Origin: Nemertoderma westbladi
Taxonomy: Eukaryota; Animalia; Xenacoelomorpha
Length of the DNA stretch: 64,000 nt
Direction of reading: 5' to 3'
NCBI GenBank assembly: GCA_032718475.1
Contig: JAUCBJ010008354.1
Coordinates: 1 to 64,000, forward strand
Part shown: positions 1 to 64,000 of the stretch, piece by piece
Layout: every line of letters starts with the position of its first letter
How positions within the stretch are numbered: the first letter of the stretch is position 1
Notes under the pieces: generated by a model
Database searches by the model: none
What the model saw: only the letters and a program-made list of their open reading frames with translations
What the model was told of the DNA's origin: nothing
Position numbers and translations under genes: made by a program

Positions 1-1
1 G

Positions 2-3000
2 CGTTTTCTAGAAATCTTACCATCCTCGGTTAGTATAGTTCTAACAACTTTGAGTGGTCTTTCACTGGAACAAATGGGTGATGTTGCTGATAAAATGATT
101 GAGCAACAGGATTCCCAATCGTCAACTAGTTTATCCGCACCAATCCATCATCAGACTGAAATCAACATGCTCCAGGAGTCGCAAAAGATCCTTGTCCAAT
201 CTCAGAAGTCACTCGCTGATCAAATTTCGCAGATAAACACGCAACTAAGAGACCTCTCAACACGCCGAGATGGAGATCGTTCCCGTTCTCGATACAACTC
301 ATCACGCTCTGGTTCTCGTTCAGCAACACCTCATCGTCAGCGCTCACATTCTCGCTCCCAATCTCGAGAATACAACCCAAATGGAGCCTGGTGTTACTAC
401 CATTACACTTATGGCAGAGAAGCATCCACGTGTCGACCGCCCTGTTCATGGCGCAATCTAACAAACCGACGTTGTGGAAATCCAGGTAACTCTGACAGTA
501 ATAATGAAAACAATAATACCGGTGGTAGTGATATTTGTAATATTCACGTAGAAGCTTTACCGGTAGGAGAATTTCTAATTGATTCTGGCAGTGGTTATTC
601 TATATTACCCCAGAAATTCCAATCCCTTCTGAAAAATAAATCCCAGAATAATGTCCTGTTGAAAGCAGCTAATTATTCTGAAATACGAAATTATGGGAGC
701 GGAATACTTGAATTTTATATTCCAACCCTTAGAAAGGAACCATTTACTTGGAATTTTATAGTGGCAGACGTAACACAACCCATTCTTGGAATTGATTTTC
801 TCCGACACAATAATATCAATATTGATTGTGCGAGTAAACAAATATATTTCAAAACTCCAATGAAAATGTCGATTCAAAACGAAAACAATAAACCCAATAA
901 AAAACAAGAACAACCCTCAAAAATCAGCAACCAGAATCAATCCAACTTTATCTACAGTACGACTTCTAACATGACCAGAACCCCACATATATTTTCAGTA
1001 ACTGGTGGCAGGAATTATCGTTTAAAGCTAATAGTGATGATTTTAATGATTCTCTCTATTTTTTACCCTTTAGCATATTGTGTTAGCAAGTTACCGTTAT
1101 CCATATTTGCCTTACCTTTCTTCTTTATATTTGGTACTGGTGCGATATTAGGTTTAACATTGGATTGTTTTACAATTGGTGATGAACTATTTGGTTATGC
1201 AGGACCGCCCAAAGTAGACATTAGTAGTAAATCGTCTGATTTTTGGTTTCCAATTTCAACTGTTTCAAGTAAGGAAATTAATAAGGAAATTTCAAGAGTT
1301 AACTTAATCAATTCAAATACCAAAACAAGGTTAAATAAATTGTTAAATAAGTATGATACTGTTTTCTCTCTGAGATGTAAAAACGAACCAGTAAAACATA
1401 ATATAGAACACCATATAATCACTAGCGGACCTCCGTGTTTTTCTAGACCGCGTAGATTATTTGGTGAAAAATTAACCGCCGCAACTTCCGATTTTAATAA
1501 TTTAGTTAAAAATAGCATTGCAGAACGCAGCGATTCGCCATGGTGTTCTCCGTTGCACATGGTACCAAAATCTGATGGTACTTGGAGAAATTGTGGTGAT
1601 TATCGTCGCTTAAATCGGCAAACTATTTATGACTGCTATCCTATGCCAAACATAGCAGACATAAGCAATAACTTTAGGGGCTGCACCGTCTTTACAAAAA
1701 TAGATCTCGAAAAAGCTTTTTACCAAATTCCTATGGCGGATGATGACGTAAAAAAAACTGCTATTACTACACCTTTTGGTATGTTTTGTTTTAAAAGAAT
1801 GCCTTTTGGTCTCAAAAACGCAAGCCAAACCTTTCAACGATTAATAGATACTGCTCTTTCAGGTTTACCTTTTGCTGTGGGTTACATTGACGATATATTA
1901 ATCGCAAGCCCAAACGAAGAACAACATTTTAAGGACCTGGAGGCAGTACTAAAACGATTTGAGAGTTACGGTTTGAAAGCCAAAATATCAAAGTGTTCAT
2001 ATTTTCAAACTGAAGTGCAATTTTTAGGTTACGTGATATCTAAAAATGGCGTTTCCCCAAATCCATCCAAAATTCAAGCGATAAAAGAAGTACCACAACC
2101 CAAATCTATTTCTTCATTGCGTCGATTTTTAGGAATGTGTGGATTTTACCACCGATTCATACCAAATTTTTCATTGATAGCTGCACCACTCACCGACCTC
2201 ACTAGAAAAATAAATAAGTCCAAAAACGAAAATTTTGAACTTACTTTAGATGCGCAACTTGCCTTTAGCAATTTACAAAGTGCTTTAGAAAAGTCAATAA
2301 CTCTGTCTTTCCCTTTGAAAGGAGCACCTCTAAGTATAACAACAGATGCTTCTTCCATTGCGTTAGGTGCAGTTATTCATCAGTTGGTTAACGGGAGAGC
2401 AGAGCCATTAGCTTTCTATTCTAGAAAATTAACAGCAGCAGAATCAAAAAAATCAGCTTTTGATCGAGAACTTCTTGGAATTTATGCAGCATTAAAACAA
2501 CACGATTGGTTACTTGGCCAAGAAATAACAATTTTTACAGACCATAAACCTCTTGTGCATAGTTTAACAATGAAAAATCCTTCGCCACAACAATCTAGAT
2601 GGTTATCCTACATTTCAGAGTTCACAAGTAAGATTGAACATGTTTCTGGTTCCGATAATATTGTGGCTGACGCCCTTTCTCGTCCTATATGTGCCATTTC
2701 ATTCGACAATTTGGAAGAATTAGCCGACGCACAATCAGCTGATAGTGACTTACAATCATTTTTCCGCTCAACTAATTTACCTTTGAAAAGAGTGAAAGTT
2801 CTTGGCGACAAAGAGGTAGTTTACGATGACTCTACGCCCCATCTAAGACCATATATTCCGATGACATTAAGACGCCAAATTTTTGACAGTATTCACAATT
2901 TATCCCATCCAGGTCCCAAAGAATCGTCACATTTAGTTACCGCTCGTTTTATATGGCCAGGTGTTAAAAAGCAGGTAAAAGTTTGGGCTAACGAATGTCA

Positions 3001-3904
3001 GCATTGCCAAACTTGTAAAATTACACGCCATATTAAAACTCCAATAGACACAATACCTACTTCATCTAGGTTAGACACCGTACATATAGATATCGTAGGT
3101 CCATTACCTCCATCCAATGGCTATAAATACTTATTCACAGCGGTAGATAGATACACCAGATGGCCCGAAGTAGTACCTTTAAGAAATATAACTGCAGATA
3201 CAGTAGCTACTGCTTTCTTAAATTCTTGGATAAGTCGATTCGGTATTCCCCGCAAAATAGTTACTGACCGTGGTTCACAATTTGAATCAGCTTTATTCTC
3301 CGCCCTGATTTCACAATTAGGAATTGATCGCGCACGTACTACTGCATATCACCCTTCCTGTAATGGCCTTGTCGAACGATTTCATAGGAGTCTTAAAGCA
3401 TCACTTAGGGCAAAATGTTGCAGTAGAACATGGTTTAGAGAACTACCTTTAGTGCTTTTAGGTTTGCGATCCGCAATAGGAGTACATGGATTTTCTCCGG
3501 CCCAATTGATGTACGGAACTGAATTACTCCTCCCAGGTCAATATTTTCTACCTGAATCAAATACCTTAGACCAAACGTTGCCCAATTTTGTTGAAAATTT
3601 ATTCCGTAAAGTTGATAAATTTAACCCACCAGAGAGAAAACATTTGACTAAATCATACATTCCACAATCGCTTGAGAATGCTACACACGTGTGGGTTCGA
3701 GATCCTATTAAGCGATCTTCACTAAATCCTTTATACAAAGGACCTTACGAAATAATTAGTAAAACAGCGAAAACAGTCAAAATTAAAATTCATAAAGGTG
3801 AAGAAACATTGTCTCTAGATAGAATAAAGCCTGTAGTGAAACCTCAAAAATTAGACGATCGCAATAATAATGTTATTAAGAAAACAGTAACTTTTAGGTT
3901 ATAG
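2..3904 (+). CDS. Ty3/Gypsy gag-pol polyprotein (Gypsy-1); frame is open from the window start
   Basis: Gag C-terminal knuckle WCYYHYTYGREASTCRPPC; protease FLIDSGS; RT motifs WCSPLHMVPK, CGDYRRLN, KIDLEKAFYQI, MPFGLKNA, YIDD; RNase H TTDAS and TDHKPL; integrase H..H/C..C zinc finger, HIDIVGP, TDRGSQF, VERFH; GPY motif. Order PR-RT-RH-IN. Confidence 0.95.
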   Translation, partial: RFLEILPSSVSIVLTTLSGLSLEQMGDVADKMIEQQDSQSSTSLSAPIHHQTEINMLQESQKILVQSQKSLADQISQINTQLRDLSTRRDGDRSRSRYNSSRSGSRSATPHRQRSHSRSQSREYNPNGAWCYYHYTYGREASTCRPPCSWRNLTNRRCGNPGNSDSNNENNNTGGSDICNIHVEALPVGEFLIDSGSGYSILPQKFQSLLKNKSQNNVLLKAANYSEIRNYGSGILEFYIPTLRKEPFTWNFIVADVTQPILGIDFLRHNNINIDCASKQIYFKTPMKMSIQNENNKPNKKQEQPSKISNQNQSNFIYSTTSNMTRTPHIFSVTGGRNYRLKLIVMILMILSIFYPLAYCVSKLPLSIFALPFFFIFGTGAILGLTLDCFTIGDELFGYAGPPKVDISSKSSDFWFPISTVSSKEINKEISRVNLINSNTKTRLNKLLNKYDTVFSLRCKNEPVKHNIEHHIITSGPPCFSRPRRLFGEKLTAATSDFNNLVKNSIAERSDSPWCSPLHMVPKSDGTWRNCGDYRRLNRQTIYDCYPMPNIADISNNFRGCTVFTKIDLEKAFYQIPMADDDVKKTAITTPFGMFCFKRMPFGLKNASQTFQRLIDTALSGLPFAVGYIDDILIASPNEEQHFKDLEAVLKRFESYGLKAKISKCSYFQTEVQFLGYVISKNGVSPNPSKIQAIKEVPQPKSISSLRRFLGMCGFYHRFIPNFSLIAAPLTDLTRKINKSKNENFELTLDAQLAFSNLQSALEKSITLSFPLKGAPLSITTDASSIALGAVIHQLVNGRAEPLAFYSRKLTAAESKKSAFDRELLGIYAALKQHDWLLGQEITIFTDHKPLVHSLTMKNPSPQQSRWLSYISEFTSKIEHVSGSDNIVADALSRPICAISFDNLEELADAQSADSDLQSFFRSTNLPLKRVKVLGDKEVVYDDSTPHLRPYIPMTLRRQIFDSIHNLSHPGPKESSHLVTARFIWPGVKKQVKVWANECQHCQTCKITRHIKTPIDTIPTSSRLDTVHIDIVGPLPPSNGYKYLFTAVDRYTRWPEVVPLRNITADTVATAFLNSWISRFGIPRKIVTDRGSQFESALFSALISQLGIDRARTTAYHPSCNGLVERFHRSLKASLRAKCCSRTWFRELPLVLLGLRSAIGVHGFSPAQLMYGTELLLPGQYFLPESNTLDQTLPNFVENLFRKVDKFNPPERKHLTKSYIPQSLENATHVWVRDPIKRSSLNPLYKGPYEIISKTAKTVKIKIHKGEETLSLDRIKPVVKPQKLDDRNNNVIKKTVTFRL

Positions 3905-4050
3905 TAATCAGTTATTTTTGAGTCTATTTCACTTTCAATCTCATTAGGTTCAGTCTTACTTTAATGAGCCTTTAATGATACTCTTGTTTATCTCATATTT
4001 AGTGTAAATATTTATTTAATAATGTGCTCCGCAATTAGGAAGGGGGGTCA

Positions 4051-4271
4051 TGTTAGAGTAACCAATATGTAATTTAATCAGATTAATTATATTGATTAAT
4101 TATAATATACAACTGATTAGTCAGCTGTGCAGTAGGAGATAATTGTATGTTACACAGCTGTGCAGTTAGAGGTAGTAGGACAGTATGCATAACGATGAAG
4201 AAGAATTAATTAATATATGAACTATAGTAAACTACAGAAATTGTTTTCTGATCCTGTGAGTAATCCTCACA
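4051..4271 (+). repeat. 3' LTR of Gypsy-1, preceded by polypurine tract AGGAAGGGGGG (4037-4047)
   Basis: TGT...ACA termini after the PPT. Sequence from 4272 resumes homology with family-A internal sequence at about 37729, which fixes the right boundary. The 5' LTR is outside the window. Confidence 0.75.
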
Positions 4272-4681
4272 GCCCTATTGAATAGCATAAAGAATAAATA
4301 GCACACTGCTAGTATCCAAAGATACCCAATAATAACGTGACATTCTGGAAGGCACTTGACTAACGTACAAATGGCCCGAATGTGTGCGGTTTGTGACAGT
4401 TACTACTAAAGTGTGTTTACAGTAGCGAGTCGCAATTGTGAAAGTAGCCCTAACTCTCCAGTAAGAACCTGAAGTAAATCTAAGCCTTTGGGATGGACGG
4501 TGGAGTGACTCGCGCTGGTTGTTGTGGTCGTTGTGCAGCTACTACGTTGGCGATAGGCACATCAGCGAAAGTACACCAGCGCTGAGGATCTTGCGCTGTC
4601 TGGGGGCCGAGAGGGGTAGGCAGCGACGCCCGCTAGCCTAATTATAACTAATTATAATATTGATAAACTCATATAGCAGCT

Positions 4682-6136
4682 ATGCCTGAGTTGATAGAAG
4701 ATGATCTTAGTATCAGGGAGAAATATACTCTACCGTTACAAGCGTTTATTGATAGCTTGATACGCAGCGACGCTAGTCCAACTATTACGGAGGACGATGG
4801 TCATTATATCGAACCGCCGATGTCCCAGGAGCAACTTATGTGTGAATTGGACTATCGAAAATTCACTGCTCGCTATACGCATCGTAATGGTACGCATATG
4901 GACTTCTTAACTACTGGTCATCCTATCGATTTACACGATACGGACAATGTAGACACCGAAAGGGAAATGGTTTTATTTAAATATCATACCCAGCGGAGTC
5001 GGAACGATAAACCGAGAATAGAACACGAGAATTCTATTCGGAACTGACTCGAAAGAGAAGATGTTAAAGAACCGGATAAACGTGGTAACTCCAATGTATA
5101 TTTGGAATTCTTGAGAGAAATATTGTCAAACCGAATAAATATCACCCGCGTTTCCCCTACAAGACGTGCGTCTTTGGTATTTTTGCGATGAATGCCCAAG
5201 ACCCAACCAACAAATGGAAAGACATAAACATCCGCGGAGACGTTGCTCTAAACACAGTTTTACTCGCTATATTTACGGGAGTTTCGAGCGAAACTTGTTC
5301 GATGTATCACCTACGCTCGCTCGACTCAAACGATCCTTAAATAAACCTATGATCAGAGTTCCGGAATACTCAGTCAGACCTCCTCATTCCCTAGTTAGAC
5401 CTCAGACTCTTGATCCTAATAGTATCACGGATCCTCCCGAACTGTACTCACTGTTCAAAGATCTAGTGGTACCCGAACAGTTAGACAGTAGTCGGTGGCA
5501 CTCCGGTTGTGGGCTCCCTAGATATTCGCCCATCTTACCTCGCCGGATTGGGACGCGGACATCTAATATCGCCATTCAACCGTATCATTGTTTAGAGAAA
5601 CGTAAATTGCAGCAGCAAGTCCAAGCGGTAAGCGAATTAACTTTATCTCAGTTCGATCAGGAAATCCAGAATCTCTAAGAAGATATCGAACTTGGGCGAC
5701 CCTACTCTCTAAAAGAGTTTTAGACGAATGCTTCCAACAACAAGCGGAGGAAAATCAGCTCGAGGAGAAGCATACCGATTCCGATAGAGCCCGAGAACGC
5801 GAGTTGAAAAGAATCATCAAACCGAGGAAATTTCTCACTACACACGGTCCACCTACCGCTTTCGTGTAAACGACCCGTCAGGGACCAGTAAGAGCAGCTG
5901 TCTTAAAATGCGCTCTCAAGGTTGTTCGACCTCGTTCCACTGAGGTTGATATCGATCAACCAGGTACCTCGACCGGCGGATACACCGACTGTAATCCTAA
6001 ACCTTCCGATGCAATTGTATTACACCCTTCACCTAGGAGTTATAGCCCTCCTAGTAAAGTGGCTCGCCCCAAAGAGAAAAGGACTCTTGCTAGCCTCAAA
6101 AAACTGCGTAAACGCCGTCCGCGCAAGAAAGACTAA
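4682..6136 (+). pseudogene. Family A accessory ORF downstream of pol (about 490 aa, disrupted), function unknown
   Basis: Fragments MPELIEDD..., RLWYFCDECPRP..., ...LKKLRKRRPRKKD* join through stops and frameshifts. Homolog at 38171-39673 has mostly different lesions. Confidence 0.7.
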
Positions 6137-6214
6137 CTGTTTAGAGTATTTATATATTTTAGAAACTGTATTTTTTTATATTTTATAGAATTAAATCCCA
6201 TTTTCTGGGAGCGG

Positions 6215-7383
6215 TGTAAAGGCTTTTGCGGATCTAGCTAGTCATTTTCCCCGCAAAGTACTCTGTAGGTGTTTTAGTGGACATAAAAAGCCGTTTTCTT
6301 ACTGTGTAGGTGTTTTAGTGGACATAAAAAGCCATTTTTCTGTATGTGTACTTTAGCGGACATAACTAGCGATTTTATGCCGCAATACGCCAAAATACTC
6401 TTGATACAGTGTAGTTCAGATGACGACATCTATCAGCTGATATGTACACGTGTAATTTTTCCCTTGTTCTTTGTTCGGTCGACCAATCAGAGCGATTTTC
6501 TTTGTGTTGGACAGTGCATATAGAAACTCACACAATTCAGTCAGTGTGTATCTTTCTAAGCCCAGAACACCGGCTTAGGATTCTTCTGTACTTCTGTGGA
6601 AGTTTCAGACTTTAGCCAAACATTAGTAGGCTTTGATCATAGAAACGTATAACTGTTATCAAACCAAAACATATTGTTACAAATCATATTGTCACCTACA
6701 AACACCGCATTTTTACTGCTATTTACTGTCGGTTATTAATTATATCAGTTGATGGAATATTATTATATTTGGATAATATCGATAAATAATCATAAAACCC
6801 CAATCTTCTTGATATACTGAAGGTAAGAGACAGGTTACATATAGCAATTGCGACTTACATTAAAGTGGTTTTGGAGTGAATCTAATGCTATTTCATAGGC
6901 ACTACATGTGTCGGTTGCTGTTCTCTTTATATGTGACTAAAATTAGTGAAGGTCGGCAGATCGGTGTGCAGCATTGTGCGGTAGTGTGCATGATTGTGAC
7001 AGATAACAAAGCATCTCCTAAAGAATGCGCTTTATATGTGAATCAATAGCCATCCTGTTGTGATTAGTGTAAGTCATAACTCTGTTTACATACTTAGAGC
7101 GCCACGTCCTAAAGGAACTGTTAATATTTCCCGAAAGTGAATAATATTGGTCAGAGATTATATATTAGCGATCAATCGAATAATACAGTAGGCCTACACC
7201 GCAATAAGGTCAGAGCTTCCGAATCCAGTCTCCCGGGTATATCCAGCGGGTGAATGGTCGCGCATAGGCTGGCTTCGGCTAATGTAGTGTATCAAATACT
7301 CGTCATAGGCTAAAGTCGATTTATAATCTAGAAGACACCTAAATTTGGCAGGTTAAACTGCTAAAGGTCTGAAAGCGTGAACA
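6215..7383 (+). repeat. 3' LTR of A1
   Basis: TGTAAAGGCTTTTGCGG...GAAAGCGTGAACA. The same termini recur at 39764-40964, 47909-49063 and 55789-56968. Preceded by the short purine tract GGGAGCGG. Confidence 0.9.
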
Positions 7384-8317
7384 CAGAGGCCTACGGAAAA
7401 CCGCGCAATGCATTACGGTCTTTGTTTACCTTTCTGAGCGAGAACAACTGCTTGGAAATTCTTCTGCACTTCTGTGTTAGAAGTTTCAGACTTTGGCCAA
7501 CATTAGACGACTTTGATTACAAGAACGTAAATCTATTATCTGAATAACACCTGGCCCTCTGCACTGTGCAACTGTGCAACAAACCAAACTACGGTCACAC
7601 ATCTGACCTTAAACATTGCTGTATAATAAAACTGCATTATTTTACTGTCGGTTATTAATTGTTATATGTTGGTGTATATTGCTGATATATTTGGAGAATA
7701 CCGATGAATAATCATAAAACCCTCAATCTTCTTGATTACTAAAGGTTAGAGGAACAGGTTTACCAGTAGCAACTGCGACTTACAATATAGTGGTTTTAGT
7801 GTGCATTAAATGCTATTTCATAATCCCTACATGTGTCAGTTGCTATCCTCCTTATACAGTTATATATGGTTAAATTCAGTGACGGTCGGCAGATCAGTGT
7901 GCAGCAGTGTGAAGTCGTATGCAGCAGTGTGACAGATAATAAAGCATCTCTTAAAGAATGCGCTATTTATGAAAATCAGTAGCCATCTCGTTATGTTTAG
8001 TATAAGTCATAACTCTGTTTTATACTTAAAGCGCCACGTCGTAAAGGAACTGTTAATATTTCCCCGAAAGTGAATAATATTGTCAGAGATTATATAGTAA
8101 CGATCAATCGAATAATACAGTAGGTCTGCAACGCAATAAGGTCAAAGCATCCGAATCCAGTCTCCCTTAACTGTGGGTGAATGATCGCGCATAGACTGGC
8201 TTTGGCTAATGTTACTTAATGTGCACTAAATAATTGTTATAGGCTAAAGTCGATTTATAAACAAGAGGACACCTAAAATTGGCAGGTTAAACTGCTAAAG
8301 GTCTGAAAGCACGAACA
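7384..8317 (+). repeat. 5' LTR of A2 (right part)
   Basis: Matches 40031-40964; ends GAAAGCACGAACA. Confidence 0.9.
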
Positions 8318-8328
8318 ATAATAGATTT
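8318..8328 (+). promoter_or_regulatory. Self-complementary primer-binding site of A2 (ATAATAGATTT)
   Basis: Abuts the 5' LTR; exact reverse complement of AAATCTATTAT at 7529-7539 in the same LTR. Confidence 0.8.
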
Positions 8329-8644
8329 TTAGATTCTTTATTGCACCGTAGGCAATAAAGTCGAAGGTACCGGTCGAACGGTAAGCTGTAGGCCTAACTG
8401 CCCAACTGCCCGAACCGGTACTTACAGGTACAACAGTATTATTCGATTTTGATAATTATATACCGGTAGGTCTTGATATTTAATCAGGGACTGCAGCCCT
8501 GGTTTTTTATTGGGATTTTACTTATTTCTGTCAGTTTTATTTATTTGTAAGTGTAATATTGAGCAGAAGGCGTGTAAGCCTGCTCAGATTGTATAAATAA
8601 TTTGTAGGCTAGATTGTTGTCTGACTGTTGTTAAGTCTGAAGAG

Positions 8645-9182
8645 TGTGACGGGATCCAAGAGGGATCCCGATTTATCCGGTTGTGGTAATTTAGTCCACG
8701 CGTCCCCGCCGTGTATAAGGATGAAATAAAGTGACTGAGTTCTGAAGTTCGGTGTATAATAGGAGGTTATAAGATATAGATATATTGTGAATGTGTACAA
8801 GGCGGGATACGGTAACTAAAGTCCCGTGATCCCCTAACTAAACTAATTGGCTGTACCCTACGCTAGCACTGCTGCACTGAGATAACTGAATCACTGATTA
8901 ATAGGTTATTGGTTATATTGCACGGTGGCCTTACTGCTACTCAATCGATGCCATTCCCCCCTCTGATTGCTTAATACCCTTGTTGGCGCCCCGTGGAGTA
9001 TTCCCGTTCACTCCACCTGTTCTCCTTGGGTTAGGGGTTTGGCCCCTGACCCTCTATTGTGTGCTTCCTTCCCACTCTTATTGGGAAGGCACGAGTTGGT
9101 TAATTGCCCAATCTCGTGGCTCCCAATATTGCTTATCGGCTAATAACTTTATGGGGTGTTGGCGGGATTGAATAAGCTAACA
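8645..9182 (-). repeat. 3' LTR of B1
   Basis: TG...CA termini; direct repeat of 21585-22122; adjacent PPT. Confidence 0.95.
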
Positions 9183-9888
9183 CTCCCCCCCATGCTATCT
9201 TCCCGGTAAGAAGATAGCATCAACCAAAAAAGTGCGCTACAATCCCGCTGGATCCCGATCTAGTATCGGGTGTGGGGTGGAATTCTTTTCTCTTGGAGCC
9301 GGCTTTCCAGGCCGCCCCCTATGGGTATGATAACGCTACCCTGTGTGCCTGGCGTCTCATGTCGGGCCGGTCGCGCTCACCTCCCACGCAACTTTTGTTT
9401 CCCCAACATTTTCGCCCTATCTCACCTTCACTCTCACCCTGACTCTCTCATACTCCCGGACCTCCTCGTCCCTTACTCAGCCTCTTATTCTCCCCCCCCA
9501 CACTAGAATTGCGTTCGCACTCTCTCCGCACTTCACACTCTTATTCCGATTCTCAAGTCCACTCTGACTGTTTTATCTCTCCTGACGAACCTCCCCCCCC
9601 TCTCGTGCCGCCGCACTCAAGAAGTGTGAAATTGTCAGTTGTCTCGTCCATAGTGCCATAGTCAATTGTCCCCCAGTCCCAGTAGCTAATTGAGAAAGGT
9701 TGTATGACTATAGTACTTACTCCAAACGTATGTATTTTATTGCTAATCACTACGTACGTACATACGAATTGCACTTATATGGTTATTTGCATTAATTAAA
9801 TTTATATTTAATAGTTCGTACGTTACATGCGGCGCCTTCCAGGCGCACCACGTCCCAGTCTCATTCTCATTCCCTTGCCTCCGGGAAC

Positions 9889-11536
9889 TTATCTGTACCT
9901 CCTCACGTCCTCCTCCCTGGCCCGTTTCTTGGTTATCACCGCTCCTCTGGCATCATCCGCTTTCTGCTTCCGGACCTTTGCTGCCACTTCCTTGCTGATC
10001 CCGGTCGTCTGCTCCTTGGGCGCTGGTGTTATTAAAGCCCGATACCGCTTCGCCGGTGGCCCCTCAGAATGGCCTGGTTGTTTCCCTCGTGTGGCGTCCC
10101 ATAGGATCATCTTCATTGCCTTTGGTACGTGTTCCGCCAAGAAATCCCTAAACTCCCTCCGGTTCTCTGGTGTCCACCTGTCTAGGTACCGTTGCGTGTT
10201 CATAACTCCGGCGAACGATGCCGCCGTAGCTACCTCTTGATAGGTAAACGGTAACCTTCGCTTTATGATTTCCATGTGGGTCTCCTGGTTTATGAGGAAG
10301 AAACCCCACTTGAACTCTTGGGCCTTCATGCGCTGGCGCGTCATGGCCCCGACGTCGGCCCACTCCTCGAACCTCGTGAACTTCTCCTCGTCGCTCATCC
10401 AGTCGCACTCGCGTCCGTAGTGTCCCCGAAAGTGGCACTTTGGACATCGGTTATGCAACCGTGGACACGCCCATCCTGTGACTTGGTTCTCTACAATAGA
10501 GACAAAAGGTTCCCCGTTGGAACCGGTATAGGCAGCTGCTTTCCTGATGGGTCTGTCTCCCACAGTAGTCGCAGCCGAGTACCAATGTCTCGCGTCCCAC
10601 CTCGTCCTTCGTCCCAAGCGATCTCCGCGGTCTGTGGAGTCGCTGGTAGGCGAACTTCTCTACGTTGCTCTCCCTGTTTACGTCTATCTCTCCGCCCCTC
10701 TCGGGCATCGTCTCCCCGAATACTATCCGTGGTGCCGTCCCCGGTTGCTCGCCCAACCTGATGGTGCTCCCCGCGAAATCCATCGCCGGCCCCTCATGCA
10801 CCCAGGTCCGCTTGCCGGATCTGTTCCAGAAGGCCCTCGCCCCACTGGCCGTCACCACCCTTCCGCCAACCCAGTCCGTGTCCGAGTGGCCTATCCTCTC
10901 GATGGGCGGCATCTCTCCAAACTCGTCGTCGTCGTCTTCCTCTTCTGGTAGTGTCTCCAACCCCGGTATCCCGATGGATCCACTATGTCCCTTCCCGCCT
11001 TGGCTTTCGCCCGTAGCTCTCCATCCCTCTAGCTCCCTTAGCTTCCTTGGCGGTTGGTCGCCCTCGGCGCCCGCTGGTATGGGCATCGTTTGCAACCCCG
11101 ACGTCGACTGTTTCGGCGATCCCACCGTCCATCCCAATTCTCGCCCTAGAGACTCCCCCGAACTCCCTGACGAAGTCCAATGAAGTTCGTCTAGACCCGC
11201 CTGTTCCTCGAAGCCATAACTCTGTGTCCTGGCCTCCTCTTCCCTCTCCTCTGCTTCTATCCTCTCCCGTCTAGCGACTTCTTCCAGTCGCTTTGCTTCC
11301 CGTCTATCCATCTCTAGCTGCTCCCATCTCTGATACGGTGTATCCGTCTCCCCATCTACCAGATGTCGGCTGTTGTAGTACACCGACTCGCCCTTCAGCC
11401 CCGGGTGGTCTACCAGACCGTCAAAGGCCGTCTTAAAGGCTCTCCTGTAGCTTAGGGGTGATCCCGATAACAGAAATGCCCCTGGTTCTCTTTCGATAAC
11501 TACGGTCATGAATAAGTTAAGTAAACTTATCATCAT
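9889..11536 (-). CDS. B1 accessory ORF downstream of pol: triple CCHC zinc-knuckle protein, one frameshift near 10470
   Basis: ORF 10451-11536 carries CDYCGRQTHQESSC and CLYCREPSHRM; the overlapping ORF 9889-10617 continues ACPRLHNRCPKCHFRGHYGREC. Confidence 0.7.
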
Positions 11537-12149
11537 CCAGTCCTCCTGCAGGATATATCGCTTCTGATATACCTTTATCGCTCCTCTGCGAAACTGATAT
11601 ACCTCCTGACTCCGCCTTTCTCTTCCTGATCAGCTTACTCGCCATTCCGAACACTACACTCGCTCACCTGTAGGGTGGTGCCTTACCAAGGCGCAATACA
11701 GATGAGTGATGTATTAAGATGTTTCCTACAGTTCGATAATGGCCTACTTTTCTACTTAACTGCGCCTTTCAAGCTTAATTTAATCTAATTAATTTCGGAG
11801 CTAGTAAATCAGCCTAATTTACAATTTCCGTCCGTTACTTTTATTATGTTCTAGAACGACTTTCCTTGTGTTACCACTATTTTCCGATTTTAGCCCTATT
11901 CTATTTATTTTATTTATTTTGCTTTGATTCTACTGTCCTACTACTTACTACTGCCTATGGATTTATTCTATTCTCTCTCTGATCCATATTCTGGCCTACT
12001 CAGTGGGCCTATGCAGTACAGCAGTATGCGTCGTGTGGCCACACGATTTATCCAGCTGCACTCATATACCCCCTCTCGCTACTAACTCTACTTACTGCTA
12101 TCTAATATCTATATCCTATTTTTACCCCTTTTACCTCTTACTCTCTCTT

Positions 12150-12792
12150 TCTAACTAATGGTACTACGTACCCTCTAACTCTAACTCTAACTAGGTACTA
12201 CGTACCTACTAACTCTCTAACTATCGGTACTACGTACCCTCTAACTCTAACTCTAACTAGGTACTACGTACCTACTAACTCTCTAACTATCGGTACTACG
12301 TACCCTCTAACTCTAACTCTAACTAGGTACCACGTACCTACTAACTCTAACTCTATCGGTACTACCTACCCTCTAACTCTAACTCTAACTAGGCATTACG
12401 TACCCTCTAACTCTAACTCTAACTAGGTACTACGTACCTACTAACTCTAACTCTATCGGTACTACCTACCCTCTAACTCTAACTCTAACTAGGCATTACG
12501 TACCCTCTAACTCTAACTAGGTACTACGTACCTACTAACTCTAACTCTAGGTACTACGTACCTACTAACTAACTCTAGGTACTACGTACCTACTAACTCT
12601 AACTCTAGGTACTACGTACCTACTAACTAACTCTAGGTACTACGTACCTACTAACTAACTAACTCTAGGTACTACGTACCTATTAACTAACTAACTCTAG
12701 GTACTACGTACCTACTAACTAACTAACTCTAGGTACTACGTACCTACTAACTAACTAACTCTAGGTACTACGTACCTACTAACTAACTAACT
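12150..12792. repeat. Array of about 20 GGTAC-TAC-GTACC mini-palindromes separated by (CTCTAA)/(CTAA) runs
   Basis: Counted directly; period about 28-34 bp. Confidence 0.9.
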
Positions 12793-12904
12793 TTTATTTA
12801 TTTTTATTTTATTTTATTTTATTTGTGTGGGAAGGGCGTCTCGCCCTCAATCCCACCCCCCTCAGTCCAAAACTTGGACGACTAAACTCCACTCTAACTC
12901 CAAT

Positions 12905-15900
12905 TTAAGGTGCCCCTTCTAGAAGACAGCACTTACCTACCGCTCTCCTGTAGGTTTTTCTGTCCTTCGCACCTATCTTCCCACCTATCCGCACTTCTAC
13001 CGATCGGACTCTTCCGTCCTCGTCGGAGTAGGTGCCTACAACTCTCGCCAACCGCCATTGGTTGTTGATGATAGTATCATCCGTGACGATTACGAGATCT
13101 CCCTCTCTTAACTCCCTGTTTGGCTTCCTCCACTTGCTTCGCTTATGGAGCGTGGGTAGGTATTCTTCTACCCACCTCCTCCAATACTCTGCGCTAATCG
13201 CTTTAGCTACTTTCCAACTTTGGCGGGAGTGTATATCATCTGGGTCTACACCCCGCATATCGATGGTCGCTGGCCGTTCCATTAGAAAATGGCTAGGCGT
13301 CAACACGTCTAATGACTCAGGGTCATCATTCTCCGGATATAGCGGTCTGCTATTAATGATCCCCTCGCACTTTGCAAGTACTGTCCGTAAGACGTCTTCA
13401 GTGACCATGTGGGTGTTCATCAGCTTCGTCATTAGACGTTTTGAACTGCCCACGAGTCTCTCGACGCATCCTAACGTATGTGGTGCATACGGCGTCCTTC
13501 TCTCCCACTTCACTTGTCGTCTTCTCATGGCCGCCCTGACTTCTTCTCCCTCCAAGATGTCTAAGGCCTCTGCCATCTCACTCTCTGCGCCCACAAAGTT
13601 GGTGCCGTTGTCGCTGTATATCACTGCGATCGTCCCACCTTTGCGGTCCCTAAACCTTTCTAGGGCGTTAATGAATGCTGATGCGGTTGCATCTTGGGCG
13701 AGTTCTATCCCTACCGCCCGCGTATTGTTGCATACGAAGATAATACCGTAGCGTTTCTCCGTGTGTCGCATCACCTTGATCTTTATCGGCCCGAACATGT
13801 CCACACCGCAATGCGTAAATGGCGGGTCGTGCTGTCTTACCCTACTCGCCGGTAGTGGCGCCATCTCCTGTACGGCTCGCTCCTTCTTCGCTCGTCGGCA
13901 GGTCTGGCATTGTCCCACTACCGCTTTCACCTTCTTCCTTAGTTGTTTGACCCAATAGGTCCTTCTTATCTCCGTGAGGGTTCGGTTGGTGCCCCCATGC
14001 AGTATCAATTTGTGGGAGTCCCATATGATCTGGTGGACTATAGGCGATCCTGTGGGAATGATGATGGGTTTCGGTGGCACGACTATACTGTTGTTATATC
14101 CCACCCTAGAATTCATTACTAGAATCCCTTCCTCGTTGAGTTGTGGCGACAGCGTGATCAACTCGCTATCCCGTCGGAGGTGCTGTTGGTTACCGACGCG
14201 TTCCACCTCGTCGCCGTAGTTCTTGCGTTGTTCATAGCGGATCACTGCCTTGGCCGCTCCTTCCAGATCTATGGTTGTCCTGGTCTTCTTGTCCTTGCCG
14301 ACCCCCGCAAGGAAATTCCCAAAGGCTCTCCAGTACGCCACTAGTTTCTTGGTCTTATACCAACTAGAACTGTAGCTGAGGAGTTTATCCGTCGGGTTAT
14401 CGCACAGTTCCCTTCCTGGTTGCACGTCCCTGATCTCCCTCACCATCTGGGAGTATATCTCTTCTCCCTCTGAATCTCCTTCTCCTTCTGATACTGGTTC
14501 CGAGCCCGGGTCCACCTTCCTCATCGGCGGCCAGGCTTCTCTATCGCTTAGAAATTGTGGCCCATGTTGCCACAATACTTCCTTCTTCAGGAAAGTGTGG
14601 CGTTCCACGCCCCTCGACAGCAAGTCCGCTGGGTTCTCATCTGTTGGGCAGTAGTGCCACCTTTCCAGTTCTGTGCTCGCCCTTATTTCGTCCACTCTAT
14701 TCGCGACGAATATCGGGTATCTCGTCTTTTCGTTGTGTAGCCAACCAAGTACTACCATGGAGTCCGTCCAGTAGTGTGTCTCCACTATGTTGGGAATTGT
14801 ATCCACTAGGTAGGCTGTGGCTCTAACTCCTAGTCTCGCGGCTGTCAATTCTAACTTGGGAACAGATGCTGAATCTGGCGGCGTTGACTTAGCTTTGCTA
14901 AAGGCTAGTCTGGGCTTGTGAGGCCCCTCTCGTTGTACTAAATAGAGTGCCGCTCCGTATGCCTCTAACGACGCGTCGGAGAACATATGTAGGTCCAGAT
15001 TCGTCATGTTCCCGTCCGGGAAATACACTCGCGGCATGTTGTATGTTCCCATCCTTTCCAAGTCTCCTGTCCATTTGCTCCACTGTTTCTTAATGTCTTC
15101 TGGTACCTCTACGTCCCACTCATCCTTCAACTTATATACTCTCTTGAGTATCTGTTTCCCCATGACTAGTAATGGGGATGCTAGGCCTAAGGGATCGTAT
15201 ATCCTTGCTATATACGATACGTAGCCCCTCTTCGTATGGGTGTCTGCGCCCTCCTGGCTCAGCTGATACTTCAGTTCGTCTGTTTTCCTATCCCACACGA
15301 TTCCCAACGCCTTCTGCTGGGATTCCGTTCTCTTAATCGCCATGTCCTGTCCTTTGGCTGTTGTAGGGTTGTCCATGGTCGATTCTGGTTTCTTGTCTTC
15401 TATTTCCCTGATAAATTCTTCTGAACTGGATTGGAATTTGGTCAGGTTGAAGCCGGATCCTTTCAGGATGTCGCGAACCTCGCGCCCTGTTTCCAGTATC
15501 TCCTCAACCGTATTTCCAGACTCCATGCCGTCGTCTACGTAGAAACCGCGTCTGATCATATCGACGGCCCTACTGCTATATCTATCCTCCTTCCCCTTTA
15601 CCGTGTCTCTCACTGCCATAGTCGTCGTAAATGAGGACGACTTGGCCCCCATGTTTTGTACTACCATCTTATATGCCGGTATTATAGGCGGTTCTTCTTC
15701 GCCGTTATACCATAAGAAGCGTTGACTATCGCTATCTTCCTCTGTTACTCGGACTTGGTTGAACATGCCTTCTATGTCACACGTGAAGGCGTGTTTCCCA
15801 TTCCTAAATCTAAGTAGTACTTCTATGCCCGAATTGTATATGTTTGGGCCCTCTAGTAGGTAATCGTTTAAGCACTTTCCGTCGGTCTTTGCCGATGCAT

Positions 15901-18900
15901 CGACTACCATCCTAAGTTTACCTTTCTTTGGGTCTAAAGCTACGTGGAGTGGCAGGTAGTATGTCCTGTCCGTGTTCGGTTCGTCGACCGGTAACTCCAC
16001 GGCCCATCCTTTCTCGACGTACTTCTTTATCGTTTTGTGAATGTACTCGTTCTTCTCGGGGCTCCGTTGTAGTGTTTGTTTCAGCTTGCGGAGTCTCGTG
16101 AGTACCATCCCTCTATTATCGGGTAGCGGTATCTTCGGTAGTTTCCATACCATTCCTATTGTATACCGCCCCTCATCACACGTCATCGATTCCTCCACAC
16201 TTTGTAGAGCCTGCTTGTCTTCTACCGAGGTCCCGACCCCGTTCTCTTTCAGTCCCTCGAAGTCCTGCCTGAGCAGTCTTTTAAGCTGCTCCTCTGCTCC
16301 CTCGTCACCCATTTCCTGCATTGTTCCCGCGAACATGCATCCTGATGTCTCCGACATCCTGAATGGTATCTTGCTCTTAATTGGACCACTCAGCGTCCAC
16401 CCGAATGGCGTTAATATGGCCACCGGGTCGCTCTTCTTGTCTTCGCCGAAGACCGTCTGCATTCTCTCGTGGGCCGTTGGGCAGTCCATGCCTACTATGA
16501 TGGATACCTTCCTAACGTCCACGTCTGGGATTGAGAAGTCAATGTTATCCAGGAATTTGTATTGCTCGACCTCGATGTTGGTTGGCCGCCTGGCATTGAT
16601 GTTAATTGACTCTATTACTTGGATGGGGTCGATGGTTGCCCCATAATCGCATCCTGGTGCCACTGCTGCAATTGCGCACCGTCCTGTCCTCATCTCTAGG
16701 ATCTCGTCTTTACTAGAGATGGTTGTCACCGCCATCCTGCTTGGCCTCGTTCTCAACCCTATTTCTTCGGCTACCCATTCCTCAACTAACGTGAAGGCAG
16801 CTCCGCTATCAACCAGCATTAGTGTTGTTACTGATCGATTGCCTTCCCCGATCACTCGTACTGGTACTACTCCAAGTAGCACTGTTCCTCCCTTCTTCGC
16901 CCCTATTGTGCTCGTTGCCATCGTCTGGCCTCTCCTTTGGCCAAACTTGACCGGTTTCTCTTGGCATTCCCTGGCCTTGTGTCCACTCTTCACACATCGC
17001 GAGCAGATTTTATTGCTCGACGCGTAATCTATCTGGTCTTGCCTCGGTAGCGCCTGCCAGTACCTGCAGTTCATGGTTTTATGAAGCGCATTTGCGTGTA
17101 ACTGGCATTTGCTCTTTGGGTCATAGCCCTCTTTATACAATGCGTTGCGTATGGCAGTTATATTCGTACCAAAGTCCCTACTATTCTTATTGACTGGGTT
17201 TGACCTACTGGACGTATTGGGGTTATGTTTATTCATGTTGTTATTGTTCCCCTGTCCGTCCCTTGATGTTGTCCTACCTTCGCTTGCCTGTGGACTTGCA
17301 GTCCCCTGCGTCGCTGCATATGGCAATGATTGCCTGAGTCTCGGTAACGCGTTCGATGTATTGTGCTCTGGTTTGGGCCTGTAATGATCTGTCTTTGGTC
17401 CCTTTCCCAGGCTATCTTCACTATAAACTGGGTCCGTTATTAGTTCAGCCTCGTAATTTAAGAAGTTTGACATTTCTTCTAAACCTGGTTCCGCACCCTT
17501 CTTGTCTCGGGTGGAGAAAGCAACCTTCCTCCATTTGTTGCGCAGCCAGCTCGGTAGTGCCTGCGCTATCGTGGTGATGTTATTGGACGCGTTGAGTTCG
17601 TATGGCGCGTCTAACGTCTTCAGCACGATCAGCGCCTTCTCGACTTTGTTAGCAAACGTCTTAATGCTAACGGGATTATCCTGTAGGCCACCCGATGTTA
17701 TGCCTCTCAGCGTTTGCCTGATGATCTTGGCCGGGTGCCCGTATTCCCTATCCAGTGCCCGCCATGCTGTCGTGAAGCCGCCCTCTATTCCTTGGTATTG
17801 CCTCACGATGTCGTATGCTGGGCCTCCCGTGTACACTTGTAGATACTTTAGGCACTCCGCCTGCGTCAAGTTTTTTGTTAGTATTTCGTTACTATACATT
17901 CGCCGAAACTGTAAGTATTCTTCCGGCCTGCTCCCATCGAATTTGAACGGTTCCACGGGTGGTAATTCGATCCTCGTTTTCAACGCATCGATCAACGTGG
18001 CCATCCCCATTGCCTGCGCTTCTAATGGATTCGACGGGTGCTGTATAGTTTCCCTTGCCTGGTGCGGTTCGTCCGTCCTATTTCTTGATCTCCTCTGACT
18101 CGGATATGTCATCGGGGGTAGCGGCCCCCTCCATATGTCTGTATCACACGACCTGTTTTCATCTAGGGGTCTCGTCGTTCTTGTTCCTGTCGGGGTATAT
18201 TGTTGATATCGTGATGGGGGAATGTCACCCTGTCCCCCCCCCACTGGTATGTCTGGTACTGGGGTTGATGTTAATATGTTGGGGCCCATACACCTATCCG
18301 CAATAATTCCCCCCTCCCCTGGGTATATGTTATGTCCCTGCATGCTGTAGTCATACTGCTGTGCTGGTACCGGTATAGGCCTATCAGCTTCTGGCCTACT
18401 CGCCGGTATGTATTCCGCGACTTCCGGGTTTAATCCCGTTGTCCGCGCTGTCCTATCGCCTAGATTGCCTCTCTCAGTATGGCCTACGGTATGTGCAGTA
18501 AGACCTACAGTATGCCCTACAGTCTGCATGTGTTGCTCGGGATCGAAGTTTATTCTTCTCGAATAATCCTCCCCGCGGCTACCGTATTCTCGATCGGTAG
18601 GTATATTCCGTCGGAAAGTTTCTCTTCGACCCCCCTCTCCACTGTTTTCATCTTCGTACCGGTACATCGCGTACCCCTCTCTTGGCGTGTAATGCGTCTC
18701 ATCGGATCGCATCCCTCCGGGGCGACGGCAATCTCCCGGAGTCCAACCCCACTGACTCTCCGTTCTCATCTCGACTACCGACGGCTCGCTGTCCGTCCTC
18801 GCTCTTCCATCTTTTGCGGCGATACTTCTACTACTTTCTTCCTCTCTTCTCCTATCAGTGGAATATTCCCGCTCACGAGATCTCTCGTCGACCTCCCGGT

Positions 18901-19231
18901 TAAACCCCACTGTTCTTCTTTCCTCCTCTGATCGGGCTCGACGCTCCGTCTGCCCTCCCGCGACGTCAACCTGTCTTTCTCTGGTCGATCGCACGTCGCC
19001 GGGGATACTCGCAGTCCCCCTATTACTCTCCGTCGCCGGTTGTTGCGGTTTACCTTGTTCGGCCCTCGCATTGTCCGCTGACGGCTGTGGGACACTCTCT
19101 GCCCCCCCCCTCTCGCCGCTAACTTTCTGTTGTGGGGTGCTCGTAGCCCCCCCCCCACTCGCTACATCTAACTTCGCTACCTCTCTCCCCGCTATTATAT
19201 ACCTCTCTAGTCGACACATCAACCCTACCAC
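12905..19231 (-). CDS. BEL/Pao gag-pol of B1 (main ORF)
   Basis: BEL Gag core (FDGSRPEEYLQF...LDREYG), knuckle CSRCVKSGHKAREC, protease MLVDSGA, RT YYLPLH / DIEGMFNQV / FYVDDG, Pao RNase H LHMFSDAS and WTDSMVVL, integrase GVDMFGP / SDNGTNFVG, C-terminal W..EYL..L..RSKW domain. Confidence 0.95.
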   Translation of the reverse strand: MVGLMCRLERYIIAGREVAKLDVASGGGATSTPQQKVSGERGGAESVPQPSADNARAEQGKPQQPATESNRGTASIPGDVRSTRERQVDVAGGQTERRARSEEERRTVGFNREVDERSREREYSTDRRREEESSRSIAAKDGRARTDSEPSVVEMRTESQWGWTPGDCRRPGGMRSDETHYTPREGYAMYRYEDENSGEGGRRETFRRNIPTDREYGSRGEDYSRRINFDPEQHMQTVGHTVGLTAHTVGHTERGNLGDRTARTTGLNPEVAEYIPASRPEADRPIPVPAQQYDYSMQGHNIYPGEGGIIADRCMGPNILTSTPVPDIPVGGGQGDIPPSRYQQYTPTGTRTTRPLDENRSCDTDIWRGPLPPMTYPSQRRSRNRTDEPHQARETIQHPSNPLEAQAMGMATLIDALKTRIELPPVEPFKFDGSRPEEYLQFRRMYSNEILTKNLTQAECLKYLQVYTGGPAYDIVRQYQGIEGGFTTAWRALDREYGHPAKIIRQTLRGITSGGLQDNPVSIKTFANKVEKALIVLKTLDAPYELNASNNITTIAQALPSWLRNKWRKVAFSTRDKKGAEPGLEEMSNFLNYEAELITDPVYSEDSLGKGPKTDHYRPKPEHNTSNALPRLRQSLPYAATQGTASPQASEGRTTSRDGQGNNNNMNKHNPNTSSRSNPVNKNSRDFGTNITAIRNALYKEGYDPKSKCQLHANALHKTMNCRYWQALPRQDQIDYASSNKICSRCVKSGHKARECQEKPVKFGQRRGQTMATSTIGAKKGGTVLLGVVPVRVIGEGNRSVTTLMLVDSGAAFTLVEEWVAEEIGLRTRPSRMAVTTISSKDEILEMRTGRCAIAAVAPGCDYGATIDPIQVIESININARRPTNIEVEQYKFLDNIDFSIPDVDVRKVSIIVGMDCPTAHERMQTVFGEDKKSDPVAILTPFGWTLSGPIKSKIPFRMSETSGCMFAGTMQEMGDEGAEEQLKRLLRQDFEGLKENGVGTSVEDKQALQSVEESMTCDEGRYTIGMVWKLPKIPLPDNRGMVLTRLRKLKQTLQRSPEKNEYIHKTIKKYVEKGWAVELPVDEPNTDRTYYLPLHVALDPKKGKLRMVVDASAKTDGKCLNDYLLEGPNIYNSGIEVLLRFRNGKHAFTCDIEGMFNQVRVTEEDSDSQRFLWYNGEEEPPIIPAYKMVVQNMGAKSSSFTTTMAVRDTVKGKEDRYSSRAVDMIRRGFYVDDGMESGNTVEEILETGREVRDILKGSGFNLTKFQSSSEEFIREIEDKKPESTMDNPTTAKGQDMAIKRTESQQKALGIVWDRKTDELKYQLSQEGADTHTKRGYVSYIARIYDPLGLASPLLVMGKQILKRVYKLKDEWDVEVPEDIKKQWSKWTGDLERMGTYNMPRVYFPDGNMTNLDLHMFSDASLEAYGAALYLVQREGPHKPRLAFSKAKSTPPDSASVPKLELTAARLGVRATAYLVDTIPNIVETHYWTDSMVVLGWLHNEKTRYPIFVANRVDEIRASTELERWHYCPTDENPADLLSRGVERHTFLKKEVLWQHGPQFLSDREAWPPMRKVDPGSEPVSEGEGDSEGEEIYSQMVREIRDVQPGRELCDNPTDKLLSYSSSWYKTKKLVAYWRAFGNFLAGVGKDKKTRTTIDLEGAAKAVIRYEQRKNYGDEVERVGNQQHLRRDSELITLSPQLNEEGILVMNSRVGYNNSIVVPPKPIIIPTGSPIVHQIIWDSHKLILHGGTNRTLTEIRRTYWVKQLRKKVKAVVGQCQTCRRAKKERAVQEMAPLPASRVRQHDPPFTHCGVDMFGPIKIKVMRHTEKRYGIIFVCNNTRAVGIELAQDATASAFINALERFRDRKGGTIAVIYSDNGTNFVGAESEMAEALDILEGEEVRAAMRRRQVKWERRTPYAPHTLGCVERLVGSSKRLMTKLMNTHMVTEDVLRTVLAKCEGIINSRPLYPENDDPESLDVLTPSHFLMERPATIDMRGVDPDDIHSRQSWKVAKAISAEYWRRWVEEYLPTLHKRSKWRKPNRELREGDLVIVTDDTIINNQWRLARVVGTYSDEDGRVRSVEVRIGGKIGAKDRKTYRRAVGKCCLLEGAP

Positions 19232-21468
19232 GGTCGGGTCTGTTCACCCTCGCCTCTCCCTCTGCTATTGCGTGGCCTTCCAGGCCCTCTACTCCCTGCC
19301 TACTAACTACGCGGCCTACCAGGCCCTCTGCTCCCTGTCTACTAACTACGTGGCCTACCAGGCCCTCTGCTCCCTGGTTACGTAGGCCCGACGTGTCTAC
19401 ACTAATAGCACCCATATTGGAAACGGAATTAATTTGCTCATTTGAAACAAAATCATTTGTATTATTCTGCGCGACTACGTTATCTGAATTATTTTGTAAA
19501 TTCGGGCTAAGATCATTATTTGAATTATTCGAATTATTCTGTGTAATTGCGTTATTTAAGTTATTTTGTAGGTCCGAATTCGAGTTATTATTTTGATTAT
19601 TTGAGTTATTTTGCGTAACTACATCAATATTAGGATTATTTTCTACATTGACACTGGGATTGTTCTGATTTAAATTTAAATTACTACCACCAGGCAAAGT
19701 ATTTCCTGTAATAAAGGTTTGATTAGCGTTATCCCATACGGTACTATTAATATCAACAACGTCTACTGTACCATTATTATTATTACCCCCCCCCGCTCGT
19801 ACGGTCGCACCAGTCTTGAGTCTGTCGTGCGGTCCCTGTCAGTGGAGCATTAACAAATACATCTACGGCCCTCGGCTCCTCAAAAATACTCGAGCCGGCC
19901 CCAGTTTCAGACGGCGGTCCCACTCGCACGTATTCCAACTCGTGCGTCCCTCTAATTATATTTCCCGCAAACTCACTATTCCGTTTCTCTAATTCCTTGC
20001 GCTCTTTTTCACTCTCTGCCACTTTCCCCTTACGCTCCTGGGTGTCCTTGATGGCCGAGTCTGCGGCACTCTTAATGCTCTCCCTTCGTCTCGCCCCACG
20101 CTCTTTGCGTTCCTTTTCCTTTCTCGTCTCATATTCCTTATGTTCCGCCTCACGCTCCTTGCGTTCCCTTTCCTCTCTCGCCTCACGCTCCTTGCGTTCC
20201 GCCTCACGCTCCTTGCGTTCCTTTTCCATTCTCGCCTCACGCTCCTTGCGTTCCGCCTCACGCTCCTTGCGTTCCTTTTCCATTCTCGCCTCACGCTCCT
20301 TGCGTTCCCTTTCCATTCTCGCCTCACGCTCCTTGCGTTCCCTTTCCTCTCTCGCTTCACGCTCCCTACACTCCCTTTCCTCTATCTCATCATACTCCCT
20401 TAGGCTTTTCAAAGCCCTTTCGGCCCTTTCTCCGGTTTCTCTAAGCAATACCGTTTCCCTCTCTAACCGCACTCTTCCCTCCTCTAGCCGTTCCTTCATT
20501 TCTCTCTGACCTTGCTCTGCCATGCTGAGACGGTATGTGGCTCCTATTTTTCTCACCGCTCTTTCTTTCGCGGAGGATGTAGCAGACTTATCGGTTACGA
20601 CGGACTTCCCCCGCCTTCCCGACCTACTAACTTTCTCCCCCTTTCCGGAGCTTTCTCCGACCGACGAGGCCGAATCCTCGGTGTTAACCTCGGATTCGCC
20701 CTCCTCAGGTCCCTTCCAACCCACTGGTTTCGCTCCCCGGGCATCGACCAAGTATGGCCCTATGTACACTGGCGCTACGCTAGGTCCCATACTCCCACAC
20801 TCCCATAGTTCAAACAGTTCGCCGGCTATCCTTTCTGCTCTCTCCCCGGCCAGTTCTCTCTGCCCAAAACGTATTAGGTAATTTAAGTGTTTATCCGACT
20901 CACCTAGTCGCTTTCTCAGTCTCACCTCGTCTACCTTCGCCCCTTTCTTCTTGGCGTCGTTTATCAGCTTCCGGGTCGCGTTGTAGGCCCGTCGAAGTCG
21001 CTCAGAAACCCCGACGTCCTCGTCGCCGACCTCTCCTCCGTCCCTCCGGGTTCGACGTCGTACCGGCGGCTCCACCGTCGCCGTTCCGGTGGGCCGTCCG
21101 TCGCCCTCGGCCTGTAGCTGGCCGGCGACATCGGTACCGATCTCTCCTCCGTCTCTTCGTGTCCGGCGTCGCACCGTCGGCCCCACTGTCGCCGTTTCGG
21201 TGGGCCGCTCGTCGCCCTCGGCCGGTAGCTGGCCGGCGACATCGGCGCGCCGTTCTCCGTTCCGTGTCGACTCATCTCCCTCTCCCTCCGTCTCGCTCTC
21301 TCTCTCTCTTGGCTCGACTTCGGGTTCCAGGCCCTCCTCGTCCTGTGCTTCCGGTTCGCCCGTTATCGATGGCTCCGGCGTTGTGGGCCTGTATTGTTTG
21401 GTCGCGGCCTCGCGGATCGTTAGGTCTTCGTCCGGGGTCCGCGTCGGTGTCTCGCCCGATTCACTCAT
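19119..21468 (-). CDS. N-terminal Gag extension of B1 (ORFs 19783-21468 and 19119-19697), probably one polyprotein with gag-pol
   Basis: Coiled-coil E/R/K repeats and an Asn-rich linker. The frames join if one G is removed from each of two G homopolymers (about 19786-19794 and 19147-19156). Confidence 0.7.
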
Positions 21469-21584
21469 CTCGTCTGGTGGCTGATGGCTCGGCTAGGTAG
21501 GGTGGAGTTCTTTGAGTTTAACTAGGGCGGCAGCTCGGTTTTAGTTACTGAGTTTAGCTGGGGAAGCAACACCGATTTAGTTAC

Positions 21585-22122
21585 TGTGACGGGATCCAAG
21601 AGGGATCCCGATTTATCCGGTTGTGGTAATTTAGTCCACGCGTCCCCGCCGTGTATAAGGATGAAATAAAGTGACTGAGTTCTGAAGTTCGGTGTATAAT
21701 AGGAGGTTATAAGATATAGATATATTGTGAATGTGTACAAGGCGGGATACGGTAACTAAAGTCCCGTGATCCCCTAACTAAACTAATTGGCTGTACCCTA
21801 CGCTAGCACTGCTGCACTGAGATAACTGAATCACTGATTAATAGGTTATTGGTTATATTGCACGGTGGCCTTACTGCTACTCAATCGATGCCATTCCCCC
21901 CTCTGATTGCTTAATACCCTTGTTGGCGCCCCGTGGAGTATTCCCGTTCACTCCACCTGTTCTCCTTGGGTTAGGGGTTTGGCCCCTGACCCTCTATTGT
22001 GTGCTTCCTTCCCACTCTTATTGGGAAGGCACGAGTTGGTTAATTGCCCAATCTCGTGGCTCCCAATATTGCTTATCGGCTAATAACTTTATGGGGTGTT
22101 GGCGGGATTGAATAAGCTAACA
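21585..22122 (-). repeat. 5' LTR of B1
   Basis: Direct repeat of 8645-9182, followed by TSD AAGAG. Confidence 0.95.
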
Positions 22123-25100
22123 AAGAGATTGCAGTGTGTGTAGAGTGTATGTCCGATAAAGTACTAGTTAGGAAGGTGGGGGCATCCAGTGCTGTAAGGT
22201 AAATCCCCCCCGAAAGAATAAGTCGTACTACTCGGTTAGAACGCATACTAACTAACCATTTCGGAGTCTGCATATACTGTAGTTTATTTAGGCTTGATAG
22301 TAGTCTGCCAGCGTTTGGTCTGTATTTTGTTTGTGTAGTCTGCACGGGTAGCGTAATATTTATTATTCAGAGTCTATGCTATTATTCGCAACCTACATAA
22401 CCCCAAGTTTACTCCTACAGTAATTGTGCTTGTTATACATATCGTTATAGTTAAATTAACCCCGGTACTACATCAGGGCTGCTTGGTGTAGGTAAAGACT
22501 GGTGATTTTATGCTCTAGTCACTCCAGCAGATACCGTGGCTCTTTTAGCTGTACAAGTATATTTAACTGCTGGTTATTTGTTGTATAAGTACTTGTACCT
22601 AATTTAGGGTTTAGTGTACAGTACTTTCCGAAAGTAATTAGTGTGTAGGCAGTATATTTGTGTTGTAAAGTGGTTCATAGGCACGTTAGCTCTGGTTGGC
22701 TGCGGTAATTAACTTCTAGGTAAGGACACTTCGGGTACATAACGTAGTACTTATAGAGCTGTAGAGCTAAAGACTATAAGTCGTCAGACGGTGGTATTTT
22801 CTTATCTGGACAATGCAATTTATTTACTACTGCTTAATTATTTTCAAATACCGTCGTTTCCTGTCCGTTTGTAAGAACCAGAAATTCTAACCCCTTGTTA
22901 GGCTGGTTTGTAGATTTCCTGCAAAATTACCCTAAAATTTGTACATGTAACCTTTTGTGTTTATTTAGAGATTGTAATCTTACATAGTAATTGTACGTAA
23001 ATTGTAGTGATAAGTAACTTAGTAAAGTAGAATTATTTGTTTTAGTGTCCAACAAGTAGCATTTCACTGAGAGCGTTCAGCTTCTGTGTAGTGACTCCTT
23101 ACCAGAAATAATAACATTTATTTCAAACATTGACAAAACCCATTATACGGGTATAAATATATTATAAATCAACTCAAACCGATTTATAAAATAGTAGGCC
23201 TGTTATACATCAATTAGGTCTTAATATCAGTTGAACTACTGCTTAATAACAGTAATAAAGTAAAGGAAAGTAACCCTAAAAATTCAGAAATTCAGTTATT
23301 CTAAAATAATTGACATTACCGGTATTTATAGTAGGCTTATTATATTTATTTTTATAAATTTGACTGAGATTATATACCGGTATTCTGTAATTAATCCTAG
23401 TCTATGATCATACTTATATATACTATAAGTGTATGCTGTATACCGGTATTTACGGTAGGCTTATTATATATATTTATATAATTTTATGCTGAAATTATAT
23501 ACCGGTATTCTGTGACAAATCCTAGTCTGTAATAATACTTATATATATACTCTAAGTGTATACCGGTATTCTAATATATTATATATATATCACGTTACAT
23601 TGAGTAACGATATCGGTAATTAATTACTAGGCTTACAGTTGATACTGAATTACTAGATCTGCTTAAACTGTCGTTATAGTAGTAGGCATTCAACTGTACA
23701 ATTAAACATGGCTGACACAAAGCAAACTCTGTCAGATAGTCTCCTAGAAAGAAAAGTCTGCGACTCCGACAGGAGTACCGAACATTTGAGACCAAAGTTC
23801 AAGTCCCCTCCTACTGTAAGAAAGGTCATTCCTCCAGTAGTAGTATCAGACCCTAGGATAGTAAAGCACCGTAGGTCTATCATAGGCACTTGGGCTCAAG
23901 TCAAGCGGGAACAAGAGGTAGCTATCAAACAGCAGCAACATCCGAACCGAGAACTTATTTCTCAGCGGCCCGATAGCTCTGTTAGTTCAGATACTGTAGA
24001 GTTGACACCCGAGCGCGGAGCAAAGATGGCAGAAGCAGTTTATTCGGATCCACTTCTCATACTTCCTGAAGCCATACTCACTAGGGTATTGATTGCGGTG
24101 GAGGAACATCAAATCGATTGGGCGAGAAGTAAGTGATCGACCAAGGACATTTATGCGGGATACACAATGGAGGAACTGAAGTCTATTGTCGAGACGCAAT
24201 GGAACTTCCCCGGACCCGGACTCCCGTTTAACTTATCGGAAGCTGCCTGGGAGGACTTATAGAGGATGGGAGTGGTAAAGGACACTAGAGATCCAGCTGT
24301 GTGGAAGAGGTCGGCATCAGGATATGTACAGGGATTCTTCAGCTCTTTGGAGCGATTAGAGGAACAACTGTTTCAACAACCCCAAGGACCTCAAGAGCAG
24401 GGAGAGCTGCTTTATCAAGTTCGAGAACGTATCCTAAGAATCAGACTAATCCTATCGGCCTTTGAGGAAGCCTCGAAGAGAAGCCAAGACACGTCTTTGC
24501 AAGTTGCCGTAAAGACTTGGTTCCAATGGGTGAGTCTTAAAGTTCAAGGAACGAACAATGGAAAATTCAGCTAACTGAGCGCTCGACCCACGGAGAATCA
24601 ACAGACGCTACCTTTTCTCAGGTGGAAAGCGAGGTTACATCAGAGAAACCTCAGAAGAAGGACGCCATTGACATCTATCTGTCGGACTATCAACGATTTA
24701 TAGGTGACAAAGAGCTAAGGAGATTGCTAGCTGGACTTCATCCTACTAGTGAGGGAGCCAAATTTGTGTTAGACTCATTAGATGCGGAAATGTTAGCCGC
24801 AGAGCAGGCTAAATTTGATGAATGCATCTTCATCGCTAGGGAACAGGAAGAACAATTAAAGAAAAAACGAATAGAAGACAGAAAGACAGCAGCAGCGGCA
24901 GCGGCACAAGTTGAAAGAAAAGCGGCAGCTGCAGTGGCAGTGGCAGAGGCAGAAAGAAAAGCGGCAGCGGCAGAGGCAGAAAGAAAAGCGGCAGCGGCAG
25001 AGGCAGAAAGAAAAGTGGCAGCGGCAGAAGCGGAAAGAAAGGCGGCAGAGGCAGTGGCAGCAGCAGAACGGAGGGCATATGAAGAGACAGTCCAACTAGA

Positions 25101-28100
25101 GTTGGAAAATCTTCAAGAGAAGCAAGACTACTTCAATAAACAAAGAACAGCTAAGCAGATGCAGATGATAAGTCGATCTACTCCCAAGAGACAGGGATTT
25201 ACATCATCTGATGAAGGAGATACAACAGATCCTGAAGGCGGAGGAAATGGATCTCGTTCCAGCAGACGTAGAAGAACGCCTCACCATCAGAAATTGCCTA
25301 ATTTGCCCCCAGCTGTGAGAAGGCAACTAGCTAGTGCAGACTTAGGTAGTACAGAACCCACAGACCAAATTATTAGAGTAGAAAGACTCCCTACTATAGT
25401 AGATGAGCCTGAAATAATTAGGCCTGTTCTCGATGCCACCCCTTCTGTGATAGAGACACCTGTACTTCCAGAACCTAACTCTAAATTCCCTTTGCCCCTT
25501 ACTAAACTACCTGTGCCCAGTAGAATAGCCCCAGAATCAGTCCCAGTCTTGGACGCCGAGCGAGACATCAACGATTTATCGCCCGTCGTCCCTCGTCTAC
25601 CCGCTACTATGTTGGCGGCTCCCGCTTCGGCGGTAGAGGGGGTGGATGAGCGATGGTGGGGAATGGATCTCCTGCTCAGACAAATGGAGGAAAATCGATT
25701 ACGTTCCTCCCAGCACATCCGAGAAATGGAAGGGACTGTGCAGCAGTTAAAGGGAACAGTAAGAGAGGGTAGGTTAGAACTGCAAGAAGTGCAGCAGAGT
25801 ATCGCGTTAGAACGCGATAAATTAGTAAATATACAAAGGGGTATACCACCACCCCCTGTAACAATGTGTCAACCTGTTAGGTCTGAAGTATTTCACGCGC
25901 AAGGTGTGGAGCCTACACGCATCTATACTGATAGTGAAGTAGAAACTCCTATAGTAAACCCTATTAAGGATAATTATAAACCTGTTGATAATGATATTCC
26001 ATATAGAACTGATCATAATCCGAGAAATTTATATACCGATAATTCGATATTAAATAATACGATGGCCCAAGAAAGTTCTACGCGTCAAATGGCTAGAACC
26101 GAAGCCCGTCAAGCGGTAAAGGTGGGAGAGATCGTCAAGTTCAACAGAGATGAGATGAAATGGTTACCTTTTAATGAATATTATAAAGATAACATACAGA
26201 ACTCTGTTCTATCTAACGGAGAGAAACATAGATTCCTCATCGAGTGCTTGGAAGGATCTCCCAAGTTAATGGCGTTAAAGTTTATTGGACATCCAGATGG
26301 ATTAAGACAAGTTTGGGATACACTAAACATCAGGTATGGTAATAGGACTAACATAGGTATTTGTATGCGAAATTGGTAGCGTCCCGAAAGTTTCTTAGCA
26401 GCGGGATTATAGAATTTTCCAATGAGATCCAGGAGATCTGTAGACAATTTGATTGGCTAGGTAAGTCTCATGAATATCAGAGTTCTATGGTTATTGGAGC
26501 TGTAGCATCTACCTTGCCAAAGGGTGGAGTGGGTACTCATTGGGACAAAAGAGTTCTATATATGATGGAACAACAACAAAGAGACCCTACCATGGCTGAT
26601 CTCATGTCATTCTTAAATAGAGAGGTAAAATTACAGCTCCTAAAGCAGTCCCAGAGAAGACACCGGAAAATAAGGTGAGTGAAAAACCCGTTTCTAGGAG
26701 AAAGGTAACACCAGTGTGTTATACAGACGACGGCGAAAGCCAGGCCTCTCAAGAGGAGAACAGCGGGAAAGACACCGACAGATCTTACTATGTCAACAAA
26801 GCACCTAAAGACGTAAGTAAATTTAAGTCTCGAACCAGTGACAGGAGAGAACAGGTAACAAAAACTCCTCCTATGTCTCCTAAGAGAATTCATGGAAGAA
26901 AGCCCGAGGAAAGAACAAGTGTGCACAACACTACCCAAGGTAAAGTAAGTAACATCAAACCAAAATGTGCATTGTGCGACGGGCCCCATCGTTTAAGTGT
27001 GTGTGATGAATTCTTAAAGAAATCCTTAAAGGATAGACGCGAAGTCATTGTGGGATAAGCGGTTGTGTTATAATTGTCTCTGACAAGGACACCAACGGCG
27101 AACCTGTTACTCAGACGCGAGGTGTGCTAAGTGCGGCGCGAAACATCATATCTTGCTGCACACCGAATTTGAAAGAAACAGCCCGAGTCAGGTAAGTGAG
27201 TCCGAACTACATGTCCAATTCAGTGATGTGAACGACACTGACCACAGCTCTGAGATGGAAGGATTTTACACGGACGAATTCTCCGACGAAAACGAATCCT
27301 GCTATCTGATAAACACCGCGGTGTACCGAGCGCTTACGTATGAGACTGAAACCGATAACGAAGCGCACCCGGTTATTCCTGACCGACAACCATCTTGGAA
27401 AGCGCCAACTTCCAAACTCGGAATCCGGGAATTCCCCGTAGTTCAGCTAAGAGTCCATGGATCAGGTAAGAGTTTTATAGTCAACGCCCTCCTGGACTCC
27501 GGCAGCACAGGAACATTCATCGATAAAGAACTAGCCGAAGACATCTTTGCTGGACAACCCAAGTTCCGAACTAAGTTGAACCTTTCAGGAATTATGCAGG
27601 TTTGGAAATCTACAGTAGCTACAGACTACTATGTAGGCGCGTTGTCCACTCCCCAGGACGAACTAGGAGAACACAGCATAAGGTCAGTAAAAATGGTAGC
27701 GATAAAGAACTTTGCTACCAGCCAAGTAGAACCTTACAACTGGGATGAAGACGATTTTACCCAGCAACATAATATCCCTAGATTCAACACCGACTACCCA
27801 GGGGTGAAAATATTGATCGGCCAAAATGCGCATGAGGCGCTTGAGACATTAGAGAAACGACCTGCTCGACCGCAACCATTGCAAACCTATGCGGGAAGAA
27901 CTAGAGTAGGTTGGTACTTCACTGGACCTTCCCGTAGAACGCTCATGGAAAGATTACCCACTGAACAAATACATCAGGTGAGTGAATGGGAAGAAGAAAT
28001 CAGTGAGGGAGAGATCACACCTGAGGGAACACCATACTCCTCGGATAACAACGATATTACCCAATTATATGACGAGGAAAATACAATCGACCTCCTCACT

Positions 28101-30314
28101 GAAAGTGAAGCTTGGAGAAATCAAGTGCACCTTTGCCATCTCATCCATCATGGCGGACAACTCGACTACAATGACGAGCTAAATGAGGTGATAGATCGAC
28201 ACAACGCTAAGATTCGCAACGAACACGCCGTACGATTCTTTACTCAAGAAGCTGTAGAGCCTAATTCCTATGACAAAGCACTATCGGTCGAGGAGGAAAG
28301 AGCCAAGCAGATCCAGGAAACGACTACATGTTTCCTTAGAGATCAAGGTAGGTATGAGATTGGTCTGCCATTCCGAAGGCGAGAACCCAACTTTATAAAT
28401 AACCGACCCTTGGCAGAGAAGAGAATCGCGCAACTACATCGGCGCCTTACAGCAAATGCTTCAGCTAAAGAGATGTACAAGACCCAGCTGAAGAAATTCA
28501 TCGATAAGGGATACGCAGAGCGAGTACCAGAAGAAACACCCATAACTGAGAGAACGTATTATCTAACCCATCATTACATTCCCAAACCCGGTAAACCCAA
28601 CGAAGTCCGGGTAGTATTTGATGGCTCCGCCCTTTACATGGGCCAATCCCTTAACTCTGAGTTGTTGCCGGGACCCAACTTACTCCAATCCTTGTTGGGA
28701 ATACTCTTAAGATTACGGCAATATTCGATCGCCTTCGCCTCGGATATAGAAGGCATGTTCTTACAAGTTAAGGCGCTGGATAGGGATCGAGACAGCCTAT
28801 GATTTCTGTGGTGGCCTGAAGGAGACCTCAACCAAAAACCGGTGGAGTACTGGATGACCATCCAGGCTTTCGGGATCATCTCGAGCCCCTCGAACGCCTG
28901 TTCAGTAGTGCGCACCACTGCTGATGACAACCGAGACGCCTTCTCTAAAGCGGTTATCGACAACATCAAACGGGATATATACATGGGCGATAATTTAAAG
29001 TCCCTCCCATCGGTGGAAGAAGCCATTGATGTTGCCAAGGGAACGGTAGAGTGCTTGAGACGCGGTGGATTTCGACTAACTAAATTCACAAGTAACTCCC
29101 GTGAGTTTCTGGAATCGATCCTGGTAGAAGACCAAGGAGTTAAAGATCTGGACCTAATCAAGGACGATCTTCCGGAAACCAAGACGCTTGGTTTGAAATG
29201 GGACACGGAGAGAGATATCCTGTTTTTCCAGCTAAAACAACGAGATAATCCAATTCGAAGTAAACGGATTTGTCAAAGTATCCTGAGCACTTATTTCGAT
29301 CCATTGGGATTTATTAGCCCAGTTATATTGGTTGCTAGGAGCTTAGTGCAACAAATGTGGCTTGAAAACCACTCGTGGGACGATCCACTTAAGGGAGAAC
29401 TACTAAAGAAGTGGATGAAATGGGAAGATTCTCTACCACCCATCGAGAACTTTACGATTTCCCGTTCATATTTTGGTCACGTTCTCCCCGCGTATTCCTA
29501 TCAACTCCATGTATTTGGAGACGCCAGCGATATGGGAATAGGTATAGTAGCCTACCTGAGGGTTGAAACTCCGGACGGAATTAAAGTCGCCTTGGTTACT
29601 TCTAAGGCCTTGATAAACAACAAGCTACGAGTTCCTTGAGCGGAGTTAAAAGCGGCTCTATACGCTACAGCCATCGGCCGGAATGTAACAGAACAGATCG
29701 ACTATCCACTGGAGAAAACTGTCTATTGGACTGATGCTTTACTCGTTTTGGAGTATATAACCAATGAAGTCTGTCAGTTCAGCGTCTTCGTTACCAACAG
29801 AGTAGCCATTATACTTAGTCGCACTAATGTAGATCAATGGAGACATTGCCCTGGGACGATTAATCCAGCAGAAACTGACAGATACTCCGGACTGGTTGGG
29901 TGGACCCGACTTCCTAAGTAAAGAAGAAGATGAATGGCCTCATCATCTTACCACGGCTGAGATTAGACAAGCCAAGGGAGCAGAGAAAGTCAAACTGTCG
30001 TAGCTTTAATAATGAATAAACACCATTCTAATATAACCATAGTCTTTATTATTACAAAAGCAGTTTTTATGTATAAAGCAACGGTAATTACTAAGTCTAC
30101 ATTACTAAGTGTAATGTAGTACAATACAGCAATGTAGTGTGTTACACTAAGTAGGCTTCCTAGCCTACCGGTACTACACAGCAGTTCAGTATGTTGTTAC
30201 AATACCTAGCCTAATGCATTACAGCAGTATAGTCCAGTACAACATTTTAAATTTCCCTCTATAGTTTATAGTAATCTCCACATACTCCCCTCCCAAATAA
30301 AAGGCATGTACCGT

Positions 30315-33300
30315 CTAAGTTTTGAAATGTTTATAGATTGTCCCTTTGCGGGTAGTAGATGGAGACAACATCCCAACCACTACTGGTGATATGTCCTGGA
30401 TTTGGTCCTGGGTGTTATTCAAATCTGAATACACCTCTCCAAGAAGGTCATTTTGAAAGTTATGAATTTCCTCTGACCTATCTTCCACAATAGACATTTC
30501 TTCTTGGTCAAATTCATTTCCAGAAATGCTGTTAGACCCACCCAAGATATTACTTTCAGTTTCCTCTCCTATTGGATTATATTGTTGTTGGGGTCCCCTC
30601 GATAGTTTACGTACATTCACTGTATCAGACCAACCATCCCCATCATTAACACGCACAACGTAGTCAGATAGAATCTCCGTAATAAATACTTTAGCCACCT
30701 GCTGTAGCTTTCCCTTCTTGCAATAAACCATCGATCCCACTTGAATCCAGTTTGGTAGGTTACAGGCATTGAGCTTAACGTTTGTTGGTGCTGGGTTTGG
30801 AGCAATTGTGGATAATCGACTAAAACCCATAAATCTCTCATGTGGTGATGTCCCTGTGACACGGTTCTTCAGAGTACGTATATTGCCTAAAGCATTATCT
30901 AGTTCTGACTCCCACTGCATAATAGTCTTTCCAGCTTCTCTTAATCTCAACTTAATAGCTGACCAAATGATGCCATTATACCTCTCGCATTGGCCATTAC
31001 CGGCTGGGTTATATGAAGTTGTTCTTGACTTTCTTGTATTCCATGAGCTTAAGAAATTACGAAATTTATCTGAAATCAGCTGTCTTCCTCTGTCCGAATG
31101 TATAGATCTACATGGCCCAAACAAGTTGAACAATATGGTTAAGCACCTTTCCATAGTTACCATTGTCATGTCTGGAACAGCAAAAGCAAAGGGAAACCTG
31201 GAGTATTCATCTACACAAACAAATAAATATTTATTTCGTGTTGCTGATGGTAAGGGACCCTTGAAGTCAATAGAGACTCTTTCCCATGGTGATGTAGACT
31301 GAATCACATTTCCTGGTGTTATTTGGGCAAAGTGAGGTTTTAACTCGCAACACAGCTCACACTCTCGACAGACATCCACACAATCTTGTTTCAGACCATC
31401 CCAACAGTGGTATCTTTTAATAAAATCATACAAGCGATCAACTCCAGGATGACCTAGTCCTTTATGAACCTCTCTCACTAAAGTCGTATTATTATACTGC
31501 CCATTAGAATTTAAAAGATTCCCATTAAAAGCAGTACATCGACTTAATGCATCAGCAATGACATTTTGCTTTCCAGGGCGATATTGAATATCAAAGTTAA
31601 ACTCTGCAAGTTCTAAACGCCAGCGACACAGTTTATTATTCTTAATTTTGCTTTTGGGGCGTTCATCCATTAAATATGCTACACCTTCTTGGTCCGTGAT
31701 TACTTCAAATTTCCTTCCTACCAGGAAATGACGCAGTTTATCAATACAGTAATGCACTGCAAAAGCCTCTAGCTCAGGCGTGGACCAGTTTTTCTCAACA
31801 GCAGTCAACTTGTGTGAAATGAAAGCCACAGGTTGACCATTTTGGGACAAGACACCACCTACAGCCAAACTCGAAGCATCTGTCTCTAGTACTAGGATAT
31901 CTGTTGTATTGGGAATCAATAGCATCGCATCTTTCAGTTTGGATTTGAGTTCAACAATGGCTCGGACACCAGCTTCATTTAATGGAAACTTTGGTGAATT
32001 GCAAGTATCAAATAGAGGAATTGCAACAGTTGCAAAGTTTTCTATCCACTTGGAATAATAGACAAACATGCCCAGTAATGTTTCTAGTTCCTTCTCCGTT
32101 TGGGGAACTGCCATTTCCATTAGTCCAGCAAATCGATCAGGGTCAGGACTGATTCTTCCATTTTTAAAGATATGTCCAAGAAATCGCAGTTCGTTTTGTC
32201 GGATCAGACATTTCTCTTTCTTAAATCTGATACACTTCTCTCGAGCACGAGTTAGAAATTCAATCACACGAGAATCATGTTCTTCCTTTGTTTTCCCCCA
32301 TACCGCCACATCATCTAACAATCCCGCACATCCCTCAATTCCCTCTATAACCGTCATAATTTCTCTTTGGAAAACAGCACTTCCATTTGTTACACCAAAA
32401 GGTAAACGAGTGTATTGATATAGGCGTCCGTTTGCTTCAAAGGCTGTATAAGGCCGTTCATTCTCTACAATGGATAGCTGATGATAGGCTGAGCGAAGAT
32501 CAAACCGTGAATAGAATATACCCTCTCCGATTTTATCCAATAGATCTGGAATGAGTGGTAGTGGGAAAGCATCAACTTCTGTAAACCGGTTTATAGTAGA
32601 GGCATAATCAATACAAACTCGAATCTTATCTCTCTCAGGAACCAACACACACTGAGATCTCCATGGGCTTGTTGATGGTTCAATGACACCTACATTTAAG
32701 AGTTTCTTAACTTCTAATTCAATTATGTGCTGGTCATCTTTGGATCTATAGCGCGATGGCATTCTTACTGGTTTTGTTTTTGGATCCATTCGTATAACGG
32801 AGACTGGTGGAATATTTAAACCAACAATTTTGTCATCAAACAAATCTTTAAATATTTCAAAGAGATCATCGTCAATATGCTTCTCAGAAGCAGAAATGCT
32901 AGACTTAGCAAATCCAGATACTGTTAAATTTCCAAGACTTCCTCCAAACTGTATATGTAGTTCATTAAACTGGTCCAATGCAGAGACACCCATAATTGCT
33001 GGATCACATAAATTCTTGGCAATAAACAGATTAACCAGAACATAGCGACCATCTATTTCCAAAATCTCTGTAGTTTCTCCAACCAAGGTTAATGGCTTAT
33101 CTCCAATATTTTTACAAAGTTCCGAATTCTTCAACCGTTTAAATGAAAGCCCCACTGATTGAGCTGTAGCTTCACTGACTACAGTAATGTCAGACCCTGG
33201 ATCAACTAATCACTGAATGAGCGAGTTATTTAACTTTGACTGTATAAATTTGCGATTACTAGAATATTTTTTGTTATCTTTCTCTTCTAGAGTTGCAACA

Positions 33301-34271
33301 CAATAATTCCCCAGAGTTGCGACATTATAACTCGCTGATTTACCCATTGCAGATCCAGTTTCGGATGTACCCTTCCTTGTTTTACATTCTCTTGCAAAAT
33401 GCCCAATTTTCCCACATTTGTAACATTTTTGGTTTTGAGCTCTGCAATCACCCTTATCATGCCAAGTGGTTATTCCACAAAAGAAACACTTCCAATTCTT
33501 ATCCGTTCCTGACCGGGGATTATTATAGCGGGTGCCCGAACTACACACATTCCTTTCTTCAACTTTGATTTCTGATAATGCAGATTGCATTGTCTCTACT
33601 AGAGGAGCAGCAGCCAATTTTCTCGAATACATAGTGTCTGTGTTATGGGAATCAGTGACTGCCTTTAAAGAAGACAATTCAACTTCAGCTGCTGAAAATG
33701 CATCTTCAAAACCGAAGCTCTTGGAAGACTTTTCCGCCATTTTAAAAGCGCGAAATACTGCAAGTTTCATGTCATCTAGAAACAATCCCGTACAAAATGC
33801 ATCTCTCAGAGCTTCATTCTCGAAACTCACTGGAAACTGACAAAATGAAATAATCTGTCGCAACTTTGACACAAAATCATCCAAGCTTTCTTTATCTACT
33901 TGTTTTGTTGAGTATAATTTTACCCGTTCACTCAAGGAATTTCGTTCTGCTATAAACTTCTTTGTAAGAAACTCTGCCACTCTTTGAAATTCCGTTTGTC
34001 CATCTGCTAGGACAGCCCACTGGCTTACTTCATCATAATACTTTGCTGCCTTTGTTCCAGCATATAACAACAAATAATCAACTTTATCATCTTCTGCAAC
34101 TTTGGATACCCGAAGATATCGCTTAAATTGGCTTAACCATATTTGGAAATCATCCACCCCTGGATTGAATATCGGAACTACCTGTTGTTTCAATCCACGA
34201 GGCCGATCCCCTCTGAATTCATTATTTCCACCATTACCTAGGGCGAGATCGTTACTCGCTGAATCTGCCAT
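30315..34271 (-). CDS. Gypsy-2 gag-pol in a single frame with one internal TGA (33210-33212)
   Basis: Gag with CFFC...H...C and CYKCGKIGHFAREC; protease LVDPGS just after the TGA; RT SPWRS, FDLRSAYHQL, LPFG, LLDD; RNase H ETDAS; integrase SIDFKGP, SDRGRQ, CERYN. Confidence 0.9.
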
Positions 34272-34294
34272 GTTGCAGTGCTCTTCTTAGATTA

Positions 34295-34309
34295 TTATAC
34301 ATAAAAACT
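34295..34309 (-). promoter_or_regulatory. Self-complementary primer-binding site of Gypsy-2 (AGTTTTTATGTATAA)
   Basis: 1 nt from the 5' LTR; 15-nt perfect inverted repeat with 34377-34391 in the LTR. Confidence 0.8.
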
Positions 34310-37300
34310 TTGTCGTAGCTTTAATAATGAATAAACACCATTCTAATATAACCATAGTCTTTATTATTACAAAAGCAGTTTTTATGTATAAAGCAACGGT
34401 AATTACTAAGTCTACATTACTAAGTGTAATGTAGTACAATACAGCAATGTAGTGTGTTACGCTAAGTAGGCTTCCTAGCCTACCGGTACTACACAGCAGT
34501 TCAGTATGTTGTTACAATACCTAGCCTAATGCATTACAGCAGTATAGTCCAGTACAACATTTTAAATTTCCCTCTATAGTTTATAGTAATCTCCACACAA
34601 ACCTAAAACTGGGACGAGTAAATCAAAGTTATTTAAACCAGTGATAGATCTGTCTGTACTACACATTTCCGGGGACGATGCTGTGGATCTAAACTCCCCC
34701 GCCACAAATAAGTCTGTTGTGGAAATCAGAGAGAGAGACTGAAAATCTGGAACACGAGACGTCTCGCAGGGACTCTCACCTCTCCTGCAGAGAGCGATAC
34801 ATCACTATAGCTCCTGGAATCGGCTTTGTAAGGCCGTCGTATATTTAAAGCGATGCTTCCATCATCACTACTCCAGGACGAAGATTGCTAGTGATACCGC
34901 TTCACGGACATCTGCACAGGTCCATGCTATTAAAGATCTTCCCAAATACAAGGTATCAGATAGGTTTCTGACGGAGAAGATCAGTTACCAGGAGCATGAA
35001 GAAACCAATAAGCAGATACTGAGACTCCTGCAATGCTATGAAGATTCCGATAAGTATTTCCTGTTGTTGAGAAATCCACAGATGCGCTTAAGGGATCGTT
35101 TCTCTAGCACAATGATAGATGGGTTAATACATGTTGGAGGGAGATTAACTAATGCTCCATTATCCTTTGACACTAAGTTTCCCATACTCATTAGAAATCT
35201 TGAAATACAAATCAAGATGATTGAAGATGTTCACAGTAAGCTGTACCATGCTGGTAGAGAACGAGTTCTTAGCGAAATTCGAACTCGCTATTATTTCCAT
35301 AAACCCCGTAGAGCTCTGAACCAAGTTCATAGGAACTGTATACCCTGTAGCAAAGCATTCAGTAGGCCTTTAACACAGCGAGAGGCAGAATTACCTAGGG
35401 AACGAGTAAGCTTCTATGAACCACCCTTTACTAATACCGGTGTGGATTTATTTGGCCCTATTGAAGTATATCGTGCTAGGACTATAGTCAAGCGATGGTG
35501 TGTCATCTTTGTCTGTATGACTTGTAGAGCGATCCATCTAGATATGGTGAACGATCTATCTACCAACAGCTTCATGCTGAGTTTACGCCGACAGATCGCT
35601 CGCTTTGGAACTAGCAACACGATGAGATCTGATAAGGGAACGAACTTCATTGGCGCCAATAATGAGATCAAGGCTTACGTTAGAGATTGGAACCAAAGAC
35701 AGGTGGACGATCAGCTAAGGGTAACAGCGTCTAGCTGGACCTTCAACGCCGCCGACGCCCCTTGGTGGGGAGGAAGTTGGGAGAGATTAATAAGAAGTGT
35801 GAAGACAGCATTTCACTTTATAGTGCCTTGCCGCGCGTATCTCACCGACGAACTTTTGCGGACGTTAATGGAGGAAATCGCCGCCTATCTCAACGAGAGA
35901 CCGCTTATGCCAGTCTCATCGAATCCCGATTCCCTAGAAGCGCTAACACCCGCGCACTTCCTACTGAAGAAACCTGTAGCCATGCTCCCACGCTCGGAAA
36001 TCACGGACGGAGACGAATACTGCCGACAAACTTGGCAACTTATGCAGTTATTATCCCGTCGTTTCGCTGACCATTTCGAAAAACATTATCTGCCTACGCT
36101 ACAACTTCGAACCAAGTGGTTTGCGCAGCAAGAAAGCGTCAGCGCCGGAGACATGGTCCTTATTGTGGAATCAGATCTTCCACGTAAGCGGTGGCAAACA
36201 GGTCGTATCATCGAGACTCATATCTCTGATGATGGTTTAGTGCGATCGGTAGAACTCGTCGTCATGCGACATAACTTTAAGAAACCTGGAATTGTATTCG
36301 AAACGCAGCAGCTCAATCGCCCAGTTGGTCGTTTATGTTTACTGGAAAGAGACAGAGAACTATCCGGAAACTATGGAAGGCAAGATATTCATCCCACGAC
36401 CACCTCCCTAATCCAACAAACATCTAGGGACTCCCCAACGTAACAGCGTCTGGAGTGGGTGTGTGACTATATTATTTTATATTTGTTTTTTATTTTTATA
36501 TTTATGTATGTATTATTATGTAATTTTATTATAATCGTTTTCTTTAATTTTATTAAGTAGAATGTTATTTTGGCGATTATTTAGTAGAATTAGTGCAATA
36601 TATATTCGCGTTTATTACTTAATTACTTATATTATATATATTTAGCGTAACGGCGAGAAATAATTCTTTTTCTCTTTCCTTACTGTCCGTATCATATTAT
36701 AAATGCGTGACTACAGTAAGATGAAATATCCGTACTTATTAAAGTACAATAAAGCTCCTACTATACTCAAGTATTATTGGTAAGTAGAGTATTAGGAATG
36801 CAAAGTTCAGATCCCCGTGTCGCGTCTAAACCAAGCTCTGGGTAGACCTTGGAAACGACTTGCCTCTTCTCACTGACATTGCTTCTTGCAATATTGCTCT
36901 CATATCGTATATTAAATAATACATATAGTAGCGTGATGTCCCTTTAACAGTAGCGTAAAACGCAAAATAAATCTGTTAAACCCTTTGACCATCTGTAATT
37001 CTAGTCGATTAAGATATCGCGGCACCCACCGATATACTTGAAAGACGAAATTCTAGAATCAGTGGTTAACGTCCCCAGACATGTTCTGGAATAAATCGGT
37101 GCCCATCTTAAATATTAATTAGTTAATATTTATAAAAATATATTAAAACAAATGTTATAATAGAGTAAATGCATACAAATAAACTCTAAGGAGTTTGTAA
37201 ACCAAAAAAATTTATTAATCAAAATCTGTTAAAATTTAGATCCTTTAAAATTCTAGTCGATTAAGATATCGTAGCACTTACCGATACTCTTAAAAAGACA

Positions 37301-38170
37301 AATTTCCTAGAATCAAGGATCCCAGTCCCCAGACATGCTCTGGAATAAAATTGTGTCTATTTTAATATTAAATAATACAATTTACGGGAATAAATTTAAA
37401 TTCATATCCTTTCATGAATTTGATAAATTGTCATTTTATACAATTTATAATATTCCCAAAATTCCATTAATTAATAGATCATGGGATCGGAGATTCACCC
37501 TATTAAGTATATTAGTGTGTGAGAATCTCCAATATATAGTCAATAGCCGATAAAATTCATAAAATCATGTATAAGGGGAATATTGACAATTAAAGAATTA
37601 CTATTAAATAGCATCCCAGATCTGTATGCATGCGAATTACCCCAATTCTACTGCTAGCTTTCCATAATGTCACCATAGCAACAACCACGCTAGAATTAAA
37701 AGTGAGTTAAAAGAACAATAAAAAGCTTGCCCCATTGAATAGCACACAGAATAAATAGGGCACTGTTAGTATCCAGGGATACATAATAATAACGTGGCAT
37801 GCTGGAAGGCACTTGACTAACGGACAAATGGCCCGAATGTGTACAATTTGTGACAGTTGTGTGGAATTTGTGCGTTTATTGGTGAATGTTACTACTAAAG
37901 TGTGTTTACAGTAGCGAGTCGCAGTTGTGAAAGTAGCCCTACCTCTGCAGTAAGAACCTGAAGTAAATCTAAGCCCTTGGGACGGACAGTGGAGTGACTC
38001 GCGCTGGTTGTTGTTGTCGTTGTGCAGCTACTACGTTGGCGATAGACACAGCGTGACAGTACATCAGCGCTGAGGAGCTTGCACTGTCCGGGGGCATTGA
38101 GGGGGAGGCAGCAACGACTGCTAGCCTAAATTATAATTAATTATAATATCGATAAACTCATATAGCAGCT

Positions 38171-39673
38171 ATGACTGAGTTGATAGAAGATGATCTTGGT
38201 ATCAGGGAGCGATATACCCTACCATTGCAAGCATTTGTTGATAGTTTAATACGCGGCGACACTAGTCCACCCACTATGGAGGACGATGGCCATTATATCG
38301 AACCGCCAATGTCAAAGGAACAGCTCACGCGTGAATTGGACTATAGAAAATTCACCGCTCGCTATACGCATCGTAATGGTACGTATATAGACTTCTTTAC
38401 TACTGGCCATCCTATCGATTTACGCGATATGGATGATGTAGACACCGAAAGGGAAATGATCCTATTTAAATATCATACCCAGCGGAGTCGGAACTATAAA
38501 CTGAGAATCGAACACGAAAATTCTATTCGAAACCAACTCGAAAGAAAAGATGTTAAAGAACCGGATAAACGCAGTGACTTCAATGTATATTTGGAATTCT
38601 TCAGAGAGACATTGTAAAACTGGAGAAAGATCACCCGCGTTCCCTTACAAGACATGCGTCTTTGGTATTATTACGATGAATGCCCTAGACCCAACCAACA
38701 CACGGAAAGACATAAACATCCGCGGAGACGTTGCGCTAAACACAGTTTTACTCGCTATATTTATGGGAGTTTCGAGCGAAACTTGTTCAACATATCACCT
38801 ACGCTCGCTCGACTCAAACGATCCTTAAATAAACCGATGATCAGAGTTCCGGAATACTCGGTCTGACCTCCTCATTCCCTGGTGAGACCTCAGACTCCTG
38901 CTCCTAATAGTATGACAGATCCTCCTGAACTGTACTCATTGTTCAAAGATCTAGTGTTACCCGAACAATTAGTCGGTGGCACTCCGGTTGTGGGCTCCCT
39001 AAGATATTCACCCATCCTACCTAGCCGGATTGGGATGCGGACATTTAATATCGCCGTTCAACCCGTATAATCGTCCCAGTTTAACCCCGATACAACCTGT
39101 CACCGAGGTGGAGGAGAGAGTTGTACGAAACACGTTAGACACTATTCGACTAAAGATCGGAAAAGGAACCTACGATTGTTTAGAGAAACGTAAATTGCAG
39201 CAGCAAGTCCAAGCGGTAAACGAATTAGCTTTATCTCAATTCGATCGGGAAATCCAGAATCTCTAAGAAGATATCGAACTTGGACGACCCTACTCTCCGA
39301 AAGAGTTTTGGACGAATGTTTCCAATGACCAGTGGAGGAAAATCAGCTCGAGGAGAAGCATATCGATTTCGACAGAGCCCGAGAATGTGAGTCGGAAAGA
39401 ACCATCAAACCGAGGAAATTTCTCACTACACACGGTCCACCTACCACTCTCGTGCAGACGAATGGTCAGGGACCAGTAAGAGCTGCTGTCCTGAAACGCG
39501 CTCTGAAGGTTGTTCGACCTCGCTCCACTGAGGTTGATACCGATCAACCGGGTACTTCGACCGGCGGATACACCGACCGTAACCCTAAACCTTCTGATGC
39601 AATTGTATTGCACCCTTCACCTAGGAGTTATAGCCCTCCTAGTAAAGTGGCTCGCCCCAAAGAGAAAAGGACT
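38171..39673 (+). pseudogene. Family A accessory ORF, copy in A2
   Basis: Homologous to 4682-6136; in-frame stops and frameshifts. Confidence 0.7.
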
Positions 39674-39763
39674 TTATTGTCCTCTGACTTACTTGTATTT
39701 TTATATTTTAGAAACTGTGATTTTTTATATTTTATTGAATTAAATCCCATTTTCTGGGAGCGG

Positions 39764-40964
39764 TGTAAAAGCTTTTGCGGATATAACAGGTCATTTTTCT
39801 CCGCAATATACTGTGTAGGTGTTTTACCGGACATAACAAGCCATTTTCTCAGCAATGTACCGTGAAGGTGTTTTAGCGGACATAACAAGCCATTTTTATG
39901 CCGCAATGCGCTAATACTCTAAATAGAGTGTAGTTCAGATGACGAAATCTATCAGCTGATTTACTGTCGATGTGGAACTTCTTTGTTCAGCTCGCTCGGC
40001 CAATCAGAGCGATTTTCATTTTATCTTGCACAGAGGCCTACGGAAAACCGCGCAATGGATTACGGTCTTTGTTTACCTTTCTGAGCGAGAACAACTGCTT
40101 GGAAATTCTTATGTACTTCTGTGTTAGAAGTTTCAGACTTTGGCCAACATTAGATGGCTTTGATTACAAGAACGTAAATCTATTATCTGAATAACACCTG
40201 GCCCTCTGCACTGTGCAACTGTGCAACAAACCAAACTACGGTCACACATCTGACCTTAAACATTGCTGTATAATAAAACTGCATTATTTTACTGTCGGTT
40301 ATTAATTGTTATATGTTGGTGTATATTGCTGTTATATTTGGAGAATACCGATGAATAATCATAAAACCCTCAATCTTCTTGATTACTGAAGGTTAGAGGG
40401 ACCGGTTTACCGGTAGCAACTGCGACTTACATTATAGTGGTTTTAGTGTGCATTAAATGCTATTTCATAATCCCTACATGTGTCAGTTGCTATCCTCCTT
40501 ATACAGTTATATATGGTTAAATTCAGTGACGGTCGGCAGATCAGTGTGCAGCAGTGTGAAGTTGTATGCAGCAGTGTGACAGATAATAAAGCATCTCCTA
40601 AAGAATGCGCTATTTACGAAAATCAGTAGCCATCTCGTTGTGTTTAGTATAAGTCATAACTCTGTTTTATACTTAAAGCGCCACGTCCTAAAGGAACTGT
40701 TAATATTTCCCCGAAAGTGAATAATATTGTCAGAGATTATATAGTAACGATCAATCGAATAATACAGTAGGTCTGCAACGCAATAAGGTCAAAGCATCCG
40801 AATCCAGTCTCCCTTAACTGTGGGTGAATGATCGCGCATAGACTGGCTTCGGCTAATGTTACTTCATGTGCACTAAATAATTGTTATAGGCTAAAGTCGA
40901 TTTATAAACAAGAGGACACCTAAAATTGGCAGGTTAAACTGCTAAAGGTCTGAAAGCGCGAACA
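39764..40964 (+). repeat. 3' LTR of A2
   Basis: TGTAAAAGC...GCGCGAACA; followed directly by satellite. Confidence 0.9.
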
Positions 40965-41615
40965 GGGTTGTCTGCTGTGGGTTGTCTGTTGTGGGTTGTC
41001 TGCTGTCGGTTGTCTGCTGTGGGTTGTCTGCTGTGGGTTGTCTGCTGTCGGTTGTCAGCTGTGGGTTGTCTGCTGTGGGTTGTCTGCTGTCGGTTGTCAG
41101 CTGTGGGTTGTCTGCTGTGGGTTGTCTGCTGTGGGTTGTCTGCTGTGGGTTGTCTGCTGTGGGTTGTCTGCTGTGGGTTGTCTGCTGTGGGTTGTCTGCT
41201 GTCGGTTGTCAGCTGTGCGTTGTCTGCTGTGGGTTGTCTGCTGTCGGTTGTCTGCGGTGGGTTGTCTGCTGTGGGTTGTCTGCTGTGGGTTGTTTGCTGT
41301 CGATTGTCTGCTGTCGTTTGTCTGCTGTCGTTTGTTTGCTGTCGGTTTTCCGCTGTGGGCTGTCGATTGTCCAGTGCCGGTTGTTTGCTGTTGTTTGTAT
41401 GAAGTCGGTTGTTTGCTGTCGATTATCTGCTGTTGGTTGTCTGCTGTCGTTTGTCTGCTGTCGGTTGTCTGCTGTCGTTTGTCTGCTGTCGTTTATTTGC
41501 TGTCGGTTTTCCGTTGTCGGCTGTCGATTGTCTGCTTTCGGTTGTCTGATGTCGGTTGTCTGTTTCTACAGTCGGTTGTCTGCTTTTGATGTCTGCTGTC
41601 GGTTGTCTGCTGTCG
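40965..41615. repeat. 14-bp minisatellite (G/C)GGTTGTCTGCTGT, degenerating rightwards
   Basis: Direct inspection; produces repetitive ORFs in all three + frames. Confidence 0.92.
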
Positions 41616-41833
41616 GAGAAATGTTTACAACCATTATCTCGACCCTCGCTGGCACTCGGTAAATAAAATGCCTCGACAATAGTGTAAAACTTCTTTCCCC
41701 ACGTGAAAACTATTTATTGTTACTTTTAAATCAAGTAAATAATTTTGTCTAATTCACTAATGTTTGGAGTTATTTGTTACCACACCCTTTATTTTTTGCA
41801 ATTAACAAGTACTCCTGCCATATACACTAGAAC

Positions 41834-42080
41834 GGGTGAGTACAAAACAAAGACCCAATTAAGTAACCTGCATAATCTTGTAACATGTGTTAACTTTCTT
41901 GTATTGTTGTGGCTCCCCCAACACGCCTCTGAAACATGCTCCTTTACTTACCTGCTCCTTAAAATGGCAATGGGTTACAGAGGCGTGTTGGGGGAACCAA
42001 AACAATAAACTAAAGTTAACACATGTGTTTTGTACAGGGCTTTAGTATTTGGGTCTTGGATCTTTGTTTTTTACTCACCC
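41834..42080. mobile_element. Foldback MITE with 10-bp TSD (Mutator-like)
   Basis: Ends GGGTGAGTACAAAACAAAGA...TCTTTGTTTTTTACTCACCC; flanking ACACTAGAAC at 41824-41833 and 42081-42090; internal inverted repeat CCCCAACACGCCTCTG / CAGAGGCGTGTTGGGG. Related fragments at about 42270-42384 and 43335-43605. Confidence 0.75.
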
Positions 42081-42568
42081 ACACTAGAACGCCATCCATA
42101 TGGCTTTAAACGAACCTGTCTTTTACAGACAGACTCCAAGAAACATATGAGATTGGAAGATGAAAAAACGATGATATCCACGGATACAGTTTTTTAAACG
42201 CTTGTAAACTAAAGATTGAAAGCAAAATTCTGGCTCACTCAACTTTTGTGGTCGGGAAGTACGCCTATGTGACCTGCTCCTTTACTAACCTACTTCGAAT
42301 AAATAGCAATGGGACCTATGTAACGCTCTTTGGGACCTAACGCGACTTTGTTTTGTACATTGGGTCTTTGTTTTGTACTCACCCCGGTTAGATCCCATAC
42401 AGCCTGTTTGTCACTGTCTGCTGACAACTAGCACCCCCAACAAACCATTTATAATGAACGAACACACCACTGCACTGGCTACCGCCCAGGTTTGATAAAA
42501 ATCATGATTTTTCTTAAATCTAAAAAATCAGATTTTTTTTATTTAAATACCGATTTTTTTTGTGTTAA

Positions 42569-43301
42569 GGGGGGGGGGGGGGGGGGGGGGTGTGTACACC
42601 ATTTTGGTCAAAAATATGTCGAAATTTTTTTTATGATCTATTACCACGCAACATTGAATGGTGTTTCCAAATCTGAAAACCGCTATTTAATAGCTCTTTT
42701 AGTTTTCAAGTTATATAAATTTCCATTTAGGGATTCCTATTGAAATTACTATTACTATGTATAATGAAAGGTCGATTGTCTCAAAATATTTTTTTTATGA
42801 AATTTTCAACTTCAAAACCCTACTACTTCTACTACAATTTTTGAGCAATTAGTCTGAAACTTTCTGTGGGTGTCTACATAGCCACCCTGCATAAAAGAAT
42901 CAGACAACTTTTCGAAATTATTTGTTAATAAAATTTAATACTATTTATAAAAAACCTAAAAATTAGCATAAATTTGCAGCGCCACCTAGCGGTGCAGAAT
43001 TATTTTAACGAAATTTCGCCTGATAGTTATGTTGTCCCATCTTTGATCTATCATATAAAAAAACTTTCATGTGATTAGATTCAAAACTGTAAAAGCCTTA
43101 GGGTTTTAAGCGCAACCAAGTTTTTTTTGTTGTTAACTAGTATTAACTAATATTCAATAGCGAAAAATAAAAATTTTCTAACCTGTCATGTAGAATAGCA
43201 TCTTAGGTACCTATATGCCAAATTATAGCCAAAACCAAACAATTTTGAAACGCTGAGAGTGATAAATCGAAGAGTTGTCCGAAAATGGTGTACCTCCCCC
43301 C
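42569..43301. mobile_element. Non-autonomous DNA transposon with TTAA TSD (Kolobok-like termini)
   Basis: TTAA|GGGG...GTACACCATTTT and AAAATGGTGTACCTCCCCCC|TTAA; no long ORF. Confidence 0.7.
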
Positions 43302-43762
43302 TTAAATCAGATTTTCTAAATCGATTTTTTAAAGCAAAGACCCAATTAACAAAGACCTGTACAAAACACATGTGTTAACTTTCGTTTATTATTTTGATTC
43401 CCCCAACACGCCTAACCTGCTCCTTTACTAACCTGCTCCTGTATATGGCAATGGGACCTAACGCTCTATGGCAATGGGATATAATTACCTTTGGGACGTA
43501 ACGCGACTTTACCTCTTTGTTTTGTACAGGTCCCAAAGATCGTTAGGTTACATTGCCATTTAAAGGAACAGGTTAGTAAAGGAGCATGTTACCAGTTACA
43601 GAGGCTTGTCATTTTCGCTAAAAGTGCTACTTTCCACCCCCCCCCCCCGTGATATAAAGAGGTATATTAATAATGTGTGGCAAATTCATTCTGTTTGTTA
43701 AATATGGATATTTAGGTAATTTAATAGAAACATTAACGATTATATTCTAAATAAAATTAAAA

Positions 43763-44198
43763 CTGACTGTAAACTAAATCGTTGCGGATTCTAGAACGCT
43801 CTGACTGTAAACTAAATCGTTGCGGATTCTAGAACGCTCTGACTGTAAACGAAATCGTTGCGGATTCTAGAACGCTCTGACTGTAAACTAAATCGTTGCG
43901 GATTCTAGAACGCTCTGGCTGTAAACTAAATCGTTGCGGATTCTAGAACGCTCTGACTGTAAACTAAATCGTTGCGGATTCTAGAACGCTCTGACTGTAA
44001 ACTAAATCGTTGCGGATTCTAGAACGCTCTGACTGTAAACTAAATCGTTGCGGATTCTAGAACGCTCTGACTGTAAACTAAATCGTTGCGGATTCTAGAA
44101 CGCTCTGACTGTAAATTAAATCGTTGCGGATTCTAGAACGCTCTGACTGTAAACTAAATCGTTGCGGATTCTAGAACGCTCTGACTGTAAACTAAATC
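43763..44198. repeat. 38-bp tandem repeat, about 11.5 units, overlapping the PRPF3 3' end
   Basis: Unit CTGACTGTAAACTAAATCGTTGCGGATTCTAGAACGCT; only about 3 substitutions across the array. Confidence 0.95.
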
Positions 44199-46085
44199 CC
44201 AGTAATTATCTACAGAATGTTTCGCAAAGAATTGTTTCGCTTTCGCTTCTGTTTGACAAAGTTTAAACTTGATATCGCCAAAGTGTCTGTCCTTAGTGAC
44301 CCCCTCCCAGACCAACCGACACCGATTAACGGCCCCCTCCTTGCCCCCTTCCCCCCACTTTATCCGATCCATCATCAACCTCCGGTACCGCCTCTGCTGT
44401 TTCGGTCCGCCCTCCACAACCACCACGTTGAGATCCTTATGCAGCACAACGCAACCCGTCATGTGCAGCTGCTTGCAGTTCGTCTCAACTTTAAACTTCT
44501 TGGAAGGGTCGCTGAGATCGTCCACTCTATAGACCGACACGTTAACTCCCAAGGATGTGTCCTCTTTAATCTTAGCGACCCGTTTCTCGCGTCGCTGCTC
44601 CGGATTCAGCTTCCTCGCCAGGTTGTCCTCCTCGTGTCTCCGTTGTCGCTTCGCCATTTGGGCGCGGACGTGGGCCTCTATCCGACTCGGGTCGGCCACG
44701 GCTTCCGTCCCCAACACCCTCATCAGGTTGGAGATCTTCACTTTGGGTTCCGGCGGGGGCTCCAGACCCAGGCGGACCTTCTCCTGCTGCTCCTTCAGCC
44801 GCTCCCCGCGCTGCTGGCGGCGCAACTTCTTCTTCTCTTTGGGAGTTAAATAGGTCGGAATGACGGGTTCCTCGGGGACTTCGTCCGGGGGTTGGAGTTG
44901 TATTGGGTGTTCTATGTACCCGGTAATCCCAACGTACTGCCCCGCGACCCCCCGCCCCCCTACAGACCCCCCCAGGATCCCCTCATCCCACCATTCAACC
45001 TCCGGCACCACCTCCCCAACCTCCTCCACAGCGGTCCGCTCCTGTATCAAGGCGAGTTTGGCCACCGATTGGATCCCAGTTTTCTTGGCGACCTGCGATA
45101 TCTCGGACTGCAACCTCTCGAGCTGCCGTCGGGTTCTCAGCCGCTTCCCCAACTCCTGGAAGCGGCCGCGCTCGTGGAACTTGAACCCCCGACGACCGCG
45201 TGCCGTCGGTTTAACAGCCAGTCGCGGGTCGTAGAACTCGGAACCCTCGACGACGACGAGTTGCGCGTCGCTCCGTAGAAACTCCTTCCGGAAGTCGCCC
45301 TGCTTCTTGGCGCGGATGTTTGCCTTGAGTTCGGGGAGGCGCTGCGGTACGTCGACCGGCTTCCCCGAGCGGTCGAGCACCCGGCCCTGGGCGTCCAGTA
45401 GCAGCGCCGGCGGCTTCACTTCCGGAGACTCGGACAGCGGGGCGGCTGACAACCCCGCCACCTTCTGGAACACCGACCTACTCCGACTCAACGTCGCCTG
45501 GATCCGTGCTTGCAGCTCTGCCGCTCGCTTGGCCTTCTCCAGGGCCTCGGCGTAGGCGCTCTCGGCGGTTACACGCCCGTCTGTAACTCCCGTTACACTC
45601 CCCCCCTCGGTCCACGCCCCCGCTCCCAGCACGATCTTCCTCTCAGCGATCTGCCGTTTCGCTCCCTCCATTACGTCCTGTATCTGTTTCAGTCGCATCT
45701 CCGAACCCGTCGATTCGCCCTCCACTTTAGGTTTCTTCTCGCTAAGATTCTCGCCGTCTTCCTCCGATGTTAACCTACGTTTACCGACGTTACTCGGTTT
45801 CTCCTCCGCGAATCTTGACCGAGTTCTGCCTCCCTCCTGCTGCCCAAACTTATTGGCGCACTTCGCGTAAAGTTTCTCCACAAATTTGGAGGTTTTTTCG
45901 TTAAGTATCGGCCTCAGCGATTCTACCGCTCTCTCCTCATTGTAGTTTTTCCGGAGACAACGAAACGCCGCTTTTATGATGGCCTCATCTTTGGACCCGA
46001 ATTGTTTCTCCACCGCTCTCTCAACAATAGTTAATGCCAAGTCAAGGTCCTCATTCTGGGACAGTTTGATAACAGTGGAAGGCAT
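44154..46085 (-). CDS. PRPF3: U4/U6 small nuclear ribonucleoprotein Prp3, intronless
   Basis: N-terminal PWI-like region; Prp3 motifs PEVEWWD, IEHPIQLQPP, YLTPKEKKKLRRQ, LGLEPPPEPKVKISNLMRVLG; C-terminal domain KFKVETNCKQL, VVVEGGPK, LVWEG, YWDL. Confidence 0.95.
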   Translation of the reverse strand: MPSTVIKLSQNEDLDLALTIVERAVEKQFGSKDEAIIKAAFRCLRKNYNEERAVESLRPILNEKTSKFVEKLYAKCANKFGQQEGGRTRSRFAEEKPSNVGKRRLTSEEDGENLSEKKPKVEGESTGSEMRLKQIQDVMEGAKRQIAERKIVLGAGAWTEGGSVTGVTDGRVTAESAYAEALEKAKRAAELQARIQATLSRSRSVFQKVAGLSAAPLSESPEVKPPALLLDAQGRVLDRSGKPVDVPQRLPELKANIRAKKQGDFRKEFLRSDAQLVVVEGSEFYDPRLAVKPTARGRRGFKFHERGRFQELGKRLRTRRQLERLQSEISQVAKKTGIQSVAKLALIQERTAVEEVGEVVPEVEWWDEGILGGSVGGRGVAGQYVGITGYIEHPIQLQPPDEVPEEPVIPTYLTPKEKKKLRRQQRGERLKEQQEKVRLGLEPPPEPKVKISNLMRVLGTEAVADPSRIEAHVRAQMAKRQRRHEEDNLARKLNPEQRREKRVAKIKEDTSLGVNVSVYRVDDLSDPSKKFKVETNCKQLHMTGCVVLHKDLNVVVVEGGPKQQRRYRRLMMDRIKWGEGGKEGAVNRCRLVWEGVTKDRHFGDIKFKLCQTEAKAKQFFAKHSVDNYWDLVYSQSVLESATI

Positions 46086-47908
46086 AGTTCATACGGTAGT
46101 TTAAGTTTAAAGTTTATTTTCGTTCAGTCGTTTGAATACCCTGATACCGGTAATTCTGTAGGCTTAATTACCGGCTGACCGGTGTAGCAGCGAATACACC
46201 TATCAGCCTGTACACCATGCAGCATTGGCTGACGGGAGTGCTGGAGTGAGAATACTCAAGTGAATTTTAACCGGGCAGCCGCCAGCCGGGGGTGATTTTG
46301 TATGGCTGTATGCATGTCCCTGTATGGTGTATGGGTGGACGGGGGAGTAACAATTCCCTGTTACACCAGTCTGCCGGTGTAGGCCTATAATTACTTTTGG
46401 GACCGTCCCTTGAAACACTTTAATACAGTCTGACAGTAGGCCTAATATATACTGATATAGCTGTATAGGCCTACCCAGATACCGCCAGACTGAAGACCGC
46501 TTATTTCAGTATTTTATGAAACACTTTAATAAGTACGGTAACACACGTCATAAACCAATAGAGAGAAGGGCGCAGGTCCTATATCTGTATATCTGTATAT
46601 GGAATATTGACAAAAAGCGCGCCACTAGGCAGCTAGGGTTCTGGTAAAACGAAAAGCGCGCCAGCCATGACATTCAATGCGCGCCAACCGACCCAAGATA
46701 TTTTGCAATCATTAGGTACTGTCTGACTGTATTATATTGTAATAATTTATCAGTTTATACTGCAGCAGACTACAGTATTAAAATATTAAAAGGCAAGCGT
46801 AGCCTGCGTAGCGAGCAAAGAAATTTTGCAGAAATATTAAGATTAATACAGTATTAGTCAGATAGTAGGTCAACCGACTGTTTTGACCGACTGAATTGAG
46901 AGCGTAGCGAGCATGAGCATGTGGTTTTATATTGGTTTGAACAATTGAAACAACTCACAGACTCATGTAGGTTAGCAGCCTAATGGGGATATTAAAATAA
47001 TGGATATGAGTTAACAGTTAACAGTAAAAAATAGTTAACAGGCGATGATTCAAATCCTACAATTGGCCAATGAAATCACCGCGGATGAATATTCAACTGT
47101 AGTACGTCCTAAATAATGAAAATTATACACCGATTTAATTTGACAATATTATGATCCCAATGCACAATTCTTACTTAACACGAAAAAAGAGAATATATAA
47201 TTAAAATTTAATAATTAACAATAAATAACATAACAGCCCCATTGAAATACATTATTAATTTTATCAGCAAAATTCTTGAAAATCCTAAGCAACCTGTCAA
47301 TCCTAAGAGAAACACAAATAAATCATTCTATATAGGACGAGTGTTAAATTCTACCACAAGCATCCTTAAATAAATCAAAGGCGGTAAATAAAATCCCCTG
47401 GTGGTCTGACATTTAGTGCGATGTTATTTTCATAGACTACAGAGTGAATGTACAGTAGAATAGACATACCGGAACTGGCTAGATCTACAAACCTTTCAAT
47501 GGTGGATTAAATTCGAAATTACGTAATTATTTTGTATACTTATAAAATAACGCAATGTACCCAAAGTCGAATACACCAAAGCACCCCTCACCCGCTTTCT
47601 ATCTTTTTCCTCATCCCAGAGGTTTTTCTACAGTGTTACAGTAAGCTACATATTATTTCATTTATTTAGAAGGAAGCAATATACAGTATTATTTGGGAAG
47701 AATTGAAAATCTCTGTGTTTTTGTACTATATATTAAAAAGTTGTGGATGTCCGTAAATAACAAGTCATTGATGGACCGTGTTCAAGTGGAAATATTTTAT
47801 GTTAGCCAGAAAACCAAAACACTAAGCGAAAGTAGAGCACTACCCGGAACTTTTTTGAGATTCAAAGCCGTTTTAGGAGCTTATCGTGCCAAGGAGCACG
47901 AGAAATCC

Positions 47909-49063
47909 TGTAAAGGCTTTTGCGGATCTAGCTAGTCATTTTCCCCGCAAAGTACTCTGTAGGTGTTTTAGCGGACATAAAAAGCCGTTTTCTTACTGTG
48001 TAGGTGTTTTAGTGGACATAAAAAGCCATTTTTCAGTATGTGTACTTTAGCGGACATAACTAGCGATTTTATGCCGCAATACGCCAAAATACTCTTGATA
48101 CAGTGTAGTTCAGATGACGACATCTATCAGCTGATATGTCCACATAGAGCTTTCTTTGTTCTTTGTTCGGCTCGACCAATCAGAGCGGTTTTCACTCTGT
48201 GTTGGACAGTGCATACAGAAACTCACGCAATTCAGTCAGTGTGTATTTTTCCTAAGCCTAGAACACCGGCTGTGGAATTATTCTGTGTTTCAGACTTTAG
48301 CCAAAACATTAGAACGGCTTTGATCATAGAAACGTATAACTGTTATCCTGGCATACCAGACTCACCTAACCTTTCACTGCATTATTTTACTGCTATTTAC
48401 TGTCGGTTATTAATTGTTAGAAGTTGCTTGCTATGTTGTTATATTTGGAGAATATCGATGAATAATCATAAAACCCCAATCTTCTTGATATACTGAAGGT
48501 TAGAGAGACCGGTTACATATAGCAATTGCGACTTACATTATATTGGTTTTGGAGTGAATTGAATGCTATTTCATAGGCCCTACATTTGTCGGTTGCTATT
48601 CTCCTTATATATGATCAAATTTAGTGAAGGTCGGCAGATCAGTGTGCAGCAGTGTGAGGTAGTGTGCATGAGTGTGACAGGTAACAAAGCATTTCCTAAA
48701 GAATGCGCCTTATATGTAAATCATTAGCCATCCCGTTGTGTTTAGTGTAAGTCATAACTCTGTTTACATACTTAGAGCGCCACGTCCTAAAGGAACTGTT
48801 AATATTTCCCGAAAGTGAATAATATTTGTCAGAGATTATATATTAACGATCAATCGAATAATACAGTAGGCCTACACCGCAATAAGGTCAGAGCATCCGA
48901 ATCCAGTCTCCCTTAACCGTGGGTGAATGATCGCGCATAGGCTGGCTTCGGCTAATGTAGTTTTATGTGTATCAAATACTTGTCATAGGCTAAAGTCGAT
49001 CTATAACCTAGAAGACACCTAAATTTGGCAGGTTAAACTGCTAAAGGTCTAAAAGCGCGAACA
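47909..49063 (+). repeat. 5' LTR of A3
   Basis: TGTAAAGGC...GCGCGAACA; starts abruptly after unrelated sequence (candidate TSD AATCC). Confidence 0.9.
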
Positions 49064-49080
49064 ATAACAGTTATACGTTT
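49064..49080 (+). promoter_or_regulatory. Self-complementary primer-binding site of A3 (ATAACAGTTATACGTTT)
   Basis: 17-nt exact reverse complement of 48330-48346 in the same LTR. Confidence 0.85.
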
Positions 49081-50675
49081 GATTATTGCAACGTAGGCAA
49101 TAAAGTCGAAAAGTACCGGTCGACCGGTAACCAGTAGGCCTAACTACCTAACCACCCGAACCAGTACTTACAGCAGTGCAGGTACTAGTATTATTTCGAT
49201 TGTGATATATTGTATATTGTAGGCTGTTAGGGGATTAGGGATTGATCACCCCTTATTCCTTTGTATGGTTTACTTATTTCTGTCAGTTTTATTTATTTGT
49301 AGGTTAATATTGAGCAGAAGACGTGTAAGCCTGCTCAGATTGTACAGGTAATTTGTAGGCTGGACTGTTGTCTGACTGTTGTTAAGTCTGAAGAGATTGC
49401 AGTGTGTGTAGAGTGTATGTCCGATAAAGTACTAGTTAGGAACGTGGTGGGCATCCAGTGCTGTAAGGTAAATTCCCCCCGAAAGAATAAGTCGTACTAC
49501 TCGGTTAGAACGCATACTAACTAACCATTTCAGAGTCTGCATATACTGCAGTTTATTTAGGCTTGATAGTAGTCTGCCAGCATTTGGTCTGTATTTTGTT
49601 TGTGTAGTCTGTACGGGTAGCGTAATATTTATTATTCAAAGTTTATGCGATTATTCGCAACATTCACAACCCCAAGTTTATTCCTACAGTAATTGTGCTT
49701 GTTATACATACCGTTATAGTTAAATTAACCCCGGTACTACATCAGGGCTGTTCGGCGTAGGTAAAGACTGGTGATTTTATGCTCTGGTCACTCCGGCAGA
49801 TACCGTGGTTCTTTTAGCTGTACAAGTATTTTTAACTGCTGGTTATTTGTTGTATAAGTACTTGTACCTAATTTAGGGTTTAGTGTACAGTGCTTTCCGG
49901 AGGTAATTAGTGTGTAGGCAGTATATTTGTGTTGTAAAGTGGCTAATAGGCACGTTAGCTCTGGTAGGCCGCGGTAATTAACTTCTAGGTAGGAACACTC
50001 CATGTACATAATGTAGTACTTATAGCGCTACGGCTATAAGTCGTCAGACTGTGGTATTTTTCCTATCTGGACAATGCAGTATATTTACTACTGCTTTATT
50101 ACTTTCAAATACCGAAGTATCCTGTCCGTTTGTAATAACCAGAAATTCTAACCCCTTGTTAGGCTGGTTTGTAGGTTTCTTGTAAAATTAACCCTAAAAA
50201 TTCGTACGTGTAATTTTTGTGTTTATTTAGAGATTGTAATCTCACCCCGCAATTGTACGTAATTTGTAGTAATAAGTAACTTAGGCAAGTATAATTATTT
50301 GTTTTAGTGTCCAAAACAACAAGTAGTACTTCACTGAGAGCGTACAGCTTCTGTGTAGTAACTCCTTCCCAGAAATAATAACATTTATTTCAAATATTGT
50401 AACAAAACCCATTAAACGGGTATATATATTATGAATCAACTCAAACCGATTTATAAAACAGTAGGCCTGTCATACATCAATTAGGTCTTAATATCAGTTG
50501 GACTACTGCTTAAATAACGGTAATAAAGTAAAGTAAAGTAACTAAGTAACCCTAAAATTCAGAAATTCAATTATTCTAAAATAATTGACATACCGGTATT
50601 TACAATAGGCTTATTATATTTATTTCTATAAATTTGAGCTGAAATTATATACCGGTATTCTGTAATTAATTCTAG

Positions 50676-53600
50676 GTGGGATAAATATTTCTCCATTTGA
50701 CGCAACACCGCCGCGGCCGCTATGAGGGAGGTGAATACCGCGGCCGCTCCTAAAGCCGCAGGCCATCGCTAACTATATAGGTTAACTTGGGATTCTGGGG
50801 GACTTTTCGATGAAGGAACTGACCAAATTTTTTTATTTTCTCACCAGGGGAGCGGCTCGGAATTCTAAGATATTAGCAACTCTAACATTATTAAATCTAA
50901 CCCTTCGACGGACACGGCGGACAAAAATCCGTCATTTTTTCGACAATTTTAAAATTTTTTTGAAAGGCGCTCTACAGTGGCTCGAAAAAACCCTAGGTTA
51001 TTGCTTAGCCGACGCCGGGATACGATAGAAGGGATTAATTGGTGAATTCGTTTTTTTTTTCAAAAAAGATTACCACGCCTTTTTTCCGAAAATGTCCGTC
51101 AAAGTTGAAAAAACGGACAAAATGACTTTGCGGGATCCGCTATAACTCGGCTAATATTAATCGTACGGGGACGAAAGTAACGCGGTTGGAAAGGGGAAGA
51201 GTGGTACCACCTTCGTATCGAATGGGGGTAAGATATTTATTAAAATTTCGGGTGGAAAAAGGGGCTGTAAATTTGTACGTTTTTGTCCGTCTTTTTTGGA
51301 AAACTTATTTCCGAAATGTTTAATTCGACAACGCGGGTAGGAATCCACTAATTATTTTATGAAACTCGTAGAAGACCATTGGGGCTACGTTCCTATCGAA
51401 TGGGGGTACAAAAAATATGTCGGCGATAGGGGCCAAAAAGGGCCAGAATTTGTAAAGTAGTTTTTATCGAATAATTTTTTATTTTTAACTTTAGTTGGTT
51501 AAGGTACATTCTATACAGTCAACATCCATACGGGGAATTCAAATATGCTATCGGTTTTGCTCCAAGGATGATATTAAAAAAATGAGGGCCAAAATTATAA
51601 TTTCGCGCTTCAAACATGCTTCGCGGGAAATCGTCTAGCTCGAAAACTACTTAACTTACGGGAGATTTGTTTACACAGACTTATAGTGCGTTAAATTATC
51701 TATCTAACAGCGTTAATCACAGCGACGGAGGTATTATAAAACTGGAGCGGCAGGCGATCGTGTGAAATATAATATTTATAAAAAGGGACGAAAATTTTTT
51801 TTTTTAACAAATCGCTATTCCATTATAATTTAGCGTATTGCGCCAAAAGTACCTGTAAAAAGTATCAAATTAACTCCGCTATCTTTTATCTTAACATATA
51901 TAATTAAAATTACGAATTTTAAGGGTCGAAAAATATCGCGTTTTTTTGGCCCTTTTTTTCATTTTTTTTGGGGCCAAAAATGACCCCCTCTCAAAAGATA
52001 GAAAAAAAAATTACGGCAAAGAATATACCAATTTTATTGAATTTGGACCACCAGAACCGAAGTTAGAGCGATTTTAGTGAAAAAATAAAAAAAATTTTTT
52101 TTACAAAAAATTAAGAATGGCCAATATTGGATTTCGTACCCGCGACCTTAGGTTTCAATAACGTGATTGATAACCACTAGACTATGTGACCAAGTGAATT
52201 TGAGATTTTCGAGTGACTATTTTTAAACATCAATAACTTCGGTTTTACTGGGCCGTTTGATCTGAAACTTTTTTCAATGGATAGAGGATAGATTGTAGTG
52301 TTTGAAATAGGATACAACTTGAGAAAAGACGCATGTGCACTTAGTGCAAAATGCACTTAAATATTCGACATTTTTTCGATATTTCAAACACTATTATTTC
52401 TATTATTATTTCTATTCATCGTAGAATGTTATTATTTGGGTTAAAATGTAGTTTGGAGTGATTTCTAACTATAATCTTAACATTTGTTTATCTTTTTATG
52501 TCTATAAAGTGACTTAAAATGTCCATAAATATGGTCCAAAATCGCGAATGTCGCGATTTATTAAATTGGATTTTTGACACTTTTAGCGACTGACACTTGA
52601 TCATACACCATCGTAGATCGGTAGAGGATAAACATAAGTTTGTTAAATAAGAACCACCATTACGATCTGCTAAAGTGCACTTGTACAAATAAATGTGCAA
52701 AAGTGCAAATTTTTTAATAAGGTCAAATTATATAGCATTGGGTTCTTTTCTTTGCAGATACTTTATTTTCATATTAATATGTTGTTTGGCTCATACTGAG
52801 CGCATTAGGGATAAGTGTACAAATAACCGGCCCTTATTAAGGCTTCGATTGGGTTAATAAATAAAACATAAGGTTGTAATATTCTAAAAAACCAGTGTGA
52901 TATTAAATGCACTTTAAACAATAAATAGAGATCAATTAACAAATGGACCACACAATAAAAAACTCGCACAATTTTGTACTTATTATATTGCTTCAAATTA
53001 ATTCAACAGTGGATATTTGGGGGAAGGGGGAAGTTACAGTGTGCATTCGGGGGAAGTTTGGTGAACTGCATTTATGCAGTGAATCCAAACTTCCCCCTTT
53101 GAGATATCATATACTTAAGACATGCTAGGGTGACGGGGAAATATTTGTTACTGTCACACTTTGCTTCCATTTATCCTATCCTTTATTATTACCCCAGTCA
53201 GATAAGAGATAATAAATCAGTAAAAACTAAACTAAACTGTCTTTCATGCAAACAAATTTCTAATTAAAGACGGATGAATGACCATGCCCATGGAAATAAT
53301 TATAAATATAATTGTATATCAACTCTTTGGGGAGGCTTCCAAACCCGAAAACAATTATTTCGTTACATATAATATAGTAAATAACGTTGTATGTTCTTCT
53401 TCCTCTCATAATAAAATGTATATGAAATATCTCTGATCGCTGTGCCCTGTAACATTTCACAACCAAAATGTTTCAGTGTGAAAAGTGTAGGCCTACCACA
53501 CCCCGCCCAAACAGCCACAAACGCATAGCCAACAAATTTATAAAAAGTTTACATACATGTTGTGTTCATGACGAGATGAGTGAAAATTGATCGCGTAATA

Positions 53601-53696
53601 TAAAGTAAAAAATTAAGAGACGGGCTGGCTCTCCTCCACTTTCTTACCCAATGGAAATGTTGTTGTTTTAATCTAATATTGGGGCGGCTTTCTCTC
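50676..53696. mobile_element. Unclassified non-coding insertion of about 3 kb in the A3 leader
   Basis: Absent from the A2 and A4 leaders, which are continuous across this point. AT-rich; no clear TIR or TSD; boundaries approximate. Confidence 0.6.
52118..52191 (-). pseudogene. Degenerate tRNA-like sequence (tRNA pseudogene or SINE head)
   Basis: 74 nt; A box TAGTCTAGTGG, degenerate B box GGTACGAAATCC, acceptor-like pairing GGTCA/TGGCC; anticodon arm not foldable by eye. Confidence 0.55.
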
Positions 53697-54001
53697 GTTT
53701 ATAATTATACTTATATACTATAAGTGTAAGTTGTATACCGGTATTCACGATAGGCTTATTATATATTTATATATATTTGCACTGAAATTATATACCGGTA
53801 TTCTGTGACAAACCTAGTCTGTAATAATACTTATATATATACCATAAGTGTATACCGGTACTCTAATATATTGTATATATATATCACGTTACATAGAGTA
53901 ACGATATCGGTAATTAATTACTAGGCTAACAGTTGATACTGAATTACTAGACTTGCTTTAACTGTCATTATAGTAGTAGGCATTCAACTGTAAAGTAAAT
54001 C

Positions 54002-55275
54002 ATGTCTGACACAACCCAATCACTGTCAGATAGTCTCTTAGAAAGTGTTAGAATGACTGTTAGACAGTGTCTTAAAAAAATCTGTGACCCAGATCAAAGT
54101 ATAGAACATCCCAGACCAAAGTCCAAGTCTCCTCCTACTGTAAGAAAGGTCATCCCTACAGTAGTAGTGTCAGACCCTAGGCTAGTAGAGCACCATAGGT
54201 CTATCATAGGCACTAGGGCTCAAGTCAAGCGGGACCAAGAGGCAGCTGTTAAACAGCAGCAGTACCCGAAACGAGAACTTATTTCTCAACAGCCAGATAG
54301 CTCCAGTAGTTCAGATACTGTAGAGTTGACACCCGAGATCGGAGCAAGGACGACAGAAGTGGTTTATCCAGATCCACTTCTAATTCTTCCTGGAGTCGTA
54401 CTCGCTAGAGTATTGATCGCTGTGGAAGAACATCGAATCGATTGGGCGAGAAGTAAGCGATCGACCAGTTATGCGGGATACACGATGGAGGAACTGAAGT
54501 CTATTGTCGAGACGCAATGGAACTTTCCCGGACCCGGACTCCCGTTTAAATTATCAGAAGCTGCCTGGGAAGATTTATACAGGATGGGAGTAGTAAGAGA
54601 CACTCAAGATCCAGCTGTGTGGAAGAGGTCGGCAGCAGAATACGTCCAGGGATTCTTCAGCTCTTTGGAGCGCGTAGAGGAACACCTGTTTCAACGACGT
54701 CAAAGACCTCAAAAGCAGGAAGAGCTGCTTTATCAAGTTCGAGAAAGAATTCTAAGAATCAGACTAATCCTATCGGCCTTTGAGGAAGCTTCGAAAAGAA
54801 GACAAGACACGTCGTTGCAAGTTGCCGTGAAGACTTGGTTCCAGCGGGTGGGTCTCAAGGTTCAAGGAATGGCCCAGTGGAAATCTCAGCTGGCTGAGCG
54901 CTCAACCCACGGAGAATCAACAGACGCTACCTTTTCTCAAGTGGAAAGCGAAGCGACAGCAGAGAAACCGCAGAAGAGGGACGCTATTGACATCTATCTG
55001 TCGGACTATCAACGATTTATAGGTGACAAAGAGTTAAAGAGACGGCTAGCTGGACTTCGCCCCAATAGTGAGGGAGCCAAATTAGTGTTGGACTCGTAAG
55101 ATGCGGAAATGTGGGCCGCTGAGAAGGCTAAATGGGATGAACGCCTCCTCATCGTTAAGCAACAAGAAGAACAAGTAAAGAAAAAACGTATAGAAGATAG
55201 AAAGACAGCAGCAGCGGCAGCGGCAGAGGCAGAAGCGGAAAGAAAGGCGGTCGAAGTGGAAAGAAAAGCGGCCGA
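54002..55275 (+). pseudogene. N-terminal gag region of A3
   Basis: Homologous to 23708-25000 and 59278-60560; one stop at 55097; truncated by the LTR insertion. Confidence 0.85.
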
Positions 55276-55788
55276 TGTGACGGGATCTATGAAGGATCCC
55301 AGTTTATCCGGTTTTCAATCTACGCATCCCCGCCGTGTGTGAAAGGTAAAAGAGAGTTATTGATCGCTGTATATAGTTCTTCGGGTATAATAGTATAAGA
55401 TATAATATGATGATAACATAAAGTATATGATGTAATATTGGAAACACAGTGATTCACAGACAGTAAGACGGTAATTGAAGTTCCGGTACTACCCTAGCTA
55501 AGCTGACTTACTATAAGTGAATGAAATGATTACTGTACTGATAATATATATTGCACGGTTGGCCAAGTTACGTTACCCAGCCGGTGCCTTCCCCCCATTG
55601 GCTAATAACTCTGTTGTGGCCCTTTGCCCCCCTCTGAAGTGCTTCCCTCTGCCCCTGCTATTCTCTCTCTTTCAGGGGTGTAACCCCTGACCCTTATTGT
55701 GCGTATGTGTGTGTATTTTCTCCTTCCCACTTTGTTGGGGTGACACGAGGTTGATATTGGTAATCAACCTCGTGTTCCCAATATTGCT
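55276..55788 (-). repeat. B2: LTR related to B1, interrupted by A4
   Basis: Starts TGTGACGGGATC like the B1 LTR and shares blocks through CCCAATATTGCT, where A4 begins. Confidence 0.8.
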
Positions 55789-56968
55789 TGTAAAGGCTTT
55801 TGCGGAATTAGCCGGTTATTTTCCCTGTAAAGTACTCTGTAGTTAGTTTAACAGGCATAAAAGGCCGTGTCCTTACTGTACTGGTGTTTTAGAGGACATA
55901 AAAGCCATTTCTTCTGTATGTGTACTTTAGTGGACATAATTAGCAATTCTATGACGCAATGCGCCAAATCCTCTTGAAACAGTGTAGCTACCATGACGAC
56001 GGCTAACAGCTGATGCTGTACACGTGGAGCTTTTTCTTTGTTCTCTGTTCCTTCTTTGTTCGGTCGACCAATCAGAGCGTTTTTTGCCTCTGTGTTAGAG
56101 ATTGTATATAGAAACTCGTGGAGTTGAGTCAGTATGTGATTTTGTCCACAGCCTCGAACACCGGCTTTGGAACCTCCGCATTTCAGTCTTTAGCCCAACA
56201 TTAGTAGGCTTAATTATAGAACGTATATCTGTTATCATAACAAACCAAATCAATCGAAACTCACTTAACGAACTAATCATATTGTCAACTACAAACACCG
56301 CATTTTTACTGCCATTTACTGTCGGTTATTCATTATATTTGTTGATGGAATATTATATTTGGAATACTGATAAATAATCAGACACCCCAATCTTCTTGAT
56401 ATACTAAAGGTTAGAGAGACCGGTTACATATAACTATTGCGACTTACATTAAGTGGTTTGAAGTGAATCTAATGCTATTTCATAGACCCTACATGTATTG
56501 TCTGTTGTTCTCTTTATATGTGACTAAAATTAGTGAATGTCGGCAGATCAGTGTGCAGCATTGTGCAGTATTGTGTATGATTGTGACTGATAACAAAGCA
56601 TCTCCTAAAGAATGCGCCATATACGTGAATCTATAGCCATCCCGTTGTGTCTAGTTTAAGTCATAACTCTGTTTACATATTTAGAGCGCCACATCCTAAA
56701 GGAACTGTTAATATTTCCCGAAAGTGAATAATATTTGTCAGAGATTATATATTACGATCAGTCAAATAATACAGTAGGCCTACCCCGCAATACGGTTAGG
56801 CTTCCGAATCCAGTCTCCCGGGTATATCCAGCGGGTGAATGATCGCGCATAGACTGGCTTCGGCTAATGTAGTGTATCAAATACTTGTCATAGGCTAAAG
56901 ACGATCTATCATCTAAAAGACATCCCAATTTGGCAGGTTAAACTGCTAAAGGTCTGAAAGCGCGAACA
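55789..56968 (+). repeat. 5' LTR of A4
   Basis: Family A termini TGTAAAGGC...GCGCGAACA. Confidence 0.9.
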
Positions 56969-56979
56969 ATAACAGATAT
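56969..56979 (+). promoter_or_regulatory. Self-complementary primer-binding site of A4 (ATAACAGATAT)
   Basis: Exact reverse complement of ATATCTGTTAT at 56225-56235 in the same LTR. Confidence 0.8.
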
Positions 56980-59277
56980 TGCTTCTGTATTGCAGTAGGC
57001 AATAAAGCTGAAGTACCGGTCAACTGGTACCTAGTAGGCCTGACTACCTAACCACCCGGACCGGTACCTACAGCAGTACAGGTACAGCAGTATTATTCGA
57101 ATTTGATAATTATATACCAGTAGGCCTTAATAATTAATCAGGGACGGCCGCCCTGGTTTTTTATTGAGATTTTACTTGTTTCTGTCAGGTTTTATTTATT
57201 TGTAGGTTAATATTGAGCAGACGACGTGTAAGCCTGCTCAGATTATACAGATAATTTGTAGGCTGGACTGTTTTCTGACTGTCGTTAAGTCTGAAGGGAC
57301 TGTAGTGTGTGTAGAGCATATGTCCGAAAAAGTACTAGTTAGGAAAGTAGGGGCTTCCAGTGCTGTGAGGTAAACCCCCTCGAAAGAATAAGTCGTACTA
57401 CTCGGTTAGAACGCATACTAACTAACCATTTCGGAGTCTGCATATACTGTAGTTTATTTAGGCTTGATAGTAGCCTGCCAGCGTTTGGTTTGTACTTTGT
57501 TTGTGTAGTCTGTACGGGTAGCGTAATATTACTTATTTAGATAATTTGTAGGCTGGATTGTTGTCTGGCTGTTGTTGGGTCTGAAGAGATTGCGGTGTGT
57601 GTGGAGTGTATGTCCGATAAAGTGCCAGTTGGGAACGTAGGGGCTTCCAGTGCTGTGAGGTAAACCCCCTCGAAAGAATAAGTCGTACTACTAGGTTAGA
57701 ACGCCTACTAACTAACCATTTTGGAGTCTGCATATACCGTAGTTTGTTTAGGCTTGATAGTAGTCTGTCAGTATTTGGTCTGCATTTTGTTTGAGTAGTC
57801 TGTACGCGTAGCGTAATATTTATTATTCAGAGTTTATGCGATTATTCGCAACATTCATATCCTCAAGTTAATTCCTACAGTAATTGTGCTTGTTATATAT
57901 ACCGTTATAGTTAAACTAACCCCGGTACTACATCAGGGCTGCTTGGCGTAGGTAAAGACTGGTGATTTTGTGCCCCGGTCACTCCAGCAGATACCGTGGT
58001 TCTTTTAGCTGTTCAAGTATTTTTAACTACTGATTATTTGTCGTATAAGTACTTGTACCTAATTTAGGGTTTAGTGTACAGTGCTTTCCGAAGGCAATTA
58101 GTGTGTAGGCAGTATATTTGTGTTGTAAAGTGGTTAATAGGCACGTTGGTTCTGGTAGACCGCGGTAATTAACTTCTAGGTAGGAACACTCCGTGATACA
58201 TAACGTAGTACTTATAGCGATACGGCTATAAGTCATCAGACGGTGGTATTTTTCCTATCTGGACAACGCAGTATATTTACTACTACTTATTATTTTCAAA
58301 TACCGTAGTACCCTGTCCGTTGTAATAACCAGATATTCTAACCCTTTGTTAGGCTGGTTTGTAGACTTCTTGTAAAATTACCCTAAAAATTCGTACGTGT
58401 AATTTTTGTGTTTATTTAGAGATTGTAATCTCACCCCGAATTGTACGTAATTTGTAGTATTAAGTAACTTAGGTAAATTAGAATTATTTGTTTTAGTGTC
58501 CAACAAGTAGCACTCCACTGAGAGCGCACAGCTTCTGTGTAGTGACTCCCCCCAGAAATAATAACATTTATTTCAAATATTGACAAAACCCATTTTAACG
58601 GGTATATATATTATAAATCAACTCAAACGATTTATAAATAGTAGGCCTGCCATACATCAATTAGGTCTAAATATCAGTTGGACTACTGCTCAAATAACGG
58701 TAATAAAGTAAGTAAAGTAACCAAGTAACCCCTAAAAATTCAGAAATTCAATTATTTAAAATAATTGACATACCGGTATTTACCATAGGCTTATTATATT
58801 TATTTCGATAAATTTTATGCTGAAATTATACCGGTATTCTGTAATTAATTCTAGTCTGTAATTATACTTATATATATACATTATAAGTGTAAGCTGTATA
58901 CCGGTATTCACGATAGGCCTATTATATATTTACAAATTTAGGCTGAAATTATACCGGTATTCTGTAATTAATTCTAGTTAATAATTATACTTATATATAC
59001 TATAGGTGTAAGCTGTATACCAGTATTCACGATAGGCCTATTATATATTTATATATACTTGTGCTGAAATTACATACCGGTATTCTGTGACAAATCTAGT
59101 CTGTGACAATACTTATATATATACTATAAGCATACCGGTATTCTAATATATTATATATATATCACGCTACACTGAGTAGCAGTATCGGTAATTAATTACT
59201 AGGCTAACAGTGATACTGAATTACTAGACTTGCTTAAACTGTAATATAGCAGTAGGCTTTCAACTGTACAAACCAAC

Positions 59278-62200
59278 ATGTCTGACACAAAGCAAAACCT
59301 GTCAGACAGTCTCCTAGATACAACCATATGTGACCCAGACAGGAGTGTGGAATGTGTAGGACCGAAGTTCAACTCACCTCCTACTGTAAGAAAGATCATC
59401 CCTCCCGTAGTAATATCAGACCCTAGGCTAGTCCAACATCGTAGGTCTATCATAAGCACTCGAGCTCAGGTCAAGCGGGACCAAGAAGCAGCAGAACAGC
59501 AACAACCCGTGAGCCAAGAACTTATTTCTCAGCGGCCCGACAGCTCCAGTAGTGCGGATACTGTAGAGCTGACACCCGAGCACGGCGCAAAGATGACAGA
59601 TGCGGTTTATTCGCACCCCCTTCTCATCCTTTTTGCAGCCGTACTCACTAGGTTATTGATTGCGGTGGAAGAACACCAGATCGATTGGGCGAGAAATAAG
59701 CGATCGACTAAAGATAGTTATGCGGGATACACAAGGGAAGAACTGAAGTCTATTGTCGAGTCGCAATGGAACTTCCCCGGACCCGGACTCCCATTTGATT
59801 TATCAGAAGCTGCCTGGGAAGACATACACAGGATGGGAGTAACCAAGGAAACCATCGATCCAGCTGTGTGGAAGAGGTCCGCAGCCGGATACGTACAGGG
59901 ATTCTTCAGCTCCATGGAGCGATTAGAAGAACAACTGTTTCAACAACCCCAAGGACCTCAAGAGCAGGGACAGCTGCTTTATCAAGTTAGAGAAAGAATT
60001 CTACGAATCAGGCTAATCTTATCGGCCTTTGAGGAGGCTTCTAAAAGAAGACAAGACACGTCGTTGCAAGTTGCCGTAAAGACTTGGTTTCAACGGGTGA
60101 GTCTCCAGGTGCAAGGAACGGTTCAGTGGAAAGCCCAGCTGGATGAGCGCTCAACCCATGGAGAATCAACAGACGCTACTTTTTCCTAAGTGGAAAGTGA
60201 AGCGACGGCAGAGAAACCGCATAAGAGGGATGCCATTGACATCTATCTGTCAGACTATCAACGTTTTTTAGGTGATGAAGAGTTGAGGAGAAGGCTAGAT
60301 GGACTTAGCCCTAATAGTGAATGAACCCAGCGTGTGTTGGACGCCATCGATGTGGATATGAGAGCTGCGAACCAAGCTAAATTTGATGAACGCCTCCGCA
60401 TCGCTAAAGTCCAAGAAGAACAAGTAAAGAAAAAACGTATAGAAGACAGAAAGATAGCAGCAGCGGCAGCAGCAGAAGCAGAAGCAGAAAGAAAGGCGGC
60501 AGAGGCAGCGGCAGAGGCAAAAGCGGCAGCGGCAGAGGCAAAAGCGGCAGCAGCGGCAGAAGCGGAAAGAAAGATAGCGGTGGCAGAAGCAGAACGGAGA
60601 GCGGCTGAAGAGATCGCCCAACTAGATAAGGAAAATATTCAAGAGAATCAAGACTGCATAAATAAACAGTTAACAGCTAGTCAAATGCAGATGATGAGTC
60701 GATCTACTCCCAAAAGACAGGGATATACATCATCTGAGGAAGGCGATACAACTGATACTTAAGGCGGAAGAAATAGATCTCGTCTAAGCAGACGTAGAAG
60801 AACATCCCACCGTCATAAATTGCCTGATTTGCCCCCAGCTGTTAAAAGGCAACTAACTAACACAAACTTAGGTAGTACAGAACCCACAGACCAAATAATT
60901 AATATAGAAAGACTCACTACTATAGTAGATGAGCCTGAAATAATTAGGCCTGTTCTTGAAGCCACCCCTTCGGTGATAGAGACACCTGTACTCCCTGAAC
61001 CTACCTCTAAATTCCCTCTGCACAGCACTAAGCTACCTGTGCCCCACAGAACCACCCCTGAAATTGTTCATGTCCTGGACTCCGAGCGAAATATTCATGA
61101 TTTGTCGCCCGTTGTCCCTCGTCCGCCCGCTACAACGTTGGCGCCTCCCGCTTCGGCGGTCGAGTGGGTAGATGAGGGACGACGGGAGATGGGTCTCCTG
61201 CTCGGACAGCTGAGGGAACAACATTCTCGCTCCTCTCAGCAGGCCCAGGAGATGGAGGGAACTGTGCAGCAGTTAAAGGGAACAATTAGAGAGAGTAGGT
61301 TAGAGTTGCAAGAAGTGCAGCAAAGTATCGTGTTAGAACGCGATAAATTAGTAAATACACAAAAGGGTATACCACCAACCCCGGTAACAATGTGTCAACC
61401 TGTTAGGTCTGAAGTATTTCATGCGCAAGGTGTGGAGCCTACACGCATATATACTGCTAGCGAAGTAGAAACTCCTATAGTGAACCCTATTAAGGGTAGT
61501 TATAGACCTGTTGATAATGATATTCCCTATAGACCTGATTATAATCCGAGAAATTTATATACCGATAACTCGATATTAAATAACACGATGGCCCAAGAAA
61601 GTTTTACGCGTCAAATGGCTAGAACCGAAGCCCGTCAAGCGGTAAAGGTGGGAGAGATAGTCAAGTTCAATGGAGATGAGATGAAATGGTTACCTTTTAA
61701 TGAATATTATAAAGATAACATACAGAACTCTGTACTATCTAATGGAGAGAAACTTAGATTCCTCATCGAGTGCTTGGAAGGATCTCCCAAGTTAATGGCG
61801 TTAAAGTTTATTGGACATCCAGACGGATTAAGACAAGTTTGGGATACACTAAACATCAGGTATGGTAATAGGAATAACATAGCTAAATATTTGTATGCAA
61901 AATTAGTAGCGCCCCGAAAGTTCATTAGCAGCGGGATAATAGAGTTTTCCGATGAGATTCAAGAGATCTGTAGACAATTAGATTGGTTAGGTAAGTCTCA
62001 TGAATATCAGAGTTCTATGGTTATTGGAGCCGTGGCTTCTACTTTACCGAAGGGTGGAGTAGGTACACGCTGGGATAAAAAAGTGTTATATATGATGGAA
62101 CAACAACGACGAGACCCTACCATGGCTGATCTCATGTCATTCTTAGATGGAGAAGTGAAATTACAGCTCCTAAAACAGTCCAGAGAGAAGACACCGGAAA

Positions 62201-64000
62201 ACAAGGTAAGTGAGAAACCCGTTTCTAGGAGAAAGGTAACACCAGTGTGTTATACCGACGACGGCGAAAGCCAGACTTCTCAAGGGGAGGATAGCGGGAA
62301 AGACACTGAAAGATCTTATTATGTCAATAAAACGCCTAAAGAACAGGTAAGTAAATTCAAGTCTCGAACCAATGACAGGAGAGAACAGGTAAGAAAAACT
62401 CCTCCTACGTCTCCTAAGAGCATTCAGGTGAGAAAGCCCGAAGAAAGAACGAGTGTGCACAATGTTATTCAAAATAAGGTAAGTAACATCAAACCGAAAT
62501 GTGCCCTATGTGACGGGACCCACCGTTTGAATATGTGTGATGAATTCCTGAAGAAATCATTAACGGAGAGACGGGAAGTCATGTGGGATAAGCGGTTGTG
62601 TTATAATTGCCTCAGACAAGGACACCAACGGCGAACCTGTTACTCCGACACAAGGTGTGCAAAGTGTGGTGCGAAACATCATATCTTGTTGCACACTGAA
62701 TTTGAGCGAAACAGCCAGAGTCAGGTAAGTGATTCCGAACTACATGTCCAATTCAGTGATGTGAACGACACTGACCAAAGTTCTGAGATGGAAGGATTCT
62801 ATACAGATGAATTCTCCGACGAAGATGAATCCTGTTACATGATAAATACCGCAGTGTATCGAGCACTTACGTATGAAAAAGACACAGACAGCGACCTCAC
62901 CCTAACTACTTCTGAGCGACAACCATCTTGGAAAGCGCCACCTTCCAATGTAGGAATCCGAGAATTTCCTGTAGTACAGGTAAGGGTCCACGGCCCTAAA
63001 AGGAGTTATGTAGTGAACGCCCTCCTTGACTCCGGTAGTACAGGAACATTCATCGACAAAGAACTAGCCGAAGACATCTTTGCTGGACAACCCAAGTTCC
63101 GAACTAAGCTAAACATGTCAGGAATTATGCAGGTTTGGAAATCTACAGTAATAGCGGATTATTATGTAGGTGCGTTGTCCACCCCCCAGGATGAACTAGG
63201 AGAACATAGTATAAGGTCAGTAAAAATGGTGGCGATAAAGAACTTCGTTACCACCCAAGTGGAACCATATAACTGGGATGAGGACGATTTCACCCAGCAG
63301 CTGGAAATACCTAGATTCAACACCGATTACCCTGGAGTGCAAATACTCATCGGTCAAAACGCGCATGAAGCGCTCGAGACATTGGAGAAACGGCCTGCTC
63401 AACCGCAACCACTACAAGCTTATGCGGGAAGAACTAGAGTGGGTTGGTACTTTACGGGCCCTTCCCGTAGAACTCTCCTGGAAAGATTACCGAAAGACCA
63501 GGTATATCAAGTAAGAGAATGGGAAGTCGAGGGCAGTGAGTTAGACGATCCAACTGAGGGAACACCATACTCCTCAGATAATGACGATGTCCACCAACTT
63601 TTCGATGAGGAGAATAGGAAAACGAGACTTGGCAAAACCAAGTGAACTTATGTCAGCTCCTTCTTCTATCAGAACGAGACGACTATAACGACGAACTTAA
63701 TGACGTCATTGAACGTTATAATGCCAATACTCGGGATGAACATGCCGTACGATTCTTTACTCAAGAGCCTGTAGAGCCCAATTCCTACGATAAGGCCCTA
63801 TCGGTAGAGGAAGAAAGAGCCAAGCAGATCCAAGAGACAACTACACGTTTTATTAAAGATCAAGGTAGATATGAGATCGGTCTACCTTTCCGAAAGCGAG
63901 AACCAAAGTTCGTAAACAACAGACCCTTGGCGGAGAAAAGAATTGCTCATCTACATCGACGCCTTACGGCAAATTCTTCAGCTAAAGAAATGTATCAAAC
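59278..64000 (+). pseudogene. gag-pol of A4 (disrupted, partial)
   Basis: Gag core, three CCHC-type knuckles (CALCDGTH..C, CYNCLRQGH..C, CAKCGAKHH), protease ALLDSGS; several stops and a frameshift near 63620. Confidence 0.9.

Follow-up and report, generated by a model that had tools for sequence, protein, structure and literature searches.

The retrotransposon Tf1 uses the first 11 nt of its own RNA as primer. Tf1 and Tf2 of Schizosaccharomyces pombe as well as Tj1, Tosmo1-3 and Tcry1, all Tf1/sushi chromoviruses of the Ty3/gypsy superfamily, have no tRNA primer binding site (PBS); the sequence just past the 5' LTR complements an LTR segment, and Tf1 RNA adopts a pretzel in which the central primer:PBS duplex is accompanied by two flanking duplexes of PBS-adjacent sequence with the LTR downstream of the primer (bioRxiv 10.1101/2022.12.06.519325; PMC4600332; PMC5341516). 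In the accessible text of a further source, self-priming was predicted from sequence for the plant Ty1/copia TAR lineage (Houba, Osr-1) and for the Tcn1 clade (PMC6317226). Like the elements described below, these are predicted cases outside Tf1 itself, and the mechanism thus arose in more than one superfamily; they belong to other superfamilies and hosts, however, and the prediction was not extended there to BEL/Pao. For Belpaoviridae, ICTV gives the PBS as 18 nt long, matching by complementarity the 3' end of the host's tRNA-Arg or tRNA-Gly; it lists tRNA priming and calls replication poorly understood (PMC8742986). Our literature search did not find a self-priming BEL/Pao element. The main texts of De la Chaux & Wagner 2011 (PMC3118150) and Copeland 2005 (PMC554778) do not mention PBS or tRNA; their supplements may bear on PBS types.

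A BEL/Pao family in Nemertoderma westbladi

The window, the whole stretch of DNA analysed here, comprises positions 1 to 64,000 (forward strand) of Nemertoderma westbladi contig JAUCBJ010008354.1 (GCA_032718475.1), as DNA only. It contains copies A1 to A4 of an LTR retrotransposon, family A:

6215..7383, +, A1 3' LTR; its site at 6643-6659 is identical to that of A3
7384..8317, +, A2 5' LTR remnant, first ~267 nt missing; the A1 3' LTR adjoins it
27084..36443, +, A2 pol region (protease, RT, RNase H, integrase), matching PF05380, PF17921 and PF18701
39764..40964, +, A2 3' LTR, TGT...ACA ends, purine-rich tract directly before it
47909..49063, +, A3 5' LTR
55789..56968, +, A4 5' LTR
60763..63645, +, A4 gag-protease ORF, PF03564 DUF1759

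The A2 5' LTR remnant differs from the A2 3' LTR at 19 of 934 nt, and its junction with the A1 3' LTR is likely an A1 insertion. The sequence ...GAACA forms the LTR 3' end in the 5' LTRs (8317, 49063, 56968) and in the 3' LTRs (7383, 40964); the latter two are followed by unrelated flank. The A2 pol region is interrupted by in-frame stops and by a Gypsy insertion at 29996-34597.

Family A is a BEL/Pao-type LTR retrotransposon. It has TG...CA LTR ends and a purine tract ahead of the 3' LTR, its proteins match PF03564, PF05380, PF17921 and PF18701, and the order is PR-RT-RH-IN, with an RNase H region present. Among the at least 120 integrase homologues listed, PF18701 was present and identity was at most 42%. 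These domains, and the lack of any match in the domain search to the chromodomain that chromovirus integrases usually carry, place family A outside the Tf1/sushi chromoviruses. With LTRs of about 1.2 kb, TG...CA ends, a purine tract before the 3' LTR, the Gag-PR-RT-RH-IN arrangement and PF03564/PF05380/PF18701, it resembles the Belpaoviridae of ICTV. Unlike these, it has no TGG, and its PBS is self-complementary and variable. We therefore file it as a BEL/Pao variant and not as an ordinary member. As to relatives elsewhere, the LTR-end pattern matched two metagenome sequences, which BLAST showed to have no relation to the window, and no viral sequence; none of four candidate related loci on viral contigs was confirmed. 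A comparison of PRP3 did not place the host, as identity was 42-50% to many animal phyla alike.

Primer binding sites and their counterparts in the LTR

The following sites were compared:

7529..7539, +, A2 candidate self-primer core, exact reverse complement of 8318-8328; same letters at 40176-40186 in the A2 3' LTR
8318..8328, +, A2 PBS, adjoining the LTR end
48330..48346, +, A3 candidate self-primer, 17 nt, with the in-register 11-nt core at 48336-48346
49064..49080, +, A3 PBS, 17 nt, adjoining the LTR end
56225..56235, +, A4 candidate self-primer core, exact reverse complement of the A4 PBS
56969..56979, +, A4 PBS, adjoining the LTR end

The initial annotation had proposed that the bases abutting the LTR pair with a homologous position within it, in place of a tRNA. 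The three pairs are indeed exact reverse complements of 11, 17 and 11 nt (A2, A3, A4) at these coordinates, each PBS starts 0 nt past the fixed ...GAACA end, and TGG is absent from the first 28 nt of all three leaders. A hidden TGG PBS or a misplaced LTR boundary was ruled out by the fixed LTR 3' ends and this absence. The cores lie in register, at 413 (A2 3' LTR), 428 (A3), 435 (A1) and 437 (A4). The distance of ~420-440 nt into the LTR given earlier does not apply to the A2 5' LTR remnant, where the site lies 146 nt into the surviving part. The A3 duplex of 17 nt stood as described and could be refined to the core at 48336-48346 plus 6 extra base pairs extending upstream.

The reported covariation was borne out for the three related copies: of the 11 core pairs, 3 vary, each by a two-sided change with no wobble. 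Site-to-PBS pairing was assessed in these three mutually related copies. Cognate LTR-anchored matches are 11, 17 and 11 nt long versus at most 7 nt for a PBS combined with an LTR of different type; the A3 PBS also matches the A1 3' LTR over 17 nt, A1 and A3 sharing one site type. An equal match arose in 27, 0 and 71 of 20000 Markov LTRs (A2, A3, A4) and, with dinucleotide shuffles and offsets 0-3 allowed, in 6, 0 and 1 of 1000. The site lies 730-790 nt upstream of the PBS, a primer-to-PBS loop that distinguishes family A from Tf1.

At -8 to -10.5 kcal/mol, the 11-bp cores, which are rich in AU, form weak duplexes. A3, A4 and the distant BEL family B treated below show further, imperfect pairing on the upstream side of the core; 115, 84 and 60 of 2000 shuffles, respectively, did as well, which lends weak support, and with 542 (A2) and 1756 (Gypsy) of 2000 such pairing is unsupported in the other two. 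The weak pairing past 11 nt means that the primer may exceed that of Tf1 in length; the agreement of the 11-nt duplex with the Tf1 primer is at most suggestive. A primer spanning an exon-exon junction in the LTR was rejected, as the best spliced match reached at most 8 nt versus 9-17 nt contiguous in 5/5 LTRs. We also observed that the A1/A3 core is almost palindromic and that in A2 and A4 the first PBS bases are repeated just past the site.

The same signature occurs in a nested, distant BEL family (family B, 9 nt), whose integrase is 28% identical to that of family A, and in a nested Gypsy element (15 nt).

Sequence break, RNA start and predicted fold

Directly 3' of the core the LTRs diverge:

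48347..48395, +, hypervariable block of A3, first base an invariant C
6660-6721, 40187-40287 and 56236-56314, +, hypervariable blocks of the other LTRs (length range 49-101 nt)

Divergence begins 1 nt past the core, and identity within the block is 37-56% in 5/6 LTR pairs (82% in the pair A1 and A4). Contigs from 4 DNA runs (3 samples) were placed on 48200-49200, the longest listed record being 473 nt. In runs X1-X3, summed contig depth was 51-96 thousand at 48315 but 0.7-1.4 thousand at 48348, a fall of about 60-fold that was not seen in the shallow run X4. A weak, about 7-fold drop also occurred in runs X1-X3 between A3 PBS positions 12 and 13. No listed contig piece covers both site and PBS within 48200-49200. 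The A1 3' LTR is A3-like upstream of the site and A4-like just downstream: informative sites favor A1+A3 by 7 to 3 upstream and A1+A4 by 24 to 5 downstream (Fisher p 0.004, the sites not being independent), an ancestry switch that represents one apparent recombinant. Judged from DNA alone, the break after the site likely marks the R boundary.

As to the start of the RNA, promoter-like motifs were found in A3 at

48176..48240, +, CCAAT at about -160, TATA-like at -122, Inr-like at -104/-100 from the core

Using post hoc patterns, the motif scan found CCAAT in 4/4 LTRs, and TATA-like and near -100 Inr-like motifs in 3/4 each; the interval 25-35 nt ahead of the core contained no TATA-like motif. 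No conserved poly(A) signal was found, AATAAA/ATTAAA occurring downstream of the site in 2/4 LTRs. Motifs 100-170 nt upstream of the site and the pairing that runs past the core argue against an RNA start at the core, as the initial annotation had proposed it. The folding comparison favors it over a start 112 nt upstream: with the former the core helix is in the MFE of 3/3 copies, with the latter it is lost from the folds of 2/3. A start at the core is a serious possibility, if short of an even chance, and we hold a longer primer, from a start as far as ~110 nt upstream, to be about as credible.

The predicted fold further comprises:

48870..48887, +, LTR segment X of A3, predicted partner of the leader sequence 49081-49098 immediately 3' of the PBS
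8124-8141 with 8336-8353 (A2) and 56778-56795 with 56985-57000 (A4), +, predicted segment X pairings
48931..48943 (A3), 8185-8197 (A2) and 56843-56855 (A4), +, LTR segment Y, predicted partner of the U5 end immediately 5' of the PBS
49025..49044 (A3), 8279-8298 (A2) and 56929-56950 (A4), +, predicted U5 stem-loop, in the MFE of 3/3 copies

Helices X and Y are predicted at homologous places in 3/3 copies, with one two-sided and three wobble changes and weak to moderate shuffle support (30, 8 and 1 of 100 for X; 65, 5 and 5 of 100 for Y). Helix X has 15 pairs, with one two-sided change, two G-U keeps and two pairs broken in A3; the A4 change fits X pairing and not a local leader hairpin. Helix Y has 11 pairs, one a G-U keep and one broken in the A2 5' LTR. 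The U5 stem-loop is invariant and contributes no covariation evidence. The shuffle result for the covariation count, 13 of 500, is no probability, and the structure itself came from these same sequences. In the predicted fold, family A would have a central duplex with two flanking helices resembling the Tf1 pretzel, and these modelled helices suggest convergence on the Tf1 RNA fold. The break after the site, the pretzel-like flanking helices and the signature in family B and Gypsy are new relative to the initial annotation.

A long-range helix kept by selection for packaging, dimerisation or switching, with another primer at or near the PBS, could account for part of these data. Selection on a helix also yields compensatory changes, the region is rich in predicted helices, and the near-palindromic A1/A3 core and the repeats of the PBS start past the A2 and A4 sites might act as dimer signals. 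The duplex, however, covers exactly the bases that a primer must bind, and no other primer site is visible. In the flanking helices 3/4 retained changes are one-sided G-U, whereas in the core 3/3 are two-sided and wobble intermediates are absent, which points to copying for the core and selection for the flanks. A structural role would also leave the divergence and ancestry break 1 nt past the site unexplained, and we regard it as improbable.

Probable self-priming and its possible consequences

Family A probably primes its minus strand with part of its own RNA instead of a host tRNA, and we hold this with good confidence. The right edge of an LTR is set by the start of minus-strand synthesis, and in the three copies the duplex starts exactly there. 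As in Tf1, there is no tRNA site and the PBS complements a segment of the element's own LTR. The observed starting point is a PBS 0 nt past the LTR and exactly complementary to a site 730-790 nt upstream; in the predicted fold the duplex of this site and the PBS has a helix on either side, as in the Tf1 pretzel. By analogy with Tf1, the RT/RNase H of the element would cleave the RNA between the last base of the site and the invariant C, and the 3' OH exposed in this way would lie at the edge of the LTR. Strong-stop DNA would then extend as far as this cut before transferring to the 3' end of a packaged RNA, so that the bases past the cut should be a hot spot of errors and recombination, as seen. 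The primer, still attached, would serve as the template for the new PBS during plus-strand synthesis, and PBS and site would therefore stay matched in strict Watson-Crick pairs. Unlike Tf1, family A, which is known from its sequence alone, may have its primer site ~100 nt inside the RNA, and it is of BEL/Pao type, not a Tf1/sushi chromovirus.

Priming by a host RNA, whether a small RNA or a half tRNA of the kind used by certain Copia elements, with the LTR match being secondary, is very unlikely. Half-tRNA PBSs without TGG do occur in Copia lineages (PMC6317226; PMC5445492), and no tRNA gene or Rfam family was found within the 64-kb window. A fixed primer, however, would reset the PBS to one sequence, although 3/11 positions differ, and three host RNAs would each need to fit a PBS as well as the LTR site cognate to it. 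Equally remote is a match that arose as a side effect, by chance, through an assembly error or by local template switching that repeatedly copied LTR sequence into the leader and plays no part in priming. The sequences are AT-rich, and the 6 extra A3 pairs resemble a minority event in the weak, about 7-fold depth drop, but the three diverged copies all use one LTR position with different letters, chance accounts for at most 6 of 1000 for each copy, and two unrelated nested families share the signature.

More tentatively, and in our view doubtfully, BEL/Pao may combine tRNA-free self-priming and a convergent pretzel fold with a long primer, a capped 5' fragment about the size of a tRNA (about 40-120 nt) released by an internal cut where the RNA pairs with the PBS, unlike the short 5'-terminal piece of Tf1. 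As none of the three LTR lineages in the window, the distant BEL families A and B and Gypsy, has a tRNA site, escape from tRNA priming may be the rule for the LTR elements of this host.

If self-priming of family A holds true, BEL/Pao would be the third self-priming LTR superfamily, after Ty3/gypsy, where it was shown for Tf1, and Ty1/copia, where it was predicted for TAR. This would bear on the question of whether self-priming is ancestral or was repeatedly gained. PBS-based annotation would miss self-priming elements, and such elements would probably lie outside host control via tRNA fragments at the PBS.

The primer-binding site and its complement in the LTR

Family A, a BEL/Pao-type LTR retrotransposon with copies A1 to A4 in the window, has no TGG-type primer-binding site (PBS), as the initial annotation had claimed: TGG was absent from the first 28 nt of all three leaders. 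All five LTR ends read ...GAACA. Those at 7383 and 40964 close 3' LTRs, with unrelated sequence beyond, and the other three close 5' LTRs, with the PBS directly 3'.

6215-7383: A1, 3' LTR
7384-8317: A2, remnant of the 5' LTR, adjoining the A1 3' LTR; site 7529-7539, PBS 8318-8328
39764-40964: A2, 3' LTR
47909-49063: A3, 5' LTR; site 48330-48346 (core 48336-48346), PBS 49064-49080
55789-56968: A4, 5' LTR; site 56225-56235, PBS 56969-56979

The A2 remnant differs from the A2 3' LTR at 19 of 934 nt. The site/PBS pairs proposed for A2, A3 and A4 were indeed exact reverse complements, and their proposed homology held as well, the 11-nt cores lying in register at LTR positions 413-437. The longest LTR-anchored complement to the PBS in the cognate LTR was 11, 17 and 11 nt (A2, A3, A4), a length attained in 6, 0 and 1 of 1000 dinucleotide shuffles; against an LTR of another site type it was at most 7 nt. 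The A1 LTR, with a site of the A3 type, holds a 17-nt complement to the A3 PBS.

In-register covariation, also claimed earlier, was borne out in the A2, A3 and A4 alignment: three of the 11 core pairs change on both sides, eight are invariant, and no wobble or mismatch pair occurs in the core helix. In two flanking helices, where LTR segment X is predicted to pair with leader sequence beyond the PBS and LTR segment Y with the U5 end, three of four retained changes are one-sided G-U and three more cells are broken. Selection on a helix would also produce compensation, but with G-U tolerated. Strict Watson-Crick matching is what we would expect from a primer copied into the new PBS, since in the established scheme of LTR replication the attached primer is copied during plus-strand synthesis. 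The shuffle control for covariation (13 of 500) does not amount to a probability, and the structure tested was derived from the same three sequences.

The A1/A3 core (48336-48346 in A3) is nearly its own reverse complement, and in A4 (56225-56242) and A2 (7529-7549) the first PBS bases are repeated just past the site. Such palindrome-like contexts could be dimer signals or strand-transfer scars.

Sequence break after the site and extent of the proposed primer

A C directly follows the core in all five family-A LTR copies. Past it lies a block of 49-101 nt that diverges sharply (37-56% identity in five of six pairs, 82% for A1-A4). In three of four DNA sequencing runs (X1-X3), summed contig depth fell from 51-96 thousand at 48315 to 0.7-1.4 thousand at 48348 and was back up by 48378; the drop was absent in X4, a shallow run, and is qualitative only, summed depth being no copy number. 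Up to the site, A1 shares 95.6% identity with A3 and 81.1% with A4; just past it, A1 resembles A4. Informative columns joining A1 with A3 versus A4 numbered 7 versus 3 upstream and 5 versus 24 downstream (Fisher p 0.004, for one apparent recombinant and sites that are not independent). First-strand transfer takes place at the end of the strong-stop template, as established for retroviruses and Ty1, and errors and crossovers are therefore expected at that point. Where a tRNA site is lacking, a template end 1 nt past the PBS-complementary segment is a prediction of self-primer cleavage. Within the A3 PBS, summed depth dropped about 7-fold from position 12 to 13 (X1-X3), a weak hint that 11-12 nt is the norm and the 17-nt match an extension carried by a minority.

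From the sequence, a longer, internally cut primer appears about as likely as a terminal one of 11 nt, because promoter-like motifs lie upstream of the core and pairing continues in that direction. Relative to the core, and with patterns picked post hoc, CCAAT lies at -157 to -176 (4/4 LTRs), a TATA-like motif at -118 to -130 (3/4), an Inr-like TCAGT at -96 to -112 (3/4) and a conserved TTTCAG at -44 to -48 (4/4; 48288-48293 in A3); none of the four LTRs has a TATA-like motif at -25 to -35. Imperfect pairing upstream of the core was matched in 115 (A3), 84 (A4), 542 (A2) and, for a second element, family B, 60 of 2000 shuffles. TTTCAG follows a pyrimidine-rich stretch and resembles a 3' splice site or a trans-splice acceptor; if used as such, it would make a primer from an upstream start shorter and leave the duplex unchanged. 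A primer spanning a splice junction was rejected, the best spliced match being at most 8 nt in all five LTRs.

Predicted fold and other LTR families

In folds of RNA that begins at the core, the MFE of each of the three copies contained the core helix, which spans 730-790 nt, although folds at this long range are unreliable. Most pair probabilities lay at 0.7-1.0, with lower values towards the outer end in A2 and A4. A start 6 nt earlier weakened the helix in A4, and one 112 nt upstream abolished it in A2 and A4. According to bioRxiv 10.1101/2022.12.06.519325, Tf1 requires a 'pretzel', in which the primer:PBS duplex is accompanied by two duplexes joining PBS-adjacent sequence to the LTR downstream of the primer. 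Family A has predicted counterparts of both at homologous places, in which segment X pairs with the leader downstream of the PBS and segment Y with the end of U5, arranged around an invariant hairpin in U5. One X pair is changed on both sides in A4, and the same change disrupts a competing local hairpin. Comparable pairing arose in 30, 8 and 1 of 100 shuffles for the leader arm and in 65, 5 and 5 for the U5 end; this suggests pretzel-type helices but falls short of proof. At 8336-8360, 49083-49105 and 56985-57007, the competing local partner of the leader arm lies directly 3' of it and may constitute a conformational switch.

8645-22122, minus strand: family B, young BEL/Pao element nested in A2
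29996-34597, minus strand: young Ty3/gypsy element nested in A2 pol
44154-46088, minus strand: intronless, full-length PRP3 (U4/U6 snRNP) ORF, 644 codons, gene or retrocopy; identity 42-50% across the PRP3 of many animal phyla, which points to a divergent animal host that PRP3 does not place
12134-12792 and 20083-20380: tandem repeat arrays inside family B (self-comparison)
40965-41616 and 43763-44198: tandem repeat arrays at the A2 3' flank and beside PRP3 (self-comparison)

Family B (LTRs 538 nt, 100% identical; 5-bp target duplication; ORF 2112 aa; 28% identical to family A in the integrase region) has no TGG PBS. Directly next to its 5' LTR, 9 nt (21584-21576) are complementary to an LTR site (21760-21752; 10/1000 shuffles). 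As in family A, a C of the invariant type comes after this site, and imperfect pairing extends for roughly another 30 nt upstream. The Gypsy element (LTRs 287 nt, 99.7% identical; PNMA-like Gag; no chromodomain match) likewise has no TGG PBS; 15 nt from 1 nt past its 5' LTR (34309-34295) complement an LTR site (34391-34377; 0/1000 shuffles), with AATAAA 26 nt past the site's start. The self-complementary PBS signature is thus present in all three LTR families seen within the window. Family B and the Gypsy element are present in one copy each, so that family A is the basis for covariation.

Family A and known self-priming elements

Pfam matches were DUF1759 in the Gag ORF of A4, and Pao peptidase (PF05380), H2C2 and DUF5641 in A2 pol pieces; six of 14 scanned ORFs had no match. 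A2 pol retains an RNase H region and is interrupted by in-frame stops, a degenerate RT motif and the Gypsy insertion. All 120 listed of 587 integrase homologues have PF18701, at no more than 42% identity, and the named ones among the matches listed belong mainly to fish and aquatic invertebrates, alongside some insects. Family A is abundant in its host, with 2458, 8492, 4708 and 110 contigs on one kilobase in four DNA runs from three samples.

Levin, Lin & Levin, Butler and Atwood-Moore reportedly described the details of Tf1 priming, including the 11-nt primer length. Family A would work like Tf1, yet it lies outside the Tf1/sushi group. It also departs, having no tRNA-type PBS, from the ICTV description of Belpaoviridae, in which an 18-nt PBS is complementary to tRNA-Arg or tRNA-Gly and replication counts as poorly understood (PMC8742986). 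Published descriptions of self-priming cover Tf1/Tf2/Tj1 and the Tf1/sushi group (PMC4600332, PMC5341516), and the mechanism has been predicted for Tcn1 and Copia TAR in plants (PMC6317226). The site of GalEa, a fungal element, is of a different, hairpin type (PMC5445492). BEL priming is not addressed in passages of PMC3601003, PMC5443660 and PMC8220671. No report of a self-priming BEL/Pao element was found in searches of the open literature; a note in a database such as Repbase or GyDB may exist. Self-priming is the best explanation for family A and, judged from its sequence, quite probable. Family A would represent a known mechanism, varied, in a superfamily where it is unpublished as far as the open literature shows.
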